IMG/VR virus record: IMGVR_UViG_3300038856_000075
Location: 1-63,550 of that record
Length of the DNA stretch: 63,550 nucleotides
Source: a virus
Taxonomy: Duplodnaviria > Caudoviricetes
Direction: 5' to 3' (one strand)
Shown: one piece after another, positions 1-63,550 of the stretch
Layout: each line of letters begins with the position of its first letter
Numbering within the stretch: the first letter of the stretch is position 1
The notes under the pieces: generated by a model
Database searches by the model: none
What the model was told of the DNA's origin: nothing
Seen by the model: the letters and a program-made list of their open reading frames with translations, nothing else
Program-made: the position numbers and the translations under genes

Positions 1-127
1 CCGCCCCCAGAGTCCAGTCGTCCAGAATATCGTCGCTCGCAGGCTCGGTCGCAGAACCCGGCCCGGTTGTGCTCGGCTGTTCCGACATTAGGTCCTCCGC
101 AGGTTTTGCATTTGCGCATCGTGCGTA
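1..127. repeat. Terminal direct repeat, left copy (circular assembly overlap)
   Basis: 1..127 is identical to 63424..63550; length matches a common assembler k-mer (127). Confidence 0.95.
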
Positions 128-131
128 AAGA

Positions 132-170
132 GTAACACGGCGTGTTACGTTATGGCGAGTGTTACGTAAC
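132..170. promoter_or_regulatory. Palindromic GTAAC/GTTAC operator-like cluster
   Basis: GTAACACG-g-CGTGTTAC (132-148), GTGTTACGT twice (142-150, 159-167), GTTACGTAAC (161-170); lies directly upstream of the leftward ATG at 119 (=63542). Confidence 0.55.
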
Positions 171-297
171 GGGCTTTGTTATTATTTTTTTGTGGTAGCG
201 CAGCCTCGATCGCCCGCCGCACAAATTCTGCCCGGCTCATGCCTTGCCTGGCCTCGTCCATGCGCTCGATCGTCGCCGGCGAGGCGATGTATGGTCC

Positions 298-528
298 TTA
301 TAGGGCGTAATAGACGTTGCCGTCCTTGGCGTATCGCACCGCCAGCGCCAATGCCTTACCCGGTGTATCGGCATGAGCGGGTTTTGTTGATATTTCCTCG
401 CCCTCGCCTTCTGGAATCCGTGTCAGCGTGGCAACAAACTTCGTCTTTCGAAGACGCGACCGCAGCTGCCACGCGGTCCACTCGTCGGGGATCAAGGCCA
501 TGGCTTCTTCAAAAGTGATGTCAGTCAT
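298..528 (-). CDS. Hypothetical protein
   Basis: 76-aa ORF, ATGA-coupled to upstream gene. Confidence 0.7.
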   Translation of the reverse strand: MTDITFEEAMALIPDEWTAWQLRSRLRKTKFVATLTRIPEGEGEEISTKPAHADTPGKALALAVRYAKDGNVYYAL

Positions 529-853
529 GGCTTTTGTTCCCTCAACAGCGCCTCCGACAATATCTGTGTCAGCACGTGGGCCGATTCATCGTCCAACAGC
601 TTCCCGAGGACCAAGGTTTGCTCACGCCCGTACAGGATCAACCACCACCCACACTCGCCCATCAGCGCGCCTTCCGCGCCGGCCAAACCCTCCCATCGCG
701 ACTTAGTAATCTCGCCGCACCATAGGAATCGGCCGTTTCCAAGGCCCACGGTGATCCCAACGTCCGGGCCGCCGTCCTCGTCACTCGACGCCCACGTTAT
801 CTGGCCCCGTTCGGTCAATGGCTCTAATTGATCAGTCATGGCTTTTGTTCCCT
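521..853. repeat. 22-bp direct repeat pair (521-542, 832-853) flanking a single gene
   Basis: TCAGTCATGGCTTTTGTTCCCT exact twice; on the minus strand it contains RBS, stop and ATG. Confidence 0.9.
525..839 (-). CDS. Hypothetical protein
   Basis: 104-aa ORF bounded by the 22-bp repeats. Confidence 0.7.
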   Translation of the reverse strand: MTDQLEPLTERGQITWASSDEDGGPDVGITVGLGNGRFLWCGEITKSRWEGLAGAEGALMGECGWWLILYGREQTLVLGKLLDDESAHVLTQILSEALLREQKP

Positions 854-942
854 TCGTGCATACTCGGCCGATACCATTCTGGGATTATCCCGTACCATTT
901 TGAGGGTCCACACAAAATGGTGTGACAGCCCCGCCAATCACA

Positions 943-1152
943 TCAATCCCCATCACTCCTGCGCCGCTCTTTGTCGTAAAAAAGCGAGGTAAGCATGTTC
1001 TCGACCTCGACCGGCATGGGCACCGCGGCGCGCGCTTCCTCGACCCAGGCCGCGCAGTCACGCCGCATACGAGCCCCCGCTTCATGGGACGCGGCCGTGC
1101 CGAGCAATATGTCGGTGAAGCGGTTGCCGGTGGATTTGAGTTGTTCAGACAC
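943..1152 (-). CDS. Hypothetical protein
   Basis: 69-aa ORF with GAGGAAA RBS. Confidence 0.55.
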   Translation of the reverse strand: MSEQLKSTGNRFTDILLGTAASHEAGARMRRDCAAWVEEARAAVPMPVEVENMLTSLFYDKERRRSDGD

Positions 1153-1203
1153 CGCACGTTTCCTCGAAATTGAACATTTTCAGTTGCCCGCGATACTCGG
1201 CCA

Positions 1204-2397
1204 TCAAGAGGGCGGCTTAGCCGAGCGGATCAACGCGGCCTGGACCGTCGCGGGGGCCGCCGGCCAGTCGATACCTCCCGGCCAGTCGAAATCGGTGTCG
1301 GGATAAAACCGCATCGCCATCGCGCGCGCCTCGGCTCGGCCGATCCGTCCGAACTCGACCAATCTGTCGACCCGGCCCGGTCGTGTCAGCGCAGCGTCGA
1401 GTTTCCCCGGATGGTTACTGGTCATCACCAGCAGGCGTCCATCGGCCGCCATCACCCCGTCGATCGCATTCAACATCGCCGAAAGCGACACCCTCGGGGC
1501 CTCGTCCTTCGCCTCTCCATTGGTGGACCGCCGCTGGCCCGCCGCCTCGGCTGTGTCGATGTCCTCGATCAGCAGGATCGCGCCGGCCGGCACGGACAGG
1601 AACGCGGACGTCAACTCGTCATCGCCCTTCACGCTGCCGAGGTTCAGGATATAGATCGGCCGGCCCATCTCGCTCGCCAGCGCAAGCACCAGCGATGTCT
1701 TGCCGGTTCCCGGCTCGCCGTGGAAAAGATAGCCGCGGCGGTAGGGGACGCCGCGCTCGGTGTACCAATGCTCGTTGTCGAAGAACCACCGGGCGTCATG
1801 GAGAATCTCCCGCGCTTCCGCGCAGATCACCGTTTCCAGAGGCCTGAGCGCCTTGCGACCGATCTGGTGCCAGTAGTTCTCCGCCCAGGCGCGAACATCG
1901 ACGCCCTTGTGCTCGTACTTGTGCCGGACCGCTTGCGCGACCAAGTCCCGCAGCGATGATTGCGAACGGCCGAACGTGCGCAGCGTGATGTACTGGCGGA
2001 GGAAGTGCCCGCGCGAGTTCTCGCGGTCGATGTCGTGCCGGTAGAGCACCCACCGCCCATCGTGGCGGAACCAATGCCAGCCGGCTCCTGGCACCAGGCC
2101 GAACATCGTGTCCGCGCGCCCGCCGGGTTCGAGGGTTTCGTTGTGACCCGACTCGGCCACGCGCAGCCGCCGCGTGCGACGCGCGTACGGGTGCGACGCG
2201 AACCAGCCGCTGAGCACGACGAACAGATCGTCCGAGTTCGATACCTCGAGTTCGACCGTGAAGGCGAGCCGTGTCCACAGAAAAACCGCTTTTGGCAAGC
2301 CGCGAAGTAGAAAAAACGCCCCGCCCACGAGCGACGCCATGACGAGGCCCGAGAACATTTCGTTGTTGTTGGCGAACACCCACAGCGCGTCGAACAT
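1204..2397 (-). CDS. BCS1-like membrane-anchored AAA+ ATPase
   Basis: N-terminal TM, BCS1_N-like region (F.LVPG.G.HWF, ITLRTFGRS), WYTERGVPYRRGYLFHGEPGTGKTS Walker A, LLIEDID Walker B, LDAALTRPGRVD SRH. Confidence 0.85.
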   Translation of the reverse strand: MFDALWVFANNNEMFSGLVMASLVGGAFFLLRGLPKAVFLWTRLAFTVELEVSNSDDLFVVLSGWFASHPYARRTRRLRVAESGHNETLEPGGRADTMFGLVPGAGWHWFRHDGRWVLYRHDIDRENSRGHFLRQYITLRTFGRSQSSLRDLVAQAVRHKYEHKGVDVRAWAENYWHQIGRKALRPLETVICAEAREILHDARWFFDNEHWYTERGVPYRRGYLFHGEPGTGKTSLVLALASEMGRPIYILNLGSVKGDDELTSAFLSVPAGAILLIEDIDTAEAAGQRRSTNGEAKDEAPRVSLSAMLNAIDGVMAADGRLLVMTSNHPGKLDAALTRPGRVDRLVEFGRIGRAEARAMAMRFYPDTDFDWPGGIDWPAAPATVQAALIRSAKPPS

Positions 2398-2430
2398 TTT
2401 CTCTAAATTCTTTCCGGTTGGTCGGCCACG

Positions 2431-3261
2431 TCACGCTCCCGTCCCGTATTTCGCCCGCATGGTCTCCAGGCTTTCCTCGCCCACCGAAAAGTTTACCGGC
2501 GCCCCTGGCCCGTCGCGCGACTTGGTGAACTCCACCGCCTTCCGCGCCCAATTCCGCCACGTCGCCGGCCAGTCCGCCTTGAGGCCCCCAGGGCCGGCCC
2601 GCCCCAGCCAATAATCTCTGAATCTCTCAACCTCGGATTCGATATTGATCGACGGACAATTCTGTTTCGTCCACAATCGAAGTTCGTCGTCAAGATCCCA
2701 ATCGCTTGGCAAGCGACTACCCCGTCTCGATTTGTCGGATTCCCCCTTGGGGGGGATCATAGGGGGGTCTTCTTTCCCTTCCCTTCCCTTCCCTTCTCTT
2801 ACATGTGCCTTTTCGGTACACAGGTTAGGTTTTTTTTCAGTTTCCTCTACATGCGATGCATTATCCAGTTTCCTCTTATTTTTCCATCGCTTATTAGCCG
2901 CTTTTCGATACTTATTCCGTGTTTCCCAAGCTTCTACAGCCTTCTCAGCGATGACAGAATGGTAGAGCCTTCCGTCGTTGCATTTGACAAAACCATGCAA
3001 CGCATCGTCACGTATTTTCGCCCACTCAGATGCATCGCATGCAGCGAATTTCGCAAGAATGAGATCGTTGTCCGGCAGTGAGCTCGCCGGTGTCTGGTGC
3101 CATGCCTTACACCACAACAGAACCGCTGCCTTGAAGACACGAGGGTTGGACAACAATGCAAATTCGCTGTCCCAAAGTCTGGCTGTATCGAGCGGCATGT
3201 AGTCGAAATCGTGGAGATCAACATCGGCCGGCAACGGTGGTTTGGGGAGATCGGTGGTCAT
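2431..3261 (-). CDS. DUF1376/YdaU-like phage replication initiator
   Basis: PPLPADVDLHDFDYMPLD...LWCKAWHQTPASSLPD N-terminus; C-terminal FRDYW...KADWPATWRNW; next to DnaB; start reassigned to ATG 3261. Confidence 0.85.
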   Translation of the reverse strand: MTTDLPKPPLPADVDLHDFDYMPLDTARLWDSEFALLSNPRVFKAAVLLWCKAWHQTPASSLPDNDLILAKFAACDASEWAKIRDDALHGFVKCNDGRLYHSVIAEKAVEAWETRNKYRKAANKRWKNKRKLDNASHVEETEKKPNLCTEKAHVREGKGREGKEDPPMIPPKGESDKSRRGSRLPSDWDLDDELRLWTKQNCPSINIESEVERFRDYWLGRAGPGGLKADWPATWRNWARKAVEFTKSRDGPGAPVNFSVGEESLETMRAKYGTGA

Positions 3262-3512
3262 GCACCGCCCTCCGAGGTAGAGCCAAACAGAACCACGGCT
3301 CGTTGAAAAACCTTCTCGAACTTCGCCCAGGTCGAAGCTGCTTTTCCAAAATCCCATTCGGGATGGCAATCCATCATGATATTCATGAGCAAGGGGATAC
3401 CTTCGTCGATCAAACGAACAGGTTCCCCTCTCCTGGCCGCGATTTCCTCGCAATGGAGAGACCACGAATCAAAGAGCGCGGCTTCTTCGCTGTCGAGATC
3501 GGGGGTGTACAT
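3258..3512 (-). CDS. Hypothetical protein
   Basis: MYTPDLD... 84 aa, AAGGTGG RBS, ATGA overlap with initiator. Confidence 0.6.
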   Translation of the reverse strand: MYTPDLDSEEAALFDSWSLHCEEIAARRGEPVRLIDEGIPLLMNIMMDCHPEWDFGKAASTWAKFEKVFQRAVVLFGSTSEGGA

Positions 3513-3540
3513 CCACCTTTCCTCAACGCGTTCCGATGAT

Positions 3541-4965
3541 TTAGATAGATCCATCGAGGAACGACTCCTGCATCGGGGTTTCTTCTCTGATTTGCGTGTC
3601 GAAGAACAGGCTCCGCGAGCCGTCGAACGACACCCTCGCGGTCTTGGGCGCGGGGCCATGGCGATTCTTGGCCACGATGATTTCGGCCACGCCAGCCCAT
3701 TTGTTGCGTTCCTCGGTCCAAGCCCGGTAGACTTCCTCGAATGCGCTTTCTCCTTGGTTGACGCGCTTTCTCGGTTCCTCGCGGTCCAGGTAGTATTCGG
3801 GCCGATAGACGAACACGACGTTGTCCGCGTCCTGCTCGATCGATCCCGATTCCCGGAGGTCGGATAGCCTGGGCCGCCGATCCTCGCGCTGCTCGATGGC
3901 GCGCGAGAGCTGCGACAGCGCCACCACGGCGACATCCAAGTCCTTGGCCAAGCATTTGAGATCGCGCGTGATTTTGGCGACTTCCTGCGTACGGTTCTCC
4001 ACCCTGCCGGCACCGACAAGCAATTGCAGGTAGTCGACGACAATCAGCTTCAAGCCTTGCCGGCGCTGGATCCGCCGGGCGCGCTGGCGGACGAAACGGA
4101 CGGACGCGGTCGCGTTGTCGTCGAAGGTCAGCGGCAGATCGGCGCACGCGGCGCGGGCCCGGCCCAGAGCCTCGAAATCCATCGCTTTCAGATCGCCGCG
4201 GCGCAGCTTTTCGGTGCCGATGCCAGTCTCCATCGCGAGCGCTCGCTGGCCCAGTTCGCCGGCCGACATTTCGAGAGAGAAGAACGCGGTCGGGCACCCG
4301 GCCCCCGCGGCGTTGCGGGCGATGGTGACGGCGAGCGCGGTTTTACCCATCGAGGTCGCGCCGGCAATAACGGTCAGGTCCTGGCCGTGAAAGCCGCCCA
4401 GGACGCCGTCCAGGCGCGAGAGCCCCGAGGGAACGCCGGTTACCGCCGACCCCGCCTTATAGGCCACGTCCGCCCGGTCGATCGCCGCGCTCATGGCGTC
4501 GGATACGCCGATCATCGGGCGGTGGTCGGTCGACTGGCCGGCGATGTCGTCGAGTCGCCCGGCGATGTCGGAGGCGATTTCCGCTGCCGGCGTATCCGGG
4601 TCCGAGTCGGACGTCGCCTCGGTCAGGTCTTCGCCGATCCGCAGCAGCTCGCGCTTTTGCGCCAGGTCGAGGATGTGCCGGCCGTAATGCCCGGCGTTGA
4701 TGATCGTGACCGCGCTCGCGGCGATGTGGGCAAGCGGTGCCGTGTCCTGGTATTCGTCGGCCAGATAATCCCGGACCGTGATCGGGTTTGCGGGGCGCCC
4801 TTCCTCAATCAGCCGCGAAACGGCGTCGAAAACCGCCGCGTGGAAATCGTGATAGAAATGCTCGGCCCGCAATGTCGACGCGATGGCATCGTATGCCCGA
4901 TTGTTGATGAAGATCGCCCCGAGTAAGGCCGCCTCGGCGTCGAGATTGTGGGGAAGGGGGCTCAT
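3541..4965 (-). CDS. dnaB: Replicative DNA helicase
   Basis: LPHNLDAEAALLG N-term, GATSMGKT Walker A, FFSLEM, VVDYLQL, LSQLSR, SDLRESGSIEQDAD, KNRHGP. Confidence 0.95.
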   Translation of the reverse strand: MSPLPHNLDAEAALLGAIFINNRAYDAIASTLRAEHFYHDFHAAVFDAVSRLIEEGRPANPITVRDYLADEYQDTAPLAHIAASAVTIINAGHYGRHILDLAQKRELLRIGEDLTEATSDSDPDTPAAEIASDIAGRLDDIAGQSTDHRPMIGVSDAMSAAIDRADVAYKAGSAVTGVPSGLSRLDGVLGGFHGQDLTVIAGATSMGKTALAVTIARNAAGAGCPTAFFSLEMSAGELGQRALAMETGIGTEKLRRGDLKAMDFEALGRARAACADLPLTFDDNATASVRFVRQRARRIQRRQGLKLIVVDYLQLLVGAGRVENRTQEVAKITRDLKCLAKDLDVAVVALSQLSRAIEQREDRRPRLSDLRESGSIEQDADNVVFVYRPEYYLDREEPRKRVNQGESAFEEVYRAWTEERNKWAGVAEIIVAKNRHGPAPKTARVSFDGSRSLFFDTQIREETPMQESFLDGSI

Positions 4966-5402
4966 TCGCCCGCCTCGATAGCGGCCAACATCTCCGACAC
5001 TGACGCTACACATGCCGTGGCCATAAGATACATCAGCTCCGGTTCAAAACCCCGTTCGCTCAGCACAATAACGGTGCGTTTCCCCTGTCCGATGGTGTAG
5101 CCCGCCTCGAGGTGGGCGCTACGCCCGCACGGCAGTAGCAGAACGCATGTGTCGCACCAATCGAGAGCTTTTTTGTCGAAAGCGTATCCACTTGCCGCGC
5201 GGGGGTGTGTGGTCAGTTTTCCAAGGAAAGAGGCGGGCGTCCAGTTCAGCCAGTCCTCGTCGAGTTCTGACCAAGCGAACCCCTCGTCCACTTCGGACGG
5301 GTGCCGGAAATCGTACACCTCATGTCCTCGGCCTCTAAGCAGCCTGACAAAACTTGGCTGGTCTTCATTCCGCCATGACGACGCCAAATATATCTTCCTC
5401 AT
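4962..5402 (-). CDS. Nucleoside 2-deoxyribosyltransferase-like protein
   Basis: KIYLASSWRN...D..ALDWCD..VLLLPCGRSAHLEAGY pattern. Confidence 0.7.
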   Translation of the reverse strand: MRKIYLASSWRNEDQPSFVRLLRGRGHEVYDFRHPSEVDEGFAWSELDEDWLNWTPASFLGKLTTHPRAASGYAFDKKALDWCDTCVLLLPCGRSAHLEAGYTIGQGKRTVIVLSERGFEPELMYLMATACVASVSEMLAAIEAGE

Positions 5403-6085
5403 TCGCCCGTTTCCTCTCCGTGTACGGCTGTGTCAGAGCCTTCTGCGGCCACCGGGGCGTCTTGCTGCCGCAACCAGGTGCGGGCGATGTATTCGCTGTA
5501 GGCGGGGGGTATGGCTTGGGTGAGAGGCTTCCAGTCCATCCAATCAATGCCCATATCTTGAGGCGCGCGCCCCACGGTCCCGCGTAGCGTGTCTTTTCCT
5601 CCGGGCTTCTTGGCCCTGAATGCTTCGCGCCCCCACGAGCCGTAATAGGCCCGAATTTCTTGTCCTCCATGCTGGCAACGCGGCACCAGAATATCGAACG
5701 TCGCTTCAAATTTACGGTGCCGCCTGACCCCCAATCCGAACATTGAACCACACAAGATGAATGGGTCATGCAACGGCGCACCTACAACATTCTCAATGAC
5801 CCACGGACGGCTTGATGCCAGTAACAAAGACCGCACCGGTTCGATCATTTCGGGATGCCCGTTATTTTTTCCTTGGTTCGTGTATGCCTGACACGGCGGC
5901 GACGCCCAGATGAAGTCGAACGCCGACAGGTCCACGGGCGGGTTGAGCGCGTCGGCCTGAATGAACAGGTCGCCGCAATAGCGCGGCTGGGGTTTCAGAT
6001 CGACGCCCGTCACATGAAAGCCCGCGTTCTGCAAACCTTTGGTGGCCCCGCCCGCGCCGCAAAACAAATCGAGTGCCTTGATCAT
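5399..6085 (-). CDS. C5 cytosine DNA methyltransferase (short type)
   Basis: LDLFCGAGG motif I, ASPPCQ motif IV, IENV motif VI. Confidence 0.9.
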   Translation of the reverse strand: MIKALDLFCGAGGATKGLQNAGFHVTGVDLKPQPRYCGDLFIQADALNPPVDLSAFDFIWASPPCQAYTNQGKNNGHPEMIEPVRSLLLASSRPWVIENVVGAPLHDPFILCGSMFGLGVRRHRKFEATFDILVPRCQHGGQEIRAYYGSWGREAFRAKKPGGKDTLRGTVGRAPQDMGIDWMDWKPLTQAIPPAYSEYIARTWLRQQDAPVAAEGSDTAVHGEETGE

Positions 6086-6276
6086 TCCGCCACCGGGGTC
6101 AAATCCACGCTGTTGATCCAGTGCGGGATCACACGGCCGTCCTCGGTCTCGTACAGAAACACCTTGCCCATGGCGGACAGCATGTGTTCCGGATCCTGCT
6201 CGGCGACTGTGCCGGTACGGGTGCGGCCCTGTCGGTCGGTCCACTGAACGGATGTTCCAGGTTGGGGCAAGGTCAT
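6082..6276 (-). CDS. Hypothetical protein
   Basis: MTLPQPG... 64 aa, ATGA overlaps on both sides. Confidence 0.6.
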   Translation of the reverse strand: MTLPQPGTSVQWTDRQGRTRTGTVAEQDPEHMLSAMGKVFLYETEDGRVIPHWINSVDLTPVAE

Positions 6277-6983
6277 GATGCGGGTGCCTCGAATTTGTCT
6301 ACTTCCAAGCCCCAGGAATCCCATCCAGATCGCCGGGTGCGCGCGAACAATTCGAGATACGGCCCGGCGCAATACGACTCGATGCGCCCATAAGCCTCGT
6401 CGGGCTTGCGCGAATGCTCGCGGACGGGCGACATGATAATTTCGCGGACGTTCTTGGCTTCGCGGCGCGCGTTGCCGCGGCGGCCCAATAGGCAAAACTC
6501 TGCGTTCTTGCGCGTCGTCAGTCCCAAGCCGACGTGCAGGTCGGAATCGGCGGTCGGCACCATCCGAAGCTGATGCGTGTTGAAGGATTTCTTGAGCTTG
6601 ACCCAAGTGAACGCAACGGCGCTGTATCGAAAGCCCCACGCTTCCATGATCTCGAATGCTTTCGGCAGGCACGGACCCGTCACCCACAGGAACAGGTGCG
6701 CGTCCCTGGCCGCGATGTTCCTGACCGGCAGCGCCTTGATGTCATCGACGCCGAGGACCGAGTAGTGCTTTTCCGCATCACGCCGGGACGTCCAGTTCGA
6801 CATTTGCAGGGCCGTCCGCGCCCTGAAATGCCAAGGCGGGTCTACGAGAATCGCCGCATATTTTCCAGTCGGCCAATTAATTGGGCCGGGGCTCTCCACG
6901 TTGAGGGCGGCGCCCCGGCCCGCATCCACGCCCTGGGTCGCCCTCGTGGCACGATTGCCAGTAGAGGCGGGCGCGGAATTCAT
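6273..6983 (-). CDS. MT-A70 family adenine methyltransferase
   Basis: ILVDPPW, LFLWVT, TTRKNAEFCLLG, REHSRKP, YLELFAR. Confidence 0.92.
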   Translation of the reverse strand: MNSAPASTGNRATRATQGVDAGRGAALNVESPGPINWPTGKYAAILVDPPWHFRARTALQMSNWTSRRDAEKHYSVLGVDDIKALPVRNIAARDAHLFLWVTGPCLPKAFEIMEAWGFRYSAVAFTWVKLKKSFNTHQLRMVPTADSDLHVGLGLTTRKNAEFCLLGRRGNARREAKNVREIIMSPVREHSRKPDEAYGRIESYCAGPYLELFARTRRSGWDSWGLEVDKFEAPAS

Positions 6984-7318
6984 ACCAACCCCACCGACGC
7001 GAGGATGCGCTTCACCGACCGATCGCCAGCAAGGTTGATGCGCCGGCGGCTTCTGATCAGCGCCAGGTCGAACGGCAGCCCCGACTTGCGTCTCAGTAGG
7101 CGTTTGAATTTGGGCACCGACTTCGATCCCTTGGCCCTGTTGCAGTCCCGGCAGGCGGCGACGATGTTGTCCTCGTCCGTCCCGCCGCGAGCGCGCGCCA
7201 CGACATGATCGGCTGTAATCTCATGCTCTTTAATGGCCCCACGGCAGTAGGCGCAGCGCTTGCCCTGCGCGATCCAGGCGTCCCGGCGCTGCATTCTGAT
7301 CCAGACGTGGGCGCGCAT
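6980..7318 (-). CDS. HNH endonuclease
   Basis: CAYC...TADHVVARARGG...NIVAACRDCNRAKG. Confidence 0.88.
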   Translation of the reverse strand: MRAHVWIRMQRRDAWIAQGKRCAYCRGAIKEHEITADHVVARARGGTDEDNIVAACRDCNRAKGSKSVPKFKRLLRRKSGLPFDLALIRSRRRINLAGDRSVKRILASVGLV

Positions 7319-8373
7319 CACGACGCGCCTTCCCCGAACAGCGGCATCCCGTCGCCGCGCATGATTTCGACGGGCCCGGTGCCGCGCTTCGCCGCATCGG
7401 TGTCGATGCGTTTCCGTGCCATTGCGGCATATTCGGGGTTGATCTCGATCAGGATTGCATTGCGGCCAAGACGAGCAGCAACAAGGCCAGTGGTCCCCGC
7501 GCCGCCGAACGGGTCCAAAACCGTCCCACTCGCCGGACACCCCGCCTTGATACATGGCTCGATCAGCGCCGGTGGGAACGTCGCGAAATGCGCTTCGGAG
7601 AATGGGGCGGTAGCGATGGTCCAAACATTGCGGAGGTTGCGGCCCATAGACTGTTGTTCCGCCTTGGTCATCTGGTCCCAACGGTCATTGAAACCATCAT
7701 GGCGGCGGCTATGTCCGCGCTGCTTGTCTGTCTTGCGGGGTCTGATACCGTTCATAATTTCAGTTGGCGCCCGTGCGTGATCCATACTGGCCCGCGATGG
7801 TCTGTCATCATCCGGATATTTTGCTGTCTCCCGAACCGCGTCCGCGTTGTAGAAATACGACGCACTCTTGGTCAGTAAAAACAGATGCTCGTGCGCCGAC
7901 GTGGGGCGGTCGGTCACGCTCTCGGGCATGGGGTTCGGCTTGTGCCAGATGATGTCCGAGCGGAGCCACCAGCCATCGGCCTGCAGGGCCAAGGCGATGC
8001 GGGCGGGGAGCATTACGAGGTCTTTGGGTTTGAGCCCGGGCGGCGTCTTGGGGCAGAGCATGTCGTCTTGTACGTGATGGCCCTTGTTTTCGCTCGCTCC
8101 GCTTCTAAAGGTCGCTCTGCCGCCGCTCGTGTAACAGTCCCCATAATTCAGCCACAGCGTTCCGTCTGAGCGCAGCACCCGGCGGACCTCGCGGAATACC
8201 GCCACCATGCCGTCTACATGCTCTTGGACGGTCGCTTCGAGCCCCATGGCATCATCGTGGCCGTAATCTCGAAGGCCCCAATATGGCGGGGACGTGACGA
8301 CGCAATGCATACTGTCGTCCGCCATGTCGCGCAGCGCCTCCCGGCAGTCGGCGTTGATGATTTGGACGCTCAC
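7318..8373 (-). CDS. N4-cytosine/N6-adenine DNA methyltransferase (beta class)
   Basis: VTSPPYW, IIWHKPNPMPESV, HFATFP, VLDPFGGAGTTG. Confidence 0.93.
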   Translation of the reverse strand: MSVQIINADCREALRDMADDSMHCVVTSPPYWGLRDYGHDDAMGLEATVQEHVDGMVAVFREVRRVLRSDGTLWLNYGDCYTSGGRATFRSGASENKGHHVQDDMLCPKTPPGLKPKDLVMLPARIALALQADGWWLRSDIIWHKPNPMPESVTDRPTSAHEHLFLLTKSASYFYNADAVRETAKYPDDDRPSRASMDHARAPTEIMNGIRPRKTDKQRGHSRRHDGFNDRWDQMTKAEQQSMGRNLRNVWTIATAPFSEAHFATFPPALIEPCIKAGCPASGTVLDPFGGAGTTGLVAARLGRNAILIEINPEYAAMARKRIDTDAAKRGTGPVEIMRGDGMPLFGEGAS

Positions 8374-8783
8374 GACGCCCTCGCCATAGCGATTTGGGCC
8401 GCAATCTTGCGTGACACGTCATCCAGCGACCCAAGACGTGATCGCGAGGTATTGGCGTGTCGAGACATTATCTCTTTGAGCTTTTCCGGTAACTCCGGGT
8501 CACGGTTTTTCCAACCGTCGAGACCGTCGAAATCCCAATCGCCGGATTCAGCTACCTCGGTTGCCACGAGGAAGGCCGCGCGAACGTCGCCTTCTATCTG
8601 CATCACGGCATGTCCGGACCTCAGGTGCGTCAGCGTCCAAGTCGTTGGCCGCCGTCCTTTGGGCGATCCCTTGGACCGCATATGCAAGCCGAGGCCACGA
8701 TATGTGTAGCCCTCGACCGATTCAGGGCCCGAGGACAGCGCGATCAGGAATGAACCGGCAGACCAGGGGGCGTGGGCGCGCAT
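8370..8783 (-). CDS. Hypothetical protein
   Basis: MRAHAPW... 137 aa, TGATG coupling with RuvC gene. Confidence 0.65.
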   Translation of the reverse strand: MRAHAPWSAGSFLIALSSGPESVEGYTYRGLGLHMRSKGSPKGRRPTTWTLTHLRSGHAVMQIEGDVRAAFLVATEVAESGDWDFDGLDGWKNRDPELPEKLKEIMSRHANTSRSRLGSLDDVSRKIAAQIAMARAS

Positions 8784-9331
8784 CACGACGCCCTCGCCAG
8801 CATCTTTTGGTGGGCGATCTCGGCCAGGGCCAGGTCCAGCAGGGCGATGGCGTCGGCGTGGTTGTCGTGCTTGTCGGTCAGTGCCAGTCCGTGGCGCGCG
8901 TTGACCGCCGCGATGACCTGCAACTTCTTCGCGCGGCCATTGCCGGTGGCGGCTTTCTTGATGGTCGAGGGGTTGACCGGCACCGCCGGGATCTCGTGGT
9001 GCAGCGCGAAGGATTGCACGACCGCGTAGAGCGCGCCCCGGTCCATCACGCTCAGTACCTGGGCCTTGGGGACTCCCTTGGCGTTGGGCGCGGTCATGAT
9101 GAACTCGGAATATTCGTAGTAGAGCAGGTCGATCCCGCCGGCCGCGTTCTTGGCCTCCACCAGGCGGTCCCGCAGCGCCGCCCAGCGCTTGCCCTTCCAC
9201 GACAGCGCCGGTTCGGGCAGCACCCAGAGGCCGTGCGTGTCCGGCCGGCCGGGCCTGTGGAGCGCCCACCCGGTGCGCGTCCCGAGGTCGAGCGCCAGCA
9301 CCGTCAGGGGCGCCTCTGGCGGGGTGTACAT
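8783..9331 (-). CDS. RuvC-like Holliday junction resolvase
   Basis: LALDLGTRTGWA, STIKKAATGNGRAKK, DNHADAIALL. Confidence 0.88.
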   Translation of the reverse strand: MYTPPEAPLTVLALDLGTRTGWALHRPGRPDTHGLWVLPEPALSWKGKRWAALRDRLVEAKNAAGGIDLLYYEYSEFIMTAPNAKGVPKAQVLSVMDRGALYAVVQSFALHHEIPAVPVNPSTIKKAATGNGRAKKLQVIAAVNARHGLALTDKHDNHADAIALLDLALAEIAHQKMLARAS

Positions 9332-9333
9332 GG

Positions 9334-9798
9334 TTATTCGACCGCGTGCCCGATGGGCTCGTGTCGATCGTTCATCCCCTGCGCCTCGCGCCAATCGGCG
9401 TAGCTCGCCAAAGCCCGCGCGGCGTTGTCCGCCTCGACCGCCTTGCTGTGCTTGAGGTTCGACGCTTCGCGTAGCTCGAGCACCGACATGGCGTGGATGT
9501 ACCGGAACCGGCCGTCGGCGAGTCTCGCGGCGCGCGGCAGGTGGTCCACCAAGTCCGCAGGGAAAAGATAGTCCTCCGTCGTCTGCGTGGGCTTGATCGA
9601 GCGGCGCTTTAGGAGCTGCCGGATTTCCGCTGACAATCCTTGGACCGCGTAGTACCGCACGGTGGGGTGTACGTCGAAGATCGCGAACTGGGTGACGACC
9701 CGCGCGGCGATTGTCGGCGCCGTGATGCCTGACGTTAGACCGCGATGGATCTCGGCCTCGATGGCCTGACGCACGGTTTCAATTTGTTTGGGGTTCAT
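9334..9798 (-). CDS. Hypothetical protein
   Basis: ORF with GGAGA RBS in a tightly packed operon. Confidence 0.65.
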   Translation of the reverse strand: MNPKQIETVRQAIEAEIHRGLTSGITAPTIAARVVTQFAIFDVHPTVRYYAVQGLSAEIRQLLKRRSIKPTQTTEDYLFPADLVDHLPRAARLADGRFRYIHAMSVLELREASNLKHSKAVEADNAARALASYADWREAQGMNDRHEPIGHAVE

Positions 9799-10480
9799 CG
9801 ATATCTCCAATCAGGGCTTCGTAGGTCGACCAGAACGCCGCGCACGTCTTGATCGAGTCGACCAAGTGCGGGCGGAACGTGGAATCGCAATCGGCAATGA
9901 CCTTGTGCGGGTCGTTGTCGAGGAGGCCGCTGCTCTTGAGCTCGCGTCCGAGCGCGATCATTTCGAGGTAGGCCTTCAGCGGCGGCTTCTTCGGCTTCGG
10001 GTCGCGGCCGTCGGCTGCCGCCTCGTCGGCGAGCATCTGCTTGACGGCATCGAGCACGCCGGCGGTGGTGATCTCCTCGCCATTCGACTTCTTGTGCTCG
10101 ATGTGCATCTCGAACTGGTCTTCGGGCAGCGAGGCGATTTGTTGGTAGCGCGACGATTGGTCCTTGGTGACGCCGATCTCGGCGAGGGTGGGTGGAATCG
10201 CAACGGTCGCATCGTCCGACCGTTGCTGGTATTGGCCTGGACCCTGCTTCTCCAGCTTCTCTAGCTCCTCCCCCATCCGCCGCTCGGCGCGCAGCCTGAT
10301 CTCGGCGCACCGGTTTTGCGCCTCGACGCCCGCGTTGATGCGTTTGGCGAACTGCCGGTACATCTCGGCTTGGTCGCGCACCGAGGCGACCTCCTCGAAG
10401 GTGGCCGCGACGTCGATCGCGCGCTTCGCCCTGTCGCAAAGCTCGGGGAGATTCTCCGCGCTGAGCGGCGTTTCGTTCAT
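9779..10480 (-). CDS. Conserved phage protein, helical/HTH-like
   Basis: AEIRLRAERRMGE...TLAEIGVTKDQSSRYQQIA pattern, familiar from N-termini of phage MTases. Confidence 0.7.
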   Translation of the reverse strand: MNETPLSAENLPELCDRAKRAIDVAATFEEVASVRDQAEMYRQFAKRINAGVEAQNRCAEIRLRAERRMGEELEKLEKQGPGQYQQRSDDATVAIPPTLAEIGVTKDQSSRYQQIASLPEDQFEMHIEHKKSNGEEITTAGVLDAVKQMLADEAAADGRDPKPKKPPLKAYLEMIALGRELKSSGLLDNDPHKVIADCDSTFRPHLVDSIKTCAAFWSTYEALIGDIDEPQTN

Positions 10481-10791
10481 TCAGCCGCCTCGGCCGCCTT
10501 GATCCAGTCGAGCTGGCCGCCGACGCCCAGCGCCTCGAAGCACTCGCGCATCGTGTCCAGCATCGTGTCGCGGTCATCGCCCTCGAGCTTGTACAGGCGG
10601 TACGCGACGTTGAAATCCGACAGCTTGAGCCCGAGCTTCCCCTTGACGACCTCGTTCTTGAGGTTGCGCCGGTCTTCCTGCAACGCGGAGATCTCGCCTT
10701 CCAGGTTTTCGAGGCGGCGGCACACGTCCTGGATCGCCGCGGCCCGATCAGGCTGGTTGTGGAGCGCGGTGACGGTGGATTGGTCGTTCAT
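10477..10791 (-). CDS. GapR/DUF2312-like nucleoid-associated protein
   Basis: RLENLEGEISALQEDRRNL...K..G.....F....RL.K......D...ALG pattern. Confidence 0.7.
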   Translation of the reverse strand: MNDQSTVTALHNQPDRAAAIQDVCRRLENLEGEISALQEDRRNLKNEVVKGKLGLKLSDFNVAYRLYKLEGDDRDTMLDTMRECFEALGVGGQLDWIKAAEAAE

Positions 10792-10804
10792 GGCAGTCCT
10801 TTCC

Positions 10805-10840
10805 AAAAAAACGGGGCAGCCCACTTGATGAACTGCCCCG
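10805..10840 (-). terminator. Rho-independent terminator inside leftward operon
   Basis: CGGGGCAG/CTGCCCCG 8-bp stem followed by 7 T on minus strand. Confidence 0.75.
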
Positions 10841-10975
10841 CTGAGTCAAGGGAGGCAGGATCGGCCAACGTGACAGGGAGCCGACCCAATGGCGCGTGAG
10901 CCCGCGCCGGGGCATCCGGCCGGTGGGCCGAATTCAGTTTAGCCGATAGGGAATCGCGACCCAACCGCAACGTGT

Positions 10976-11779
10976 TCATGCGGCCTCCGATCGCGGATGC
11001 CATGCCTTCGCGACGTGCCTGCTCAATGGCAGCGGGATTTTGGCGATCATCGCGCTGGCGAACTTGCGGGCGGGGGACTTGCTGCTGGTCATGCGGGAGA
11101 TTTTGCCGTCTCCCGCGAACCATTCGCGTCCAGAGCCGCGCTGTTTGATGCCCTCGTGTTCGGCGGGATTGGTCCAATGACCCTTGGTGCGGTGCGGCAC
11201 ACCCTTGATGCCGCCCATCGCCTGCCCGCCCGCAAGTTCGCCAGCACGATGCGCAATTCCTTGTTTCATGGCGCCGCGCTTGACCACGGGCGGCATCAGC
11301 GCCGGTACGTCACCCCACAGGTGATAGCTGCCGAAATTCCACCGCGACCGCCCAACCCACGGAATCGCGCCGCGCACGTTCTCGACCACCAATGGAATAT
11401 GCCGCCCCGCCGCCTCGCACGCCTCGCGCTTGAGGCGGAAACAGGCGTCGAACAGGGCGGTTTCTTGTTTCATCCGACCGGGATCGGCCCGGACTTCGGC
11501 GGCGAGCGCCTTGGCCTTCGACCACGGCATGGCGGTGTACGAGAAGAACTGGCACGGCGGCGACGCGACGATCAGATCCACGTTCCTGAGCTGCGAGCCG
11601 TGAAGCGTGAGAACGTCCTGGATCACGAGATGAACATGCTCGGGTCGAGGCACTCCGAACTGACCGCACATGTCCTCCAGATCGACCCCCACAACATCAT
11701 AGCCTTCAACCACAAGACCTTCTGACCAGCCGAAAAGCCCACAGAACAGATCGATGGCGAGGGGCTTGCCGGCGTCCAT
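10976..11779 (-). CDS. C5 cytosine DNA methyltransferase (second copy)
   Basis: IDLFCGLFGW, ASPPCQ, VENVRGA. Confidence 0.88.
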   Translation of the reverse strand: MDAGKPLAIDLFCGLFGWSEGLVVEGYDVVGVDLEDMCGQFGVPRPEHVHLVIQDVLTLHGSQLRNVDLIVASPPCQFFSYTAMPWSKAKALAAEVRADPGRMKQETALFDACFRLKREACEAAGRHIPLVVENVRGAIPWVGRSRWNFGSYHLWGDVPALMPPVVKRGAMKQGIAHRAGELAGGQAMGGIKGVPHRTKGHWTNPAEHEGIKQRGSGREWFAGDGKISRMTSSKSPARKFASAMIAKIPLPLSRHVAKAWHPRSEAA

Positions 11780-11890
11780 CTACAAGCCCACCATGAAATA
11801 CCGGGCAACCACGACCACCGCGCCGGCGAACAGCCCGCCCATGGCGGCGGACGCGGCCAGATCGGCGAAGTTGGCGCGGAGCCAGCGCAT
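11780..11890 (-). CDS. Small membrane peptide (36 aa)
   Basis: MRWLRANFADLAASAAMGGLFAGAVVVVARYFMVGL; TAG-ATG abutting the MTase gene. Confidence 0.6.
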   Translation of the reverse strand: MRWLRANFADLAASAAMGGLFAGAVVVVARYFMVGL

Positions 11891-12187
11891 TCAGATGTCT
11901 TCCGATTGTGCGGCGGCGTAACGGATTCCCATGATGAGATTGGAGAGCCCCGCCGTTTCCGGTTGGTGAGAGAATTCGTTGAGCGTCTTCTCGAAAACAT
12001 CCGCCAGCCGCCGTGCTTCCGCCGCAGTGAAGGCATGTATGTCGTCATCGATGGCAATCGCGATGGCGGGTGTGCCTTCGACGGTGCCGACGCGAAACTC
12101 GATATCGGCGTCGTCATCTGCGGCGGTGTATGCAAAGATGAACGCCCTTATTCGAGTCATGGTGTCGGCAACCGCGATAAGGTCCAT
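11891..12187 (-). CDS. Hypothetical protein
   Basis: 98-aa ORF, GGAGG RBS. Confidence 0.65.
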   Translation of the reverse strand: MDLIAVADTMTRIRAFIFAYTAADDDADIEFRVGTVEGTPAIAIAIDDDIHAFTAAEARRLADVFEKTLNEFSHQPETAGLSNLIMGIRYAAAQSEDI

Positions 12188-12307
12188 CTACCCTCCCCAC
12201 ACCCAGACGGTGAGCGCCCACAGCGCGGCCCCGGCATAGCCGCCGGCAGCAGCCATCACGATGAGGACGGCCAGGGCGTCCCAGTTCTGCTTGAGCCAGG
12301 CGCGCAT
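12188..12307 (-). CDS. Small membrane peptide (39 aa)
   Basis: MRAWLKQNWDALAVLIVMAAAGGYAGAALWALTVWVWGG; GGAGG RBS; TAG-ATG junctions. Confidence 0.6.
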   Translation of the reverse strand: MRAWLKQNWDALAVLIVMAAAGGYAGAALWALTVWVWGG

Positions 12308-12385
12308 CTAAGCCCCTCCCCACAGCATCGCCACCGCCACCAGCAGCCCGGCCAGCATGAACAGGTTGGTGCAGAGGCGGGTCAT
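12308..12385 (-). CDS. Small membrane peptide (25 aa)
   Basis: MTRLCTNLFMLAGLLVAVAMLWGGA; ATGA overlap with the Cro-like gene. Confidence 0.5.
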   Translation of the reverse strand: MTRLCTNLFMLAGLLVAVAMLWGGA

Positions 12386-12579
12386 TGGGCTGCTTCCGTT
12401 TCAGGCGGCAGGGCGGCCAGCGCGCGTTCGTAGGTTGTGACTGAAGGCGTCATCTCACCTGACCGCCACCGATACCAAGTCGCGCGATCGATCTGAACGC
12501 GCCGACAAAAATCCTCGACCGTAACTCCGGCGGATTTCAGCCGTTTTTCCCAGTCCAGGACTCGATTTTGAATGCTCAT
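12382..12579 (-). CDS. Cro-like XRE HTH regulator
   Basis: 65 aa, GVTVEDFCRRVQIDRATWYRWRSGEMTP; first gene of the leftward arm. Confidence 0.85.
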   Translation of the reverse strand: MSIQNRVLDWEKRLKSAGVTVEDFCRRVQIDRATWYRWRSGEMTPSVTTYERALAALPPETEAAQ

Positions 12580-12682
12580 GGAACATAGCCTACAAAAAAA
12601 ATCGCGATCCCGCAACACTTTTTTATTGACGCGTTGTTGCGGATATGCGATATATAAGCCGTCACCTACACGGAGGACGGCC
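12580..12682. promoter_or_regulatory. Divergent promoter/operator region
   Basis: AT-rich; TTGACG (12626-12631) with GATATA/TATAAG 17-21 bp downstream; inverted repeat CCGCAACA (12610-12617)/TGTTGCGG (12635-12642) flanks the -35. Confidence 0.7.
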
Positions 12683-13690
12683 TTGACCTCGATCGACGCC
12701 AACACCCCGGAGCTGCAAGCGCATCCCGCCGCCGCCGTCTTCCCGCAGATCAACGGGCCGGACTTCGACGCCTTGTGCGCCGACATCGACAGGCACGGAT
12801 TGGTGGAGCCGATCGTCCTCCATGACGGGATGATCCTGGACGGGCGCAACCGCTACCGCGCCTGCCGGGCGCTCGGCATCGATCCGGTCTTTGTCGAATG
12901 GAACGGGGCCGGTACGCCGGAGGCGTTCGTGATCTCGCGGAACATCGTGCGCCGGCATCTGTCGACCGACCAGCGGAAGGAATGCGCCAGGATGCTTTTG
13001 AAGAACAACCCGGACGCCAGCGCCAGGGCGGTGGGAAAAGCGACAAACCTGTCTCCTACTACCGTCTTGGACATCATGAAAGAGAATGAAAACAACGAGA
13101 TAAGCGAGAGTGTCCAAAATGGACACCCCGGCGACCAGCCCGCTCCCGTCCCCCGCCCCGGCACCGTCGATATCAAGAGCGAGAGGGGCAAGCACGGCAT
13201 CGTCACGCCGGACGGCGTTTCGGTCGAGCAATGGGTCAGGGCCGGGATGGCGCTGCATGACGAGGGCGAGAACAGCGAGTCGGTTGCCAAGAAGCTCGGC
13301 ATTGGCGTGCAATCTTACCGCAACGCCCGCTATGTCGTTCTTCTCGCCGACCGGCGCGACCTGTCGGCAGATGAGCGCGGAATAGCCGCTGATGCGCTGA
13401 CCGCGCTGAACGAGGCGCGGTTGCCGGGGCCAGCGTTCGCAAAAGTCTCGCCGATTGTCGACCGCATCTGGGGTCTCGATTCCAAAGCCCAGCCGCAGAA
13501 GACCGAGAAGAAGCGCGCCGAGCATTTCGATAACGCCATCGGCGCGGCCGTCCAGGCGTGCATAGCGGTCGAGGACGTGCGCCTTCCCGACATGGATTGT
13601 GAACAGCGAGAAGCGGCGATCGCCGACCTCAAGACCGCTCAAGCGGCGCTGCGGCGTCTGTGCAAACGACTAAAGGAAGTCGATCAATGA
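12683..13690 (+). CDS. ParB/Srx N-terminal domain protein with HTH
   Basis: HPAAAVFP...GLVEPIVLHDGMILDGRNRYRAC...NIVRRHL; TTG start after GGAGG. Confidence 0.85.
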   Translation: MTSIDANTPELQAHPAAAVFPQINGPDFDALCADIDRHGLVEPIVLHDGMILDGRNRYRACRALGIDPVFVEWNGAGTPEAFVISRNIVRRHLSTDQRKECARMLLKNNPDASARAVGKATNLSPTTVLDIMKENENNEISESVQNGHPGDQPAPVPRPGTVDIKSERGKHGIVTPDGVSVEQWVRAGMALHDEGENSESVAKKLGIGVQSYRNARYVVLLADRRDLSADERGIAADALTALNEARLPGPAFAKVSPIVDRIWGLDSKAQPQKTEKKRAEHFDNAIGAAVQACIAVEDVRLPDMDCEQREAAIADLKTAQAALRRLCKRLKEVDQ

Positions 13691-14478
13691 GCATCACCAA
13701 ATCGGACCACCCGGTTCAATGGATCAAAGTGGGCAGCGTTTCCGTGGTGTGGGCGGCGGCTCAGCGCGACTACAACGAAAAGGCCGCGCTCAGGATAGCA
13801 GATGAGTTCGACCCCGATATGTTCGGGGTGATCACCGTAACCCTGCCGAATGGACACGGCCTTTATCACTGCATCGACGGGCAGCATCGGGTCGGCGCCG
13901 TCCGGCATCTTTGGGGCGAGAACGAGCTTGTGCCCTGTACCGTGCTGAACGTGACCGATCCGGCCCGCGCCGCGGCGATCTTCGACAAGATGAATTCGGT
14001 TCGCTCCAAGCCGCAGCCGGTCGAGTTGTTCAAAGTCCGCGTGACCGCCGGATACGAGGGAGAAGTCGCTGTTGATGGGCTGGTCCGCGATCTCGGCTAT
14101 CGCATTTCCCAGTCAACGGATGACGGAACGATCCGCGCGGCGGCGGCGTGCATGCTGGTTTACCACCGCCACGGTCTCGACACCCTGCGCCAAGCATTGC
14201 TGCTGATCTATGGCTGCTGGGGGTTCGACCGCAACGGCACCGACGCCGGTCTCATCAAAGGCTTTTCCGAGTTCGTGGCCGAGTTCGGCAAGGGAATCGA
14301 CGGCCAGCGGGTCGTTGATCGAGTCAGCAAGAAGTACACCCCAGGCCGTCTTCTTGGCGCAGCCAAATCGGCGGCGGCCGTCAACCGAAAGGCGATCGGC
14401 GTAAATGTCTCCGATCTTCTGTTCGCGACTTACAACCTCGGTCGCGGCAAAAAGCTGGAACCCGGCCGCGCCAGCTAG
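13687..14478 (+). CDS. DGQHR-motif ParB-fold protein (DUF6551-like)
   Basis: AQRDY...IADEFDPDMFGVITV...CIDGQHR...AAIFDKMN. Confidence 0.8.
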   Translation: MSITKSDHPVQWIKVGSVSVVWAAAQRDYNEKAALRIADEFDPDMFGVITVTLPNGHGLYHCIDGQHRVGAVRHLWGENELVPCTVLNVTDPARAAAIFDKMNSVRSKPQPVELFKVRVTAGYEGEVAVDGLVRDLGYRISQSTDDGTIRAAAACMLVYHRHGLDTLRQALLLIYGCWGFDRNGTDAGLIKGFSEFVAEFGKGIDGQRVVDRVSKKYTPGRLLGAAKSAAAVNRKAIGVNVSDLLFATYNLGRGKKLEPGRAS

Positions 14479-14513
14479 CCCCCGCGCATTAGACACCGCA
14501 ATGGAGCGAGACG

Positions 14514-14870
14514 ATGACCACCGGCAAGACAAATCTGGAATACCGCGCCGTTCGAAACGACAGCTTTACCCGCAACGACCTTCCCCATGTTTACTTCCAC
14601 AATCGGATCGCCCCGGCCGACGAAGCCAAATTCGCCATGGCCATACTTGAGCGCTGGGCGATGGTACAGGGCCAGCCGGACGGCGAGGACAGCGCGGGGC
14701 GAGCCAAGATTTCACTGACGCCCGTCGAGGATGCGGTGCGCCGCGCTTGTGATTTGTCTCAGCGGGCATTCGAGGTCTTCCGCGAGCGGAACTGGCTGGT
14801 GGATATACCCAGCCTTGACGAACTGGAAGCGGAAATCAAAGACCGCGAGGACCGCGCCGAAAACAAGTGA
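14514..14870 (+). CDS. Hypothetical protein
   Basis: 118-aa ORF between repeat copies 1 and 2. Confidence 0.75.
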   Translation: MTTGKTNLEYRAVRNDSFTRNDLPHVYFHNRIAPADEAKFAMAILERWAMVQGQPDGEDSAGRAKISLTPVEDAVRRACDLSQRAFEVFRERNWLVDIPSLDELEAEIKDREDRAENK

Positions 14871-14931
14871 GGCAAAGCCCGGCACCGACGCCAGCTAGCC
14901 CCCGCGCATCTGACTCGAGAGAACCGAGACG

Positions 14932-15495
14932 ATGATCCAAGCACAACTCAACAAAATCCTCGCGGCGCACCGGCAATGGTTGCGTGGGGAGGGTGGCCAC
15001 TGGGCGGACCTGACCGGGGCGATCCTGCGCGGGGCGAACTTGACCGGGGCGAACCTGCGCGGGGCGGACCTGCGCGGGGCGGACCTGAGCCAGGCGAACC
15101 TGACCGAGGCGAACCTGAGCGGGGCGAACCTGAGCGGGGCGAACCTGAGCGGGGCGAACCTGAGCGGGGCGAACCTGAGCGGGGCGACAGGTCTTCCGGT
15201 GGTGCCGGTGGTGCCCGACATCGACGCCACGATTTTGCGTCGACTGAAAGAAGGCGGCACGCTCGAAATGCACAGATGGCACGGCCCCGACGACCACTGG
15301 TGCGGCACGACGCACTGCCGCGCCGGCTGGGCAATCCACGAGGCGGGCGAGGCCGGGCATGAGCTTGAAGAGAAATACGGACCCGCCACTGCCGGCGCGC
15401 TGATCTACGCGGCGTCCAGGCCCGGCAAGCCGGTGCCCAATTTCTACGCGACGGAAGAGGCCGCGCTGGCCAGCTTGCGCGCCGACGCCAGCTAG
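14932..15495 (+). CDS. Pentapeptide repeat protein with C-terminal CGTTHCxAGW domain
   Basis: A(N/D)LxG repeats; 15-nt unit GGGGCGAACCTGAGC exact x4 at 15121-15180. Confidence 0.9.
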
Positions 15496-15530
15496 GCCCC
15501 GCGTATCTGACACCGCAATGGAGAGAGACG

Positions 15531-15851
15531 ATGGGCAATAGCGCTACAGGTTCATACCAAACCACCGATCAAGCCGTGATGAGGGCTTTCGATAGCCTCC
15601 CGGCGGCGGCGCGCGAAGCCCTCAGAAACTCGATTGAAAATTGGGTGCCGCAGCCACTCGCGGCTCGGTGGAGGAAGGGACAATCCACGCCGACTGAACT
15701 GGTAAGTTTCGTTGTGAACTGGGACAAAAAGGAAATGGCGGCCCGCGAAGATCAGCGGCGCCGCGCTATTGGCCCGTACAAGGGCAACCAGCGTGATCCT
15801 GATTACACATCGTCAAAGACGCGCCCCAAGGCCCCGAGGAGAAACATCTGA
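15531..15851 (+). CDS. Hypothetical protein (DUF6525-like)
   Basis: MRAFDSLPAAAREAL...W motif. Confidence 0.7.
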   Translation: MGNSATGSYQTTDQAVMRAFDSLPAAAREALRNSIENWVPQPLAARWRKGQSTPTELVSFVVNWDKKEMAAREDQRRRAIGPYKGNQRDPDYTSSKTRPKAPRRNI

Positions 15852-16111
15852 TGTTCGACAATACCCCCATTCAAGACCCCTACTCCCTGGACACGTTCAT
15901 TGCGTGGCTGGAAACGATGCCTGCCGAGGGTGAGTACAACTATTGGGACTGCGGCGACTGCCTTGTCGGGCAGTACGCGACTGCCTTGGGTATTCCTGAC
16001 AGTTGGTTTGACATCCACAGCGCCAATCATAGTCAATTCGGACTAATCGCCGCGTTATCTCCCTGCACCTTCGGCTCGGCCCTGGAACGCGCCAAGGCAA
16101 TGAGGGGCTGA
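15851..16111 (+). CDS. Hypothetical protein
   Basis: FIAWLETMP...YNYWDCGDCLVGQY...TFGSALERA. Confidence 0.7.
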   Translation: MFDNTPIQDPYSLDTFIAWLETMPAEGEYNYWDCGDCLVGQYATALGIPDSWFDIHSANHSQFGLIAALSPCTFGSALERAKAMRG

Positions 16112-16113
16112 CG

Positions 16114-16332
16114 ATGGCCACGATCCAGCAATACGAGGTCCAGTCTATCCGCCTCGACAGCGACCGCGCCGAGTGCTTCGCGGTGATGGACAAGATTCAC
16201 GAGTTGCAGGAGTACATCGTCCGCCGCCAGGCATGGCTGTACGACGCCGACCTGGGCGATGTCCTGAACGGTTTGGCCGATACCATTTCGGACGTGCCGT
16301 TCTTTGATGAGTGGCGGCGGGAGCGGGGATAA
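16114..16332 (+). CDS. Hypothetical protein
   Basis: 72-aa ORF with RBS. Confidence 0.6.
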   Translation: MATIQQYEVQSIRLDSDRAECFAVMDKIHELQEYIVRRQAWLYDADLGDVLNGLADTISDVPFFDEWRRERG

Positions 16333-16337
16333 AGTCT

Positions 16338-16760
16338 ATGTCACGCTCGGGATACAGCGACGATTGTGATGGTTGGGGATTGATCTGTTGGCGCGGCGCC
16401 GTCAAGAGCGCGCTACGTGGGAAGCGCGGACAAGAATTTCTGCGCGAGTTGATCGGGGCGCTTGATGCGCTCCCAGAGAAGCGCTTGATCGCCGATGCAA
16501 TCGAACACAATGGCGAGGTCTGTGCAATTGGCGCGGTGGGGAGAGCGCGCGCCATGAAGATGGATAATCTCGATCCATACGATCATGAAAGTCTCGCGAA
16601 CTCCTTCGGCATCGCTAATGCCATGGCATGCGAACTGTTCTGGATCAATGACGAGGCTGCCTCTTGGAAAGAGGCGCCGGAAAAGCGATTTCTCCGTGTC
16701 CGAGAATGGGCCATCGAAAATCTTAATACAGATGCCGCCGCCGCCAAAGGGGGTGAGTGA
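16338..16760 (+). CDS. Conserved phage protein (MSRSGYSDD family)
   Basis: MSRSGYSDD...WRGAVKSALRGKRGQEFLREL...LDALPEKRLI. Confidence 0.8.
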   Translation: MSRSGYSDDCDGWGLICWRGAVKSALRGKRGQEFLRELIGALDALPEKRLIADAIEHNGEVCAIGAVGRARAMKMDNLDPYDHESLANSFGIANAMACELFWINDEAASWKEAPEKRFLRVREWAIENLNTDAAAAKGGE

Positions 16761-16962
16761 TGGATAAGGACGGTGGCCCCATTTGCGGGCAGCAAACGTG
16801 CGACGAGTCCGCCACACATCGTGTTTTCTGGCCAGGTCGCGATCCGATTAACGCATGTTTAAATTGCGCGGACAAGGCAAAAGGAATTTCTGCCGCGATG
16901 GGGTTTCATCTGGTTGTTGAACCGCTCGCCGAGCGCGAGAAACAGCGAGGGGGTGAGTGATG
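16748..16962 (+). repeat. 15-bp direct repeat pair (16748-16762, 16948-16962)
   Basis: AGGGGGTGAGTGATG exact; both upstream proteins end GGE. Confidence 0.8.
16757..16960 (+). CDS. Small Cys-rich hypothetical protein
   Basis: CGQQTC...CLNC; bounded by the 15-bp repeats. Confidence 0.65.
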   Translation: MMDKDGGPICGQQTCDESATHRVFWPGRDPINACLNCADKAKGISAAMGFHLVVEPLAEREKQRGGE

Positions 16963-17259
16963 CCGGATATTGAATTCACTCAATACCTGATGCCGGATGG
17001 CCGCAAGAAAACGGTCAACATCGACCGGCCTCACGCCGTTGCCGCCAAGGCCGGCGAGCTTTTGAGCCTCGGCTATCGCTTCGAATGCGAAATGCTAGGC
17101 GACTACACCACGATCAGCCTCACCATCGTTCATGACGATCATGAAGACGGTGATGTTGCTATCGAGGTTATTCAGAATGGGCCGGACGTACCTGAGGCGG
17201 TGGACCGAATGATCATGTCCTTCGACCCTGCTTCTATAACGTTGATGGAGGACACCTGA
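16957..17259 (+). CDS. Hypothetical protein
   Basis: IEFTQYLMPDGR...RFECEML. Confidence 0.7.
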   Translation: MMPDIEFTQYLMPDGRKKTVNIDRPHAVAAKAGELLSLGYRFECEMLGDYTTISLTIVHDDHEDGDVAIEVIQNGPDVPEAVDRMIMSFDPASITLMEDT

Positions 17260-17465
17260 TGCCCCGCATTTGCTACGCCTGCGAACGTCCAATTTACGAG
17301 TGCATGGGTTCGGTCGCGGCCAGAGACATCGTTGATGAACGGCGACCGCCACGGGAGCGGTGCAGTCTCTGTGTGGCGCGCGAGTCCGTCCACCCGAGTT
17401 TTAAGCCTCAATACCTTTACGGTCCGTGGCGCGGCCACAACGACCCGACACCGTGGAGTTGGTGA
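17259..17465 (+). CDS. Small Zn-finger-like protein
   Basis: CYAC...CSLC, TGATG coupling. Confidence 0.6.
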   Translation: MPRICYACERPIYECMGSVAARDIVDERRPPRERCSLCVARESVHPSFKPQYLYGPWRGHNDPTPWSW

Positions 17466-17466
17466 T

Positions 17467-17706
17467 ATGCCGATGTGCCGCCAGCCCTTGGGCTTCCTGC
17501 TGCACCCCGGCGAGCGCGTCAAGGTCGGCGATTGCGGCATGGGCACGGTCCAGCGCGACCCAGGCCCGGCCTCGCATACGGTGGACGTGTTCATAGACGA
17601 CTTGGGCCAGACCGTGCCGGTGGCAAGGGTGCTGCTCAGGATATCGACGTTACGTCTGGCAATAGACAACACCAGCGGCGATGCGCCGTGCGATGTGGAG
17701 AAGTGA
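17467..17706 (+). CDS. Hypothetical SH3-like protein
   Basis: LHPGERVKVGDCGMGTV; ends SGDAPCDVEK. Confidence 0.55.
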   Translation: MPMCRQPLGFLLHPGERVKVGDCGMGTVQRDPGPASHTVDVFIDDLGQTVPVARVLLRISTLRLAIDNTSGDAPCDVEK

Positions 17707-18119
17707 GATGAAAATGACGATGACGCGCCCGTGCGCTAAGTGCCCATTCCGCACCGATATACCCGGCTATCTGACGAGTGAGCGGATGGAAGAAATCGTT
17801 GACGGGCTGATCGGCGGCGCGACGTTCACATGCCATGAAACCACCATCGAATCCGATGACGGCGAGGACATGATTGACGGCCCGAACGCGCAGCACTGCG
17901 CCGGCGCGCTGATCTTCCTCGAACACAACGAAATGCCCAACCAGCTGATGCGGATTTACGAGCGGCTTGGCGGGTACGACCGGACCAAGCTCGACATGAC
18001 TTCTCCGGTCCCGCAAGACGAATACGAACTGATCGAGCATCACGCGGCATCGGACGCTTACAAATATGTCGGGCATGACAACAGCGGCGATGCGCCGTGC
18101 GATGTGGAGAAGTGAGATG
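17673..18119 (+). repeat. 38-bp exact direct repeat (17673-17710, 18082-18119)
   Basis: CAGCGGCGATGCGCCGTGCGATGTGGAGAAGTGAGATG twice. Confidence 0.95.
17708..18115 (+). CDS. Cys-rich phage protein
   Basis: PCAKCPFR...FTCHET...CAGAL; ends SGDAPCDVEK. Confidence 0.78.
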   Translation: MKMTMTRPCAKCPFRTDIPGYLTSERMEEIVDGLIGGATFTCHETTIESDDGEDMIDGPNAQHCAGALIFLEHNEMPNQLMRIYERLGGYDRTKLDMTSPVPQDEYELIEHHAASDAYKYVGHDNSGDAPCDVEK

Positions 18120-18701
18120 CCTACAGGATACACACACCCCGTCGGTAACGGCGAGATCACGGACTTCCGAACCTTTGCCATGCGGTGCGCGCGCGTCATG
18201 GGGGCCTGCATCACCATGCGTGACGACCCATCCGATGCCGAGATACCGGAGAAATTCGAGCCGTCATACGATGACTTGAAAGCATTGCGCGAAGCCAAGG
18301 CCCAGCTGAAAGAACTTGCCGCCATGACGCCGGCACAGATTACCGAGCGGTGTCATCAAGAGTTCGAAGAGCGCGCGAAACGCAACCAAGAATACTACCA
18401 ATCCAAGATTACCGAAGACAACCGCTACAAGACGATGCTTGAAAAGGTTCGCGCATGGAAGCCGCCGTCCGAAGACCACAATGGTCTTAAAGAATTTATG
18501 GAAGAGCAGCTCAGCGGTTCCATCATAGAACCGCGGGAGCCGCCTGTTGAGGTAGAACCTGAACCGGAGAAATGGCTCCGCTGCAAGCTCAACAAAGTAA
18601 CCGACGATTCGATCTACCACGAAAACGAACACCGGAAGGAGATTGAGTCCACGGAAAAGCGGAACGAATGGCTTCGGCTTTTGCGGGAGTCGTTGTCATG
18701 A
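18117..18701 (+). CDS. Conserved phage protein (MPTGYT family)
   Basis: MPTGYT...FAMRCAR.MGACITMRDDP...WKPPSEDH.GLK.FM. Confidence 0.8.
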   Translation: MPTGYTHPVGNGEITDFRTFAMRCARVMGACITMRDDPSDAEIPEKFEPSYDDLKALREAKAQLKELAAMTPAQITERCHQEFEERAKRNQEYYQSKITEDNRYKTMLEKVRAWKPPSEDHNGLKEFMEEQLSGSIIEPREPPVEVEPEPEKWLRCKLNKVTDDSIYHENEHRKEIESTEKRNEWLRLLRESLS

Positions 18702-18844
18702 AACACCCCCACCACGCCGCCCTGCACATCGTCGAGACCACGCCGATCCTGCCGCGTCTCCGAACCCGCCAGTTCTGGCTTTCGTTCATCGCCGGGGCCG
18801 GGTTCATGGCGCTGATCTTCCTGGCCTGGGTGGCGACGCCATGA
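18698..18844 (+). CDS. Small membrane protein (48 aa)
   Basis: MKHPHH...FWLSFIAGAGFMALIFLAWVATP; ATGA overlaps at both ends. Confidence 0.55.
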   Translation: MKHPHHAALHIVETTPILPRLRTRQFWLSFIAGAGFMALIFLAWVATP

Positions 18845-19866
18845 AACACGAACCGGGCATCTATTTTGGGCTGGACGAGGGAGAATACCACGCCGTTCCC
18901 GCCCTTTCCGCGTCTGGCATCAAGAACATGATGGCCGCGCCCCTCAATTTCTGGGCCGCGTCGTGGATGAACCCGAATTACACGCACGAGCCGAACGAAG
19001 CGATGGTCGTCGGCAGCGCTTATCACAGGCGGATCGTCGAGGGGGCCGAGTCCTTCTATGAATCATATGCGCCGTCTATCGGCCCAGAGGATTACCCCGA
19101 GGCCATCCGCACGATGAACGAAATGCGGGATAGGCTCCGGGTTCTGGAACTGCCGGTGTCGGGGAACAAGGATGAGTTGGCCGAGCGCCTATTGGTAGCG
19201 GATCCCCACATCGAGATTTGGGACGAGATTGTTCGCGATCACGCGGGCAACCATGCCGGGAAAACGCTGCTCGACCCCGATCTTATCAAGAAGATCGAAT
19301 ACGCCGCGGCGATGATCGAGAAGCATCCGACGCTATCGAAGTGCTTTTCCGGCGGCTGGCCGGAGGTGTCGATCATGTGGATCGACGAGGAAACTGGTGT
19401 GCCGATGAAGTCCCGGCTGGACTATCTCAAGGTCCGCGCAATAATTGATTTGAAGACCTTCAACAACCGGTTCGGCAAGCCCGTTGACCGGGCCATCGCA
19501 ACCGAGATGGCCAATTACAAATACCATGTCCAGGTCGCCGTCTACATGGAAGCGGTGGAGCAAGCGCGGCGATTGATCCGGGACGGGTTGATCTTCGGCG
19601 ATGCCGATGGCGACAAACTGGCGCAACTCGCCAAGTCGGACGACCGGCATTTCGCTTTCGTGTTCCAGCAAACCGGCATCGCTCCCATCGCCAAGGGGAA
19701 GATTTTCCCAAAGGGCATCGTGTTCGACTGCGGGCGGATCGTGATGCGCCAGGCGATGCACGATTTCAAGGTCTGCATGGACACGTTCGGCACCGACCCA
19801 TGGCTGGACACGTCCGATATCGAAATGTTCGACGACTCGGAATTTCCACCCTGGATGACGGAGTAA
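18841..19866 (+). CDS. RecE-like PD-(D/E)XK exonuclease (DUF3799) with SAP-like insertion
   Basis: PGIYFGL...YHA.PALSASG, PEVSIMW...MKSRLDYL...IIDLKT, YHVQVAVY. Confidence 0.88.
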   Translation: MKHEPGIYFGLDEGEYHAVPALSASGIKNMMAAPLNFWAASWMNPNYTHEPNEAMVVGSAYHRRIVEGAESFYESYAPSIGPEDYPEAIRTMNEMRDRLRVLELPVSGNKDELAERLLVADPHIEIWDEIVRDHAGNHAGKTLLDPDLIKKIEYAAAMIEKHPTLSKCFSGGWPEVSIMWIDEETGVPMKSRLDYLKVRAIIDLKTFNNRFGKPVDRAIATEMANYKYHVQVAVYMEAVEQARRLIRDGLIFGDADGDKLAQLAKSDDRHFAFVFQQTGIAPIAKGKIFPKGIVFDCGRIVMRQAMHDFKVCMDTFGTDPWLDTSDIEMFDDSEFPPWMTE

Positions 19867-19870
19867 TTCA

Positions 19871-20749
19871 ATGAACGAGATTGCGAAGCGACCCGACCGA
19901 AAACCCGAACTCGTCGCCGGCGGCCAAGTGATGGCGATCATTCCCCGGACCATTGATGAAGTCTGGCGGCTTTCCGAAATTATCGTCGGCGCCGGTCTCG
20001 CGCCGGACAGCTACCGGGGGGCGGACAACAAGGACACGGCCAAGAAAGTAGTGGTCGGGATCATGAAGGGCGCCGAAGTCGGGTTGCCGCCGATCACCGC
20101 GCTTTCGTCCATCGCTGTCATCAACGGCCGGCCGTCCATTTGGGGCGACGGCGCAAAGGCGCTGATTGAGAACAGCGGCAAGGTCGAGGATTTCAAGGAG
20201 ACCCTTACAGGCGAGATATTGGCGGACGATTGGACGGCCGTTTGCGAGATCAAGCGCAAAGGCCAGGAAACACCGATCGTCCGGCAATTCTCTTGGGCGG
20301 ATGCCAAGCGGGCCAACCTGATCGGCAAGGGGCCGTGGAAGCAGTATCCGCAACGCATGCTGCAAATGCGCGCGCGGTCCTGGGCGATCCGAGACGGATT
20401 CTCGGATTGCCTGTCCGGGCTGGCTATTGTCGAGGAAGCCCGCGACATGCCGCCTATGAAGGACGTGACGCCGGACACATCGTTCCTCGACGACGAAGCC
20501 CCGGCGGTCGAGGACAAGACCGATTGGTATTCGAAGGCGGTTTTGGACGTTCTCGAAAAGATCGGCGAGTGCGACAGTCTGGCAGACCTTGCTGAGATCG
20601 ATCATGCCACCACCGGGTTGCGACAGGAACTGGTCGGCGCGGGCGAGACCGAGACCATCGCCCGGATCAATGACGCCGTGACCGAAAAGCGCGAGGTTTT
20701 GTCCATCGCGGAAGACCCGGAAGACGAGGCGGAAAGGGAACTGGTATGA
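19871..20749 (+). CDS. RecT-like single-strand annealing protein
   Basis: GAEVGLPP..ALSSIAVINGRPSIWGD...WKQYPQRMLQMRAR..AIRD.F; follows RecE-like gene. Confidence 0.85.
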   Translation: MNEIAKRPDRKPELVAGGQVMAIIPRTIDEVWRLSEIIVGAGLAPDSYRGADNKDTAKKVVVGIMKGAEVGLPPITALSSIAVINGRPSIWGDGAKALIENSGKVEDFKETLTGEILADDWTAVCEIKRKGQETPIVRQFSWADAKRANLIGKGPWKQYPQRMLQMRARSWAIRDGFSDCLSGLAIVEEARDMPPMKDVTPDTSFLDDEAPAVEDKTDWYSKAVLDVLEKIGECDSLADLAEIDHATTGLRQELVGAGETETIARINDAVTEKREVLSIAEDPEDEAERELV

Positions 20750-21039
20750 GCGATGTCAAAAGCCATAAGCCGGTTTCTGGGGGAGGATGGGTGATGCGGC
20801 GCCAACCCCAGCTCGCGACCGGCTGTCTCTGGATCGATGGCGATCCCAGCGAACTCGGCTGGCGGTACTGCCAGAAAAAGATCGCCGGCGGCCCTGGGCG
20901 CCCGTGGTGCCGTGCGCACCTGCCGCGGGTCTACCTATCTACGGAAGTGGCGAAGCAGGACGCATCCGACTATCGCAAGGTCCAGCGCGCGAAGGGCCGG
21001 GCGATCGACGCGAAGTGGCTTACTTTCGGGAGTCTGTAA
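20746..21039 (+). CDS. GcrA C-terminal-like Zn-binding domain protein
   Basis: CLWIDGDP....WRYC.........PWCRAHL.RVY. Confidence 0.7.
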   Translation: MSDVKSHKPVSGGGWVMRRQPQLATGCLWIDGDPSELGWRYCQKKIAGGPGRPWCRAHLPRVYLSTEVAKQDASDYRKVQRAKGRAIDAKWLTFGSL

Positions 21040-21389
21040 TGAGCAGGCTGAAACGTCGCCACAAGAACAGCCAGCGCGGCAAGAAGGCGCGCACCATGAA
21101 TGCCCACCGCGCTTTTGTCCGCCTTCATGTCTGCTCAGTGCCCGGCTGCAAGGACTCCCCTATCGAGGCCGCACACTATGACGGGCCTGTGCCTCACGAG
21201 GATATGGGCGGGACGGCATTAAAGCGGCACGATCGCTGGTGCTTCGCGCTGTGCCGGCCCCATCATCAGCGCTACCACCAGATCGGATGGGTGGCCTTCG
21301 ACAAGGAACACGGGATCGACACGAGGAAGATCGCCGAGGAATTCGCGCGGCAGTCGCCGGCGCTGAGGAAAGCCGAGTTGGCGCAATGA
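21039..21389 (+). CDS. DUF968/HNH-like nuclease
   Basis: HRAFVR..CSVPGC...EAAH...K.HDRW...LCRPHH..YHQIG. Confidence 0.75.
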   Translation: MSRLKRRHKNSQRGKKARTMNAHRAFVRLHVCSVPGCKDSPIEAAHYDGPVPHEDMGGTALKRHDRWCFALCRPHHQRYHQIGWVAFDKEHGIDTRKIAEEFARQSPALRKAELAQ

Positions 21390-21477
21390 GTTTACCGGGC
21401 GGAAGGGGATGGTCCCCGCCGGCGGGTTGCAACTCCAGGCCCGCCCGCCGGACGCCCGACCAGATTAGGAGGATGAC

Positions 21478-22056
21478 ATGATCGAGGGCTGGCCGCTCTA
21501 CTGGCCCGAGCATTGGGCGCGGACCCGGCAGCGCCGTACCGCGCCGTTCAAGATGACGCCCGCCAAGGCCCGCCGGGAGCTGATCTGGGAGCTCCAACGG
21601 CTCGGGGCCAGGCATATCATCATCTCGACCAACGTGCCGCTGCGGCGCGACGGCCAGCCCTTCGCCGACGGCAAGCCGACCAATGGCGACCCCGCCGTGG
21701 CGGTGTGGTTCGAGCTCGACGGCGAGCAGCAGTGCATCCCGTGCGACCGCTGGTCCAAGGTCGGCGACAACATCCGCGCCATCGGGAAATCGGTCGAGGC
21801 CATCCGCGGGCTCGAGCGCTGGGGCGCGCAATCGATGGTCAAGGCCGCGTTCAAGGGCTTCGCCGCGTTGCCGCCGCCGGGCGTCACGAATTGGCGCGAT
21901 GTCCTGGGCCGGGATGTCCTGACGTCGGAACAGGTGGACCGGCGCTACCGCGAGCTGGCCCGCGAGCGGCATCCCGACACCGGCGGGTCCGATGCCATGA
22001 TGGCTGACCTCAACGCCGCCCGCGACGCGGCACGGAAGGAGATGGGCGGTGGCTGA
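21478..22056 (+). CDS. Phage protein with C-terminal DnaJ J-domain
   Basis: WPLYWP...IISTNVPLRRDG...DPAVAVWF...CDRW; YRELARERHPDTGG. Confidence 0.88.
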   Translation: MIEGWPLYWPEHWARTRQRRTAPFKMTPAKARRELIWELQRLGARHIIISTNVPLRRDGQPFADGKPTNGDPAVAVWFELDGEQQCIPCDRWSKVGDNIRAIGKSVEAIRGLERWGAQSMVKAAFKGFAALPPPGVTNWRDVLGRDVLTSEQVDRRYRELARERHPDTGGSDAMMADLNAARDAARKEMGGG

Positions 22057-22234
22057 CACCCCATCTGTGCGCCCCGGTCTCAAGCTGGCGCTGGCGATCG
22101 CGCGCAAGGTGACCGACGACTTCTGGAACGAGGAATACGCCCACCACGGCAACGCCGGTTTGGCCAAGATGAAACAGAAAGTCGGGTTTCAAATCGAGGC
22201 CGCTATCGAGAAGGAGATAAAGCGCGGTGGCTGA
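22049..22234 (+). CDS. Hypothetical protein
   Basis: 61 aa, GTG start inside the repeat. Confidence 0.6.
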   Translation: MADTPSVRPGLKLALAIARKVTDDFWNEEYAHHGNAGLAKMKQKVGFQIEAAIEKEIKRGG

Positions 22235-22634
22235 CATCATCAAGACACTTGAGGAAGCGACGGAGGGATCGCGGGAGTTGGATGCAGAGATAGAACTGTC
22301 GCGACGACGTTTCCTTGGGCTTCTTGGTGCCGGAGCTGTGGTGTGTTCCGTACCCGGATGGCTTGCAGGCCCAGGCGTAGGTGAACAGCCGATCAAGGCT
22401 CCCCACTACACCACCAGCCTGGATGCCGCGCTGACGTTGGTGCCGGAGGGATGGTCGGGTCGATTATGGTTTGGTCAGAAGCCACGAAAACGCCAGCCTG
22501 AATATGAATCGGATGCCGTCGTTTGGGCCAGCGACGATACTGTCAAGGCATCATTTTGGGGTCCGAACGGAAACGCCGCCACCCCCGCCCTCGCCGTCTG
22601 CATCGTGGCCCTCAAGGCGAGAGAGGCCCTATGA
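22227..22634 (+). CDS. Phage protein (ELDAEI...YTTSLDAA family) with internal Tat-like segment
   Basis: LEEATEGSRELDAEI...PHYTTSLDAALTLVPEGW...TPALAVCIVALKAR. Confidence 0.75.
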   Translation: MADIIKTLEEATEGSRELDAEIELSRRRFLGLLGAGAVVCSVPGWLAGPGVGEQPIKAPHYTTSLDAALTLVPEGWSGRLWFGQKPRKRQPEYESDAVVWASDDTVKASFWGPNGNAATPALAVCIVALKAREAL

Positions 22635-22733
22635 ACTGCCTCTGCTGTCCCCGCCGGTGGGGTTCGAACATGGACCCGCCGGACGCCCGACCGGCTACCG
22701 TGTGGCAGTGTATGAATATGTGATGGGGCTGTA

Positions 22734-23090
22734 ATGGTCAAACCAAGCCGCCAAAAACAGCCGGTCCCAGACCATGATGTTTTTGATTTATGCACTTATG
22801 CTGCTGAGGTGCTTATACGAGCCGGGTTTCAATGGCACGAAACATCAAGACAAACAGAATCGTGTTATTACAAATTTCCTGGCCGCGATGGCGTTCTTCG
22901 GGTTGGGACCCACAAGCGCAAAAAACCCGATAAAAACAAAGACAGAATCTACGGCAAAATTACCTTTGCACCTACGCCGGTTCTTTCACCGCCCGGAATG
23001 ATAAGAATGACCGAGCAAGCCATTGAAAGCAAAATAGCCTATGCCATCGGCACATATTTGATGAAAGCCCCCGTGAAGAACCATGGCTGA
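22734..23090 (+). CDS. Hypothetical protein (lower GC)
   Basis: SRQTESCYYKFPGRDGVLRVGTH. Confidence 0.7.
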   Translation: MVKPSRQKQPVPDHDVFDLCTYAAEVLIRAGFQWHETSRQTESCYYKFPGRDGVLRVGTHKRKKPDKNKDRIYGKITFAPTPVLSPPGMIRMTEQAIESKIAYAIGTYLMKAPVKNHG

Positions 23091-23114
23091 TCTTTATGAC
23101 TACGTGATGAGGTT

Positions 23115-23315
23115 GTGATGAAAGAAATTTCAGACATCAAACAGTATTTTGAGAAACACCATGGAGAGATTCTATATCCATCAGACGTCGCTAAGGCATT
23201 GAACTTGCCATATGATTTGGTTGAGCGGTTGTTTAATGAATTAGAGCTGTCCGGCAAAATTAGAGAGGTCAGATTAACTGATTATGTATGCCCTGTTTCG
23301 CATCAAAGGCGATAG
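23115..23315 (+). CDS. Small winged-HTH-like protein (lower GC)
   Basis: LYPSDVAKALNLPYDLVERLFNELELSGKI. Confidence 0.6.
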   Translation: MMKEISDIKQYFEKHHGEILYPSDVAKALNLPYDLVERLFNELELSGKIREVRLTDYVCPVSHQRR

Positions 23316-23509
23316 TGTCCGGCAGATCAGCAAGGCCCACCCGCACAAGAGAACGGTGGTTGTGGAGGCTTTGGAACGTCGTCTGGCCAATGTCTGGGGG
23401 AACGACTTCCCCGACACCGGGTGTTTCCTGCCTACATTTAGTCTGGTTCAGGGCGTGGAAATACGCGAGGTCGAGGCTGAGCGGCAGGCCGTGGATATAG
23501 GAGGATGAG

Positions 23510-23767
23510 ATGACCGACAGGTTCGATGAGATGGCGGGGAAATGGTGCGGCGAGGAATTCCATAGATGGGTTGATGCTGATACCGACCGGCTGGATGCTA
23601 CCAGACTCGCCGCCCTCCTTCGCCGCGTCCACAACGAGGCGATTGAGCAAGCCGCATGCAGGGCTAGTTGCTTTGCTAATCTCAATCATCCGGTGTGGAT
23701 CAACATACGCGCCCTCAAAATCGAAGCCGCCAAGGACGCGGCACGGAAGGAGACGCGCGGTGGGTGA
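23510..23767 (+). CDS. Hypothetical protein
   Basis: AGGAGG RBS; ends DAARKETRGG (degenerate repeat copy). Confidence 0.6.
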   Translation: MTDRFDEMAGKWCGEEFHRWVDADTDRLDATRLAALLRRVHNEAIEQAACRASCFANLNHPVWINIRALKIEAAKDAARKETRGG

Positions 23768-24410
23768 CACCCCGATCATCATGTCTGCGCCCATGGTCAA
23801 GGCGATCCTAGACGGCAGCAAGACACAAACGCGTCGGTTGGCTTGGCGCAAGGCGAAACATGGAAATATCGCGGAGGGCGACATGATCGCGATCAACGAT
23901 CCATCGCCCAACACCGCAACCCATTACAAACCTACCGTCTGGCAGAAGGCCCGCCCCGGCGACAAACTCTGGGTCCGCGAGGCATTTCTGGCGGTCGGCG
24001 GGCTGAACCCCGAGCGCGCGCGAATCGTGTACCGCGCCACCAACGACGGCCCCGACGCGTGGGTCTCCCCGTCGTGGAGCCCCTCGATCCACATGCCGCG
24101 TTGGGCGTCGCGCCTCACGCTCACGGTGACGGAGACGCGGTTGCAGCGGGTGCAGGACATCAGCGGTGTCGATGCCGAGGCCGAGGGTATTGAGATCGAT
24201 TTTCCGGGTGGCCACCATGGCGCCTATAAGCGCGCGCGGCAGGCGTTCCGTGAATTGTGGGATACGCTCAACGCCGACCGGGCACCATGGGACTCTAACC
24301 CCGAAGTCGTGGTCATCGGCTTTGAAACGACCCGGAAGAACATCGATGCCATGATGGCTGACCTCAACGCCGCCCGCGACGCGGCACGGAAGGAGATGGG
24401 CGGTGGCTAA
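23760..24410 (+). CDS. ASCH-like phage protein
   Basis: PIIMSAPMVKAILDGSKTQTRR...GDKLWVRE...WSPSIHMPRWASRLTL...WDSNPEVVVIGF. Confidence 0.85.
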   Translation: MGDTPIIMSAPMVKAILDGSKTQTRRLAWRKAKHGNIAEGDMIAINDPSPNTATHYKPTVWQKARPGDKLWVREAFLAVGGLNPERARIVYRATNDGPDAWVSPSWSPSIHMPRWASRLTLTVTETRLQRVQDISGVDAEAEGIEIDFPGGHHGAYKRARQAFRELWDTLNADRAPWDSNPEVVVIGFETTRKNIDAMMADLNAARDAARKEMGGG

Positions 24411-24599
24411 TTGCCTCTGCTGTCCCCGCCGCTTGACCGGCCGGCAGGCCCGTTTCTGTTCTCCCGCATGCAGGGCCGCGTTCACACCGCAGCGCGCCGC
24501 TGGGCGCTCAAGGCCGTGGAGGCGGGGTTGGTATCGGTGGAGACGCTTATGGCTCTGAGCGAGCCGTGTACGGATGAAAGGACGGGTTCTGATGGCTGA
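24403..24599 (+). pseudogene. Frameshifted small Zn-finger gene
   Basis: MANCLCCPRR...FCSPACRAAF continues as HTAARRWALKAVEAGLVSV only if one C is added at TTCACACC (~24481). Confidence 0.5.
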
Positions 24600-24771
24600 A
24601 TTGTTCTCCCCCACGCCGGATGACGTGATCGCCGAACTCGAGCGTGAAATCCGGATGCGCGAGCAGGTCTACGCGAAACAGGTCGCGGCGCGGCGGATGT
24701 CGCAAACGATGATGGACCGGCGAATCGAGTTGCTGCGCGAGGCGATCCGGCTGATAGACGCCCCCGAATGA
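24592..24771 (+). CDS. Conserved small phage protein
   Basis: IAELEREIRMREQVY...VAARRM. Confidence 0.75.
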   Translation: MAELFSPTPDDVIAELEREIRMREQVYAKQVAARRMSQTMMDRRIELLREAIRLIDAPE

Positions 24772-24831
24772 CCCTCCCCCTCGCCTGGCCGCGCTACATG
24801 CGCCCGCAGACCCTGGCGCAATTATACTTGC

Positions 24832-24866
24832 AAAAAAAGGGCGCCCCACCGAAACGGGGCGCCCTT
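24832..24866 (-). terminator. Rho-independent terminator ending the late operon at the convergence point
   Basis: AAGGGCGCCCC/GGGGCGCCCTT 11-bp stem with T-run on minus strand. Confidence 0.85.
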
Positions 24867-24953
24867 GGGATAGGGCCATAACTATAGCGGCCGCCAGTCG
24901 AACGGCGCGCGGCCAATCGGCGCGATCAAAACCGATGGGCCATCATCCCATAA

Positions 24954-27575
24954 TTAAATCTGATCCCAGGCGAAAGTTAAGGTCTCGGCAGCCAAAAGAC
25001 CCCTAGTGGCGCCCACTTCCACTTCCATCACCAGGACCAAGAAGTCGCCGATATATTCGCTCGGAGATCCCTGGGTATAGGGCCCGGGAAAGTGGAAATC
25101 CAGATCGATGGGCGAGGCCGCGGTCGTGCTGAAAAGATCCTGCATGGCTGATGTGGGAGAGCCAGTCGAAGGGTACTCAGGTGGGTCAAAGGCTTCATTC
25201 GGAACGGCCGGCGCCACATAGCCCGCCGAAGTGGCATACCAGATTTTCTCGGTTTCGGGTGATTGTCCTTGGAAACCCTGCCCATCCGAGTAGGCGCGCA
25301 GATTATCGATCTGCGTATAGGCCTGCCCATTGTCGCGAAGGCGAAGGTATTTCTGGTAGGAGTATTCCTGGCCGGACGTTGGCACGATGAGGGGGGCGCT
25401 GGTGTCCAGAGTCGCGTCGTCGGCATTTTTGAAGCGAACACTATCCGACGTCTTGTCGGTAGGTGTTCCTGGGGCGGGGCCGTTCAGTTCGATAATACTA
25501 ATGGTGCCACCGCCGCCGGCGCTCGTCTCCGGCGGCGTCAGCCCGGCCGTGGTGTCGATCTGCACCCAATCCACGGCCCCGTTCGGACCTGACACGCCCT
25601 GGATATTTATGACGAAATTCGTCGTCGTGCGGTACACGCCAACAGCGGTGGCCTCGGTCGTGTCCAGGACGGTCTCGGCGTCGAGCGACAGCGTGATGTC
25701 GCCCGTGAGCCCGTTCCAGGTCATTATGGCAGTGTGATATGCGCCATCGAACGGGTTGGCGGTGGGAACGGAGCCGTCATAATTCAGTCGGGACTGGCCC
25801 TGTAGCTCTAGGCTCGCTCGTAGCGCGCCCGTGCCCAGGACCGTCAGGCTCGGGCATTGCGCGCCGCCGTCGATTATGACCCCTCCCGCCGACGAGTCGT
25901 ATTTGAACCGGACCTGCATACGGAGCATCTGGAAGCCGGAAATCCAGGTGTCCGCGAACGAACCGAAGGCCACCCGTGGGTAGGACGCGCTTCCCGGCAC
26001 GAACGTCGCCGCACGGTTTGGCCCGCCCTCTACGTCCTCGTACGCTTCTGTGCCGGTGAACTCCCATACGGCCTGATCCGGTGGCTTGCCGACGATGCCC
26101 GCCGAGGGCACGGGGTTGAAGCTGCTCAGCACGTCATCGGCGAAATCCAGCCGGAAGATGTTGTAGTGATCCAGCCGGATGGATCGGGTCAGCCCATCAG
26201 CCGTGATGGTGTATTCCCCCGCTTCGGCATAAACGTGCGTCGGTTGGTCCTCGGTCGAGGTCTTTCCGTTCCCAAAGTCCCACGTCCCGACGCTCTGCAA
26301 CGCCTGTGTCGCGTAATTGCGCACTGCGAAGTCGCCTTGCAGCGCTGCGTGCTGACGGTGGTAGGCCGTGAAGTCAATGTAATTGGTCGGGGCCATGCTG
26401 GGTATTTGCGCGCCGCGCGTCTGCGTCTTGCCCGGCAACACGTCGTACTTGGTGATGTCGCGCACCAGTTCGGCCCCTATCGGGTCCACCAACCACCTGT
26501 CGAAGTAATCCGGCGTGGCCGGGAAAAGATTGTTGATGACGGTGTTGCCGGTGCCCTCGTCAAGCACGGAGGTAATCGGCCTGGCGACGATGTTCTCCTG
26601 CACCACGTTGGCATCCGCCCCGGTGCCCTCGCCCGAGAGCGTTATGCCGGGCCGCGCTTGATCGTTGGCGAACTCTTGATTACGGCGGAAATGGACCAGC
26701 GTGTTGTGGTCGATTACGCATTTGTCGCAATTGCCAATTGCAATCCCTTCCGCCGCATTAAGGTGAATGATGTTGTCGTGGATCAGCCACCCAACATGAC
26801 GACCGGAGGCGGGGTTCTCGAAAAATATGCAATTGTTGTCCGTCTGGCCGGCGGTTTCGGTCGTGGTGTTCAAGGACCAGAAATGGTTCTCGTAAATTTC
26901 ACAGTCTAGGCTGCCTCTGCCCACCGACGAGCCGGACCCGCTCTGATAGAAATCAGCATGAGCGCCCAACGGAGGAAAGCTGCCGTTGTTGAAGTTGCGC
27001 CGAACGATCAGCCTGATCTGCCCGGACTGCTGGAAGAAGCCGTCGCCCTCGCGGTCGAGGATTTCGTTGTCTTCGATGATACAGTCCGTGCAATCGTCAA
27101 TCGTGATGCCCGTCTGGACGTCCTGGATGATACACGAGGCGACGGAACAGCGGACGCACTCGCCCGCGTTGTAGCCAATGCGGACGCCGCTGATGGGCTT
27201 GTTGGGCGACGGTGTCCCGGCGGGCGTGCTCTTTATCAGGCACCGCTTGATGTGGGTGTCGATGCACTTGAACATCTCGACGCAGAACCCGACCCCCGTC
27301 GTGTTGCCGCCGTCAAGAATTTCGACGGTTCCTCCAGTGACGATGGACGCCCCATCGACGGTGAGGAAGGTCCACCCATCAATGCTGATCTTGGTGAACG
27401 TCGCCGTGACGCCGGTATCCGCCCGAATTACAACCTCGCTGCCGTAGGTCTGAGGGGTTGCAGGCGTCCAACTTCCGTAGCTGCCGTCCGTCGTAAGGGT
27501 AACGGTATCGCCACCCGACGACGCGGCCAGCGCGGTGTCGAGTTCGGTGGTATCGGCGGCGGTGCGATCAGTCAT
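24954..27575 (-). CDS. Beta-helix (pectate-lyase-like) + PKD + LamG-like protein with a C-terminal domain paralogous to gene 52162..52722
   Basis: Parallel beta-helix repeats with HADFYQ and I.DNII, WDFGNG...PTHVYAEAGEYTI PKD, DGAYHTAIMTWNG LamG-like, GGGG linker, then 182-aa paralog. Confidence 0.85.
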   Translation of the reverse strand: MTDRTAADTTELDTALAASSGGDTVTLTTDGSYGSWTPATPQTYGSEVVIRADTGVTATFTKISIDGWTFLTVDGASIVTGGTVEILDGGNTTGVGFCVEMFKCIDTHIKRCLIKSTPAGTPSPNKPISGVRIGYNAGECVRCSVASCIIQDVQTGITIDDCTDCIIEDNEILDREGDGFFQQSGQIRLIVRRNFNNGSFPPLGAHADFYQSGSGSSVGRGSLDCEIYENHFWSLNTTTETAGQTDNNCIFFENPASGRHVGWLIHDNIIHLNAAEGIAIGNCDKCVIDHNTLVHFRRNQEFANDQARPGITLSGEGTGADANVVQENIVARPITSVLDEGTGNTVINNLFPATPDYFDRWLVDPIGAELVRDITKYDVLPGKTQTRGAQIPSMAPTNYIDFTAYHRQHAALQGDFAVRNYATQALQSVGTWDFGNGKTSTEDQPTHVYAEAGEYTITADGLTRSIRLDHYNIFRLDFADDVLSSFNPVPSAGIVGKPPDQAVWEFTGTEAYEDVEGGPNRAATFVPGSASYPRVAFGSFADTWISGFQMLRMQVRFKYDSSAGGVIIDGGAQCPSLTVLGTGALRASLELQGQSRLNYDGSVPTANPFDGAYHTAIMTWNGLTGDITLSLDAETVLDTTEATAVGVYRTTTNFVINIQGVSGPNGAVDWVQIDTTAGLTPPETSAGGGGTISIIELNGPAPGTPTDKTSDSVRFKNADDATLDTSAPLIVPTSGQEYSYQKYLRLRDNGQAYTQIDNLRAYSDGQGFQGQSPETEKIWYATSAGYVAPAVPNEAFDPPEYPSTGSPTSAMQDLFSTTAASPIDLDFHFPGPYTQGSPSEYIGDFLVLVMEVEVGATRGLLAAETLTFAWDQI

Positions 27576-27582
27576 TTACCCC

Positions 27583-27678
27583 TCACCGTCCCCCGCCATG
27601 GGCGAGCCATACGAGGGTGAAGAAGACGCTTGCGATAACGAAGGCCAGAACGATGCCGATGATCCAGACCCATGTCAT
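27583..27678 (-). CDS. Small membrane peptide (31 aa)
   Basis: MTWVWIIGIVLAFVIASVFFTLVWLAHGGGR; GGAGG RBS. Confidence 0.55.
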   Translation of the reverse strand: MTWVWIIGIVLAFVIASVFFTLVWLAHGGGR

Positions 27679-27687
27679 GACCCCCTC

Positions 27688-27897
27688 CTAGCTCGCGCGG
27701 ATTTGTGCCATCAGCGCGTCGATCTCGGCGAGTTGCAGGGCCACTTCCTCGGGCGTCGGGTCGCGGCCGGCCTCGATCATGGCCTGCACCCTGGCGCGGG
27801 CGGCGTCATAGGACGCCTTACGGGATTGATCCTTGATGGCGGTCTCGGCGACGATATCGACGAGGCCGAGGATCAGGGGGAGATAAGAGACGGGCAT
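27688..27897 (-). CDS. Hypothetical lysis-module protein
   Basis: 69 aa, AGGAGA RBS, follows lipoprotein gene. Confidence 0.65.
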   Translation of the reverse strand: MPVSYLPLILGLVDIVAETAIKDQSRKASYDAARARVQAMIEAGRDPTPEEVALQLAEIDALMAQIRAS

Positions 27898-27907
27898 TGG
27901 GTTCTCC

Positions 27908-28237
27908 TTACTTGGCGGCGTTATAGGCGGCGTTCAGGGCGGCGCGGCTGAGCGAGAGGATCAGGTCGGCGTTGCCCCCTTCGCCGGTCGCGGTGCTGAT
28001 CGCGGTGGCGGCCTGCTTGAGATTCTCGGCGATGTCCGGGTGCTTGCAGCCGACTACGACGGTCGCGCTACAGGCTGGGCGTCGGAGATAGACCAGGATG
28101 TCACGGAGCGCGATCTTCGCCACTTCGCGGGCGTAGTACGACTGTTGCGCCGGGGTGGCGGTCGGTGGCAGGGGTTGCGGCGTCGAGCAGGCGACGACGA
28201 GAAATGCGACCACGAAGGCCGCTAGAATATTTCGCAT
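27908..28237 (-). CDS. Lipoprotein (possible spanin-like)
   Basis: Signal peptide with LVVAC lipobox; located in lysis module. Confidence 0.7.
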   Translation of the reverse strand: MRNILAAFVVAFLVVACSTPQPLPPTATPAQQSYYAREVAKIALRDILVYLRRPACSATVVVGCKHPDIAENLKQAATAISTATGEGGNADLILSLSRAALNAAYNAAK

Positions 28238-28238
28238 G

Positions 28239-28568
28239 TCAGGAGTCCTCTCTTTTCGGCCAATTCCACTGGCCGGGTTCGTCTCCCTGCCCGGCGCTGG
28301 TCACCCAAAGGCTGTCGCTGCCGTCGAGTAGAGCTTGGCCGTTGACGCCGTAGGTGCCGGGTCCGAATTCGTCCGGCCACACTTGGGTGATGATCATCGG
28401 GACCATCTCTCCCGTCGCGACCGGGTTGCCAACGTGCGCCTGGAAACCGGCGTGTGCGCTGTGCATTTGTTCGATTTGCTGGCGTGCATCCTCGCGCCGT
28501 TTTCCCGTCTTGAGGGCTTCGTCCTCAGTGAGTCGGTAGTGAACGATTCGTCCGATGGTGGGGGTCAT
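28239..28568 (-). CDS. Conserved phage protein (PTIGRIVHY family)
   Basis: MTPTIGRIVHY...GN.V..G..VPMIIT.VW...VNGQ.LLDG.D.LWVTS...G.W.WP. Confidence 0.8.
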   Translation of the reverse strand: MTPTIGRIVHYRLTEDEALKTGKRREDARQQIEQMHSAHAGFQAHVGNPVATGEMVPMIITQVWPDEFGPGTYGVNGQALLDGSDSLWVTSAGQGDEPGQWNWPKREDS

Positions 28569-28569
28569 G

Positions 28570-29142
28570 TCAGGTGTCCTTCTTGAAAATGGGCGAACTG
28601 GTGACGGCGCGCAGGATGACGATGGCGAGGCCGATAGCCGCCCCCGCTTCCGGCAGGTGGTCGGCGACGAACGCCTGCATGTCGGGGCCGCTCAACAGCG
28701 ACAGCGCTCCGATGGCGATGCCGAAGACGACGGTTTTCCAGCCTTTCATGGTGATTTCCTTTCGATAGGTCCAGAGGCGCGGCCGGGGACAGCCGGGCGC
28801 GTCGGTGAGGTCGTCCAGGTGGATGAAGCGTTTCGCCAGCGCCCCTTTTTGGTTGAGGCCAATGCCGGTGAAGCCGCGTTGCGTGGCGAGCGTGACGAGC
28901 TGGTAGGCGCGGTCGCCGAATATTGCGATATCGACGGCCCGCCCGGTGGTGTGGGGGCCAGTCAGCCCCGTTGACGAGACCCACGCGTTATGGACGGGCG
29001 TCCGATAGGCCGAGGTCACCATCATGGGCCATCCGAAGGCGGTACGCAGGTCCTGGAGCCGGTCGAGGAAGGTTGGCTCCAGGCGGGCCACGCCGCCATC
29101 CGCTTCCTCGGGTCGGAAGTTCGGCCAGCGCCAGTCGGTCAC
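28570..29142 (-). CDS. Peptidase M15A endolysin fused in frame to a holin-like 2-TM peptide (internal ATG 28749)
   Basis: WPNF..EE...LQDLR...VTSAYR...HN...GPHTTGRAVD...RFIHLD...PRPRLWTY, then RKEIT-MKGWKTVVFG...ILRAVTSSPIFKK. Confidence 0.85.
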   Translation of the reverse strand: MTDWRWPNFRPEEADGGVARLEPTFLDRLQDLRTAFGWPMMVTSAYRTPVHNAWVSSTGLTGPHTTGRAVDIAIFGDRAYQLVTLATQRGFTGIGLNQKGALAKRFIHLDDLTDAPGCPRPRLWTYRKEITMKGWKTVVFGIAIGALSLLSGPDMQAFVADHLPEAGAAIGLAIVILRAVTSSPIFKKDT

Positions 29143-29146
29143 AGGC

Positions 29147-29377
29147 CTATTCTTCCGCCGGCGAGAAATCGAGGTAGTAGCTTTGCCCCACGATGAACGC
29201 GGCGGCTGCCTCGTTATTGATCGTCGACAATTTGACCGAACCCGCCGGTGTATACTTGTAGAACGACTCGTTTTCCGGGCTGCCGCCAGTGACCGGATAC
29301 ATCTCGATGGTGTATCCGCTAGTATTCTCCGTCTTCTCGACACACTCGAATTTCGCGCGAACTGTTTTCATCTTCAT
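29147..29377 (-). CDS. Conserved phage protein
   Basis: VRAKFEC...PVTGGSPENESFYKYTPAG...G.SYYLDFSPA. Confidence 0.8.
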   Translation of the reverse strand: MKMKTVRAKFECVEKTENTSGYTIEMYPVTGGSPENESFYKYTPAGSVKLSTINNEAAAAFIVGQSYYLDFSPAEE

Positions 29378-29472
29378 TCTCCTTGGGTTATAGCCGGGAT
29401 GGGCAGTTGCAGTCCGTCTATGCTGACGCCTTTTTTCAGTCGCATGTCATGATCTCCGTGCTATACTGCCGC

Positions 29473-29627
29473 CGATTGATATCCTCTGGGCACCAACCCC
29501 AGCCAAAGGAGGGAGCTATCCTCCAGAGGCCCGGAACTCAATCGCTAGCTAAGACGGCTCCATTGGCACCTCCTTGGCTGGGAAGAGACGAAGCGGCGGG
29601 GTCGGTATCAGCGGATCCCGCCGTTTC
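29473..29627. ncRNA. Candidate structured RNA upstream of lysis genes
   Basis: Five complementary helices in ~155 nt, two sets crossing (see findings). Confidence 0.4.
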
Positions 29628-29655
29628 TGATTCATTGTCGCATTCAGGGAGCTCC

Positions 29656-29991
29656 CTACTTGAGATTCTGGGCGGCCAGCGCGGCCATGGCGGCGACGCC
29701 GACGGCCCAGCCGATCCAACGGAACGTGGCGGTGCGCCACCACGCGGCGGTGCTCCTTGCGTCCGCCGCCTCGCCGGCCAGCGCCGTGTTCAGCCGGTCG
29801 TGCAGCGCCCTTATGGAATCCCTGACCTCCGCCCGCATAGTGTTGATGGCGTCCTTCAGCTCGTCCTGGGCCTTGCGCGACTGTCCCCAGCGCTCGGTGC
29901 ACAGCGCCTCGTGGCCATCGAGCCGGTCGTGCGCGCGCTGCGCCTCGACCTGGGCGCGGACGGCTTCCCGGCTCGGGGCGTCGTCGGGCAT
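29656..29991 (-). CDS. Coiled-coil protein with C-terminal TM (holin/XhlA-like)
   Basis: RLDGHEALCTERW coiled coil followed by a hydrophobic tail. Confidence 0.65.
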   Translation of the reverse strand: MPDDAPSREAVRAQVEAQRAHDRLDGHEALCTERWGQSRKAQDELKDAINTMRAEVRDSIRALHDRLNTALAGEAADARSTAAWWRTATFRWIGWAVGVAAMAALAAQNLK

Positions 29992-29993
29992 CG

Positions 29994-30326
29994 TCAACTC
30001 CCCGACCATCTAAAAAGGCAGCCGTAAAGCGTGACCCAGGGCTGCCCCGTCCGGTCGCGGGTCGGGTGGATCGCGGTGATCTTTACCGTTTGCGATCCGA
30101 CATCGGGGAATGTCGCGGTGATCTCGGAGCCGACCCGTGCCTGGTTGGCCCGCTCGTGGCTGATCCGCGTGGCCTCGTCGCCGGTGCAGCATGACGTGCC
30201 CGCCGCGTTCGTGTGCCTGCGGGTCCACTCGTGATCGTGGGTTTGCGCCCGCACCGTGCTGATCAAGGCGAGCAGCACGAGTGAGATCACCAACACCGTT
30301 AGCCAGAACGCCTTTTCCGGGGTCAT
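29994..30326 (-). CDS. Secreted Cys-containing protein
   Basis: Signal peptide, then GTSCC...GCLF. Confidence 0.65.
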   Translation of the reverse strand: MTPEKAFWLTVLVISLVLLALISTVRAQTHDHEWTRRHTNAAGTSCCTGDEATRISHERANQARVGSEITATFPDVGSQTVKITAIHPTRDRTGQPWVTLYGCLFRWSGS

Positions 30327-30628
30327 AGCCCGTCGCCCTTCTGCTTTGGCACTGCCATCCACCATTTGCCGCCCGCCACAATGACGGCCGCTCCTTCGGG
30401 CGTGGAGATGAGGATCGTCCATGTAGCGCCGCCGTCCGAAGTCAGCAATTCGATCAGCATCCCGTTGTCGGTAATGCCAATCCCAACGGGGACTTCGGCA
30501 TATTGCTTTTTCAGATGCTTCACCACGGCTGGGCGCGACAGCCATTTGACTGGTTCCTGCGCCACGGCGGGCCATGAAAAAACCGTACAGAGAACGGCGA
30601 TCAAAATAATTTGGATGAACTGTTTCAT
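30323..30628 (-). CDS. Secreted small protein
   Basis: Signal peptide AVA-Q; L...Y.E.PVG.G...ELL.S..G.TWTILISTP.G. Confidence 0.75.
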   Translation of the reverse strand: MKQFIQIILIAVLCTVFSWPAVAQEPVKWLSRPAVVKHLKKQYAEVPVGIGITDNGMLIELLTSDGGATWTILISTPEGAAVIVAGGKWWMAVPKQKGDGL

Positions 30629-30915
30629 GGCGATGCCCGAGTCCTCTCCGTTAGCTCCCGAACCTCCGTCACATCGGCCGGTTGGGCTCCCTGTTTGAAC
30701 CGCACCGTCCGATCGGAGGACACTTCAAGATGCGGCCTCAGCTCGCCCGCCCGCATGAACCGCGTGGTCTCGATCTCGAGGTCCGTCTTATCGAGAACCC
30801 GGCCCGGAACTTCAGCCGGCTCAAAGCCGGGCGCGAACGGAAGGTCCTGCGTGTGCAGCACAAGCACCTCGCCGGTAGTAGGATCACTGTACGCACGGGT
30901 GTATTGTGTCGGCAT
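30625..30915 (-). CDS. Hypothetical protein (possible fibre chaperone)
   Basis: 96 aa directly after tail fibre gene. Confidence 0.6.
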   Translation of the reverse strand: MPTQYTRAYSDPTTGEVLVLHTQDLPFAPGFEPAEVPGRVLDKTDLEIETTRFMRAGELRPHLEVSSDRTVRFKQGAQPADVTEVRELTERTRASP

Positions 30916-30924
30916 GCTGTTTCC

Positions 30925-31644
30925 TCAAGCCTGAATGAAGCGGTGGTCGATGTCCCAAGTCTCGCCGCCTGGGTCCAGAATCCTCAGCCGAGGCGAGTCG
31001 GCCGATGCGCCGTCAGTACTGTGGCCGCCCAGGGTCGCCGCAGTGCTAAAATGATGGATCATCGGGAAAAAGCTGTAGGCATTGAGCGTCACGTTGGTCG
31101 AGTTAATACCTTGGGTAGATGCCGTGCCGGTCTTCAGTTCGGCTCGGCCCACGGCTGACGCCGCGATGAAGGCTTGCGTAACGGAGTCGGTCGTGAGCTC
31201 GGTCAGGCCGAGTTGGAACTGGGTTCCGTCATAAATCAGCGGAACCACCCTGCCGGCGATAAGCTCGCCTCCGGTCAAGGCCGTGAGGGATCCGCCCGAA
31301 AACATCTGGATGTCCTTGTTGCCGAGGCCGTTGACGTTTATCGTCGTCGCGCCCGTGTTGTTGCTGGCGATCTCGACCCATACCACCATGCGGTCGGAAT
31401 ACGCGACAAGCGCGGGGCTCAGCGTCAGCGTGATCGCGTTTCCCGTGCCGCCGGCCAGTCCCGCGAGCACGCCGTTCGATTGCAAGTCGGTGATCGTCGG
31501 CACCTTGAACGCGCCGCCGGCGGTCACGCCGTCGTGGAAAACGAGGCGGCCGGTGTCGGTCTCGTAGGAGATTTCGTTCTGCACGCCGGTGAACGACGCC
31601 ATCTCGGCGGCGGTGCCCCGGCGCAGCAACCGTTCTGTGGCCAT
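30925..31644 (-). CDS. Tail fibre with Mtd-like N-terminal domain
   Basis: LRRGTAAE..SFTG...EI.YETDT.RLVFHDG.TAGG; NTGATTINVNGLG. Confidence 0.8.
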   Translation of the reverse strand: MATERLLRRGTAAEMASFTGVQNEISYETDTGRLVFHDGVTAGGAFKVPTITDLQSNGVLAGLAGGTGNAITLTLSPALVAYSDRMVVWVEIASNNTGATTINVNGLGNKDIQMFSGGSLTALTGGELIAGRVVPLIYDGTQFQLGLTELTTDSVTQAFIAASAVGRAELKTGTASTQGINSTNVTLNAYSFFPMIHHFSTAATLGGHSTDGASADSPRLRILDPGGETWDIDHRFIQA

Positions 31645-33665
31645 CAGGTAATGCTCCCGTCATCGATGGTGACTTGCGGCGAACCGACATCCGTGATCAA
31701 GCCGTCGTCGGCGGTCGGACTGCCGGCCACCTCGGTGATCAAGCCGTCGTCGGCGTTGACCTCGGCAGCGGTCGAGCCGATTTCGTACATCAATTCTGTC
31801 TGCCAGACCGACGCTCGAACGCCGAGCGAGTTGACGCCCCGGATGCGGAAATCGACGAACTCGCCGAACTGGAACACGGCGACGGCGACGAAGGTGCTCT
31901 TCTGGTTACCGGCGACGAAGAACGACGGATTCCACGACGACGACCCCGACCGCTTCCATTGGATCTCGAGCTGCCCGCCGGATGTCACGAAGACATCGGC
32001 GGGCGACGTCCAACTCATGGCGAGCTGATAGATTTTGTCGCTCGCCAGCGTCATCGACGTGATCGTGCGCGGCGTCAGGCTCGTCGGGTTGGCGACGGCA
32101 AACGGGTCGGGCAAGGTCGACCCCGGCGGCACGCTGACCTCGTTCTCTTCCGCCGTCCACGCGAAAACCGTCGAATCGTATTCGCGCAATTCGAGATCGA
32201 TGCCGAGATAGACTTCGCCGGCCTCGTCCCGGTCCTGGGCGAATTTCCAGGTGGTGACGAGAAACGTCTTGGCTTCCCAGCCGAAGCGGTCGTAGGTCAC
32301 GGCGATGGTGTCGCCGACGCGGATCCGGAACGCGGTGAGCTTGCATGGCAGAATCACGCTGATCTGGCGCCGGACCTTCTCCATCTCGATCTTGGCGATC
32401 CGCTGCGCGGCGGCCGACCGGATCTGAAACGGTTGGGGAAAGTCGAACCAGATGCGTTCGCCGTTGTCCTCGTCCTCGTAGGTCGTCGAGGTGATTGGCG
32501 GATAGTCGGTCGCCTGCCAGTTGTGCGATGGCGAAACGTAGACGCCCTTGACGGCGTTGAACAGATTTCGCCGCGTGATCCGGGTCGTGATGCGCGGATG
32601 GCCACGGAGATCCGATGCCGTGATCGGGACGGTCGCGGCGGAAAACGACCCCGCCAATATCGACCACACGCCGCCGGAATAGATGAAGTCACCGGCGAAC
32701 GAAGTCCGAAGGTTCTCGATCGCCTGGTCCGGAGATTCGGCCGTATCCATCACACCGTTGGCGGTGTAACGAAGCTCTTGCGTCTCCGGCGATCCCGCGA
32801 GAGCCACCGCTTCGTCGCTGGTATCGGCCGCGGTCGAAAAGCTGTCCATGTCGATTGCCGTATCGGCGACGTTGACGCCGTACCGCCGGACGACCGTTCC
32901 GGTCCCGTCCTTCGCCGGCACGCCGCGAAGATAGTCGAGGGCGACCAACGCGGCATTGTCGGACCACCCCCAGGTGTCGGGGTCGTCGGGGTCCTGCGTC
33001 GGCGAGCCCCGCATGTCGTATATCTTGCGCCCCTTGACGACGGCAGAGATGTTGGGGAGCTGCAAAAACTTGTCGGTGTCGAACTCGAGCCTGACATAGA
33101 GATAGCAGGCGCCGCCGCCCTTGACGGTCGAATCCGCGCTGGTCTCCGACGTGAGATCGCTGTCGGCGGTCTGGTTGTAGGCGCCGAGGTGCTTTTTGAT
33201 GCGGACGAGATTGGCGTATTTGCCCGTGGTGACGATGCCGTTGGCGTCGAGATCAGCGGCGGTTATGACCACGTCATCGAGCCAGACGTCGCCGATCTCC
33301 TGATAAGGACCGCCCACGCCGAGCGTTCCGACGACATGGAGGAACTGGTTGCTGACGCCCGTCGATTCGACAAAGTTGATGAACGCGCCGACCCGCGCCT
33401 GGCCGTAGATCACCTTGTGGGTCTCGATGGCTTGCCGGACGTTGATGGTCCTCGACGACAGATTGGCCAGCGAGTTGAAATCGGTTCGCGGCGGTTTCGG
33501 CGTAAGGAGGCGGCTCACACCGCCGACGAGACCGCTGATGATAAACGTATTCGAGAGGAAGATCAGCCCTGAGATCACGAACGCGCTGGCGCCGACGACG
33601 ATACCGACGCCGGCCGTGACGCCGGCGGCGATACCGACGGCGATCAAGGATCCCGAGATCGCCAT
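31644..33665 (-). CDS. Tail tip/central fibre protein (Phage-tail_3/J-like)
   Basis: VIYGQARVG, PNISAVVKGRK, WSDNAAL..LDYL, RYTANG, FNAVKGVY, AQRIAKI. Confidence 0.9.
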   Translation of the reverse strand: MAISGSLIAVGIAAGVTAGVGIVVGASAFVISGLIFLSNTFIISGLVGGVSRLLTPKPPRTDFNSLANLSSRTINVRQAIETHKVIYGQARVGAFINFVESTGVSNQFLHVVGTLGVGGPYQEIGDVWLDDVVITAADLDANGIVTTGKYANLVRIKKHLGAYNQTADSDLTSETSADSTVKGGGACYLYVRLEFDTDKFLQLPNISAVVKGRKIYDMRGSPTQDPDDPDTWGWSDNAALVALDYLRGVPAKDGTGTVVRRYGVNVADTAIDMDSFSTAADTSDEAVALAGSPETQELRYTANGVMDTAESPDQAIENLRTSFAGDFIYSGGVWSILAGSFSAATVPITASDLRGHPRITTRITRRNLFNAVKGVYVSPSHNWQATDYPPITSTTYEDEDNGERIWFDFPQPFQIRSAAAQRIAKIEMEKVRRQISVILPCKLTAFRIRVGDTIAVTYDRFGWEAKTFLVTTWKFAQDRDEAGEVYLGIDLELREYDSTVFAWTAEENEVSVPPGSTLPDPFAVANPTSLTPRTITSMTLASDKIYQLAMSWTSPADVFVTSGGQLEIQWKRSGSSSWNPSFFVAGNQKSTFVAVAVFQFGEFVDFRIRGVNSLGVRASVWQTELMYEIGSTAAEVNADDGLITEVAGSPTADDGLITDVGSPQVTIDDGSIT

Positions 33666-34123
33666 CAGCCGATCCGCTTATAATATATCCGCTCCATCGG
33701 CTCGTAGCCGAGTCTGACGAACAGCGCCTCCCGATCAGACGCGATTTTTTGGTGGTAGCCGACGACCTGCACTCCGAACCGCTTGAGCGCGCGCTCGGCG
33801 GCCATCAGCATCCTGGCGCCGTTGGCACCCCCGCGGTGCGCCGGGTGCAGGTAGTGCGCCGTGTCCCGCGCCAGCCGGATCGGCCGGTAATGGAGCATCG
33901 CGGCGACATTGTGGGCGACGTAGCCGACCAACTCGTCGCTGTCGTCACGCGCCGTCATCAGGAACAGCGTGCCTTGCGCTTCCATGTGTCGGTAGCGCGG
34001 CCAGTCGATGTCCAGCGGCAGTTCGCCTTTGAACATGCCCAATTCCTCGAACGCGAGTTCCGTGAGCGTCAGGCATTCGGGCTCGACGTCGGCGAGGCGC
34101 TCGACCTGAAACGTGAGCGTCAT
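33665..34123 (-). CDS. GNAT acetyltransferase
   Basis: LDIDWPRY...LVGY...HYLHPAHRGGANGARML...LFVRLGY. Confidence 0.8.
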   Translation of the reverse strand: MTLTFQVERLADVEPECLTLTELAFEELGMFKGELPLDIDWPRYRHMEAQGTLFLMTARDDSDELVGYVAHNVAAMLHYRPIRLARDTAHYLHPAHRGGANGARMLMAAERALKRFGVQVVGYHQKIASDREALFVRLGYEPMERIYYKRIG

Positions 34124-34683
34124 CAGGTGCGCCCCCACTTGAGCACGACGTCCTGGATGGTCGAGACCTGATCGAAGAAGGTGTCGCCGGTGAAGTATTT
34201 CTTGTGGTCTTCGGGCGTATACCGGAACACCCGCGGACGCTCAAGGTCGATCAACTCGTTTTCGATGGTCATCGAGATCGTCGCCGTCGTCTCCTGTTCA
34301 TCGATCTCCATCACGTCCATGCGGCCCGAGAACACGAGCGTGGGATCGCCGGTCAGTTTCGCGTCGACATCGAGCGTGCCGAAATAGAACAGCGCCGGCC
34401 GTCCTTGATAGTTCTGGTTGAAGGCGATCGCGAGGATGTCCGACGGAATGCCCGATAACACGAACTTGACCCCGGCCGCCCGGACGCGGATGGTTTCCTC
34501 GACCGGCGACACCTTGCCGAAGTTGCCGACGCCCGCCCAGGTCTTGCCGTCCCACGACAGGTTGCCGAACCCGGTCCAGAAATTGACGGTGCCGCCACTG
34601 AATTGCATCTCGACGAGAAAGATCGGATAAAGCGACTCGGCGAGAGTATCGGCCTCGACGCCGGCATCGACGGCCCGGCTCAT
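34123..34683 (-). CDS. Minor tail protein (lambda gpL/DUF2163-like)
   Basis: FWTG.G.L.W.GKTW.G.G...LSGIP...YQGR...FSGRMD.M.I. Confidence 0.85.
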   Translation of the reverse strand: MSRAVDAGVEADTLAESLYPIFLVEMQFSGGTVNFWTGFGNLSWDGKTWAGVGNFGKVSPVEETIRVRAAGVKFVLSGIPSDILAIAFNQNYQGRPALFYFGTLDVDAKLTGDPTLVFSGRMDVMEIDEQETTATISMTIENELIDLERPRVFRYTPEDHKKYFTGDTFFDQVSTIQDVVLKWGRT

Positions 34684-36002
34684 ATGACTTCCTCACACGC
34701 AAAGCTGAACGTGTAGCGCGGCACGAAATCGCTGTCCCACCCGGGGTCATTCGCCAGCAGCCGGAAGGTGCCCTTGCAGTTCGACGTGACGATGGCGGTG
34801 CCGTCCGGCACGTTGGCCCGGAGCGCGGGTTCGATATCGAGGATGGCCATACCGTCCTCGTCCGGGGATGCGTCGCGCACCACCATGTGGAGCCGCTGCC
34901 GGATGCCGTCGTTGAACTGGATGTAGTCGCCTTCCTTGAGGACGAAGGGATCGGGCGGAGTGAAGTTCGCCGTCCACAGCGCAGCGCCGTTGACGACCTC
35001 GACCTGATCGATGTTTCCGTTGTGCAAGAGCGATGGACTTCCAGAGACGAGATCGCAGCCGATCGTAAAAGCGGCAGAGCTATCGTGAAAGGTCAGCCCG
35101 GAGGACGATGCGGCCTCTATCCGGCCATTCAGCGCAATGCGCGCGGTTGTAGTCCCGTCGATCGTGTAGGCGATATGGTTCCATTCGTTCGGTCTGGCTT
35201 CGGTCACTCCGCGAATACTGGTGACGCCGCCGAGAGTCCCATTGGAAGACGAGAGCCCGAAAACCGTCGCCACGCCGGTAAGATTCTCGACGCCAATCTT
35301 CCAGCATCGTTCGTCCGTGCCGCGATCGTATTGGGCAAGTAACGTGAAGCTGGTACCAAAAGGGGGTAGCTCGGTTAATCTGAACCGGCAATGCGCCGTG
35401 AATTCGCCGGACGGTAACCAGTCCGCGCTATCGGGGATTGACACGTAGTCGCCCGATCCGTCCAAGAGCAGGCTTGCCGTGCCGATCCGTCTCTCCGCGG
35501 CATCCAGCACGGCGCCGCCGTTGAAAGTCAGAACATGCGTCGGGCTCGACGGGCTTAAATCGGGCGCAGACGTGGCGCCGTCGAGACCGTCGAACGGCGC
35601 GAACAGCACGTGGTTGGCGGTCGGCCCCGTGGGAGCGTCCCATCCCGTGACGTAAAGGCTGCGTTGTCCGGCGAGGTTAAATTCCGACGACGGCGAGCCG
35701 AAGGCCGACGCCATGGGCGATCCCGCCGCCGTACCGCGTGGCGTCCGCCGGTCCCAGTCGCCGAGATAGAACGTCCCGAACCGGCCCCGCAGCTTGGTGA
35801 AGAACGACGTCCAGGGCGCCGCCGCCGCCGCGCCCATCCGGGGTAAGCGCACCTCAGCTTGCCAAGCCTGACCCTGATGCGCGACGACTTGGGTTTCGTA
35901 AGTAAAGGGCGAGCGCGCCAAGCCGACGGCATTCCTGAGACGGAAGCTGGTATCCCTCGGCACCGGCGCCGACGGCAGATAGATAGGATACGAGATCGTC
36001 AT
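34680..36002 (-). CDS. Distal tail protein with inserted LamG-like domain
   Basis: SPFTYETQV...W.AEV.LP...F..KLRGR.GTF; insert FDG.DG.T...LDGSGDY...WNHIA...GNIDQV...WTANFTPP; LKEGDYIQ...IEPALR. Confidence 0.85.
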   Translation of the reverse strand: MTISYPIYLPSAPVPRDTSFRLRNAVGLARSPFTYETQVVAHQGQAWQAEVRLPRMGAAAAAPWTSFFTKLRGRFGTFYLGDWDRRTPRGTAAGSPMASAFGSPSSEFNLAGQRSLYVTGWDAPTGPTANHVLFAPFDGLDGATSAPDLSPSSPTHVLTFNGGAVLDAAERRIGTASLLLDGSGDYVSIPDSADWLPSGEFTAHCRFRLTELPPFGTSFTLLAQYDRGTDERCWKIGVENLTGVATVFGLSSSNGTLGGVTSIRGVTEARPNEWNHIAYTIDGTTTARIALNGRIEAASSSGLTFHDSSAAFTIGCDLVSGSPSLLHNGNIDQVEVVNGAALWTANFTPPDPFVLKEGDYIQFNDGIRQRLHMVVRDASPDEDGMAILDIEPALRANVPDGTAIVTSNCKGTFRLLANDPGWDSDFVPRYTFSFACEEVI

Positions 36003-38314
36003 CTGATACCGGAGCCGCGAGGATCGCGCGCGCGCGAATCCTGGACCACCCCGAGCGTGGCCTCGGCGATTTGCGGCAGCAGCGCCATGAGCTCGGCCCG
36101 GACCGTAGGCGCGACGCCGAGTGAGAAGTTGAGGCTCTGGTTGATCGTCGGCCCCGAGGCGCCGGCGAGGCGCACCGGGATCGATCGGCCATCGGGCAGC
36201 GGCACCACGGCCTCGGGCATGCGCTCGCCGATCGTCGCCAGCATCGGCCCCTGCACGATCCCGCCATGCGCGAAGCCCGGGACGTTGAACGAATCGACCC
36301 CGGCCGAGCCACCGCCGGCACCCGCGGCGCCGCCGCCAAAGATGCCGGAAAGGCCGCTGTCGATCACGCCCGAGAGCAGGTTTTCGAGCGGCTTCGTCAC
36401 CGTCAAACGAAGGATGATGCGGAGAATGTCGTCGGCGATGCCCTTGAGCACGGAGCGCAGGCTGTCGCCTCTGATCACCGCGTCCTCGAAAGCGGTCCCG
36501 ATGGAACGCGCGAAGTCGCGGCCCGCTGCCTGAGCGTCCTTGATAGCATCGCGCTGGCGCTGGATTTCCTCGCGCCCCTCCCCCAGGATGCGGGCGAGAC
36601 GGCGGTATGCGTCGGTCTCGGCCTCGGTGAGGTCGATGCCCTCGGACTTGAACTTGTTGATGATTTCGAGGAACGCCGCCTGCCGTTCGTACTCGGTGCC
36701 GCTGACCTTCAACGCCTCGATCAGTTGCCGGTTGCCCGCGATCTCGGTTTCGAGCTCTCGCGTCGTCTCCTGCTTGGCGGCGGCGACCTCGCGGATGCGA
36801 TCCGTCGCCATCTCGTGGGCCTTGTTGTCGAGGTCCAGCGCCTGGGCCTCGCGGAACAGCGCGTCGGCGACAAGCGCGACGGCGAGACCGTCGGCGGTCG
36901 ACAGATCGGTCTTCGCCTTCTTCAAGGCGTTGTAGACGAATTGTTCCTCGTTCGTGCGCTTCAGCTGGGCGCGCTCGAATTCCAGGGCGGTCAGGGTGTC
37001 GGTGACTTCCTTCGACCGCTGCCGCTTCGGCGTGGGCAGGCCGACCGGAAGCGGCACGTTGAACGGATCGATCGAGCCGCCGGTGGCGTTCCGCAACTCG
37101 TTGATGCGCGCCGCGGTGTCCTGGATGATCTTTTCGGTCTCGCCGATCCGCTTCTCGATCGTCTCCTTCGAAAACGGCCCGTAGACGAGATTGTCCCAAA
37201 AGCCGCGCTTCTGATCGCTGACCAGCTTGTCGAGATTGGCGCGCGCTTCCGCGAGACGGCGTTCCAGCCGGGTTATCTCGGGCGTCGACAAGGCACCGAC
37301 AACCGCGCCCGCGCCGCCGCCAATGGCGGCCCCCGGCAAGCCGCCCACGCGCGCGCCGCCCATGGCGCCGAGCACGCCGAGCAAGACTTCCTGGTGCTCG
37401 ATCAGGAACCGCGCGCCGTCGACCAGGGACGCGGTGAAATTCGCCGCGCCCTGCTGGAAGGCGGGGTCGGCGATCGTGTCGCGGATGCTGTCGATCGACG
37501 CCGCCATGCTGGTCGAGGCCGCGCTTCCGGAATCGATGAACCCGACCAGTTGGAGGAAGGAGTTCCGCAGTTCGGTGGTGGCGCGCCCCACGGTCCGCGG
37601 CACTTTCTCGAATTGGCGGTTGATCTGATCGGTCCGGTTCAGCACCGCCCTGAGGACGACCTCAGGGATGACCTTGCCTTCCTGCGCGAGTTGCCGGAAC
37701 TGGCCGATGGTCACGCCCATTTCGTCGGCGATCGCCCGGGCGAGGACGGGCATCTGCTCCATCACCGACCGCAGTTCGTCGCCGCGCAACGTGCCGGACG
37801 CGAGACCCTGCGACAACTGGATCAAGGCGGCCCTCGCCTCATTGGCTTCGACACCGGAAACCACGATCAGCTTTTGCAGGTTCTGCGTGAACTGCAGCAG
37901 CTGGTCCGTCGTCGCCCCGATCTCTTTCCTTGAAATGGAGAGTCGCTGAAATACCGTGACGACGCCTTCCAGCGATCCGCTGGTTTCCTGGGCGACCTCG
38001 AACAGCCGCCTGAACGTCGCGGCGCCTTCCTCGGCGTTGTCCGACACGATGTTCACCCGAGCGGCCAACAGCTTGTAGCTGTCCGCGAGTTGCACGACCT
38101 CGCGGATCGACAGCCCGATCCCGGCCGCGATCAGGACGCGCCCGAGCGTTCGGACCGACCGGTTGAGGCCCTCGACGCCGCCCGATGCCCGGCGGAAGGC
38201 GGTCTCCATCCGCTGCGCGGAATCGCGCGTCTGGCGCTCGGCGCGATTGAACCCGTCCCGGAGCTGGCGGGTATCAGCCGATATGCGGACTACAAGATCC
38301 TCAAGCGTCGGCAA
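35999..38314 (-). CDS. Tape measure protein
   Basis: LEDLVVRISADT; QLSQGLASGTLRGDELRSVMEQ tape-measure domain; FAHGG...GERMPEAVVPL. Confidence 0.93.
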   Translation of the reverse strand: MPTLEDLVVRISADTRQLRDGFNRAERQTRDSAQRMETAFRRASGGVEGLNRSVRTLGRVLIAAGIGLSIREVVQLADSYKLLAARVNIVSDNAEEGAATFRRLFEVAQETSGSLEGVVTVFQRLSISRKEIGATTDQLLQFTQNLQKLIVVSGVEANEARAALIQLSQGLASGTLRGDELRSVMEQMPVLARAIADEMGVTIGQFRQLAQEGKVIPEVVLRAVLNRTDQINRQFEKVPRTVGRATTELRNSFLQLVGFIDSGSAASTSMAASIDSIRDTIADPAFQQGAANFTASLVDGARFLIEHQEVLLGVLGAMGGARVGGLPGAAIGGGAGAVVGALSTPEITRLERRLAEARANLDKLVSDQKRGFWDNLVYGPFSKETIEKRIGETEKIIQDTAARINELRNATGGSIDPFNVPLPVGLPTPKRQRSKEVTDTLTALEFERAQLKRTNEEQFVYNALKKAKTDLSTADGLAVALVADALFREAQALDLDNKAHEMATDRIREVAAAKQETTRELETEIAGNRQLIEALKVSGTEYERQAAFLEIINKFKSEGIDLTEAETDAYRRLARILGEGREEIQRQRDAIKDAQAAGRDFARSIGTAFEDAVIRGDSLRSVLKGIADDILRIILRLTVTKPLENLLSGVIDSGLSGIFGGGAAGAGGGSAGVDSFNVPGFAHGGIVQGPMLATIGERMPEAVVPLPDGRSIPVRLAGASGPTINQSLNFSLGVAPTVRAELMALLPQIAEATLGVVQDSRARDPRGSGIR

Positions 38315-38528
38315 TGGAGCCTAGTCCCTTCTTGAAGGAGGCGAACTGGCGCTGGGCGGCGTAGTCGGGATCGTTGGCCGTCCGATGCGCGGCGATTGCG
38401 GCGAAAAGGTCGTGGGACGTGGACCGCCAAAACGTCTCCGGCGGCCAGTGCAGGATTGCGGCGGCGAAACCGGCGAACTCGCGGTAGGGAACGATGTCCG
38501 AGTTGGGCTCGCCGCCTACGCTTCCCCC
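38301..38528 (-). CDS. Tail assembly chaperone C-terminal segment (-1 frameshift product)
   Basis: GGGGGAA slippery site (38528-38522) just before TAG; -1 frame reads GSVGGEPNSDIVPYREFAGFAAAILHWPPETFWRSTSHDLFAAI. Confidence 0.75.
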   Translation of the reverse strand, partial: GGSVGGEPNSDIVPYREFAGFAAAILHWPPETFWRSTSHDLFAAIAAHRTANDPDYAAQRQFASFKKGLGSIADA

Positions 38529-38851
38529 GGCGGCTCGCCTCCGGTCAAGGCGTTGGTGAGGAAGTCGATCATGGACTGCGTAAGATCATGGAAGCCCGTC
38601 CGAAAGATCATGCGACCCACTTTCTCGTAGGTCTCAGGCCCCTTCGGCGCGTCGCCCGAGGCCTTCATGCCGGCGGTGAACACGGCCGCCATGTCGGAAA
38701 TGCCGTGTTCGCCGACCATCGCACGCCGGGCGAGGGCGACTATGCCGATACCGGTGCGGGATTCGATTTCGACCATGGATTCGAACGAAGGTCGCAAGAC
38801 GTAGTCCTTGCCCTCGAGGCAAACGGTGACGTCGCCGCGTTCGGTATTCAT
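38516..38851 (-). CDS. Tail assembly chaperone (GTA gp10-like)
   Basis: N.ERGDV...LEGK.YVLRPSFE...EIE..TG. Confidence 0.85.
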   Translation of the reverse strand: MNTERGDVTVCLEGKDYVLRPSFESMVEIESRTGIGIVALARRAMVGEHGISDMAAVFTAGMKASGDAPKGPETYEKVGRMIFRTGFHDLTQSMIDFLTNALTGGEPPGEA

Positions 38852-38852
38852 G

Positions 38853-39266
38853 TCAGGTCGCCGAGTAGGTCATCACCCCGTTGTTTTCGAGCGTGACGTT
38901 GTACTCGGTAGCGTTGTTGAAGCCGCCCGAGATGTTGAACGACGACACCGTAAAGTTGCCGATGTAGTTCGAATTCGAGCTGTTGAGCACGACCTGGCAT
39001 TCGACGTCCGTGCCGTTCTCCCATGCGTTGCGGATGATATCGAGTCCGGTGGTGTCGGGCCAATCCGCCTTGCCGCGGACGTTGATCGTCATCCGGCGCA
39101 GGACGTTGAGCGTCGATCCCCAACCCTGCTGGTCCTTATCGGTGATGTCATCGGTTTCCGTAGGCCCCGTCATCTCCGTGACCTGCTGACCCGCCAGCGT
39201 CGCGAAGCTGGTCGGCGAGCCCGCGCTGACTTTCAACAGAACATTCGTTCCCGCTTCCTTGGACAT
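38853..39266 (-). CDS. Tail tube (major tail) protein, TP901-1-like
   Basis: G..VLLKV...F.TLAG...DITDKD..GW...Y.GNF.VSSF...A.EY.VTL...G. Confidence 0.9.
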   Translation of the reverse strand: MSKEAGTNVLLKVSAGSPTSFATLAGQQVTEMTGPTETDDITDKDQQGWGSTLNVLRRMTINVRGKADWPDTTGLDIIRNAWENGTDVECQVVLNSSNSNYIGNFTVSSFNISGGFNNATEYNVTLENNGVMTYSAT

Positions 39267-39278
39267 TCGACTTCCTTC

Positions 39279-39998
39279 CTATCGATATCGATGGTGACGC
39301 GCAATCGAGGGCCGCGCGTAGGCCCACCACTCGTCGGCGTAGGCCAGCGAGTCGTCCAACATGTCGGGCGTCCCCCTCGTGTAGTGGACGACCTTGGGTT
39401 CGGTTTCCTCGGGCGAATAGCCCTCTAGCCAATTCCAGCCAGCCGGCAAGGATCCGATCTCGCCGTCATCGACCCAGAACATATTGTGGAGATAGCTGCC
39501 GTCCTGGTTATTGACGGCGTACTTGGTCAGCCGCCGACAGCGAGACGGCTTCAATAGCATGACCGACGACCAATTCTTGCGCGGGTACTTGCTTTGCAGC
39601 AGCCCGCCCATCTTCAGCCGCTCGACCGGATCGTGGCGCTGCTTGACGCACATCGCGGCGTATCTGTCGTCGGCGAGCGCGAACAGCTCGGCCACGTCCG
39701 CGCGCCACATCAGGTCGGCGTCGCCGAACAGCACCCATTCGTCGCCATAGCCCTCGATCAGCGGGACCAGGAACCGGCTGAACGAGAAATCGGTCGAGAA
39801 CTCCTTGCCGTCGCGCTCGTCGTACCGCTGGCCTCGTCTGTCGGTGTAATAGGCGCGGTAGTAGAGGCCGTCGCGGCGGAGATCCCAGTCGCGCAGCGGC
39901 ACAATCTCGACCGGTGCCGACGCGTGGCGCAGCATGGATGCGACGTTCACGTCATAGGCCAGCGCATCGCGGCCATCCCATCCGAGATAGACGCGCAT
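39279..39998 (-). CDS. GT-A glycosyltransferase (GT8/CDI-like)
   Basis: VYLGWD.R...AY.V...S, STDFSFSRFLVP, LFGDAD DxD, YPRKNWSSVML, WNWL, HYTRGTP. Confidence 0.85.
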   Translation of the reverse strand: MRVYLGWDGRDALAYDVNVASMLRHASAPVEIVPLRDWDLRRDGLYYRAYYTDRRGQRYDERDGKEFSTDFSFSRFLVPLIEGYGDEWVLFGDADLMWRADVAELFALADDRYAAMCVKQRHDPVERLKMGGLLQSKYPRKNWSSVMLLKPSRCRRLTKYAVNNQDGSYLHNMFWVDDGEIGSLPAGWNWLEGYSPEETEPKVVHYTRGTPDMLDDSLAYADEWWAYARPSIARHHRYR

Positions 39999-40768
39999 CA
40001 GCCCGGCCACTTCATGATCCAGTCGCCGCCATAGTCCTTGACCAAAACGGCGCCGAGCGATTGCAGATATTTCCCGGCCGCATTGCGCTCCTGGCCGTGG
40101 AACTTTGCTTCGTTACCCTTCTGCTCGATGACGACCGCGGGCCTGTTGCGCAGCAGCGTCTCGCGCGCGCCTTTGACGACCTCGATCTCGTAGCCCTCGA
40201 CATCGATCTTGACGAGGTCGACACGGTCGAACGCGTATTCGTCGAGTGGAGCGATGTCGACGGTCTCCGTTTCGACCGGCGCGTCGGTGACGATGCCGAG
40301 CCGGCGCCGTTCCTTGTGCGCGATGTCGTCGAGGGCGTCCGCGTCGGCGCCGATCACGTGGGCATTGCCCGTGTTCAAGTGATCGAGGACGATCCGGGCC
40401 GACCCGCGCGCTTCGCCGAGCCCGATGTGGTGGAGCACGACGTTCGGCGCGGTCACGTTCATCCCGAACAGGCTGCGGTGCAGCGACAACGGCTCGAAGG
40501 CATGGACTTCTTCGAACATCCCGGCCAGGTGCATCGACCATAGGCCAATGTGCCCGCCGACATCCACCGCCACGCGGCGGCGGTCAGGCGGGACGACGGT
40601 ATTCATCGCATAGCGCAGCTTGTGCAACTGGTACGAGCCCACAACCCGGCCGTCGGGGAGACTCACGTCACCGATCTTGGAATGGTTCTCGACCATCGAC
40701 GAAAGGTGCTTGTCGTGCTTGGGGAACCAGATCCCCTTGATCATCTTGGCTTCAAGGCCGCCGGTCAT
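39998..40768 (-). CDS. FkbM-family methyltransferase
   Basis: AVDVGGHIGLWS, HAFEP, VDLVKIDVEGYE. Confidence 0.9.
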   Translation of the reverse strand: MTGGLEAKMIKGIWFPKHDKHLSSMVENHSKIGDVSLPDGRVVGSYQLHKLRYAMNTVVPPDRRRVAVDVGGHIGLWSMHLAGMFEEVHAFEPLSLHRSLFGMNVTAPNVVLHHIGLGEARGSARIVLDHLNTGNAHVIGADADALDDIAHKERRRLGIVTDAPVETETVDIAPLDEYAFDRVDLVKIDVEGYEIEVVKGARETLLRNRPAVVIEQKGNEAKFHGQERNAAGKYLQSLGAVLVKDYGGDWIMKWPG

Positions 40769-41606
40769 TCAGCGTCTCCTCTATTGCGGTGACCGCTTCG
40801 TCCGCGGTGATTTCCTTGGCGATGGCCGCGCAGTGGCCACAGCTCACGCGCATGCCGCAGGGCGAGCCCCCGCCGCGATAGAGCGCGCGCTGCCCGTCAT
40901 ACCCGGTCGTTGTCGGCGAGATGTAGCCGCCGTGATAAACCACCGCCGGGACGCCCAGCGCCGCCGCCGCGTGGTGCAGCCCGCCCTCGGTGCCGATGTA
41001 GATCTCGGCCTGCGCGAGCACGGCGCAGGCATCGCGGAACGTGGCCGTGCGGATCGCAATTGCGTCCGGCAAACGCCGCGCCGGGTTGAACTGCACGATG
41101 GGCATGGCCAGGGCCCGGGCGGCCTCGATATAGCGTTCCCACGGCCATGCCTTGTTGGGAGAGGCGCCGTTCTTGACCCCGGCCTCGATCACGGCGAACG
41201 GCCCCAGGCCTTCCGTGACGCTTCGCGCGCGGGCCCGCTCCATTGTCGTCAGCCGGAGTTCACCTGGCCCGGCGGATTTGACCGACCAGTCGGTGAACCG
41301 CCAGGGCAGTTTCGGATCCCGCACCTTCATCGTGAATTGGCGGCCGGGGAACAGGTTGGCGAACTCGGTCTCCATCCGCGCCCTGTCCACATAGGGGCGG
41401 TGCCCGCTGTAGTTCACCAGCCATGCCACCGGCGTGCCGCGGTCCAGGTCCGCCTGTGCCGCGATATGTGGGTTGTGGCGGAACACCTCGATCTCGGGCG
41501 GCCCCATGCGCAACCTGTGACCGTCGCCGACCGCCACCTTGCGGCCGGTGTTTGCATGCAGCTCTCTTGCCTGCGCCGAGACCATCAGCGCGTCGCCGTA
41601 GCCCAT
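40752..41606 (-). CDS. GT9 (heptosyltransferase-like) glycosyltransferase
   Basis: MGYGDALM, F..NPHI, NKAWPWERY, IGTEGGLHHAAAALGVPAVV, C-terminal CxxxxxCxxC. Confidence 0.85.
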   Translation of the reverse strand: MGYGDALMVSAQARELHANTGRKVAVGDGHRLRMGPPEIEVFRHNPHIAAQADLDRGTPVAWLVNYSGHRPYVDRARMETEFANLFPGRQFTMKVRDPKLPWRFTDWSVKSAGPGELRLTTMERARARSVTEGLGPFAVIEAGVKNGASPNKAWPWERYIEAARALAMPIVQFNPARRLPDAIAIRTATFRDACAVLAQAEIYIGTEGGLHHAAAALGVPAVVYHGGYISPTTTGYDGQRALYRGGGSPCGMRVSCGHCAAIAKEITADEAVTAIEETLNDRRP

Positions 41607-41668
41607 ATTGTTCGATTTTCCTGGTTCCAGGTCTCGATGCGCCGGCTCGTCACCGGGAAGCGGCCTAT

Positions 41669-42460
41669 TTAGCCGTGCACGGCGCGCTGACGGGCCTTGG
41701 CCGCCTGTCCGGCCCCCTGGGACGCCAGAACCGCCTCGACGCGCGCAACGTCGCCCGGAGCGTCGACTGAGAAGTATTTCCGATCCCGTCCGATTTTCAC
41801 CGCGATGACCGGGACGGTATTGTCCAGCCACCGGTTCATGTCGCAGGATTCGGCGCGCTCCAACAGCGATGGGCGGCAAAGGGCGAACTCGCTCAAAATC
41901 TCGACAGTGAAGCCGAAGACCCCGCCGACGCGCCATCCAAAGAGGCTGTCTCCCGGCAACCGGTCGGACGGAATCGGCTGCCTAGAAGTGTAGAGCACGC
42001 GATCATTGCGGTTGGTCACCAGCTTGACCGTGTTGGGGTCGTGGAACTGGCCGGAATCGGCGATCGGCGCGGCCAGCACGACCGGATAGGCGGCGCGAAT
42101 CAACTCGGCCATGATCTCGATATCGCCGGTCGAAATCAGCGGTTCGTCGGCCTGGACGCAGAGCATCATGGCTTTTCCGTCGAGACCCATGATCTCCGCC
42201 GTCTCGGCGACGCGCTCGAGCGCGCGTTCGTGAAGAGGGCTCGTCATGATCACGCCGCAGTCGTCGGCCCGATAGCGGGAGGCGACGAAATCGGCTATTT
42301 CCGCGTCCGGCGTCGCGACCACCAGACTGTCGAACGCATAGCCGAGCGAGGCATCAATCGCGTATTGGATCATCGGCTTGCCGGCGATGCGGTGTAGTGG
42401 CTTCCCGGGAAAGCGCGACGACGCCATGCGGGCCGGGATCACGCCGAAGACTTGCCTCAT
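41669..42460 (-). CDS. kdsB: CMP-Kdo synthetase-like cytidylyltransferase
   Basis: VIPARMASSRFPGKPL..IAGKPMI, VQADEP, DPNTVK, YTSRQPIP, LERAES. Confidence 0.85.
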   Translation of the reverse strand: MRQVFGVIPARMASSRFPGKPLHRIAGKPMIQYAIDASLGYAFDSLVVATPDAEIADFVASRYRADDCGVIMTSPLHERALERVAETAEIMGLDGKAMMLCVQADEPLISTGDIEIMAELIRAAYPVVLAAPIADSGQFHDPNTVKLVTNRNDRVLYTSRQPIPSDRLPGDSLFGWRVGGVFGFTVEILSEFALCRPSLLERAESCDMNRWLDNTVPVIAVKIGRDRKYFSVDAPGDVARVEAVLASQGAGQAAKARQRAVHG

Positions 42461-43059
42461 TTCGGTAGCCTCTTGAGACGGCTGACCGTCATGTGCAGAA
42501 TCGCCATGAAGGCGTCCTCGATCGGGCCGTCGTCGGGTTCGGTCGGCACGTGCACATTGATCGACGCCATGCCCCTGAGGCCGCCGCCGTCGCTACCGGT
42601 CATCGCGATCGTCCGCAGCCCCATCTCTTCCGCGGCCCGTATCGCGTTGATCACGTTCTCGGATTGGCCGGACCCAGACAGCCCAACCGCGATGTCGCCC
42701 GGTTGCGCCAACACGCGGAGCTGGCGTTCAAATATCGCCTCGTATCCATGGTCGTTGCCGACGCCGGTCAGCGCCGCGGCGTTGGCGGCCAGGCTGTACG
42801 CGCGCAGTCCGGGCGTGATCGCAACCGACAGGTCGTTGGCCCATTCGTCGGCCAGGGCCGCCTTGCCGCCGTTGCCGAAGAAGTAGACCGCCATCCCCCG
42901 AATGCGCGCGCCCCGGAGCGCGATGATCATCTCCGCCAAGCTTTCCGATTTCACGTTCGACAGGACCTCGCCCAGATAGCGGAAATAGGACTGCGCGAAA
43001 TCGCCGTGGCGGTGGTACCGGTCGTGCATCCGATCTAGTTGCGTTTCCCGATCGCTCAT
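42457..43059 (-). CDS. gmhA: SIS-domain phosphoheptose isomerase-like protein
   Basis: FFGNGG.A, LTGVGNDHGYEAIFERQL, GLSGSGQSENV, MTGSDGG.L, IEDAF. Confidence 0.8.
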   Translation of the reverse strand: MSDRETQLDRMHDRYHRHGDFAQSYFRYLGEVLSNVKSESLAEMIIALRGARIRGMAVYFFGNGGKAALADEWANDLSVAITPGLRAYSLAANAAALTGVGNDHGYEAIFERQLRVLAQPGDIAVGLSGSGQSENVINAIRAAEEMGLRTIAMTGSDGGGLRGMASINVHVPTEPDDGPIEDAFMAILHMTVSRLKRLPK

Positions 43060-43841
43060 GCTTCGTTCAGATCCCTCCATGCAGTTCCGTCCCCGATCTC
43101 GACCGCTGTCCACTGGTTCGCGGCCAACCACGCCGCCCATTCGGCCCGTCCGTCCGGGCGCGGCGGATCCTCGATCCGCGACAGATCGCGGCCGGCCATC
43201 GGCGATGCCGCGCATTTTGCCGTCACGAACGCCGGAACCCCCGCCAGGAGGGCCTCGACGGCGACCCGCGAATCGAACGTCACCACCGCCCAGGCCAGCG
43301 CGAGCGCGACCTCGAACGGCATTTCACCGGGCTTGCGCAGGGGCTTGTCACGGACGATGATCGGGCGGTCCGTGTATTGGCGCAGCGACGCCATCGTCTC
43401 GCTCAGCCACCGGTCGCGGGTCAGCCCGCCGCCATGCAGGTCGAAGTGATAGGCCGATTGCAGGCAGACGAGAATGTCGCGGCCGTTGCGGTGCCAGGGC
43501 CGGATGGGCGGCATATACCGGTCCCGCCGGTCCGCATCACCGCGCCCGATCTCCGTCACTTGCCGCGCGTTGCGCGTGATCCGGAATATCTCGGTCGGTT
43601 GCCCGTCCGCCTTCGCCGGCCCCGGCGCATAGCCGTTGTCGCCGTAGTAGTAGGTCGTCCGCGTCCCCTGGGCCTGGGCCCACAGCACTCTCTGGCGCGG
43701 CGTGATGCCGTAGAAGAACGCCTCGCCGGGAAACAGTGTCTTCGCGTTCTGCGCGATGCGCCCGGCGCAGCCCGACGCGAACAGCCTGGCGAGACGGCGC
43801 GATTTCCGCTTGGCGGAATCGACGTAGCACCAGACGGTCAA
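43056..43841 (-). CDS. Capsule-synthesis (KpsS/KpsC-like) glycosyltransferase, paralog 3
   Basis: YGDNGY...RITRN...PWHRNG..ILVC...RPIIVRDKP...VVTFDSRVAVEALLAGVP. Confidence 0.7.
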   Translation of the reverse strand: MTVWCYVDSAKRKSRRLARLFASGCAGRIAQNAKTLFPGEAFFYGITPRQRVLWAQAQGTRTTYYYGDNGYAPGPAKADGQPTEIFRITRNARQVTEIGRGDADRRDRYMPPIRPWHRNGRDILVCLQSAYHFDLHGGGLTRDRWLSETMASLRQYTDRPIIVRDKPLRKPGEMPFEVALALAWAVVTFDSRVAVEALLAGVPAFVTAKCAASPMAGRDLSRIEDPPRPDGRAEWAAWLAANQWTAVEIGDGTAWRDLNEA

Positions 43842-44647
43842 CCAAGTAACTTCCCGAAGGCGGTTCCGTCCTCGAACTCGCGAGTCGACCACTGCGCCCA
43901 TGACAGTTCCACGAACGCGGGCGCGCGGTCGCCCATGAACGGCTTCTCGACCACCGCGATCCCGCGCCGCGCCGCCTGCCGGGCGACGATGGCGGGGCCG
44001 CAGAATATTGCCGGGATGCCAGCGAGAAGCGCGTCGGTCGCCGCGTTCGACGTGAATACCACCACCGCCCAGGCGTCGGCGAGATGCTCGGCGATGGGCT
44101 CATCGAAATCCAATACGCGGTCGTAACCGCCCTTGGGCATCACCGCCCGGCGCTTGGGATGTGGCCGGTACCAGAGGGGCCGATCGGTGGCCGACCGCAG
44201 TTCCCGCGCGATGTCGTCCGGCCATGTGTTCGGCATCGCCATCTCGTTGTAGCCGAAGCCGCGCTGGCCGCAGACTAGGATGTGATCGCCGTCCTCGCGC
44301 CATGGCGCCACAGGGATATCCCAAGACTGCCACCGTTCGGGACTGCCGACGCGCCAGCGGCCGAAGCCGTTGTGCCCGCCGAGCGCGCAGGCGAAGTATT
44401 TCTCGCCCCCGATATTGCGGATGTAGGCTTCCTCGAACACGAGGGCGTCGCCGCCCGCCGCGATGAAGCGCCGCGTGGCATCGTAAGATGGCCCATAGGC
44501 GTTCCACGTCAGCACCAGGTCGTCGCGCTGCGGCTGCTGGCTGGCGCCCTCGATCACATCGTAGCCGATGGCGCGGAGGCCGGCCTTGAAGCATTCGTGC
44601 CGGCCGTCCTCGAACCGCGACGGCAGCAGGCTGAATGCCCGCTTCAT
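43838..44647 (-). CDS. Capsule-synthesis (KpsS/KpsC-like) glycosyltransferase, paralog 2
   Basis: PWREDGDHILVCGQ...YRPHP...VVFTSNAATDALLAGIP...WAQW. Confidence 0.7.
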   Translation of the reverse strand: MKRAFSLLPSRFEDGRHECFKAGLRAIGYDVIEGASQQPQRDDLVLTWNAYGPSYDATRRFIAAGGDALVFEEAYIRNIGGEKYFACALGGHNGFGRWRVGSPERWQSWDIPVAPWREDGDHILVCGQRGFGYNEMAMPNTWPDDIARELRSATDRPLWYRPHPKRRAVMPKGGYDRVLDFDEPIAEHLADAWAVVVFTSNAATDALLAGIPAIFCGPAIVARQAARRGIAVVEKPFMGDRAPAFVELSWAQWSTREFEDGTAFGKLLG

Positions 44648-45336
44648 TCGCCGGCCCAGCCGAAGAAGTAATCGCCCTTCATGCCGGGCCGGAGTTCGAC
44701 CGCGCCCCAGTCGCGCAGCAGGTCAAGTGCGGCGCCGGGCGTCTCGCCGTAGCGCTGCTCCCAGCCCACGCTTTCGACGATCACGGTCGGGCGGGAGTCG
44801 CGGATCGTCTTCTCGGCGCCCATCAGCACCTTCACCTCGTAGCCCTCGACGTCGATCTTGATCAGGTCGACGTTTCTGAGGCGCAGGCTGTCCAGCGGAC
44901 GGACCTCGGTGACGACGTCGTCGCCCTCGTAATCGGGTGCCGCGGATTCCTCGCCGATATGCGCGCGGCCGGATTGGGCGTTGCCGCTTTTCATCAGGAC
45001 CGTCGCCTTGCCGTCGCCCAGCGCGTAGCGGTGCAGGTCGAGGCGGTTGGCGTTCGCGCCCGTGATATTGCGCATCAGCACCTTGCAATGGGCCGGCATC
45101 GGCTCGAAGGCGTGGACCTTGCGGAAGATGTCGACCATCCACATCGACCATAAACCGACATGCGCGCCGGCATCGACGAATACGCGCCGACCCTTGGTGA
45201 CCTCGAGCGCCGCCTTCATATGGTGCCAGCCGAGGGCGGGACGGCCGTCGAACACGGGGCGCTTGTATCTCTTGCACGGCGCCGTCAGGGCCGCGGCGTA
45301 GTGCTCGTCATCGGCGGGCAGCCAGATGCCGTTCAC
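44644..45336 (-). CDS. FkbM-family methyltransferase (second copy)
   Basis: FVDAGAHVGLWS, HAFEP, VDLIKIDVEGYE; GTG start overlapping the upstream TGA. Confidence 0.9.
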   Translation of the reverse strand: MNGIWLPADDEHYAAALTAPCKRYKRPVFDGRPALGWHHMKAALEVTKGRRVFVDAGAHVGLWSMWMVDIFRKVHAFEPMPAHCKVLMRNITGANANRLDLHRYALGDGKATVLMKSGNAQSGRAHIGEESAAPDYEGDDVVTEVRPLDSLRLRNVDLIKIDVEGYEVKVLMGAEKTIRDSRPTVIVESVGWEQRYGETPGAALDLLRDWGAVELRPGMKGDYFFGWAGE

Positions 45337-46112
45337 GCGCTTCGAAGGTCTATCCACGCTTTGCCGCTCCTGAACTCGTCCAGTGTCCATTGATTCGCCG
45401 CCAGGACCGCCAGCCATTCATGGCGGTTGTCCGGGTAGACCGGCCGCTCGACCTCCCGGATGTTGGTGCTCCCCACCACGGCAGCGGGCGTCGCCCCGGT
45501 CACAAAGACCGGCACGCCGGCGACGATCGCCTCCGTGGTCACGTTGCTGTTGTGCGTGACGAGGCACCACGCGCCCGCTAGGTGTTCGTCAAGCGGGGGC
45601 TGGTATCGGTCGAGGCGTCCGTCGCCCGGCTTGAATCTGATGACGATCTTCCGGTCAGTCATCTGGGCGAGAACGCGCTTGGTTTCGTTCAGCCATTCGA
45701 CGACGTCGAAATGCCAGAACTTGCCGTAGTACGCGATCGGCGGGCAGACCAGCACATAGCCTCCGGCCTTGCGCCACGGCGCGATTTCGATGCCGAGCCG
45801 GTCGAGCCTGTCGAAGTCCGGCCGCCCCCCGCCGTCGCACAGGAAGGCGTTGCGCGTGATCCGGAAATAGCCGTCGTAATGGCCCGGGCCCATGTATCCG
45901 TTGTCGCACAGATACCAGTCGCGCCCGGCCATGATGCACCTGTCGCGGATCAAGTGGTTGTGCCGGGCGATGCCGTAGAAGAACGCCGGGTTATCGTCCT
46001 TCCTCAGCCCGTCGCCCGACCACACCATCCCTGCCCCGGTGCCGGCCTTCATCGCCGAGCAAATGATCTCCGACTTCGGGTGGCCGGTGCAGTAGATCGT
46101 GAGCCCGGTCAT
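45333..46112 (-). CDS. Capsule-synthesis (KpsS/KpsC-like) glycosyltransferase, paralog 1
   Basis: LCDNGY...RITRN...PWRK.G..VLVCPP...LVTHNSNVTTEAIVAGVP...LAANQW. Confidence 0.7.
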   Translation of the reverse strand: MTGLTIYCTGHPKSEIICSAMKAGTGAGMVWSGDGLRKDDNPAFFYGIARHNHLIRDRCIMAGRDWYLCDNGYMGPGHYDGYFRITRNAFLCDGGGRPDFDRLDRLGIEIAPWRKAGGYVLVCPPIAYYGKFWHFDVVEWLNETKRVLAQMTDRKIVIRFKPGDGRLDRYQPPLDEHLAGAWCLVTHNSNVTTEAIVAGVPVFVTGATPAAVVGSTNIREVERPVYPDNRHEWLAVLAANQWTLDEFRSGKAWIDLRSA

Positions 46113-47083
46113 GGGGCGGCGAAGAATTCCTCGGGCGTCTTTACCGGCATCTTCCCCTCGGGCCGAATGGTCGGATTGTCGTCGACCAGGAATTCCGGCT
46201 TGCCGAGCGCGATGGCACCGATCAGCCCATTGCTCTTGACGAAGCGGCGCGCGTATTCGGTTCCCGTGCCCGACCACACGACGATTTTCGCCCCGTCGTC
46301 CAGCATGCGGCGGACCATAGCGATGCGCTCGAGCAGCGGATTGCCGCCGGCGGTGCCGCGATCGGTCAACGTGCCGTCGATGTCGATGTAGACGGGCCGG
46401 TCGTTCATGGGCTCGAAAATGTCATGCAGGTTGACCTTCTTGAAGTACCCGAGCTTGCTTCCGGGCGTCGCGTTCAGGCATTCGATTCCCAATTCGTCCA
46501 GCGGCTTGACCAGGGTATCCATCAGCGGCGTCACGATGTTGCGGTAGAACCCGCCGGGCTTGTGAACCGTCTTCCGCAGGTCGTGCGGATGATGGCCGAA
46601 CCAATGACTCTTGCCGTCGCGCCATTCGTCGTCGAAGTCGAAGCCAATCAAAACGATCCGCGCCACGCCGGTATGCACGGCGATGTTGATCACCTGATGG
46701 CCGGATTGGCGGCCAGTTCGAATGCCGTTCGGCTTGAGGCATAGCCCGCCGTTGTCCTTGGCCGAGTCGTTGCGCAGTACCTTGACCGACGGGTCGACCT
46801 TGGTCACCTCGGCCGAGTTCTCGATCGTCACCTTGAGGCCGGCGAACCGCTTGATGTCGTCGGCGTTCGGCCAATTGCCCCACCAGCCGCTTTGTTCGTT
46901 GAACCACCGCGCGTCGGCGAAGTAGAGCATGTCGGCCCAGGGCGCGAGGCGGAAGGTGTCGTTGACGCAGATCAGGCGCGCCCGGCCGCGGCAGAAATCG
47001 ACCTGCTCCTGCGTCGGAAAGCCGTTGCCGACGATGACCACCGTCTCGCCGGCCCACATGCGGGGAACGGACCAAATGTCCAT
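46109..47083 (-). CDS. Maf/DUF115-like (sialyltransferase-fold) domain fused to HAD phosphatase
   Basis: VVIVGNG...ICVND...AD.LYFAD...SG.Q.IN.A...G..RIVLIGFD...NATPGS; C-terminal YIDIDGTL...VWS...KP...VDD HAD motifs. Confidence 0.72.
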   Translation of the reverse strand: MDIWSVPRMWAGETVVIVGNGFPTQEQVDFCRGRARLICVNDTFRLAPWADMLYFADARWFNEQSGWWGNWPNADDIKRFAGLKVTIENSAEVTKVDPSVKVLRNDSAKDNGGLCLKPNGIRTGRQSGHQVINIAVHTGVARIVLIGFDFDDEWRDGKSHWFGHHPHDLRKTVHKPGGFYRNIVTPLMDTLVKPLDELGIECLNATPGSKLGYFKKVNLHDIFEPMNDRPVYIDIDGTLTDRGTAGGNPLLERIAMVRRMLDDGAKIVVWSGTGTEYARRFVKSNGLIGAIALGKPEFLVDDNPTIRPEGKMPVKTPEEFFAAP

Positions 47084-47085
47084 GA

Positions 47086-47120
47086 TGGTTGCAGGGGTAG
47101 GACTCGAACCTATACGATCC
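47086..47120 (-). other. tRNA 3'-half-like element (T arm + acceptor strand + ACCA, tRNA-fMet-like)
   Basis: Minus strand GGATCGTATAGGTTCGAGTCCTACCCCTGCAACCA; no D or anticodon arm. Confidence 0.7.
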
Positions 47121-47126
47121 CCACCA

Positions 47127-47552
47127 TCAACTAGGCTCGGTGATGACGACGTACCGCGCCAAGCTCTCGCGCGTGAGCCCGTCCTGGTCGCGCGCCTCGT
47201 CCGACGACAGGAACTGCAACAACGTCACCTCATGGCCCGTGACCGATAGCGCGTGCCGATGCAAGGCGCCGTGAACGGCGGCCTGGATCTGGCGCACCCG
47301 GCCGAAGCCGCGATAGGTCGAGAACGCGGAAATGGTGAAAGTGATGGCAACGCCGGATTCGGACTTGTCGGAATCGTCGACCGCCGACATCGGTCCGATC
47401 GCGAGATAGCCGTCCTTCGAGCTCGACTCCGCGATCTCGCCGTCGGGCACGTCGTCATAGATCCGCGTCCCCACCAGCGCGGTCACCGCCGACACCGCCA
47501 GCAGGCGCGCGGCGACAGCCTGCTGGACTTCCCATCGGGAATCGCCGCTCAC
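47127..47552 (-). CDS. Tail terminator/completion protein (DUF3168)
   Basis: VQQAV.ARL...ALVG.RIYDDVP...Y.AIG...AVHGALH. Confidence 0.88.
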   Translation of the reverse strand: MSGDSRWEVQQAVAARLLAVSAVTALVGTRIYDDVPDGEIAESSSKDGYLAIGPMSAVDDSDKSESGVAITFTISAFSTYRGFGRVRQIQAAVHGALHRHALSVTGHEVTLLQFLSSDEARDQDGLTRESLARYVVITEPS

Positions 47553-48034
47553 TTCGTATGCCTCCGAATGTCATCGGCCAGCGCGCGGCGAATGCGGTCG
47601 ACGATGCGCGGGCGCAATTCCTTGAACGTCCTCAGCAGCCACGGCCGCGCCGCCATGCGGCTGGTGCCGCGCTCGAGATAGCCGCCGTAAACGACGTCCG
47701 TCCCGGCCTCGGCGACACCGCGCGCGATCAGCCGCGCGAAGATGTGGCTCGCCAGCCGGCCCGAATCCGACTTCGGATATTCGCCCGGCGCCGACGCCTG
47801 ATGCGCGGGCCTAGGCCGGCCGACGCGCAACCGTCCCTGGCCGTCGGTCCAGAACGTCGTCGTATAGGTGCGCCCTGTCCTGCCGCCGCGCTGGATCCGC
47901 CGGACCGCTTCCGACCGCACTTCCTCGGCGCCGAGCACGATGGCGCGATCGGTCGCGGACGTGACGTCGGACGCGATGCGGCGCAGCCGGGCCTCCAAAT
48001 TCCTGGACCCGCGCACTTCGAGCTTGGCGGTCAT
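47549..48034 (-). CDS. HK97 gp10-like neck protein
   Basis: HQASAPGE.P..DSGRL...YLE.GTSRMAARPWL. Confidence 0.9.
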   Translation of the reverse strand: MTAKLEVRGSRNLEARLRRIASDVTSATDRAIVLGAEEVRSEAVRRIQRGGRTGRTYTTTFWTDGQGRLRVGRPRPAHQASAPGEYPKSDSGRLASHIFARLIARGVAEAGTDVVYGGYLERGTSRMAARPWLLRTFKELRPRIVDRIRRALADDIRRHTK

Positions 48035-48351
48035 GTCGGCACCTGTTCCTCGGCCATGAACTCCGTCCAGCGCTTACGTTCGTCGTCGTTGCGGATATTG
48101 CGGATCGCGAACGTCCGCGAGTCGTAGACCAGGCGCCAGTCCTCGGCCACATCGGACCGGTATCGGATGGTGATCCGGTGCAGGATCGGGTTGACGATGC
48201 CGAGACCGTGAAGCTGTTCGCGCGCGCTGATCGGCTTGACCTCGCCCCATACCGTCTCGACGTTCGTCCACGCCACGGACCGGCCCTTGCCGGCGTCCTG
48301 GGTGTAGGTTGGCCGCTGCACCGTGATGCGGTGGCGCATCTTGCCGATCAC
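48031..48351 (-). CDS. Head closure/head-tail adaptor (SPP1 gp16-like)
   Basis: IGKMRHRITVQ...W..V.TVW..V.P.S.RE...HRITIRYR. Confidence 0.92.
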   Translation of the reverse strand: MIGKMRHRITVQRPTYTQDAGKGRSVAWTNVETVWGEVKPISAREQLHGLGIVNPILHRITIRYRSDVAEDWRLVYDSRTFAIRNIRNDDERKRWTEFMAEEQVPT

Positions 48352-48569
48352 GCCGGCTGCGCCCTCACGACGGCCAGGATCGATAACAGTTCCGGACCGG
48401 GACCAAGCCTGACGCCGTCGAGATCGACGATGTCCTCGGAATCGCCATCGATCCTATCGATGCGCTCGATCAGATGGCGCGGAAGCGGGCCGCGGATACT
48501 GATCTCCGCGCGCAATTCCTCGACCGTTTCGACCAGATCGCCGGCGTCGAGGACAACCTTGATGCTCAC
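48348..48569 (-). CDS. Hypothetical protein
   Basis: GTG start, 73 aa, between connector genes. Confidence 0.5.
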   Translation of the reverse strand: MSIKVVLDAGDLVETVEELRAEISIRGPLPRHLIERIDRIDGDSEDIVDLDGVRLGPGPELLSILAVVRAQPA

Positions 48570-48615
48570 CGACAGCCCTCGTCGCGATGGATTCGCTGGT
48601 CTTCCCACTCTTGCG

Positions 48616-49275
48616 TCATCGCAACCTCTCGACCCTGTCTGCCTGCCAGATAATCGCCGATCCCGAAGCCGCTCGCAAGCCATCCGCGGTCAGATCCTCA
48701 CCCCGATGCTCATAGGCATGGGCCACATACCGCAGAATGCCGTCGCGCAGGCTTTGCGGCACGTCGCCCTGGTCGTCACCGTACCCGGCGACGTAAACGA
48801 TCTCGATGCCGTTCGCCGCCCGCGTCGTGATCGGCATGGCGGCGGAGTTCCGCAGCACCAACCGGCCCGGGGTCGATGCCGTGTCGACAAAGTAGTTGGC
48901 CGACGCATACGCGGTGCCGCTGTCGGCGTCGTCGTAGGTCGTGATCGAGGTCACCGATTGCAGCGGCGGATGGTTGAGCTCGATCGCCCGCAGCGGCGTG
49001 AACAGCTGCGTCTCGGCACCGTCGCGGTAGCCCTCCCATATATCCTCGCTGGCGTGGTCGGAAGGCCAGTAGTCGAGATATGCCGTCCACGTCTGCGTGA
49101 TCAGCGCCCGGCCGGTGAAGGCTTCGCATTGCAGGATCGCCGTCCGCAGCAGCCCCTCGATCAGCGGGTCGTCGGCCACGTCGCTGTCGGGGATGCGAAG
49201 ATGCGCCTTCGCCTCCTGCAAGCCGACGGCGAGCTTGGCCGGTTCCGATGTCCGGCTTTCGCGAAGCCTTCTCAA
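48616..49275 (-). CDS. Head-tail connector (gp6-like)
   Basis: V.L.EAKAHLRI...E.FTGRALITQTW...PLQSVTSI.YD...IVYVAGYG...VP. Confidence 0.92.
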   Translation of the reverse strand: MRRLRESRTSEPAKLAVGLQEAKAHLRIPDSDVADDPLIEGLLRTAILQCEAFTGRALITQTWTAYLDYWPSDHASEDIWEGYRDGAETQLFTPLRAIELNHPPLQSVTSITTYDDADSGTAYASANYFVDTASTPGRLVLRNSAAMPITTRAANGIEIVYVAGYGDDQGDVPQSLRDGILRYVAHAYEHRGEDLTADGLRAASGSAIIWQADRVERLR

Positions 49276-51005
49276 TGAATCCTCCTGGCGGGCGGCACCC
49301 GGAACACGCTTCGCCCGTAAGCCTTGAAGGTGCGGCGTGTCGATGGGCCCAAAGGCTGCACGACTGGTTGCAGAAACGCGTCCATCGACGCAATGGCACT
49401 ATTGGTCCCAAGCACCGCCGAATCCAAGGTCGCCGTGACCGTGCCGCGAATGCCGAGCATGGCGTCGAGGCTGGCGAACAGAGAGACGCCGATGGCCAAG
49501 GCTCCATCGAGGCTGGCGGCGATCGACTTCGCGTCCTGCAACGCAGCGTCGAGGCCGGCGGTGCGGATCGACGCGACGGCGGCGGCCAGAAACGCATCCA
49601 TCGACGCCGTGGCCGAAACCGCGCGCGACAACGCCGCATCGAATGAAGACTGCGCCGTCGTCGTCCGGGCGAGCGCGGCGTCGACGGACGCCTGAGCGGT
49701 GACCCCGCGCGCAACCGCCGCGTCCAGCGACACAGCCAGCGTCTTCCGTGCCTGCAACGCAGCGTCAAGCAGGGCGATAATCTGGCTGCCGCTGGACAGG
49801 AACCCATCGAGGGACGCGGAAACCGTTTTCCCCGCCAGCAGCGCAGCGTCGATGCTCGCGAACGCGCTTGCCTGGATCGCCACGGCGGCGTCGAGATTGG
49901 CCTGCGTCGTCTTGGTGGCGGACACCACGGCGTCGACCACCGCCGCCGCCGTCATGGTCCGGGTCACGGCCGCGTCGAGCGAGGCGGTCAGCGTCTTGGC
50001 GGCCTGCAAAGCGGCATCGATACTCGCCGTGGCCGTCATCGTCGTGGCACCGGCCGCCTGGAGGTTCGCGTCGAGGGACGCGGTGGCGGTGCGGAGAATC
50101 TGCAATGCGGCGTCGAGTTGCGCGGTGCCGGTCTTCCCGTCCTGCAACGCGGCGTCGACCGACGCGGTGGCCGTCACGATTTCGGCGAGATACGCTTCCA
50201 GCGTCATCGTCAGCGTATCTGTCGCTTGCACCGCGGCGTCCACGGACGCGGCTGCGGTCACCGCCTGCTGCACGGCCGCGTCGACAGTGGCGGACGCGGC
50301 GCGCTCTATGGCAATGGCCGCGTCCAGCGACGCCGTGACGCTGTTTGCGGCGCTTCCGACCGACACCTGCGCGTCGAGCGAGGCTGAGGCGGTGCGCAGC
50401 CGCTGGAGGGCGGCATCGATGGAGGTCGCCGCGCTCATGGCCTTCTGCACGATGGCGTCGACCGAAGCGGCGGCGCTGCGCTCGAGCGCGATGGCGGCGT
50501 CCAGACTGGACGTTATCGTCTGTGTCGCCCCACCCGGCGTATAGGTGATGATGACGTCGAAACAGTCGACGTCGATGTCGACGTTGCCCGGCATGCCGGA
50601 CTGGGTGGTCTGGATGAATATCCCCGCCCCGTCGAGTTGGGCCGCTGTCCAGTCGCTGTTCCAGCCCACGTCGTTGAGAGTGCCGGAATTTCCCCAGGTT
50701 GCCGCCGGCAGGAACGCCTGGCCGGTGCCCTGTAAGCTGCCGCCGATGGTCAGCCAGATCGTGAGCCCGTCATCGCCCGGCCGACTCGGTGCCTGCGCCC
50801 GAGCGACGATCGAGACGTTGGTGACGGTATCGCCGTCGGTGATCGCGGAGTCTGTAAGCGCCAGTTCGAGCGTGTCGCCCTCGGTGGCGCCGTTATGCAG
50901 TCCGGTGTCGTCGGCGGTCGCGATGGACTCGAAGATGTCGGCGTCGGTGCCGGACCACAACCCCTTGCTGGTCACCGACGAGACGTTGAGGGTTTCGGTT
51001 GCCAT
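49272..51005 (-). CDS. Fibre-like protein with ~27 tandem 14-aa repeats
   Basis: Globular N-domain followed by xxxTxxASLDAAxQ repeats. Confidence 0.8.
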   Translation of the reverse strand: MATETLNVSSVTSKGLWSGTDADIFESIATADDTGLHNGATEGDTLELALTDSAITDGDTVTNVSIVARAQAPSRPGDDGLTIWLTIGGSLQGTGQAFLPAATWGNSGTLNDVGWNSDWTAAQLDGAGIFIQTTQSGMPGNVDIDVDCFDVIITYTPGGATQTITSSLDAAIALERSAAASVDAIVQKAMSAATSIDAALQRLRTASASLDAQVSVGSAANSVTASLDAAIAIERAASATVDAAVQQAVTAAASVDAAVQATDTLTMTLEAYLAEIVTATASVDAALQDGKTGTAQLDAALQILRTATASLDANLQAAGATTMTATASIDAALQAAKTLTASLDAAVTRTMTAAAVVDAVVSATKTTQANLDAAVAIQASAFASIDAALLAGKTVSASLDGFLSSGSQIIALLDAALQARKTLAVSLDAAVARGVTAQASVDAALARTTTAQSSFDAALSRAVSATASMDAFLAAAVASIRTAGLDAALQDAKSIAASLDGALAIGVSLFASLDAMLGIRGTVTATLDSAVLGTNSAIASMDAFLQPVVQPLGPSTRRTFKAYGRSVFRVPPARRIH

Positions 51006-51271
51006 CAGTTATCGACCCATTGCCAGCAGCACCCGCCGGTCCCCCGCCCTGGCATGTTGTGGGGCCAGTCGCGGCACGACCAATTGAACGCCTCTTCCGC
51101 CGTCATGTGCGGCAATTCGCGGCTGGGCTCCGATGGTAGCGGGTCGATACCGCGCAGGATGCGGCATCCCTCGGCGTCACGGTAAACGCAGTCGCTCCGA
51201 TCTTTATTGGGCCAGCGAGGCGACGCCTTGCAGCAGGCGCCATCGCATTCCCGAACCCGAACCAGTTCCAC
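51005..51271 (-). CDS. Cys-cluster (YkgJ-like) protein
   Basis: CDGACC...C.Y....C.I...CRDWP...CCWQW. Confidence 0.65.
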   Translation of the reverse strand: MELVRVRECDGACCKASPRWPNKDRSDCVYRDAEGCRILRGIDPLPSEPSRELPHMTAEEAFNWSCRDWPHNMPGRGTGGCCWQWVDN

Positions 51272-51273
51272 GC

Positions 51274-51576
51274 CTAACGCCTGCCACCGCGCAACGTGAT
51301 CGACCAAATTTCCGTTCGCCCTTGCGCCGTGACGACGCGGTTGCTGAGGCGATAGATCTGCCCAGCGAGCAGGTTGCTGACAAAGACGCTGGCGATGTTC
51401 CCGGATATCTGGTCGCCGGACAGGATCGGCTCGGAGGGCGACCCCGGATTCTCCGGCTCGATGGTCCACGCCGAGGTCGACAGCGTGTCGCTGGGCGAGC
51501 CGGCTTCGTCGAGATAATCGGACCAGTCGTAGCTATAGTCCGTCGTCGCCTCGAGATCGTGCAGGACGTAGGGCAT
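51274..51576 (-). CDS. Fibre adaptor-like virion protein
   Basis: D.EA..DY..DW..YL...DT.S.S.W...G..Y.L.N.V.T..GRT. Confidence 0.7.
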   Translation of the reverse strand: MPYVLHDLEATTDYSYDWSDYLDEAGSPSDTLSTSAWTIEPENPGSPSEPILSGDQISGNIASVFVSNLLAGQIYRLSNRVVTAQGRTEIWSITLRGGRR

Positions 51577-51876
51577 TCATACGAGCCGGCTGTCGGACAC
51601 GACGATCTGCACGCGACAGTCGACGATGCGGCACTGGACGAACACGCCGTTGAGTTCCGCGATCAGGGTCTGGCGCTGGCGGCTGTCCTTGGCGAAAGGC
51701 TTCATCGTATTGCTGACGTAAGCCAGCGCGGGTTGGCCGTCGAGGCGCTTGGCCGGTGCCGTGTTGCGCCGCGACGGCAGCACCGTGAGGCCGACCAGGG
51801 CGTTGCCTGCGGTCCAGGGGTCGCCGGGATCGCCCGGCCGGACCTCGAGCGGCCCGCCTTCCGTCGCGACGTTCAT
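51577..51876 (-). CDS. Hypothetical protein
   Basis: 99-aa ORF in the late operon. Confidence 0.55.
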   Translation of the reverse strand: MNVATEGGPLEVRPGDPGDPWTAGNALVGLTVLPSRRNTAPAKRLDGQPALAYVSNTMKPFAKDSRQRQTLIAELNGVFVQCRIVDCRVQIVVSDSRLV

Positions 51877-51883
51877 CGTCCTG

Positions 51884-52153
51884 TCACGCCCTGTCGATGC
51901 ATTCGAGCATGTCCTTCTTGTGGCGGATCAGATATCGGTCGACCATCCGCAAAACTTGACTTTTACAGGCGGGAGACACGTCGGTTGTCCGCAGGAATTC
52001 CGCCATTTTATCGGCCATCTCGTCCATCACGTCGGCGAATTCCTCCATCTCTTTGAGGCTGCCGGACAGCGACTCGATTCTTTCAGTGATCGTCGCTCTC
52101 AAAACCGCCGTGCGCTCGTGGATTTGGCCCGGCAAATCGAAATCTTGCATCAT
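51884..52153 (-). CDS. Hypothetical helical protein
   Basis: 89 aa, AGGAGA RBS. Confidence 0.6.
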   Translation of the reverse strand: MMQDFDLPGQIHERTAVLRATITERIESLSGSLKEMEEFADVMDEMADKMAEFLRTTDVSPACKSQVLRMVDRYLIRHKKDMLECIDRA

Positions 52154-52161
52154 GTGTCTCC

Positions 52162-52722
52162 TTAAATTTCATCCCAAGCAAACGTCAGCGTCTCTGCCGT
52201 CAGCAGCCCGTTGGTCGCCCCGACCTCGACCTCCATCACCAGGACCAGGAAGTCGCCGATGAACTCCAGCGGCGAGCCGGGGGTGTAGGGGCCGGGGAAC
52301 GCCCCGTCCATGTCGATGGGCGAGGCCGACGTCGTGGCAAAGAAGTCCAGCATGGCGACGGTCGGCGATCCGGTGTTGGGGTATTCGGGCGGGTCGACGG
52401 TTTCGGTCGGGACTTCGGGCGCGGTGTACCCGGCGCTGGTCGCGTACCAGATCTTCTCGGTTTCCGGGCTCTGGCCCTGGAATCCCTGGCCGTCCGAATA
52501 GGCGCGGATGTTGTCGATCTGGGTGTAGTCATCGCCGTTGTCGCGCAGTCTGAGATACTTCTGATAGGAGTACTCGCGGTCGGCCGTGGGCACGATCAGC
52601 GGGTTGTTGAGATCGACCGTGGCGTCGTCGGCGTTCTTGAAGCGGATGGTGCCGCTGGTCTTGTCGGTCGGCGAGCCGGGAGCGGCGCCGTTGAGTTCGA
52701 TGATGCTGATCGATGCGGGCAT
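52162..52722 (-). CDS. Putative head fibre/filament subunit (paralog of the C-domain of 24954..27575)
   Basis: Strong RBS, beta-rich, EYSYQKYLRL...ETLTFAWDEI; located in head module. Confidence 0.8.
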   Translation of the reverse strand: MPASISIIELNGAAPGSPTDKTSGTIRFKNADDATVDLNNPLIVPTADREYSYQKYLRLRDNGDDYTQIDNIRAYSDGQGFQGQSPETEKIWYATSAGYTAPEVPTETVDPPEYPNTGSPTVAMLDFFATTSASPIDMDGAFPGPYTPGSPLEFIGDFLVLVMEVEVGATNGLLTAETLTFAWDEI

Positions 52723-52733
52723 CTATCCTCTCC

Positions 52734-53006
52734 TCAGTAGAAACCGACAAGGGCGCCGGCGGTCGTCGAGACCGTGGGGCTGCCGGTCGTTGTCTCGGCC
52801 AGGATCTGCTTGGCCAACAGGTCGTGGAAGCCGACGGGGACGTTCTGCAACACCACCTCGTCGTCGTTCGGCGTCACGGCGACGATGTGGCCGGAAATGC
52901 CGACATAGACCCGCCGCGTGTTGGAGGCGAACTCGCTCGCGCCCGGCGTGATGGCGAAGCCGTTCGAATTCCGGACATCGGCGCCGGTGGACGCGGCGTC
53001 GGCCAT
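52734..53006 (-). CDS. Head spike base protein (RcGTA Rcc01079-like)
   Basis: GFAITP.......TRRVYVG.SG.I.....D..V...NVPVG...TTA..LV. Confidence 0.7.
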   Translation of the reverse strand: MADAASTGADVRNSNGFAITPGASEFASNTRRVYVGISGHIVAVTPNDDEVVLQNVPVGFHDLLAKQILAETTTGSPTVSTTAGALVGFY

Positions 53007-53332
53007 CAGACCGCCTCCCCGGCGGGCTCAGATGGTTCCGCTTCCTTGGCCTGCCGCCCGCGGCGGCGCGGCGAGGGGTCGTCTTCGGTCTTGTTCTCCG
53101 GGGCGGCGTCGAGGGCCTTGTTCTCGGGCGCGGCCTCGACCGCCTTCCCGGCCTGGATCTCCGGGTCGGCCGGCAACACCCTGTCCGCCAACCCCGCGTC
53201 GATCAGCGTCGTGAACAGGGCCGTTTGCCACGGCTTGTCGCCCTCGTATTTCTGCCCGGCGATGAACCGGGTCGTCGCCGAGCCGTGTTCGTTGGCCGCG
53301 ACGGGAACGGTCTTGCGCATCTTGATTTTCAT
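53006..53332 (-). CDS. Hypothetical head-module protein
   Basis: Low-complexity tail with AAPENK repeated twice. Confidence 0.7.
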   Translation of the reverse strand: MKIKMRKTVPVAANEHGSATTRFIAGQKYEGDKPWQTALFTTLIDAGLADRVLPADPEIQAGKAVEAAPENKALDAAPENKTEDDPSPRRRGRQAKEAEPSEPAGEAV

Positions 53333-53339
53333 GCGATGA

Positions 53340-53366
53340 CGGGCGGAGGTTGTTTACCCCCGCCCG
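53340..53366. other. Intergenic hairpin after capsid/decoration genes
   Basis: CGGGCGGAGGT-tgttt-ACCCCCGCCCG near-perfect stem without a U-tract. Confidence 0.45.
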
Positions 53367-53389
53367 CTCCCTCTCAGTCAGGTTGTGGA

Positions 53390-53833
53390 TTACGTCGGCA
53401 CGCCGGAATGGCGGTCGCGGGTCAGCACGCCGATCGCCACCGGACCACCGTTGGTGAGGCCGGTGCCGACGAGAGCCGCTTGGATATACCGCTTGTCGCC
53501 GCGGTATCCCGCCTTGAGCGTGTCGAATTTGCTGGTGCTCGTGGCAACCACGCCGGCGGCGACGGTCACGGACGAGTCCACGACGACGTCGACGGCGTCG
53601 ACCACCGCGAAGGTGACGCCGTCGTCGGAATCGTAGAGCACCAGGTCCGCCTTGGCCGTGCCGACCGGCGAAGAGCCGAGTTCGTCGATCGAGCCGATGA
53701 GCGCCAGCACCTCGACGGCGACCGCCCCTTGCAGATCGATCGCGCCGGACGTGACCTGGTTGGGCGAGCCCGTGTTGGTGAGCGTGCCCTGCGCGGCCCA
53801 GGTCCAGGTGTGGCCATTGTGCATATCGTACAT
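53390..53833 (-). CDS. Capsid decoration/cement protein
   Basis: Immediately after MCP; IDLQG...L.DSDDG.TF..V...GYRG.KRYI. Confidence 0.75.
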   Translation of the reverse strand: MYDMHNGHTWTWAAQGTLTNTGSPNQVTSGAIDLQGAVAVEVLALIGSIDELGSSPVGTAKADLVLYDSDDGVTFAVVDAVDVVVDSSVTVAAGVVATSTSKFDTLKAGYRGDKRYIQAALVGTGLTNGGPVAIGVLTRDRHSGVPT

Positions 53834-53862
53834 GTCAGTCTCTCCTTTTCCTCGGACCTAGA

Positions 53863-55182
53863 TCAGGTCGAGCACTTGAGCTTCTGGTAAGCTTCCGGAA
53901 GCACGGTCTGCCCGCCGACCCGGCGCCGGAACAGGAACCGCACGTTGCCGCTGGTCGCCTGCGTGTAGGGGTCTCTCAACATCGACATCTGGATGCGGTC
54001 GACCACCGTGTAGGCCCGGCGCCAGTCGCCGAACGCGATCGGATAGGCGTTCGCGGCCTCGACAGGCATGTCCGGGATTTCCTGGTACGCGGCGTCCAGG
54101 ATCGTATTCGGCCGCAGCGATGCGAGGCCGGGCACCCAGATGTAGTCGTCCTCGGCGGTCTTGAGCTTTCGAACCGAGCCGATCGTCGCTCGGTTCAACA
54201 GCCACGTGGCGTTCCGGCTATAGTTGGAATGCAGCGCGTGGTAGAGCGTGATCAGGCCGTTGGCCTGGCCGTCCGTGTCGGCGATCGTCGCCGACGACCC
54301 CGAGACCTGCTCGCTCACATTGGAATTCGTGAGGATGCCCTCGGGCCGCCCGACCGCGTTGCCGGTGATGAACGCCGTTCCCTCGGCCAATGCGAACTGC
54401 TCGGTGGCCTCGTCGCGGATGAAGCCCTCGAGATCGAACGCACTGTCCTCGAGATTCTGTTCCGAGACATCGACGAGCGCGTACATCTCGTGCGTCGGGA
54501 TCGATTCCATGCCGAAGGTCAGGCCCGTGGTCTCGGACCGCGCGCCCTGCTCCGACGTCCACTGTGCGGCGAACTGGCCGGTGCGCGACGGGATGTCGAG
54601 CTGCCGGTTCATGGTCTGGCGCACGCGGGCAAGGGGCCGGAAGAACGAGATGTCGGTCTCGCCCTTGATGATCTCCTGCACATACTCGATCGGCGCCAGA
54701 TAGCCGCCCGTGGCGTCGTTGGTAACAGCAAGCGACTTGTATTCGTCCTTCGCCTGCTCGACCGCCTCCTTGCATTCCTCGGGCAGGTTGGCCACACCCT
54801 TGGTCATGGCGAACAGCACGCCGCGCGCCCAGTTGTCCCAATATTTGTGCTGGGCCTCTTTCCGGTCCTCGGAGCCCGATCCGCTTCCCGGACGCCGGAT
54901 GGCGGTCTCGACCTTGTCGAGCCGATCGGCGTTGTCCTCGGCCGCCTTCTGGGCCTTGAGCAACGCCGCCGACAGATCCTCGCCCTTTTCGAGAGTCTTC
55001 TCGATCTTCGCGAGTTTAGCGGTCGTGGTCGGGTCAGGCGCGCCCTTCTCGCGGATCTCCTTGATTTCCTCGTCGTGTGCTTCCTTGAACGCCTCGTAGG
55101 CCTTCATGGATTCCTCGACGACCTTCTTCACGTCCCCGAACTGCTCCTGCAGCTCGACGACCGACACGTTATCGTCAGACAT
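53863..55182 (-). CDS. HK97-family major capsid protein
   Basis: Coiled-coil delta domain, GGYLAP.EY, AF..G.G..RPEGI, IAFGDW..AY..VDR, RDPYT...RRVGG. Confidence 0.96.
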   Translation of the reverse strand: MSDDNVSVVELQEQFGDVKKVVEESMKAYEAFKEAHDEEIKEIREKGAPDPTTTAKLAKIEKTLEKGEDLSAALLKAQKAAEDNADRLDKVETAIRRPGSGSGSEDRKEAQHKYWDNWARGVLFAMTKGVANLPEECKEAVEQAKDEYKSLAVTNDATGGYLAPIEYVQEIIKGETDISFFRPLARVRQTMNRQLDIPSRTGQFAAQWTSEQGARSETTGLTFGMESIPTHEMYALVDVSEQNLEDSAFDLEGFIRDEATEQFALAEGTAFITGNAVGRPEGILTNSNVSEQVSGSSATIADTDGQANGLITLYHALHSNYSRNATWLLNRATIGSVRKLKTAEDDYIWVPGLASLRPNTILDAAYQEIPDMPVEAANAYPIAFGDWRRAYTVVDRIQMSMLRDPYTQATSGNVRFLFRRRVGGQTVLPEAYQKLKCST

Positions 55183-55205
55183 GGTTTATCTCCAACAGGT
55201 TAAGG

Positions 55206-56291
55206 TCAGCCGGTCAGGGCTTCCACGCGCTTGCGCATCCGCTCGGACCAGTCGTCGCTGGTTTCGCCAGCGTCCCGCTGGATCAATCCTCTGTAGCCGT
55301 CGGCCATGAAGGCCTTGGCCTGTTTCCGAGAAAAGCCTGCGTCCCGCAGGATGTCCTCGCACTCGCGCTCCGTGATGGTCGCGTCCCGCGCCATCCGGAG
55401 TATGTCGCAAACGGCGGATTCGATGTCGCCATCCTCCGCCTTCCGCCAGGGCGGGACGATCGACTCGTCGTCGAACTCCTGCCGCATTTTCTCGTAGTAG
55501 CGTTCGATGTGCCGCCGCGCCGCCGACTTCTCTGCGTCGCTCGCATTCAGCCCGCCGCGGGCACCCGACAGGATGGCCGCCGCCGCGAATACACCCCGCG
55601 GTACGGCAACCAGCGTGCCGTCGATCACGTCGGCGATCGCCAGCTTGTGGGCCGCGAAATCGTCGCCGTCGCCCGCCGCCAGGACGAACCCACGCCGGTA
55701 TTTGGCGTTCGGTCCGCTCTCGGCATCGGCCCAGGCGCGCAGCCGCTTCTCCGCCGAGGCGCCGTCCCAGGCACGGGTTTTCGGTGCGAGCGGCAGGTCG
55801 CCGAATCCGGTCACCGTCTTGATATCGGTCACGCGGGCGTCCGAGTTGGCCGGGAACGAGACGATCGAGACCTCGAACAGGTCGACATCTGTCAGGCGGC
55901 GAACCTTCTTCTTGTCGTCGATCACGCTTTCAACCGTGCGGTAGCCGATCGACAGCCCCGACAGCGCTTGGGCTTTCATCAGCGCGTGGGCCTGTCGCGC
56001 CTTCGGGATATCGTCGATCAGGAGCTGGCCCTTGACGTAGAGGCCGTGGGCGTCCTCCTTCATCTGGAGCCAGGCGCCGATGGGCTCGCGGGTGTCGTGC
56101 TGCCACAGCATCAACGGCAGGCGCTTCTTGCGCTTGGACGAGGTCAGGCTGCGGCGGAAGGCGCCAGGCATGACGACGTCGGCATAGGAATCGACATTGC
56201 CGAACACCGAGGCATGGCCTTCGAACGTGCCCGGCTCGTCTTTGTCGAGAGCCTTGATCTCGAAGTCGAAATCCAGGAATTCAGTTTGCAC
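55206..56291 (-). CDS. HK97 prohead protease with inserted extra domain
   Basis: GTFEGHASVFGNVDSY.D, MLWQHD...PIG, GLSIGY, LFEVSIVSFPAN. Confidence 0.93.
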   Translation of the reverse strand: MQTEFLDFDFEIKALDKDEPGTFEGHASVFGNVDSYADVVMPGAFRRSLTSSKRKKRLPLMLWQHDTREPIGAWLQMKEDAHGLYVKGQLLIDDIPKARQAHALMKAQALSGLSIGYRTVESVIDDKKKVRRLTDVDLFEVSIVSFPANSDARVTDIKTVTGFGDLPLAPKTRAWDGASAEKRLRAWADAESGPNAKYRRGFVLAAGDGDDFAAHKLAIADVIDGTLVAVPRGVFAAAAILSGARGGLNASDAEKSAARRHIERYYEKMRQEFDDESIVPPWRKAEDGDIESAVCDILRMARDATITERECEDILRDAGFSRKQAKAFMADGYRGLIQRDAGETSDDWSERMRKRVEALTG

Positions 56292-56586
56292 TGCGCCGTC
56301 CTCCTTTGATGGCCGCTTGCGCCTTTGCGTGGGGCAATGGGCTATCCTGCGGTTCGACCGCCAGCGAGACGGGCGGCTGTGACCCGGCGCAGCGCAAGAC
56401 CACCGAACCGCCGGCGTTCAGGGCTGCGAGTTCGTCCGGCGTCGGTTCCCACGCCGAACAGTAGACCCTGTGCCGTCCTGCCACCTCGACCCGAACCGGC
56501 AGCGTGGCGCAGTCGGGATCGGTCTCGTCCCAACCGTCGGGCGGGCCGAACTGGAAATTGGCGTCGCGGATATGGCGCTTAAGCAT
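56281..56586 (-). CDS. Conserved phage protein
   Basis: GPPDGWDE...C.TLPVR...SAWEPTPDELAALNAG...QPPVSL. Confidence 0.75.
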   Translation of the reverse strand: MLKRHIRDANFQFGPPDGWDETDPDCATLPVRVEVAGRHRVYCSAWEPTPDELAALNAGGSVVLRCAGSQPPVSLAVEPQDSPLPHAKAQAAIKGGRRSAN

Positions 56587-56920
56587 CGCGGCGGATGAAC
56601 TCGATCCGTTCAATAACGTGTCTGGGTTCGCCCGTGTCCGGCTTGCCTAGACGTGAATGGCAAACCGCGTCGTACCACCGCGGTTCGCAATATCTCGGGC
56701 ACTCATCGAACATCTCGCCGATGGCCTGATAATGAAAAGCGTTCCTACCGGCCAGCAGTTCGCAGCGGATGACGATCATGCCTCGCATGGCGGCCACGAC
56801 CACATCCGGCCAACGATCGATCAACTCGTAATCGATATAGAACTGGCCTATGCGACGCTTTGGTTTCTCGAGAATGTCCACGTGTTCCTGGACTTCCTTA
56901 GTGTCGATTGTCGTAAACAT
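56579..56920 (-). CDS. Hypothetical protein
   Basis: GGAGAG RBS, 113 aa. Confidence 0.65.
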   Translation of the reverse strand: MFTTIDTKEVQEHVDILEKPKRRIGQFYIDYELIDRWPDVVVAAMRGMIVIRCELLAGRNAFHYQAIGEMFDECPRYCEPRWYDAVCHSRLGKPDTGEPRHVIERIEFIRRDA

Positions 56921-56928
56921 GTTCTCTC

Positions 56929-59013
56929 CTACCCCGGCACGACGGACGCTAATGCGCACCGGCAGCCGATTACCTCGTCGGCCGGCCCGCGCGGATCGCC
57001 CGGCGCCGCCAGCTTCGCCCCGCCGACATCGAACGGCTCACCGATGCGCCGGCGCTGGCCGTCGGCGTCGGCATGGCTGGGGCGCACTCGGGCGTCCTCG
57101 ACCGCAATCCATTCGCGCTCCAGGTCGCCTAGATCGAGCGCCTGCAAGGCGATGTCCTGGGCCGCGACCGACGCCGTGTGCGTCTCGGTGCGGGCGATCA
57201 GGTCGGCACGCGCCCGCGCGATGACGCCGCCGGAGCCCTGGCGGATGCGCTTGGCGATCGCCGACAGTGCCTCGCCGGCGCCTTCGCCCGCGACTAGGGC
57301 GGCACGGATCTGCGACCGCGTCGTCTCGGCGATCGCCGTCACCTTGGCAGCCCCGAATTCCTCGATCCAGGCCAGGATGCGGCGCGTGAACTCGCCCTCG
57401 ACGTCCTTGGTTTCGAGGTCCGGGGCCAGGTCCTTCTGTGCCGCGTCCATCACCCGGCGGCCGAACGTGTTCATTACCGCCTGGACGTGCGCGGCAAGCT
57501 CGCGCCCAATCTCTTCGGAATGGCCGCGGAGCGCGATCTCGATCCCGACCCGGCCATTGCCGCCGGCGACGTTCGCCGCCGCCGCGCGGGCCCTGGCGTC
57601 GATCAGCCGCGCCAGACGGGGGCGAAGCCGCTTTTCGAACGCGTCCTGCAACCTGATCTGGACCGCGGCCTCGCGCTGGCGGTTGGCGCCGTCGGGCGTG
57701 AGGAACAGCTTGTAGGCGAGGTCGCCTAGGTCGCGCGCCGCCTCTTCCTCGGGCGGTTCGCTGTCGTCGTCATCGTCGTCGTCCTCCGTGCCGGGGCCGG
57801 GCGGCACCATGCCGGACATCCCGATCGGGACCATAGTCGCCGGCACCAGCACCACGTCGCCATCGTCGATCGGCTCGTAGCCGGTGGCCACGCGCTTCTC
57901 ATTGATGGTCAGGTAGTCGGACCGTTCCAGCATCTCGAAATGCTGCCGGCGGCGCTCGCCGAGCGCGGGCACCTGGTCGAGATCGTTGTCCAAGCGCAAG
58001 GTGTCATCGAATTGCGGCACCAGCCAGGTGTTGAGGGCCGAGCGAAGGTGTCCCAGCAGCGGGATCACCGTGTCCTCCCACATGAACAGCCGCGCCTGCT
58101 CCATGTTGGCGAATGTCTGCGATCCGGGAATGCCGAGGATCTGCGGCGGCACGCCGAACGCCTGGGCGATGTCGGTCGCCGTCGTGTGCTTGGCGTTGAT
58201 CCAGTCCATGTCCTTCGGGTTGATGGACATCTGCTTGTAATCCATCGCGCTGGTCAGGATCATGGGGCGGCCGGCGTTGCTGGCCCCGGCGTAGAACGTG
58301 TCGATGTCCTCGCGCAGCTGTATCGCCTGTTGGTCGGTGATGGTGCCCACCATGCCGTCCTTGGCCATCGGAATGAACGCGCCGGCGGGCCGGGCGTCGT
58401 GCTGCACCAACGCCTTGTTCCAGCGATCCGTTTCGTTGCGAATGTCGATCGACCACGAAGCGGCCTCGATAGGCGACATGCCGTACCAGTCGTCGAGCGG
58501 GTTGAACGCCTTGAGGTGGAGTACAGCCGACGTGCCAGTGAGCTGGTCCACGTCCCACGAAAACTCGCCGCCAGCCGCGCGGTAGGTGTACTTGGCGGGG
58601 AAGCCTGTCTTGCCCGCCTCGATGAACACCCGGTCCGGGCGCAGCGGGTACAGTTCCGACGGCGCGGCGCGGGTCGAGCCGGAGGCCTCGACATAGGAGT
58701 TGCCTGCGATCTGGTGGAACGCGGTCACCGCCTCGAAAAACTCCGAGCCGCCCATCATCGGGTTGGGTCGCGTCAGCAGGTCCAAGAGCGGGTGCTCGCC
58801 GATCTCGGTCTCGCGCCGGAACAGCACCCACGGCACCGAGGCCACGGCGCGGGCGACGATCGAGATCGCGCGGTAGGCCACGAGATTCTTGCGGTAGCCC
58901 TGGTCGGCGAAAGCCCGGTAGTCGCGATTCGACCACTTCGCCGCGCCGCCTCCGACAAAGATCAGCGGGCCGACGGCCGACGCCTTTTCCTCGTGCCGCT
59001 TGAACGGCCACAT
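56929..59013 (-). CDS. HK97 portal protein fused to MuF-like head morphogenesis domain
   Basis: HPLLDLL.RPNP, LYPLRPDRV, YGMSP, IAQAFGVPP; acidic linker; IARTET...W.A..D.RVR.SH...GCRC. Confidence 0.93.
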   Translation of the reverse strand: MWPFKRHEEKASAVGPLIFVGGGAAKWSNRDYRAFADQGYRKNLVAYRAISIVARAVASVPWVLFRRETEIGEHPLLDLLTRPNPMMGGSEFFEAVTAFHQIAGNSYVEASGSTRAAPSELYPLRPDRVFIEAGKTGFPAKYTYRAAGGEFSWDVDQLTGTSAVLHLKAFNPLDDWYGMSPIEAASWSIDIRNETDRWNKALVQHDARPAGAFIPMAKDGMVGTITDQQAIQLREDIDTFYAGASNAGRPMILTSAMDYKQMSINPKDMDWINAKHTTATDIAQAFGVPPQILGIPGSQTFANMEQARLFMWEDTVIPLLGHLRSALNTWLVPQFDDTLRLDNDLDQVPALGERRRQHFEMLERSDYLTINEKRVATGYEPIDDGDVVLVPATMVPIGMSGMVPPGPGTEDDDDDDDSEPPEEEAARDLGDLAYKLFLTPDGANRQREAAVQIRLQDAFEKRLRPRLARLIDARARAAAANVAGGNGRVGIEIALRGHSEEIGRELAAHVQAVMNTFGRRVMDAAQKDLAPDLETKDVEGEFTRRILAWIEEFGAAKVTAIAETTRSQIRAALVAGEGAGEALSAIAKRIRQGSGGVIARARADLIARTETHTASVAAQDIALQALDLGDLEREWIAVEDARVRPSHADADGQRRRIGEPFDVGGAKLAAPGDPRGPADEVIGCRCALASVVPG

Positions 59014-60482
59014 TAGAACACCCTGGGCCCGGAATTCGAGCGGACGATCTCCGTGAACGCCCTGCTAGAGGCGTCGACCTGATCGTTATGTTCGCCTCCC
59101 GGAAACAACCCCAATTCCTCCAAATAGACTTCGTTCCATTTACCGCGCACCAGCGCGACGTTGCCCGCTTCGACCTGGGCCGCGTAGGGCTCGGCGCGGG
59201 TCGCCTTGTCGCCCGTCTCCGGCGTCGCCTTGACCCGATAGCCGGCGAGACGCGAGACCAGGTACTGCGCCTGCGCCTTCCCCGCCTGCCCCGGGTCCTG
59301 CGGCAGGCTGACCAGCGGCTCCGCGCCATCGCGGGCGGCGGTGTTGAGAATGGCGGATTCGACCTCGCCGGCCGAACCGCGCAGCCGCACCACGTCCTCG
59401 ACGAAGAACAGCCCGCTCGGCGCGCGCCCGATCTTGGCGCCCACCGTCCACGACCCCTGGTCCTTCGAGGCCGCCAGATCCCAGCCCCGGCACCAGACGA
59501 TGCCGGCGGGCGCGGCCGAGACGATGCCGAGACGCTCTATCTTGAACATGCCGCCCTCGCGCGGCGCGGGCCGCTGCTGCATCTGTCCGGCCCAGGCATA
59601 CGAGCCCATGACGGCGCGGTCGCGTTCGATGACCTCGGGAGGCCAGCGCTCCGGGCACAGCAATTCGCCCTCGTAGGTCCGGGGGTCGCGGAACCCGATC
59701 TCGGTCTCGCAGCGCCGGTCGATCTCGAATTCCATCGGCAGCATAAGGTGCGTGTAGCCGAGGCCCTGGGACAGCGCGACGCCCGAGACGTCGCCCGCGT
59801 GCAGCCGCTGCATGATGGCGATGATCGCCGAGCGAATGGGGTCGTTCAGCCGCGACGGCACCGATTCGCGGAAGATGCGTATGGCCCGCTTGCGTTCGGC
59901 CTCCGATTCCGCCTGTTCCGTCGAATGCGGGTCGTCGATGATGACCCGGTCGCCGCGCCCGCCAGTCAGCCGCGCGAACGGCACCGCCTCGCGGAACCCG
60001 CCGGCGGTGTTGCCGAACGACATCTCGGCGACCCGCGTCAGCTTCACATCGGGCCACAGCCGCTGGTACCACTCGCTGCTGACGAGGTCGCGCATCCGGC
60101 GCGAATCCCGCTTGGCGTAGGCCTCGCTGTAGGACGTCGTCAAGAAGCGGAGATCCGGGCATCCCATCGGCCCCCATTCCCAGGCGGGCCCCATGACGGA
60201 ATAGAGCAACGACTTCGATGTGCCGGGCGGGACATTGGCCAGCAGCCGGTTGATCCGCCCGTTATGGACGGCTTCGTAATGCCCGGTCAGCGCCCCGACA
60301 TGCCATCCGTCGACGAACGGCTGCGCGGGTTCCAGGACGTGCCACGCCTCGCGGACGAATCCGTGGAACGACCGACAGCGCTCGCGGACCGCGTCAGCCC
60401 GCTGGTCCAGCTCGGCAAGCTCGCGCCGCCCCTCACGCCTCGCCTTCTCCGCCCGAACCTGGTCCAGACTGGGCAACGGCAA
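59013..60482 (-). CDS. Terminase large subunit
   Basis: NVPPGTSKS Walker A, TGGRGD..IIDDP, IMQRLH, RGWDLA, DQVDA; start approximate. Confidence 0.93.
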   Translation of the reverse strand: MPLPSLDQVRAEKARREGRRELAELDQRADAVRERCRSFHGFVREAWHVLEPAQPFVDGWHVGALTGHYEAVHNGRINRLLANVPPGTSKSLLYSVMGPAWEWGPMGCPDLRFLTTSYSEAYAKRDSRRMRDLVSSEWYQRLWPDVKLTRVAEMSFGNTAGGFREAVPFARLTGGRGDRVIIDDPHSTEQAESEAERKRAIRIFRESVPSRLNDPIRSAIIAIMQRLHAGDVSGVALSQGLGYTHLMLPMEFEIDRRCETEIGFRDPRTYEGELLCPERWPPEVIERDRAVMGSYAWAGQMQQRPAPREGGMFKIERLGIVSAAPAGIVWCRGWDLAASKDQGSWTVGAKIGRAPSGLFFVEDVVRLRGSAGEVESAILNTAARDGAEPLVSLPQDPGQAGKAQAQYLVSRLAGYRVKATPETGDKATRAEPYAAQVEAGNVALVRGKWNEVYLEELGLFPGGEHNDQVDASSRAFTEIVRSNSGPRVF

Positions 60483-60909
60483 TTCGGGAGAGGATGACCT
60501 CCAGGTGCGATAGCTCCGCGTCGGTGAGCTTGGTAAGATCGACATGTTGGATGGGACCACCACCGGGGCCTGTCACGCGGATCGCTTGGAAATCGCGCTG
60601 GCCCAGATATTGCTTGCCGAGGAAGATCGCCATCGAGGCGCTCGACTCGGCCTGCTGGAACTGCTTGCGGCGAAGGCTGATAAGTCCGGCCGCCTGCCCG
60701 CGCTCGAACGCCATGCGGTATTCGGGCTCCTTCAGACGGCGGACGATTGTCTTGCGGCAGACCCTGAAGAACGCCGCGATTTCCTGCTGGGTACATTGAA
60801 GCGCGGCGAGTTTTTCGAACTCGTCGATATCGATATCGGCCTTGTCTTCCCGTGGGTTTTTAGGCCGCTTTTTCGCCGTCTGTTTTGGCTTCGTCGAACG
60901 TCCTGCCAT
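60433..60909 (-). CDS. Terminase small subunit
   Basis: FEKLAALQCTQQEIAAFF...SLRRKQF..A......IFLGKQYLGQ. Confidence 0.85.
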   Translation of the reverse strand: MAGRSTKPKQTAKKRPKNPREDKADIDIDEFEKLAALQCTQQEIAAFFRVCRKTIVRRLKEPEYRMAFERGQAAGLISLRRKQFQQAESSASMAIFLGKQYLGQRDFQAIRVTGPGGGPIQHVDLTKLTDAELSHLEVILSRIAVAQSGPGSGGEGEA

Positions 60910-62095
60910 CGGATTCTCGTATTGCCTTTCGTCCAGTGAAATTCTGCCAGCGGGCGACAGCCACATCCACATAGGCGGGGTTGATCTCTATCGCGTGGCA
61001 GGACCTGCCCGTCATTTCAGCGGCGATGATGGTGGTTCCCGAGCCGCTGAACGGTTCGTATACGGCTTGGCCGGGGCTTGAATTGTTCTCTATGGGGCGT
61101 TTCATGCATTCGACGGGCTTCTGAGTTGGGTGCGGCGTTTTCTCTTCCTTGCTGCCGCCCATGATATGCAACGGGCTGGCAAAGTCCCAGACGGTTGTTT
61201 GCTTGCGGTCGCCAACCCAATGTCCGGCGTCCTTGACAGCATACCAGCACGGCTCATGTTTCCAGTGATAGTCACCGCGCCCCATTACCATTACTGACTT
61301 GTTCCAGATGATCTGCGAGCGCAACGTAAACCCGCACGCAGTAAGGCTTTCAGCCACGACAGGCGATTGTAACCCTCCATGCCACACATAGGCTATGGCG
61401 CCAGGAAACAGCGCCCACGCATCACGCCAATCGGCCCGTGTATCATTCTCAACAATGCCCGTCCTATTCTTACCCATCGTGGCGTGTCCAGCCTTGCCGC
61501 GCCACGTCGCATCATACTCCACCCCATAAGGCGGATCGGTCACCATCAGATGCGGCACCACGCCGTTCAGGCACTTGGCAACCGTGCCCGCGTCCGTCGA
61601 GTCGCCGCAGATCAGCCTATGCCGGCCCAGCAGCCAGATATCGGACGGCGAGGTGACGACAGATGTGGAATCCGGTTCCGGCACATCGTCTTCGTCGCCG
61701 CCGGTGCCTGTCAGCAGCTTGTTGATCTCGGCCGGATCGAAGCCCGTCAGGCCGAGATCGAAATCCTCGAGCCCTTTGATCTCAAACGATAGCAGATCAT
61801 CGTCCCACTTCGCCTGTTCGCCCGTCCGATTGTCCGCAATCCTATACGCCCTTGCCTGTTTCGCGGTCAGATCGACCGCGACCACGCATGGCGCCGAATC
61901 GAGGCCAAGGCTCTTCGCCGCCAGATAGCGTGTGTGGCCGACGATGATCACGCCATCCTTGTCGAGAACGATCGGCTGCTGAAACCCGAATTCCCTTATC
62001 GACGCCGCGACCTTCTCGACCGCAGCATCCGTGATCTTTCGAGGGTTGCCCTTGTAGGGCTTGATCTTGCTGAGCGGGCGATTTTCTGTTTTCAT
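60860..62095 (-). CDS. ParB-N domain + N6/N4 DNA methyltransferase
   Basis: PY.GNPR...SIREFGF.QPI...GHTR..AA; TDPPYG; HPTQKP; YEPFSGSGTT. Confidence 0.93.
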   Translation of the reverse strand: MKTENRPLSKIKPYKGNPRKITDAAVEKVAASIREFGFQQPIVLDKDGVIIVGHTRYLAAKSLGLDSAPCVVAVDLTAKQARAYRIADNRTGEQAKWDDDLLSFEIKGLEDFDLGLTGFDPAEINKLLTGTGGDEDDVPEPDSTSVVTSPSDIWLLGRHRLICGDSTDAGTVAKCLNGVVPHLMVTDPPYGVEYDATWRGKAGHATMGKNRTGIVENDTRADWRDAWALFPGAIAYVWHGGLQSPVVAESLTACGFTLRSQIIWNKSVMVMGRGDYHWKHEPCWYAVKDAGHWVGDRKQTTVWDFASPLHIMGGSKEEKTPHPTQKPVECMKRPIENNSSPGQAVYEPFSGSGTTIIAAEMTGRSCHAIEINPAYVDVAVARWQNFTGRKAIRESDGRTFDEAKTDGEKAA

Positions 62096-62101
62096 GGCCA
62101 C

Positions 62102-62392
62102 ATGAAATGGATGATTGCCGCCCTGCTCCTTCTCGCCGCCCCCGCCTGGGCCAGCGACTACGACCGCGCCGACACCTTGGGCCGGGCCATCGTCGACACC
62201 GGATACGCCACCGAATACCGGGTGGGCGTGCGCACGCTGAACCTGACGATATCGTCGCTACTGCCGGGAGACGCCCGCGCGATCGCCACGGCGATGTGCC
62301 AGGCTGGAGCCCAACAAGGGCTCGCCGGATGGCGCGTCAGGGTGTTTCTGCCGGTCGGAGATCGACCCGCCGCGGCGTGCGGCGTTCGATAG
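62102..62392 (+). CDS. Secreted protein, antisense to the late operon
   Basis: MKWMIAALLLLAAPAWA signal peptide; two Cys. Confidence 0.65.
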   Translation: MKWMIAALLLLAAPAWASDYDRADTLGRAIVDTGYATEYRVGVRTLNLTISSLLPGDARAIATAMCQAGAQQGLAGWRVRVFLPVGDRPAAACGVR

Positions 62393-62470
62393 CGTCCGCA
62401 AGGAACGGGGTTTCGAGAACCCGGTTCCCGTGGCGGCGTGATGGAGGTATGGCGGGTTTTTCGGGACGTG

Positions 62471-63007
62471 TCAAGCCTCCAACAGATCCCGCCGGATTGA
62501 AAACGGTGCCGCGCGACCCATGATCTGGAGCACCCCGCCCACTAGGTCTGACCGGACCCACCGGACCTCGCCCGTGCGGCCCTCGAGCGGCCCCGATGGG
62601 ATGATGACCGTCTCGCCGATCTTGATCTCCTTGGTCCGGGTCAGGACAATCCCCGCCGCGCATTGGTCGCGCAGATCCGCGACGGCATCCTCCCGCACGC
62701 AGTAGAACTCGCCGCCAGCGCCGCGGAGAACGCTGCTGACATGCTCGCAATTCGTGACGCCGCTGATGCGGTCCGGCCGCTCGACGTCGACGAACAGATA
62801 CCGCGGGAACAAAGGCCGGTCGGGGTCGCCAGGTCGATTGCGGGCGAGGGGTAGGAAGACCTCGAATCTCAGCGCCATCAGCTTCGTCATCACCTGGGCC
62901 TCGCGCTGCGGGTTGGTGTGGACCAGCATCCATAACGGCGCGAAGACGATGGCGTCGGGGGTTTCGGGGTAGGGGTCGAAGGCTTGTGCGGTTGGTTGGT
63001 CTTTCAA
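62471..63007 (-). CDS. NusG-like antiterminator (NGN + KOW)
   Basis: W..VHT.PQRE...FLP...RPLFPRYLFV; GETVII.SGPLEG..G.V. Confidence 0.85.
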   Translation of the reverse strand: MKDQPTAQAFDPYPETPDAIVFAPLWMLVHTNPQREAQVMTKLMALRFEVFLPLARNRPGDPDRPLFPRYLFVDVERPDRISGVTNCEHVSSVLRGAGGEFYCVREDAVADLRDQCAAGIVLTRTKEIKIGETVIIPSGPLEGRTGEVRWVRSDLVGGVLQIMGRAAPFSIRRDLLEA

Positions 63008-63043
63008 GCGCCGTCCTTTGGTTTTCCGTGCCCGGGTGGTTGG

Positions 63044-63187
63044 TCACGCCGCTTCGGCGTCGGTTGCGGTGCTTTGGTGGGGTATCTGGGGGATATTCGT
63101 GTCGGCAAGGAAGACGCGCTCGCGGAGATCGATCGCCTCGGCCTGGGCCGCGCGTGGATAGAGCTTCATCGTGTATCGCCGCTTCAT
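63044..63187 (-). pseudogene. Short ORF with TnpB-like N-terminus
   Basis: MKRRYTMKLYPRAAQAEAI resembles the IS605 OrfB N-terminal motif; the remainder is unrelated. Confidence 0.4.
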
Positions 63188-63206
63188 CAGCACCCCGCCG
63201 TCTTTT

Positions 63207-63542
63207 TCATAGTGGGACATTAGTCGGCATCGCTCTCAAGCGCTCCCGGTACCGCCGCTGCCGCTCGGCGTTGGACATGGGGATGGGGCGCCCGCAGGTG
63301 GGGCACGGCTCTCCAAGTCTCGCGTCGGCTGGCTGCCCAAATTCTCGCTCAACTCCCCGATCATCCTGAACCGGTTTTCCATCCTCGACAAACGATTTCG
63401 TAATTCCTGTATTTGGCGCAGCGCCGCCCCCAGAGTCCAGTCGTCCAGAATATCGTCGCTCGCAGGCTCGGTCGCAGAACCCGGCCCGGTTGTGCTCGGC
63501 TGTTCCGACATTAGGTCCTCCGCAGGTTTTGCATTTGCGCAT
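63207..63542 (-). CDS. Zn-finger protein with SNAERQRRYRER motif
   Basis: CKTC...FCDRAC, CPTC, MSNAERQRRYRER. Confidence 0.7.
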   Translation of the reverse strand: MRKCKTCGGPNVGTAEHNRAGFCDRACERRYSGRLDSGGGAAPNTGITKSFVEDGKPVQDDRGVEREFGQPADARLGEPCPTCGRPIPMSNAERQRRYRERLRAMPTNVPL

Positions 63543-63550
63543 CGTGCGTA
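63424..63550. repeat. Terminal direct repeat, right copy
   Basis: Identical to 1..127. Confidence 0.95.

What the first reader, a model, noticed from the sequence alone, without database searches (positions are those of the whole stretch)
24954..53833. Gly-Ser-Pro motif strongly enriched in surface virion proteins: candidate sequon for phage-encoded O-glycosylation
Seen: I count 17 GSP tripeptides in eight structural proteins totalling ~2650 aa: decoration 53390 (NTGSPN), spike base 52734 (TTGSPT), 52162 (x3), adaptor 51274 (x2), tail tube (SAGSPT), distal tail (x3), tail tip (x4) and the C-domain of 24954 (x2). Near-variants GQSP, GSSP, SASP and SSPT also occur. I found none in MCP, portal, terminase, protease or tape measure, and only about four in non-structural proteins. 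Rough chance expectation is about one per 2650 aa. The paralog pair swaps PGSPT for PGTPT, keeping the hydroxyl. From memory of homologs, several motifs look like loop insertions (e.g. TTGSPTVS in the Rcc01079-like protein). Established: some mycobacteriophages glycosylate virion proteins with their own glycosyltransferases. Inference: GSP loops are acceptor sites for the co-transcribed glycosylation cassette, forming a virion-wide glycan coat specified by a portable sequon.
Basis: partly seen in the sequence, partly recalled or inferred. Interest (0 to 1): 0.92.

Follow-up and report, generated by a model that had tools for sequence, protein, structure and literature searches.

The report
Gly-Ser-Pro tag on phage virion proteins
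This uncultured phage carries the three-residue motif Gly-Ser-Pro far too often in loops of its outer particle proteins, and the excess travels with one sugar-transferase-like gene, so the motif is probably a sugar attachment site, though no chemistry has shown this.

Summary
The 25 virion-module proteins carry 17 GSP against about 2 expected. GSP is the most over-represented of 8,000 tripeptides (Poisson p 8.5e-11). The 44 non-structural proteins carry none. The 17 sites use 11 different 9-mers, so the motif is selected at protein level.

The cassette at 39279-47083 encodes a KdsB-like CMP-Kdo synthetase, a GmhA-like isomerase, two FkbM methyltransferases, GT9- and GT8-like transferases, three paralogues, and a small MptE/DUF115-like, sialyltransferase-like enzyme fused to a HAD-like domain.

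Only that last enzyme is shared widely. It lies among virion genes in the fetched loci.
- Loci with a close homologue show GSP at 2.4-3.1 times expectation.
- Relatives of the window's own capsid lineage without the enzyme show 1.05 times.
- GSP sits in loop insertions that enzyme-less homologues lack.

Caveats: shared ancestry is not excluded, because the capsid tree gives only 4 independent contrasts. One matched test was not significant. No modification has been shown.

Earlier notes of this scan report GSP tags with Maf/DUF115-like genes on other phage DNA.

The parts
46109..47083 (-). Candidate protein O-glycosyltransferase. Residues 1-225 form an MptE/DUF115-like, sialyltransferase-like domain. 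It is fused to a roughly 100-aa HAD-like domain that carries a DxDGT motif.
   Evidence: - phrog_4603 'alpha-2,3-sialyltransferase', E 4.7e-28.
- Pfam PF01973: 16.8 bits, below the cut-off of 34.6.
- 30 of the 120 homologues listed carry a precomputed PF01973 hit.
- AF2 model pLDDT 88.6. The best PDB fold match is human ST8SiaIII: probability 0.90, TM 0.37-0.41.
- HAD-IIB match is weak, E 0.005.
41669..42460 (-). KdsB-like cytidylyltransferase (CMP-Kdo synthetase type)
   Evidence: - Pfam CTP_transf_3, E 3.5e-33.
- Best NCBIfam match is a KdsB model at 177 bits, below its cut-off of 193.
- All 13 PDB sequence hits at E<=1e-5 are CMP-Kdo synthetases; best E 1.8e-29.
42457..43059 (-). SIS-domain sugar-phosphate isomerase, GmhA-like
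   Evidence: - Pfam SIS_2, E 3e-14.
- NCBIfam gmhA, E 2.8e-31, below its cut-off.
43056..43901 (-). Paralogue 1 of a phage-specific family of about 270 aa; possibly capsule-synthesis (KpsC/KpsS)-like
   Evidence: - Aligns with the proteins at 43838-44647 and 45333-46112.
- No Pfam, PHROG or NCBIfam hit.
43838..44647 (-). Paralogue 2 of the same family. Homologues sit beside the enzyme in 17 of 79 enzyme-seeded loci.
   Evidence: - Locus counts.
- Atlas neighbour clusters carry PF05159 Capsule_synth on 17-18% of members. This is a lead only.
- No PDB sequence match.
45333..46112 (-). Paralogue 3 of the same family
   Evidence: Alignment A1. The start at 46112 overlaps the upstream stop codon (ATGA).
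44644..45417 (-). FkbM-family methyltransferase
   Evidence: - Pfam PF05050, E 4.4e-19.
- TIGR01444, E 2.7e-26.
39998..40768 (-). FkbM-family methyltransferase (second copy)
   Evidence: - Pfam PF05050, E 8.9e-16.
- TIGR01444, E 4.2e-22.
40752..41606 (-). GT9 (heptosyltransferase)-like protein. Its single GSP lies in a conserved enzyme motif, not in a loop tag.
   Evidence: - Pfam PF01075, 22.4 bits against a cut-off of 22.
- The same 'GSPCGM' context recurs in the L055 homologue.
39279..40010 (-). GT8-like nucleotide-sugar transferase (lead only)
   Evidence: - phrog_28018, E 2.8e-49, function unknown.
- Atlas neighbours are named glycosyltransferase, with PF01501 on 12% of members.
52162..52722 (-). 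186-aa virion protein with 3 GSP and 1 GQSP, all in coil. Two of the GSP lie in insertions of 13 and 3 residues.
   Evidence: - Alignment.
- AF2 model pLDDT 79.3; residues 114-121 are below 50.
- G, S and P are each invariant (1.00) among 8 enzyme-bearing homologues, while flanking columns score 0.12-0.38.
24954..27575 (-). 873-aa beta-helix/PKD protein. Its C-terminal domain is 80% identical to the 186-aa protein and carries 2 GSP.
   Evidence: - Pfam Beta_helix, NosD and PKD.
- Paralogy with the 186-aa protein.
- GSP sites.
51274..51576 (-). Gp77-like adaptor, 100 aa, with 2 GSP, both in insertions
   Evidence: - Pfam PF23148, E 4.2e-15.
- GSP is present at site 26 in 10 of 13 enzyme-bearing homologues. 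The insertion is absent from the one enzyme-less homologue, L016.
52734..53006 (-). 90-aa virion protein with 1 GSP
   Evidence: - phrog_12296 'tail fiber protein', E 1.2e-5.
- GSPT is kept in a 69%-identical homologue whose flanking residues differ.
53390..53833 (-). 147-aa protein next to the MCP gene (decoration candidate) with 1 GSP
   Evidence: - phrog_5707, E 4.9e-8.
- 0 of 7 enzyme-less homologues and 2 of 11 enzyme-bearing homologues have any GSP.
38853..39266 (-). Tail tube protein with GSP in its N-terminal loop
   Evidence: - Pfam PF06199, E 5.6e-22.
- Ser-Pro occurs in this loop in 10 of 10 enzyme-bearing homologues and 6 of 31 without the enzyme (Fisher p 7e-6).
34680..36002 (-). 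Distal tail protein with a LamG-like insertion; 3 GSP
   Evidence: - Pfam Laminin_G_3, E 3.1e-14.
- Start codon fixed at 36002.
- Enzyme-less homologues lack GSP at these positions, but some carry GSP elsewhere in the protein.
31644..33665 (-). Tail tip (J-like) protein with 4 GSP
   Evidence: - phrog_5616, E 1e-79.
- 0 of 6 enzyme-less homologues have any GSP.
- Site 220 lies in an insertion.
33665..34138 (-). GNAT-like acetyltransferase between tail genes. It may belong to the modification system, but this is not established.
   Evidence: Pfam Acetyltransf_7, E 4.8e-4, below the cut-off.

Best explanation
The [G/A]-Ser-Pro loops on the outer virion proteins are acceptor sites for cytoplasmic O-glycosylation. 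The outer proteins concerned are the 186-aa subunit and its copy on the 873-aa protein, the Gp77-like adaptor, the decoration candidate, the tail tube, the distal tail and the tail tip.

The initiating enzyme is most likely the small MptE/DUF115-like, sialyltransferase-like protein at 46109-47083. By analogy with Maf flagellin glycosyltransferases, it would transfer a CMP-activated 2-keto-3-deoxy sugar acid, most plausibly Kdo, onto the serine.

The phage would boost donor supply with its own KdsB-like synthetase, SIS isomerase and HAD-like phosphatase domain. The other cassette enzymes would extend and methylate the glycan: three paralogues, the GT9-like and GT8-like transferases, and two FkbM methyltransferases.

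Shown here:
- the motif excess;
- its restriction to virion proteins;
- its position in loops and insertions;
- its co-occurrence with the enzyme;
- the family-level identities of the enzymes.

Inferred:
- that the serine is modified;
- which enzyme does it;
- the donor sugar;
- the order of the steps.
For: 1. Motif excess
- 17 GSP against 2.09 expected in virion proteins, and 0 against 1.95 in 44 other proteins.
- First of 8,000 tripeptides.
- Encoded by 11 different 9-mers, using both TCN and AGY serine codons.
- Thr does not substitute: GTP is 2 against 2.35.

2. Position
- In the 186-aa family, two GSP lie in insertions absent from the 44 shorter homologues.
- All GSP lie in coil in the model.
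- G, S and P are each invariant inside otherwise variable loops among enzyme-bearing homologues.

3. Co-occurrence with the enzyme
- 79 enzyme-seeded viral loci: 190 against 79.9. GSP ranks 6th of 8,000 tripeptides there, behind motifs including ones that occur in the enzyme's own sequence, and 2,387th in controls.
- After dereplication: 168 against 68.6 with the enzyme, 40 against 32.8 in controls (Mann-Whitney p 1.3e-4).
- The excess scales with enzyme similarity to the window's copy: 3.27, 2.71 and 2.12 times at 120 bits or more, and 1.18 times below 100 bits (Spearman rho 0.41, p 7e-4).
- Replicated in bacterial and MAG contigs: 60 against 19.4 at >=36% identity, 52 against 38.4 below that.
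- Matched lineage: 14 enzyme-bearing loci give 55 against 17.5. The 26 enzyme-less loci of the same MCP lineage give 36 against 34.3.

4. Which families carry the motif
- With a close enzyme, GSP is found in MCP (34 of 51), tail tubes (9 of 13 and 6 of 14), the tail terminator (7 of 12) and the Ad1 adaptor (17 of 40).
- With a distant enzyme or none it is rare: MCP 7 of 38 and 6 of 61; tail tubes 0 of 6, 0 of 4, 0 of 5 and 0 of 2.
- Portal and terminase do not differ between the classes.

5. Chemistry
- KdsB-like enzyme.
- The transferase matches a PHROG annotated as a sialyltransferase.
- Maf enzymes accept CMP-Kdo and add 220 Da per site (PMC11339370, abstract and passages read).

6. Gene position
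- In the 79 enzyme-seeded loci the tblastn matches flanking the enzyme gene are to virion and cassette proteins.
- In the window the cassette is co-oriented and tightly packed. It has no terminator-like sites beyond chance: 3 found against 5.4 expected.
Against: - No chemistry exists. Nothing here shows a mass on any serine.
- The association is confounded by descent. On the MCP-fusion tree the GSP-bearing capsids form essentially one clade. Only 4 independent contrasts exist, and the sign test has no power.
- In loci seeded by the MCP fusion rather than by the enzyme, enzyme-bearing loci gave 41 against 29.9 and enzyme-less loci 18 against 18.6. This is not significant (p 0.18).
- 16 of the 79 enzyme-seeded loci had no GSP at all.
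- Two enzyme-bearing relatives of the window show no clear excess: L059 with 2 against 1.69, and L072 with 0 against 0.45.
- GSP and SP also occur without the enzyme. This holds for 12 of 43 enzyme-less or ambiguous 186-aa homologues at a different, conserved site. It also holds for 6 of 31 tail tubes and some distal-tail homologues.
- The window's own MCP, Ad1 adaptor and tail terminator have no GSP.
- Enzyme assignment is weak at the fold level (TM 0.37-0.44) and below Pfam's cut-off.
- Some counted GSP belong to other motifs: GT2 'DDGSP', GT9-like 'GSPCGM' and collagen G-X-Y repeats.
- My automatic gene caller is crude. It recovered 15 of the window's 19 GSP, and it called no enzyme ORF in 22 of 79 loci.
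Confidence: 0.55

Rival explanations
1. GSP is a turn-forming loop motif inherited by descent within one phage lineage. The lineage happens also to carry the transferase, and the serines are not modified. The enzyme acts on something else, such as host lipopolysaccharide or capsule.
For: - The MCP tree places GSP-bearing capsids in essentially one clade, with only 4 independent contrasts.
- The matched MCP-fusion test is not significant.
- Ser-Pro at the tail-tube loop also occurs in 6 of 31 homologues without the enzyme.
- A conserved GSP exists in 12 of 43 enzyme-less or ambiguous 186-aa homologues.
Against: - The excess appears together in several unrelated protein families of the same genomes, and not in their portal, terminase or enzymes.
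- Within the MCP family the GSP moves between an inserted loop, the extreme C-terminus and another loop.
- G, S and P are invariant inside variable loops.
- Close MCP relatives without the enzyme show no excess: 36 against 34.3.
- The tblastn matches flanking the enzyme gene in the 79 seeded loci are to virion and cassette proteins. That is not where I recall lysogenic-conversion genes usually lying.
Confidence: 0.2
2. The motif is a real modification or recognition site, but it is read by something other than the DUF115-like enzyme. Candidates are another cassette transferase (one of the three paralogues, or the GT8-like protein), the GNAT at 33665-34138, or a host proline-directed enzyme.
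For: - Ser-Pro is a common recognition element for proline-directed enzymes (general knowledge, recalled).
- The paralogue family and the GT8-like family accompany the enzyme in 17 and 11 of the 79 loci.
- The DUF115-like assignment is weak.
Against: - Several of the most GSP-rich loci show only the DUF115-like gene among the cassette families: L086, L066/L067, L061 and L056.
- L042 and L043 have the GT8-like gene but no loop GSP in their 186-aa protein.
Confidence: 0.15
3. The excess is chance, a composition effect, or a DNA-level repeat.
For: The genome is G+C-rich (about 63%), and the virion proteins are rich in Gly, Ser and Thr.
Against: - Within-protein shuffles never reached 17; the maximum was 10 of 3,000.
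- Bonferroni-corrected p is about 7e-7.
- 11 different 9-mers encode the sites.
- Non-structural proteins of the same genome have 0 against 1.95 expected.
Confidence: 0.02

Closest known systems
Maf (motility accessory factor) flagellin O-glycosyltransferases (central PF01973/DUF115 domain), e.g. Clostridium botulinum Maf (PMC11339370; abstract and passages read)
   Same: - Same domain family at the level of weak or indirect hits.
- A soluble enzyme that would act in the cytoplasm on Ser of surface loops of a self-assembling structure.
- CMP-activated ulosonic acid donors. That paper shows Kdo is accepted.
- Donor-synthesis genes lie next door.
   Different: - The phage protein is a minimal domain. 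Listed homologues are 182-324 aa, mostly 200-240 aa. It lacks the N- and C-terminal domains the paper describes for Maf.
- Its presumed substrates are many unrelated virion proteins.
- A three-residue motif tracks it, whereas the paper states that no conserved sequon is known for flagellin glycosylation.
Virion glycosylation of mycobacteriophages (Freeman et al. 2023, Cell Host Microbe). The paper is not held; I saw it only as cited in PMC12582341 and PMC10568470.
   Same: Phage-encoded glycosyltransferases that decorate capsid and tail proteins.
   Different: - The host here is probably an alphaproteobacterium.
- The enzyme family and the probable donor differ.
- A short motif is scattered over many proteins. 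The C-terminal acceptor tails I remember from that work are recalled, not checked here.
Sialyltransferases (phrog_4603 annotation; human ST8SiaIII, PDB 5bo8/5bo9)
   Same: - PHROG profile match, E 4.7e-28.
- Best PDB fold match, probability 0.90.
- Sialyltransferases use a CMP-sugar donor, which fits the KdsB-like neighbour.
   Different: - TM is only 0.37-0.44.
- There is no sequence-level PDB match.
- The acceptor would be protein serine rather than a glycan.
Lipopolysaccharide inner-core and capsule-linker Kdo pathways (KdsB, GmhA, GT9 heptosyltransferases, GT8 hexosyltransferases; KpsC/KpsS beta-Kdo transferases, PMC10148158, listing and abstract start only)
   Same: The cassette's families parallel this enzyme set.
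   Different: - There are no lipid-carrier or export genes.
- The cassette lies inside a virion operon.
- The KpsC/S-like and GT8-like assignments are Atlas leads only.

Membership tests
Pfam PF01973 (MptE-like / DUF115) | Score at or above Pfam's gathering threshold (34.6 bits) | tested here: not met
   The window protein scores 16.8 bits, E 0.006. Even so, 30 of the 120 listed homologues carry a precomputed PF01973 hit. The family is therefore a distant relative at the edge of the model.
PHROG phrog_4603 (annotated alpha-2,3-sialyltransferase) | Significant profile match over most of the profile | tested here: met
   E 4.7e-28, covering residues 24-224 against profile positions 8-174 of 178. 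The name is an annotation, not a tested function.
Sialyltransferase-like fold | Confident structural superposition on a solved sialyltransferase | tested here: inconclusive
   Model pLDDT is 88.6. The best PDB hits are ST8SiaIII chains: E 2.4e-3, probability 0.82-0.90, TM 0.36-0.44. No hit reaches E<=0.001.
Maf flagellin glycosyltransferase | Multi-domain architecture (a central DUF115 domain plus N- and C-terminal domains) and a flagellin substrate | tested here: not met
   The window protein is a 225-aa domain plus a HAD-like domain. Listed homologues are 182-324 aa, mostly 200-240 aa. The gene lies among virion genes. It may work like a Maf, but it is not one.
CMP-Kdo synthetase (KdsB) | NCBIfam curated cut-off, and similarity to solved KdsB structures | tested here: inconclusive
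   The best NCBIfam KdsB model scores 177 bits against a cut-off of 193. All 13 PDB hits at E<=1e-5 are KdsB; best E 1.8e-29, over the full length.
Protein O-glycosylation sequon | An enzyme-dependent glycan mass on the motif's serine, lost in a Ser-to-Ala variant | not testable with these tools
   Only statistical and comparative evidence is available.
Phage-encoded virion glycosylation (mycobacteriophage type) | Glycosyltransferase genes carried by the phage, and glycans on capsid or tail proteins | tested here: inconclusive
   The first feature is met. The second is not testable here.
KpsC/KpsS beta-Kdo transferases (PF05159), for the three paralogues | Pfam or structural match to Capsule_synth | tested here: not met
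   There is no Pfam hit and no PDB sequence hit. Only 17-18% of members of neighbouring Atlas clusters carry PF05159.

The most novel reading that the evidence does not exclude
A minimal Maf-like transferase of about 210 residues, widespread in phages of Gram-negative bacteria, reads a portable three-residue address, [G/A]-Ser-Pro, in any exposed loop or C-terminal tail. It O-links Kdo from the host's universal CMP-Kdo pool onto capsid, neck and tail proteins. In this phage the added KdsB-, GmhA-, GT9-, GT8- and FkbM-like genes build that Kdo into a methylated, lipopolysaccharide-core-like oligosaccharide, so the virion wears a mimic of its host's inner core. This would be the first defined sequon for a Maf-type enzyme, and a ready-made tag for sugar-coating proteins in E. 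coli.
Probability: 0.3. Interest if true: 0.9.

Novelty: new variant of a known kind. Interest (0 to 1): 0.78.

Why it matters
Phage particles are usually treated as bare protein. Virion glycosylation has been described for mycobacteriophages; here I saw that work only through citations.

This window points to a second, unrelated system in phages of proteobacteria. It has a very small transferase and an apparent three-residue address, and the enzyme family is common. At least 563 stretches in IMG/VR encode a relative.

If the motif is a true sequon, three things follow:
- Virion glycosylation could be predicted from sequence alone.
- It would explain lineage-specific loop insertions in capsid and tail proteins.
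- It would give glycoengineering a short O-linked tag read by a soluble enzyme that may use CMP-Kdo, a donor that E. coli already makes.

A glycan coat would also bear on phage-host recognition and on immune recognition of therapeutic phages.

My literature searches found no description of this. The library lacks most subscription journals, and supplements were not consulted.

Tried and rejected
- Near-identical phage records: none in the INPHARED collection. There are no tRNAs.
- A first enzyme query with the single protein found nothing in viral contigs. An alignment query succeeded.
- The profile of the enzyme family against PDB sequences gave only chance-level hits. So did the paralogue family.
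- The idea that the whole cassette tracks GSP is rejected. Many GSP-rich loci show only the DUF115-like gene.
- The idea that every carrier of any DUF115-like homologue shows the excess is rejected. Distant homologues (below 100 bits) go with 1.18 times expectation, and with 3 of 20 MCPs bearing GSP.
- A phylogeny-aware test on the MCP tree had no power, with 4 contrasts.
- Grouping loci into independent lineages by gene sharing failed. Single linkage merged 91 of 101 loci.
- My early reading that the tail-tube Ser-Pro is simply ancestral was revised with a larger control set.
- A DNA-level repeat is rejected.
- Fold search of the 186-aa protein gave only weak matches to donor-strand fibre subunits. 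I did not use this for the main claim.
- Solvent accessibility could not be computed, because model coordinates are not exposed. 'Exposed' rests on coil state, low pLDDT and insertions.
- The insertion claim for the 90-aa protein could not be tested.
- Complex prediction, read mapping and RNA tools were not used, because they do not bear on the question.
- Supplementary files were not consulted.

Full report
**What the window is.** The window is a complete 63,550-bp virus record with direct terminal repeats. It has about 63% G+C, no tRNA genes and no near relative among deposited phages.

The virion module runs on the minus strand from about 62101 to 24954. In order it encodes:
- terminase, portal, protease and HK97-type MCP (Pfam Phage_capsid, E 2.9e-69);
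- a 147-aa decoration candidate, a 90-aa protein, a 186-aa protein and a Gp77-like adaptor;
- a 577-aa Ala-rich repeat protein;
- an Ad1 head-tail adaptor, a head-completion protein and a gp17-like tail-completion protein;
- a ten-gene sugar cassette (47083-39279);
- tail tube, chaperone, tape measure, distal tail, a 186-aa tail protein, a GNAT and the tail tip;
- an Mtd_N fibre, lysis genes and an 873-aa beta-helix/PKD protein.

**The observation.**
- The eight carrier proteins total 2,646 aa, with 1.02 GSP expected from composition.
- Without choosing proteins afterwards, the 25 virion-module proteins (7,573 aa) hold 17. Within-protein shuffles gave mean 2.09, sd 1.43 and a maximum of 10 in 3,000.
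- The 11 sugar-related proteins hold 2 against 0.55 expected. The 44 other proteins (8,153 aa) hold 0 against 1.95.
- GSP is the most over-represented of all 8,000 tripeptides. Poisson p is 8.5e-11 in the virion set and 3.0e-7 in all 80 proteins.
- Twelve sites read GSP[S/T], against 0.31 expected. GTP is not enriched: 2 against 2.35.
- The sites are encoded by 11 different 9-mers using both TCN and AGY serine codons. Selection therefore acts on the peptide, not on a DNA word.
- Two sites are paralogous copies, so 15 are independent.

**The cassette.**
- 41669-42460 is KdsB-like. All 13 PDB sequence hits at E<=1e-5 are CMP-Kdo synthetases. The NCBIfam KdsB models fall just below their cut-offs.
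- 42457-43059 is a GmhA-like SIS isomerase.
- There are two FkbM methyltransferases and a borderline GT9 match.
- 39279-40010 has glycosyltransferase-named, partly GT8, neighbours in the protein atlas.
- Three paralogues have atlas neighbours of which 17-18% carry the capsule-synthesis family PF05159. This is a lead only. There is no Pfam or PDB sequence match.
- 46109-47083 has an N-terminal 225-aa domain that matches phrog_4603, annotated as a sialyltransferase, at E 4.7e-28. It matches PF01973 (MptE-like/DUF115) only weakly.
  - 30 of its 120 listed homologues carry PF01973; none of them has a functional name (where a source names one, it is 'hypothetical protein').
  - Its AlphaFold model (pLDDT 88.6) is closest in the PDB to human ST8SiaIII, but weakly: probability 0.90, TM 0.37-0.41.
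  - Its C-terminal 100 residues are HAD-like.
- The cassette is co-oriented and tightly packed, with no excess of terminator-like sites.

**Which gene travels with the motif.** A search with the enzyme alignment found at least 563 viral stretches. In the 79 best, the tblastn matches flanking the gene are to virion and cassette proteins. Often it is the only cassette family present.
- These loci hold 190 GSP against 79.9 expected.
- GSP ranks 6th of 8,000 tripeptides there. The tripeptides ahead of it include motifs that occur in the enzyme's own sequence. In control loci it ranks 2,387th.
- After dereplication the figures are 168 against 68.6 with the enzyme and 40 against 32.8 in controls (Mann-Whitney p 1.3e-4).
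- The excess falls with the enzyme's distance from the window's copy:

| Similarity to the window's enzyme | GSP over expectation |
|---|---|
| 150 bits or more | 3.27x |
| 135-150 bits | 2.71x |
| 120-135 bits | 2.12x |
| below 100 bits | 1.18x |

  Spearman rho is 0.41, p 7e-4.
- The pattern is replicated in bacterial and MAG contigs: 60 against 19.4 at >=36% identity and 52 against 38.4 below.
- The hosts named there are mostly Alphaproteobacteria. Kiloniellales/Kiloniellaceae MAGs carry the closest copies (up to 48% identity). Beta- and Gammaproteobacteria also appear.

**Where the motif sits.** I clustered the proteins of 102 close-enzyme loci.

| Family | Members with GSP |
|---|---|
| Protease-MCP fusions | 32 of 36 |
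| 186-aa family | 8 of 8 (20 GSP) |
| Tail tube family 1 | 7 of 15 |
| Tail tube family 2 | 9 of 13 |
| gp17-like proteins, family A | 7 of 15 |
| gp17-like proteins, family B | 7 of 11 |
| Ad1 adaptor | 16 of 40 |

By contrast, portal holds 4 against 6.66 expected and the enzyme itself 3 against 4.65. Several connector clusters have none.

The same outer families rarely carry GSP when the enzyme is distant or not seen. Portal, terminase and head-closure proteins do not differ between the classes.

In the MCP-fusion family the GSP lies in an eight-residue inserted loop, at the extreme C-terminus, or in another loop, largely in alternation.

**The window's own proteins.**
- *186-aa family.* Two GSP lie in insertions of 13 and 3 residues that the 44 shorter homologues lack. 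Long forms with 2-3 GSP occur in 7 of 7 enzyme-bearing loci. They occur in 0 of 15 loci confidently without the enzyme and 0 of 28 ambiguous loci. G, S and P are each invariant there, while flanking columns score 0.12-0.38. All GSP lie in coil in the model, and the longest insertion has pLDDT below 50.
- *Adaptor.* Both GSP are in insertions. Site 26 is GSP in 10 of 13 enzyme-bearing homologues, and the insertion is absent from the one enzyme-less homologue.
- *Tail tube.* Ser-Pro is present in the N-terminal loop in 10 of 10 enzyme-bearing homologues and 6 of 31 others (Fisher p 7e-6).
- *Tail tip and decoration.* Homologues without the enzyme have no GSP: 0 of 6 and 0 of 7.

**The best-matched control.** I seeded loci with the window's own MCP type.
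- 26 loci with at least 9.5 kb downstream and no enzyme hold 36 GSP against 34.3 and 51 ASP against 49.0.
- The ten of these with 47-57% MCP identity hold 15 against 12.5.
- 14 enzyme-bearing loci of the same lineage hold 55 GSP against 17.5 and 55 ASP against 24.6.
- TSP and SSP are not enriched in either group.

In this lineage the motif is therefore better written [G/A]-S-P.

**What speaks against the reading.**
- No modification has been observed.
- The association is not free of shared descent. On the MCP-fusion tree the GSP-bearing capsids form essentially one clade, and only 4 independent contrasts exist.
- Loci seeded by that MCP gave 41 against 29.9 with the enzyme and 18 against 18.6 without (p 0.18).
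- 16 of the 79 enzyme-seeded loci have no GSP. L059 and L072, both relatives of the window, show no clear excess.
- GSP occurs without the enzyme at a conserved site in 12 of 43 homologues of the 186-aa protein. It also occurs in some distal-tail homologues.
- Some counted GSP belong to GT2 'DDGSP', GT9-like 'GSPCGM' or collagen repeats.
- My gene caller is approximate.

**Mechanism proposed.** The small DUF115-like enzyme O-glycosylates the serine of [G/A]-S-P loops on virion proteins in the cytoplasm. The donor would be a CMP-activated ulosonic acid, most plausibly Kdo. The rest of the cassette would extend and methylate that sugar. Three points support this by analogy:
- the KdsB-like neighbour;
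- the demonstration that Maf enzymes accept CMP-Kdo and add 220 Da per site (PMC11339370, abstract and passages read);
- the parallel between the cassette and lipopolysaccharide-core enzyme families.

These are inferences. I put the acceptor-site reading at 0.55.

**Relation to what is known.** The system works like Maf flagellin glycosylation and like mycobacteriophage virion glycosylation.
- It is not a Maf by architecture.
- It tracks a short motif, whereas the Maf paper states that no sequon is known.
- Six literature searches found no description of a phage DUF115-like virion glycosylation system or of a GSP sequon. The Freeman 2023 paper is not held.
- Earlier notes of this scan report GSP tags with Maf/DUF115-like genes on other phage genomes, including jumbo phages. 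These are unchecked AI notes, but they agree with what I found and prompted the Ser-Pro and ASP tests.

Noticed in passing
window 52162-52722 and 24954-25505: The AlphaFold model of the 186-aa protein is a beta-sandwich. Its best PDB matches, all weak (E 0.019, TM about 0.3-0.4), are donor-strand fibre subunits: Pyrodictium CanA cannulae, TasA and type 1 pilus Fim subunits. A copy 80% identical forms the C-terminus of the 873-aa beta-helix/PKD protein. This may mean a polymerising head or tail filament.
   Followed up: partly
window 49272-51005; L008, L012, L015-L019, L021, L024, L025 and others: Homologues of the 577-aa Ala-rich repeat protein lie in the same fetched loci as the 186-aa family in many viral contigs. 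This suggests the two proteins work together.
   Followed up: no
L057, L060, L071, L086, L088, L104, L108, L151/L167 (MCP C-termini): Several protease-MCP fusion proteins end in a short tail of the form W-G-x-x-G-S-P-x directly before the stop codon. MCPs with this tail mostly lack the internal GSP loop, and the reverse also holds.
   Followed up: partly
window 33665-34138: A GNAT-like acetyltransferase gene sits between the tail-tip gene and the 186-aa tail gene. This is an unusual place for such a gene. It could acetylate the glycan or a virion protein.
   Followed up: no
window 34680-36002: The distal tail protein carries a LamG/concanavalin-like insertion of about 250 aa (Pfam Laminin_G_3, E 3.1e-14). 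The insertion is missing from the homologues in L002, L003 and L051.
   Followed up: partly
window 46109-47083 and protein P0001: Among the 120 listed homologues, which range from 182 to 324 aa, only the window's enzyme and a 98%-identical protein reach 324 aa and so can hold the HAD-like domain; the next longest is 288 aa. Longer forms were not searched for.
   Followed up: partly
L055 (40% G+C), L120 (51% G+C): Two loci of much lower G+C carry most of the cassette families and also show a GSP excess: 5 against 0.86 and 6 against 1.23. This hints that the link holds outside the high-G+C lineage.
   Followed up: partly
L071, L075, L086, L087, L091: Collagen-like G-X-Y repeat proteins lie near the enzyme in several loci. 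They contribute a few GSP that are part of the repeat rather than loop tags.
   Followed up: no
window 8370-9269: This 299-aa ORF holds two GSP but has the wrong codon-position G+C pattern (0.78/0.61/0.55). It overlaps a better ORF at 8783-9394 and is probably not a gene.
   Followed up: partly

What the first reader, a model, noticed from the sequence alone, without database searches (positions are those of the whole stretch)
24954..52722. Duplicated structural subunit: standalone copy in head module and a copy fused to a beta-helix enzyme, suggesting a capsid filament with a specialised tip
Seen: the last 182 aa of gene 24954..27575 (nt 24954-25502) align without gaps to gene 52162..52722 (35 differences, ~81% identity by hand count). 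They are joined by a SAGGGGT linker to beta-helix, PKD and LamG-like domains. The standalone copy lies next to an Rcc01079-like spike base, an adaptor and a repeat fibre; the fused copy is the last gene of the late operon, beyond the lysis genes. Established: RcGTA head spikes bind capsular polysaccharide, and Caulobacter phiCbK has a head filament. Inference: a pilus-like design in which an abundant subunit polymerises on the capsid and a low-copy fusion subunit displays a polysaccharide-binding or degrading module.
Basis: partly seen in the sequence, partly recalled or inferred. Interest (0 to 1): 0.8.

Follow-up and report, generated by a model that had tools for sequence, protein, structure and literature searches.

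The report
Shared fibre-base module carrying an enzyme
An uncultured phage has two copies of a small, widespread and unstudied virion protein, one free beside a repeat fibre gene and one fused behind a sugar-cutting-type enzyme, which suggests a common plug that mounts different heads on the particle.

Summary
The duplication is real. Residues 690-873 of the 873-aa protein (24954-27575, minus strand) align without gaps to residues 3-186 of the 186-aa protein (52162-52722), 147/184 identical. Synonymous sites are saturated, so both copies are old and under purifying selection.

The 186-aa protein belongs to an unnamed family: 703 representative clusters, found in viruses of bacteria and archaea. 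It was single-copy and standalone in 48/48 related viral records. It travels with a 14-residue-repeat fibre protein and a small about 80-aa protein. Natural fusions place it behind such repeats, or in front of other cargo.

A complex model docks one terminal repeat unit of the window's fibre protein into the family's most conserved groove. The score was 0.76 against a best control of 0.37.

Best reading: a conserved base or socket module. The fusion loads a bacterial-type beta-helix enzyme onto the same system. A self-polymerising capsid filament with a tip is not supported. The capsid location, the LamG domain and the Rcc01079 likeness are unconfirmed.

The scan earlier noted "rope-and-bead" cassettes on other DNA, one with a relative of this protein.

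The parts
24954..27575 (-). 873-aa fusion protein (P0001): beta-helix, PKD, unassigned beta-rich region, Gly linker, shared module
   Evidence: Translation; Pfam and NCBIfam hits; Atlas structure neighbours for residues 1-420
26316..27575 (-). Residues 1-420: right-handed parallel beta-helix of bacterial secreted-enzyme type, starting at the first residues with no separate N-terminal anchor
   Evidence: PF13229/PF05048. TM 0.75-0.82 to Pseudomonadota Beta_helix/NosD clusters, one with PKD_4 in 60% of members
26199..26285 (-). PKD domain core (residues 431-459)
   Evidence: PF18911 E 2.5e-6, PF00801 E 5e-6; ColH PKD chains in the PDB, E 1.9e-6
24957..25508 (-). Residues 690-873: fused copy of the module, preceded by SAGGGG
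   Evidence: 147/184 identical to the standalone copy, no gaps. Sister to it in the tree, SH-aLRT 95, with a longer branch of 0.25 against 0.073. 35/43 predicted groove residues are kept
52162..52722 (-). 186-aa standalone module (P0002), a member of an unnamed viral family
   Evidence: 465 near-length homologues. 703 representatives at E <= 1e-3. AF2 model pLDDT 83.7, all-beta. No Pfam, PHROG or NCBIfam family
49272..51005 (-). 577-aa fibre protein (P0123): 160-aa N-terminal beta domain, 24 units of 14 residues (x-A-S-phi-D-A-A-phi-...), basic C-terminal tail
   Evidence: Translation; unit profile. Homologues lie near the module in 43/80 viral loci. C-terminal tail motifs are shared
49404..49454 (-). 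Fibre residues 518-534 (GIRGTVTATLDSAVLGT, penultimate unit): predicted docking strand
   Evidence: Interface of the complex model, score 0.76 against best control 0.37; sequence
51274..51576 (-). 100-aa collar-like protein, Pfam PF23148 (GP4 gp77 fiber-tail adaptor)
   Evidence: E 4.2e-15, 56.5 bits, cut-off 27. Weak phmmer hit to 8jou_D. Over the cut-off in only 8/49 related records
51577..51876 (-). 99-aa protein of a small family usually found directly downstream of the module
   Evidence: Family present in 40/80 loci, at position +1 in 35; conserved C-terminal ELDGVRVY...VTR motif
51884..52153 (-). 89-aa protein of unknown role lying between the module and the 99-aa gene
   Evidence: ORF with coding GC3; only weak PHROG hits
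27583..27678 (-). 31-aa hydrophobic ORF ending 7 nt before the fusion gene
28570..29343 (-). Endolysin-like gene of the lysis cassette upstream of the fusion
   Evidence: phrog_894 E 4e-17
24837..24866 (-). Terminator-like hairpin (13 pairs, 9 G-C, T-run) closing the late operon

Best explanation
The 186-aa protein is a conserved beta-sandwich 'base/socket' module of an accessory virion fibre.

Its most conserved surface is a groove formed by the N-terminal strand, the KTSGTIRFK loop and the C-terminal strand. This groove takes up a strand from the C-terminal end of the repeat fibre protein (49272-51005). That fibre's variable N-terminal head would point outwards.

The 873-aa protein carries an old paralogue of the module behind a bacterial-type beta-helix/PKD carbohydrate-active enzyme. 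The enzyme would therefore be mounted through the same module, on the same virion sites or on the same fibre. The particle would then carry both a binding fibre and a polysaccharide-degrading head.

Shown:
- the duplication and purifying selection on both copies;
- the family's spread and single-copy norm;
- gene linkage with the repeat protein;
- natural fusions with other cargo.

Predicted only: the groove-strand contact.

Inferred:
- presence in the virion and the attachment site (capsid or neck collar);
- copy number per fibre (one at the base, or many along it);
- enzyme activity.
For: Duplication and selection:
- 147/184 identical, no gaps.
- Nucleotide identity is only 386/552. pS is 0.79 (saturated) and pN is 0.144. 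Only 60 of the 147 identical residues share a codon.
- The fused copy is sister to the window's own standalone copy, SH-aLRT 95.

Family:
- 465 homologues of 102-326 aa and 703 representatives at E <= 1e-3.
- Single standalone copy in 48/48 related viral records and in 5/5 bacterial genomes.
- Found in Kiloniellaceae, Rhodospirillales, Azohydromonas, Rickettsiales, Desulfobacterales, Eubacteriales, Bathyarchaeia and Methanomicrobia contigs.
- Its identity exceeds that of the capsid protein in 12 of 13 loci where both were printed. That fits a phage-internal partner better than a host receptor.

Linkage:
- Repeat-protein homologues occur in 43/80 loci. In 13 of them the gene is directly upstream of the module.
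- The 99-aa family occurs in 40/80 loci.

Natural fusions:
- Four representatives of about 440 aa have head, then repeats, then module.
- Their linker matches fibre repeats in other loci at E 2e-5.
- One 558-aa protein has cargo behind the module.

Complex model:
- Two copies of the module plus fibre residues 440-577 scored 0.74, 0.82 and 0.76 (median 0.76). Controls scored 0.37, 0.00 and 0.00.
- That mark was reached by 58 of 80 solved complexes and 2 of 110 mismatched pairs.
- The runs agree in at least 61% of contacts. Partner pLDDT is at least 37.
- The interface is fibre residues 518-534 against module residues 3, 5-7, 21-29, 38, 41-44, 52, 59, 89, 91, 161, 163, 165 and 169-186.
- These columns are more conserved than the rest (0.84 against 0.69). 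The fused copy keeps 35/43 of them.
- R27, P41, P45 and E177 are invariant in 81/81 sequences.

Structure of a natural fusion:
- The AF2 model has a jelly-roll head whose weak neighbours include phage receptor-binding heads (Tuc2009 RBP head, Z 6.8, rmsd 3.5, 94 aligned; PRD1 P5, Z 6.0).
- The repeat stretch is helical, followed by the module at pLDDT 88-98.

Cargo:
- Residues 1-420 match a bacterial beta-helix fold, TM 0.75-0.82.
- There is no separate N-terminal anchor in the sequence.
Against: - No experiment shows that either protein is in virions.
- The groove-strand contact is a model only. The partner's own fold is uncertain (pLDDT 37-46).
- AF2 predicts the equivalent repeats as helix, pLDDT 68-82. 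Strand docking could be an artefact, or restricted to the last units.
- The predicted R27-Asp contact is not backed by covariation. R27 is invariant, yet the Asp position is mostly Ser/Asn/Gly/Ala in roughly half of the homologous repeat proteins.
- The four fusion representatives have Val at the R27 position.
- The gp77-like collar is over the cut-off in only 8/49 related records, and in 1 of 7 near-complete ones. The attachment site is therefore unknown.
- The fusion gene lies behind the lysis genes, outside the structural block. That also fits a soluble enzyme.
- No relative of the fusion's whole architecture was found.
Confidence: 0.45

Rival explanations
1. Rope-and-bead (chain-like) fibre. 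The 24 repeat units are an extended 'rope'. Each unit, or pair of units, docks a copy or a dimer of the 186-aa 'bead', as in podophages GP4, VP1 and A1002. The fusion would be a second bead type that carries an enzyme.
For: - A gp77-family collar gene lies in the cassette.
- The fibre has 24 regular units with an invariant Asp and two invariant hydrophobic positions.
- One unit is predicted to augment the module's sheet.
- The module's size (162-190 aa) is near the 140-171 aa quoted for the solved beads. A1002 uses two paralogous bead proteins on one rope (passages of PMC13730344; PMC12609058).
- Earlier scan notes read a relative the same way. Those notes are leads, not evidence.
Against: - The repeats in a natural fusion are predicted helical.
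- The repeat region weakly resembles SMC coiled coil: E 6e-6, far below the cut-off.
- Natural fusions have only 3-4 units.
- The Asp is not conserved among homologues although R27 is invariant.
- The module has no sequence match to solved chains.
- The collar is over the cut-off in only 8/49 related records.
Confidence: 0.2
2. Soluble lysis-associated enzyme. The 873-aa protein is released at lysis and is not part of the particle. The shared domain would then be a carbohydrate-binding module that both the fibre tip and the enzyme use to find the same host polysaccharide.
For: - It is the last gene of the late operon. It lies 7 nt after a small membrane ORF of the lysis cassette and has no promoter-like site of its own.
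- The cargo resembles bacterial secreted beta-helix plus PKD proteins rather than phage spikes.
- PHROG 'tail spike' similarity is marginal, E 0.047.
Against: - The domain is at least as conserved as the capsid protein.
- It occurs in viruses of Proteobacteria, Firmicutes-type MAGs and archaea. A receptor-binding module would be expected to vary with host.
- Its conserved surface is predicted to bind the phage's own fibre protein.
Confidence: 0.12
3. Fibre assembly chaperone. The 186-aa protein binds the C-terminal end of the repeat fibre only during folding. This would be like tail-fibre assembly proteins encoded after fibre genes (comparison recalled, not tested). The fused copy would act in cis.
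For: - The gene order fibre then module is seen in 13/80 viral loci, and in 5 of 6 Kiloniellales prophage loci examined (L113, L115-L118; in L119 only a 233-aa frame lay upstream).
- Binding is predicted near the fibre's C-terminal end.
Against: - A single-chain bacterial-type beta-helix is unlikely to need such a helper.
- Cargo can also sit behind the module (P0147).
- In about 30 loci the fibre gene is several genes away.
- Conservation is unusually high and covers the full length.
Confidence: 0.12
4. The standalone subunit polymerises by itself into a capsid filament, and the fusion is a low-copy tip subunit.
For: - By their titles, about 23 of the 50 best structural neighbours are subunits of chaperone-usher pili or other strand-complemented fibres (my classification). 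All are weak, Z 3.9-5.3, against a best row of Z 5.6.
- The gene lies close to the capsid gene.
- The domain order, cargo N-terminal and subunit domain C-terminal, recalls two-domain pilus tip adhesins (recalled).
Against: - Z is below the range at which the tool says a match means more than a common arrangement.
- Foldseek found nothing at E <= 0.001.
- The AF2 monomer is a complete, confident sandwich.
- The strand predicted in the groove comes from the fibre protein, not from another subunit.
- Homo-oligomers were not tested.
Confidence: 0.08

Closest known systems
Chain-like fibres of podophages GP4, VP1 and A1002 and the collar/whisker of myophage Bas63. Read as passages of PMC13730344 and PMC12609058. 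The GP4 paper itself (J Mol Biol 2023) was not read.
   Same: A small all-beta protein is encoded beside a protein with tandem units and beside a gp77-family collar (PF23148 met here). Attachment is by adding a strand of the carrier to the small protein's sheet. In A1002, two paralogous small proteins sit on one carrier.
   Different: No sequence or clear fold match between this module and the solved beads. The units here are 14 Ala-rich residues, and equivalent units in a related natural fusion are predicted helical. The phage is a siphophage and the cassette sits in the head-neck block. One paralogue is fused to an enzyme. The collar is missing from most related records.
Depolymerase tailspikes that share a conserved anchor domain within one phage (multi-spike Klebsiella and Escherichia phages; recalled, no paper read here)
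   Same: One conserved attachment module is combined with different carbohydrate-active heads. A right-handed beta-helix is the active part.
   Different: The shared module here is C-terminal, not N-terminal. It also exists as a free, highly conserved protein in the head-neck block. The beta-helix resembles bacterial secreted proteins with PKD domains. The gene lies after the lysis genes.
Chaperone-usher pili and other donor-strand-complemented fibres, with two-domain tip adhesins (recalled)
   Same: A beta-sandwich with a groove between its first and last strands is predicted to take a strand in trans. The fused form has cargo in front of the subunit-like domain.
   Different: Similarity is weak (Z <= 5.6). 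The strand donor is a different protein. There is no chaperone or usher context. Self-polymerisation is not shown.
Capsid decoration proteins used as display scaffolds (T4 Hoc, lambda gpD, phi29 head fibre gp8.5; recalled. The review PMC7602432 was seen only in a search listing.)
   Same: The gene lies next to the capsid gene. A small accessory structural protein tolerates large fusions at either end.
   Different: No fold match to the known decoration families was seen. Capsid binding was not tested.

Membership tests
Chain-like (rope-and-bead) fibre, GP4/VP1/A1002 type | Collar / fibre-tail adaptor of the gp77 family | tested here: met
   51274-51576: PF23148 E 4.2e-15, 56.5 bits against a cut-off of 27. 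Over the cut-off in only 8/49 related records.
Chain-like (rope-and-bead) fibre, GP4/VP1/A1002 type | Bead protein of the gp80/gp11/gp40 fold | tested here: inconclusive
   No Pfam hit at E <= 1. A profile search against PDB sequences gave only one hit, at E 1.3. None of these chains is among the 50 rows shown by VIA-align.
Chain-like (rope-and-bead) fibre, GP4/VP1/A1002 type | Extended rope with tandem docking sites, each taking a bead dimer by sheet augmentation | tested here: inconclusive
   24 units of 14 residues. One unit is predicted docked, score 0.76 against best control 0.37. Equivalent units are predicted helical in a natural fusion. No Arg-Asp covariation. Dimerisation was not scored.
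Donor-strand-complemented pilins | Ig-like sandwich completed by a strand in trans | tested here: inconclusive
   Best Z 5.6; pilin rows at Z 3.9-5.3. Foldseek probability <= 0.6 at E >= 0.016. A strand between the first and last strands appears only in the complex model.
Tailspike depolymerase with N-terminal virion anchor | Conserved anchor domain at the N-terminus | tested here: not met
   The shared domain is residues 690-873. The beta-helix fold match starts at residue 1.
Tailspike depolymerase with N-terminal virion anchor | Right-handed parallel beta-helix body | tested here: met
   PF13229 30.6 bits (cut-off 25.9) and PF05048 30.0 bits (cut-off 23.6). TIGR03804. TM 0.75-0.82.
Tailspike depolymerase with N-terminal virion anchor | Catalytic activity on host polysaccharide; trimer | not testable with these tools
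   No close characterised relative was found.
RcGTA head spike (Rcc01079 base / Rcc01080 fibre) | Sequence similarity of a neighbouring gene to the solved spike proteins | tested here: not met
   phmmer of the 147-, 108-, 90- and 99-aa neighbours and of the 577-aa fibre against all PDB chains gave no RcGTA chain. Fold-level likeness was not tested.
Capsid decoration proteins | Known decoration fold and capsid binding | tested here: inconclusive
   No such chain is among the rows for the module. Binding is not testable here.

The most novel reading that the evidence does not exclude
A very widespread, unnamed module is a universal 'socket'. It has at least 703 clusters at 50% identity and occurs in tailed viruses of both Bacteria and Archaea. 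A donor strand from a fibre protein completes it. Phages use it as a natural display system with inverted polarity, with the head at the N-terminus and the base at the C-terminus. By gene fusion or by docking, the same socket mounts interchangeable carbohydrate-binding or carbohydrate-degrading heads on the particle. This phage carries two such heads at once.
Probability: 0.3. Interest if true: 0.75.

Novelty: new variant of a known kind. Interest (0 to 1): 0.55.

Why it matters
The module has no name in Pfam, PHROGs or NCBIfam. It has almost no relatives in cultured phages: 1 partial hit in 50,697 records. Yet it is common in uncultured phages and is at least as conserved as the capsid protein.

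If it is a general plug for accessory fibres and enzymes, three things follow:
- A block of 'hypothetical' genes in the head-neck region of many phage genomes would be explained.
- There would be a rule for spotting virion-borne enzymes that lack a classical N-terminal anchor.
- It would be a compact natural scaffold that tolerates large fusions at either end.

The groove-strand prediction can be tested directly with two small recombinant proteins.

Tried and rejected
- **Close phage relatives.** Megablast of 24.6 kb of the late region against 50,697 phage records found no match. tblastn of the module gave one partial hit: residues 1-79, 36.7% identity, in a Methanosarcinales virus.
- **Fold searches of the module model.** Foldseek found nothing at E <= 0.001 against PDB or BFVD. 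VIA-align wide gave a best Z of 5.6. No GP4, VP1 or A1002 fibre chain is among the 50 rows shown, which does not exclude them.
- **Sequence searches of the module.** The profile against PDB sequences gave one hit at E 1.3. The Atlas returned only unnamed viral clusters.
- **Relatives of the cargo (residues 1-685).** The word-based search returned 14 hits, all covering only 4-11% of the query, consistent with the PKD stretch alone, and was capped at 7,999 candidates. Viral contigs gave none. PDB sequences matched only PKD domains.
- **'Longer' search with the module.** It found one protein and missed the window's own fusion, so it is weak evidence on the rarity of fusions.
- **Arg27-Asp covariation** between the module and the repeat proteins was not found.
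- **The collar as an obligatory partner** was rejected: 8/49 records over the cut-off.
- **RcGTA-like neighbours:** none by sequence.
- **Cargo of P0147:** no Pfam, NCBIfam or PDB match.
- **tblastn of the collar-like protein** against phages gave 8 weak, uninformative hits.
- **Paper search** for 'GP4' plus 'fiber-tail adaptor' returned 0 papers.
- **Other features.** No reverse transcriptase despite an Mtd_N hit on the 239-aa tail protein. No tRNA genes.
- **Gene calling.** The first neighbour clustering was spoiled by overlapping wrong-frame ORFs and was redone. Gene calling in the loci is my own crude longest-ORF method on one strand.
- **Not read.** Supplementary files of the papers were not consulted. 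Bead and rope sequences or tables there might bear on the comparison.

Full report
**What the window is**

The window is a complete viral record of 63,550 bp with direct terminal repeats. I called genes by third-position GC and named them with PHROGs and Pfam. All late genes lie on the minus strand, in this order:

1. Large terminase (59013-60563) and portal (56929-59013).
2. Protease (55206-56291) and major capsid protein (53863-55182).
3. Three small genes of 147, 108 and 90 aa.
4. The 186-aa gene (52162-52722).
5. Genes of 89, 99 and 100 aa.
6. A 577-aa repeat protein (49272-51005).
7. Head-tail adaptor, head closure, neck and tail terminator.
8. A block of about 8 kb of sugar-modifying genes.
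9. Major tail protein, chaperone, tape measure, distal tail protein, a J-like fibre protein and a 239-aa tail protein.
10. An endolysin-like gene (28570-29343) and small membrane-type ORFs.
11. The 873-aa gene (24954-27575).

A terminator-like hairpin at 24866-24837 closes the operon. The 873-aa gene starts 7 nt after a 31-aa hydrophobic ORF. The phage is a siphophage. Its nearest syntenic relatives are prophage regions in Kiloniellaceae MAGs.

- Residues 690-873 of the long protein align to residues 3-186 of the short one: 147/184 identities, no gap, E 2e-103. These are the only two copies in the record.
- The SAGGGG linker is there.
- The beta-helix and PKD domains are confirmed.
- A LamG domain is not confirmed. 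No such Pfam hit appeared at E <= 1, and I could not fold that region.
- The 'Rcc01079-like' neighbour is not supported by sequence.

**Age and origin of the duplication**

- At the DNA level the copies are only 386/552 identical, and 110 of the 166 differences fall at third codon positions.
- The proportion of synonymous differences is 0.79, which is saturated. The non-synonymous proportion is 0.144. Only 60 of the 147 identical residues use the same codon.
- In a tree of 42 family members, the fused copy is sister to the window's own standalone copy (SH-aLRT 95). Both sit in a four-member clade (support 100). The fused copy's branch is longer, 0.25 against 0.073.

So this is an old duplication within the lineage. 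Both copies are kept by selection, and the fused one has changed faster.

**The family**

- The short protein has no Pfam, PHROG or NCBIfam family.
- It has one partial hit in 50,697 deposited phage genomes.
- It has 465 homologues of similar length in the large protein collection, 157 viral contigs, and 703 representatives at E <= 1e-3 in the 50%-identity library.
- Contigs that carry it are labelled Kiloniellaceae, Rhodospirillales, Azohydromonas (two cultured strains), Rickettsiales, Desulfobacterales, Eubacteriales, Bathyarchaeia and Methanomicrobia.
- It is strongly conserved over its full length. R27, P41, P45 and E177 are invariant in 81/81 sequences, and K21 in 80/81.
- In 12 of 13 loci where both proteins were matched and printed, its identity to the window's protein is higher than that of the capsid protein. 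The exception is L004.
- It is single-copy and standalone in 48/48 related viral records, 6 of them at least 90% complete, and in 5/5 bacterial genomes.

The second, fused copy is therefore special to this phage among everything I could examine.

**Company it keeps**

I called ORFs crudely (longest ORF, one strand) around 80 viral loci and clustered them.

- A family of small proteins, to which the window's 99-aa gene belongs, is present in 40/80 loci. It is the next gene in 35 of them.
- Homologues of the 577-aa repeat protein are present in 43/80 loci. In 13 they lie directly upstream of the module.
- In five Kiloniellaceae prophage loci (L113, L115-L118) a repeat protein of 494-675 aa ends just before the module gene; in L119 only a 233-aa frame lay there.
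- These repeat proteins have varied N-terminal globular parts, then 14-residue units, then one of two endings. One is a basic tail with short motifs such as RTFKA, FRV or FTVH. The other is a different globular end.
- In the window's protein there are 24 units. Two positions are hydrophobic in 24/24 units, with an Asp between them in 24/24.
- The 100-aa gene meets the Pfam model for the GP4 gp77 fibre-tail adaptor. That family is over its cut-off in only 8/49 related records, and in 1 of the 7 near-complete ones. When present it usually lies right after the module gene.

**Natural fusions**

Among the best 150 representatives, five exceed 250 aa.

- Four proteins of about 440 aa consist of a head of about 215 aa, three or four fibre-type units, and the module at the C-terminus. 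The unit stretch of one of them matches repeat proteins of other loci at E 2e-5.
- One 558-aa protein has the module at the N-terminus, followed by about 380 residues with no recognisable family.
- Others carry inserts in a central loop.

So the module does occur with different cargo, at either end.

**Structure**

- AF2 with 37 sequences gives an all-beta sandwich, pLDDT 83.7.
- Foldseek finds nothing significant.
- An exhaustive alignment against 48,161 chains gives a best Z of 5.6. By their titles, about 23 of the 50 rows are subunits of chaperone-usher pili or other strand-complemented fibres, at Z 3.9-5.3 (my classification). The tool warns that such values may reflect only a common arrangement.
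- AF2 of a natural fusion (50 rows, pLDDT 78.5) gives three parts: a jelly-roll head, a helix over the repeat stretch (residues 221-262, pLDDT 68-82), and the module at pLDDT 88-98.
- The head's weak neighbours include phage receptor-binding heads and TNF/C1q-like knobs, at Z 6-7.

**Does the module bind the fibre?**

I used the one complex job on two copies of the module (with its alignment) and residues 440-577 of the repeat protein.

- The three runs scored 0.74, 0.82 and 0.76 (median 0.76). Controls scored 0.37, 0.00 and 0.00.
- The tool states that this mark was reached by 58 of 80 solved complexes and 2 of 110 mismatched pairs. It adds that these counts hold only roughly here.
- The runs share at least 61% of their contacts. 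The partner's pLDDT is only 37-46.
- The interface is one stretch, residues 518-534 (GIRGTVTATLDSAVLGT, the penultimate unit). It lies against the module's N-terminal strand, the 21-29 loop and the C-terminal strand. Residues 522-525 pair with 179-182, and Asp528 lies next to R27.
- The interface columns are the family's most conserved, 0.84 against 0.69. The fused copy keeps 35/43 of them, against 112/141 elsewhere.

This supports binding but does not show it.

**What speaks against a simple reading**

- The Arg-Asp contact is not confirmed by covariation. In about half of the homologous repeat proteins the Asp position is mostly Ser, Asn, Gly or Ala, while R27 never changes.
- The four fusion representatives have Val at the R27 position.
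- The helix prediction for the units and a faint SMC coiled-coil resemblance argue that the array is a shaft, not an extended rope.

I therefore prefer a model with one module, or one small oligomer, at the C-terminal base of a fibre whose variable head is at the N-terminus. I keep the many-beads-on-a-rope model as the main rival.

The rope design is real in other phages. Passages of PMC13730344 and PMC12609058 describe it as follows:
- small beta proteins of 140-171 aa form dimers;
- the dimers add to a rope by sheet augmentation;
- the collar is gp77-like;
- in A1002, two paralogous bead proteins sit on one rope.

**The fusion**

- Residues 1-420 match bacterial right-handed beta-helix proteins at TM 0.75-0.82. 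One matching cluster has PKD domains in 60% of its members.
- No separate N-terminal anchor is present, so the only candidate attachment element is the C-terminal module.
- The cargo has no detectable relatives in viral contigs.

The most economical reading is that a bacterial-type carbohydrate-active enzyme gene was joined to a duplicate of the phage's fibre-base module. The rival reading is a soluble enzyme released at lysis that uses the module as a sugar-binding domain. That fits the gene's position. It fits poorly with a module conserved across viruses of very different hosts.

**Where on the particle?**

This is unknown.

- The gp77-like collar gene in this cassette fits a neck appendage.
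- I could not test either.

**Earlier notes of this scan**

After I had reached the rope idea from the Pfam hit and the papers, a look-up showed that the scan had already described 'rope-and-bead' cassettes on other genomes. One of them shares short words with this module and was read as an undescribed sister type of bead (e1-5901968). Another describes a 14-residue Glu-anchored repeat beside a conserved beta protein (e1-5659065). These are unchecked notes. I treat them as agreement in reading, not as evidence.

**Verdict**

It is unsupported in its specifics: a self-polymerising capsid filament, a tip position, and the RcGTA likeness. The finding is a new variant of known modular fibre and spike designs, built on an unnamed and very widespread family. 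It offers a concrete, cheap binding test.

Noticed in passing
window 39279-47083 (minus strand): About 8 kb of sugar-modifying genes sit between the tail terminator and the major tail protein. They include a sialyltransferase/MptE-like protein (phrog_4603 E 5e-28), a SIS-domain protein (PF13580 E 5e-14), a weak heptosyltransferase-like hit, two methyltransferases (phrog_8156) and several paralogous genes of 269-314 aa. The block is conserved at the same place in Kiloniellaceae prophages and in related viral contigs. It may glycosylate virion proteins.
   Followed up: partly
window 30925-31644 (minus strand): The 239-aa tail protein has an Mtd_N domain (PF18454, E 6e-11). No reverse transcriptase is present in the genome, so there is no sign of a diversity-generating retroelement.
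   Followed up: partly
loci L014, L017, L018, L028, L113-L118 and window 49272-49360: Repeat fibre proteins of many loci end in a shared basic tail with two or three short motifs (RTFKA, FRV, FTVH) after a last unit that has an aromatic residue (phi-D-A-[YF]-phi). Another set ends in a globular part with an EIWQRLGLDP motif. The role of the basic tail is unknown. It was not part of the predicted interface.
   Followed up: partly
window 51577-51876 and position +1 in 35 loci: A small family of about 80 aa, with a conserved C-terminal ELDGVRVY...VTR...P motif, nearly always follows the module gene. It has no family or PDB match. It could be the link to the virion, or a helper.
   Followed up: partly
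loci L040/L041 (ORF of about 1600 codons, 5.7 kb downstream of the module) and L010 (1237 aa): Very long proteins carry the same 14-residue units behind large multi-domain N-terminal parts. This suggests the repeat shaft is grafted onto many kinds of heads.
   Followed up: no
window 1204-24410: The rest of the genome encodes a DnaB-like helicase, two DNA methyltransferases, ParB-like proteins and an exonuclease VIII/RecT pair. No integrase was seen among the ten proteins tested. There are no tRNA genes.
   Followed up: partly
phage record BK063673.1, 34167-34397: The only deposited phage genome with a match to the module is a Methanosarcinales virus, and only over residues 1-79. Together with the Bathyarchaeia and Methanomicrobia contigs (L138, L139), this shows that the N-terminal half of the fold is shared with archaeal viruses.
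   Followed up: no
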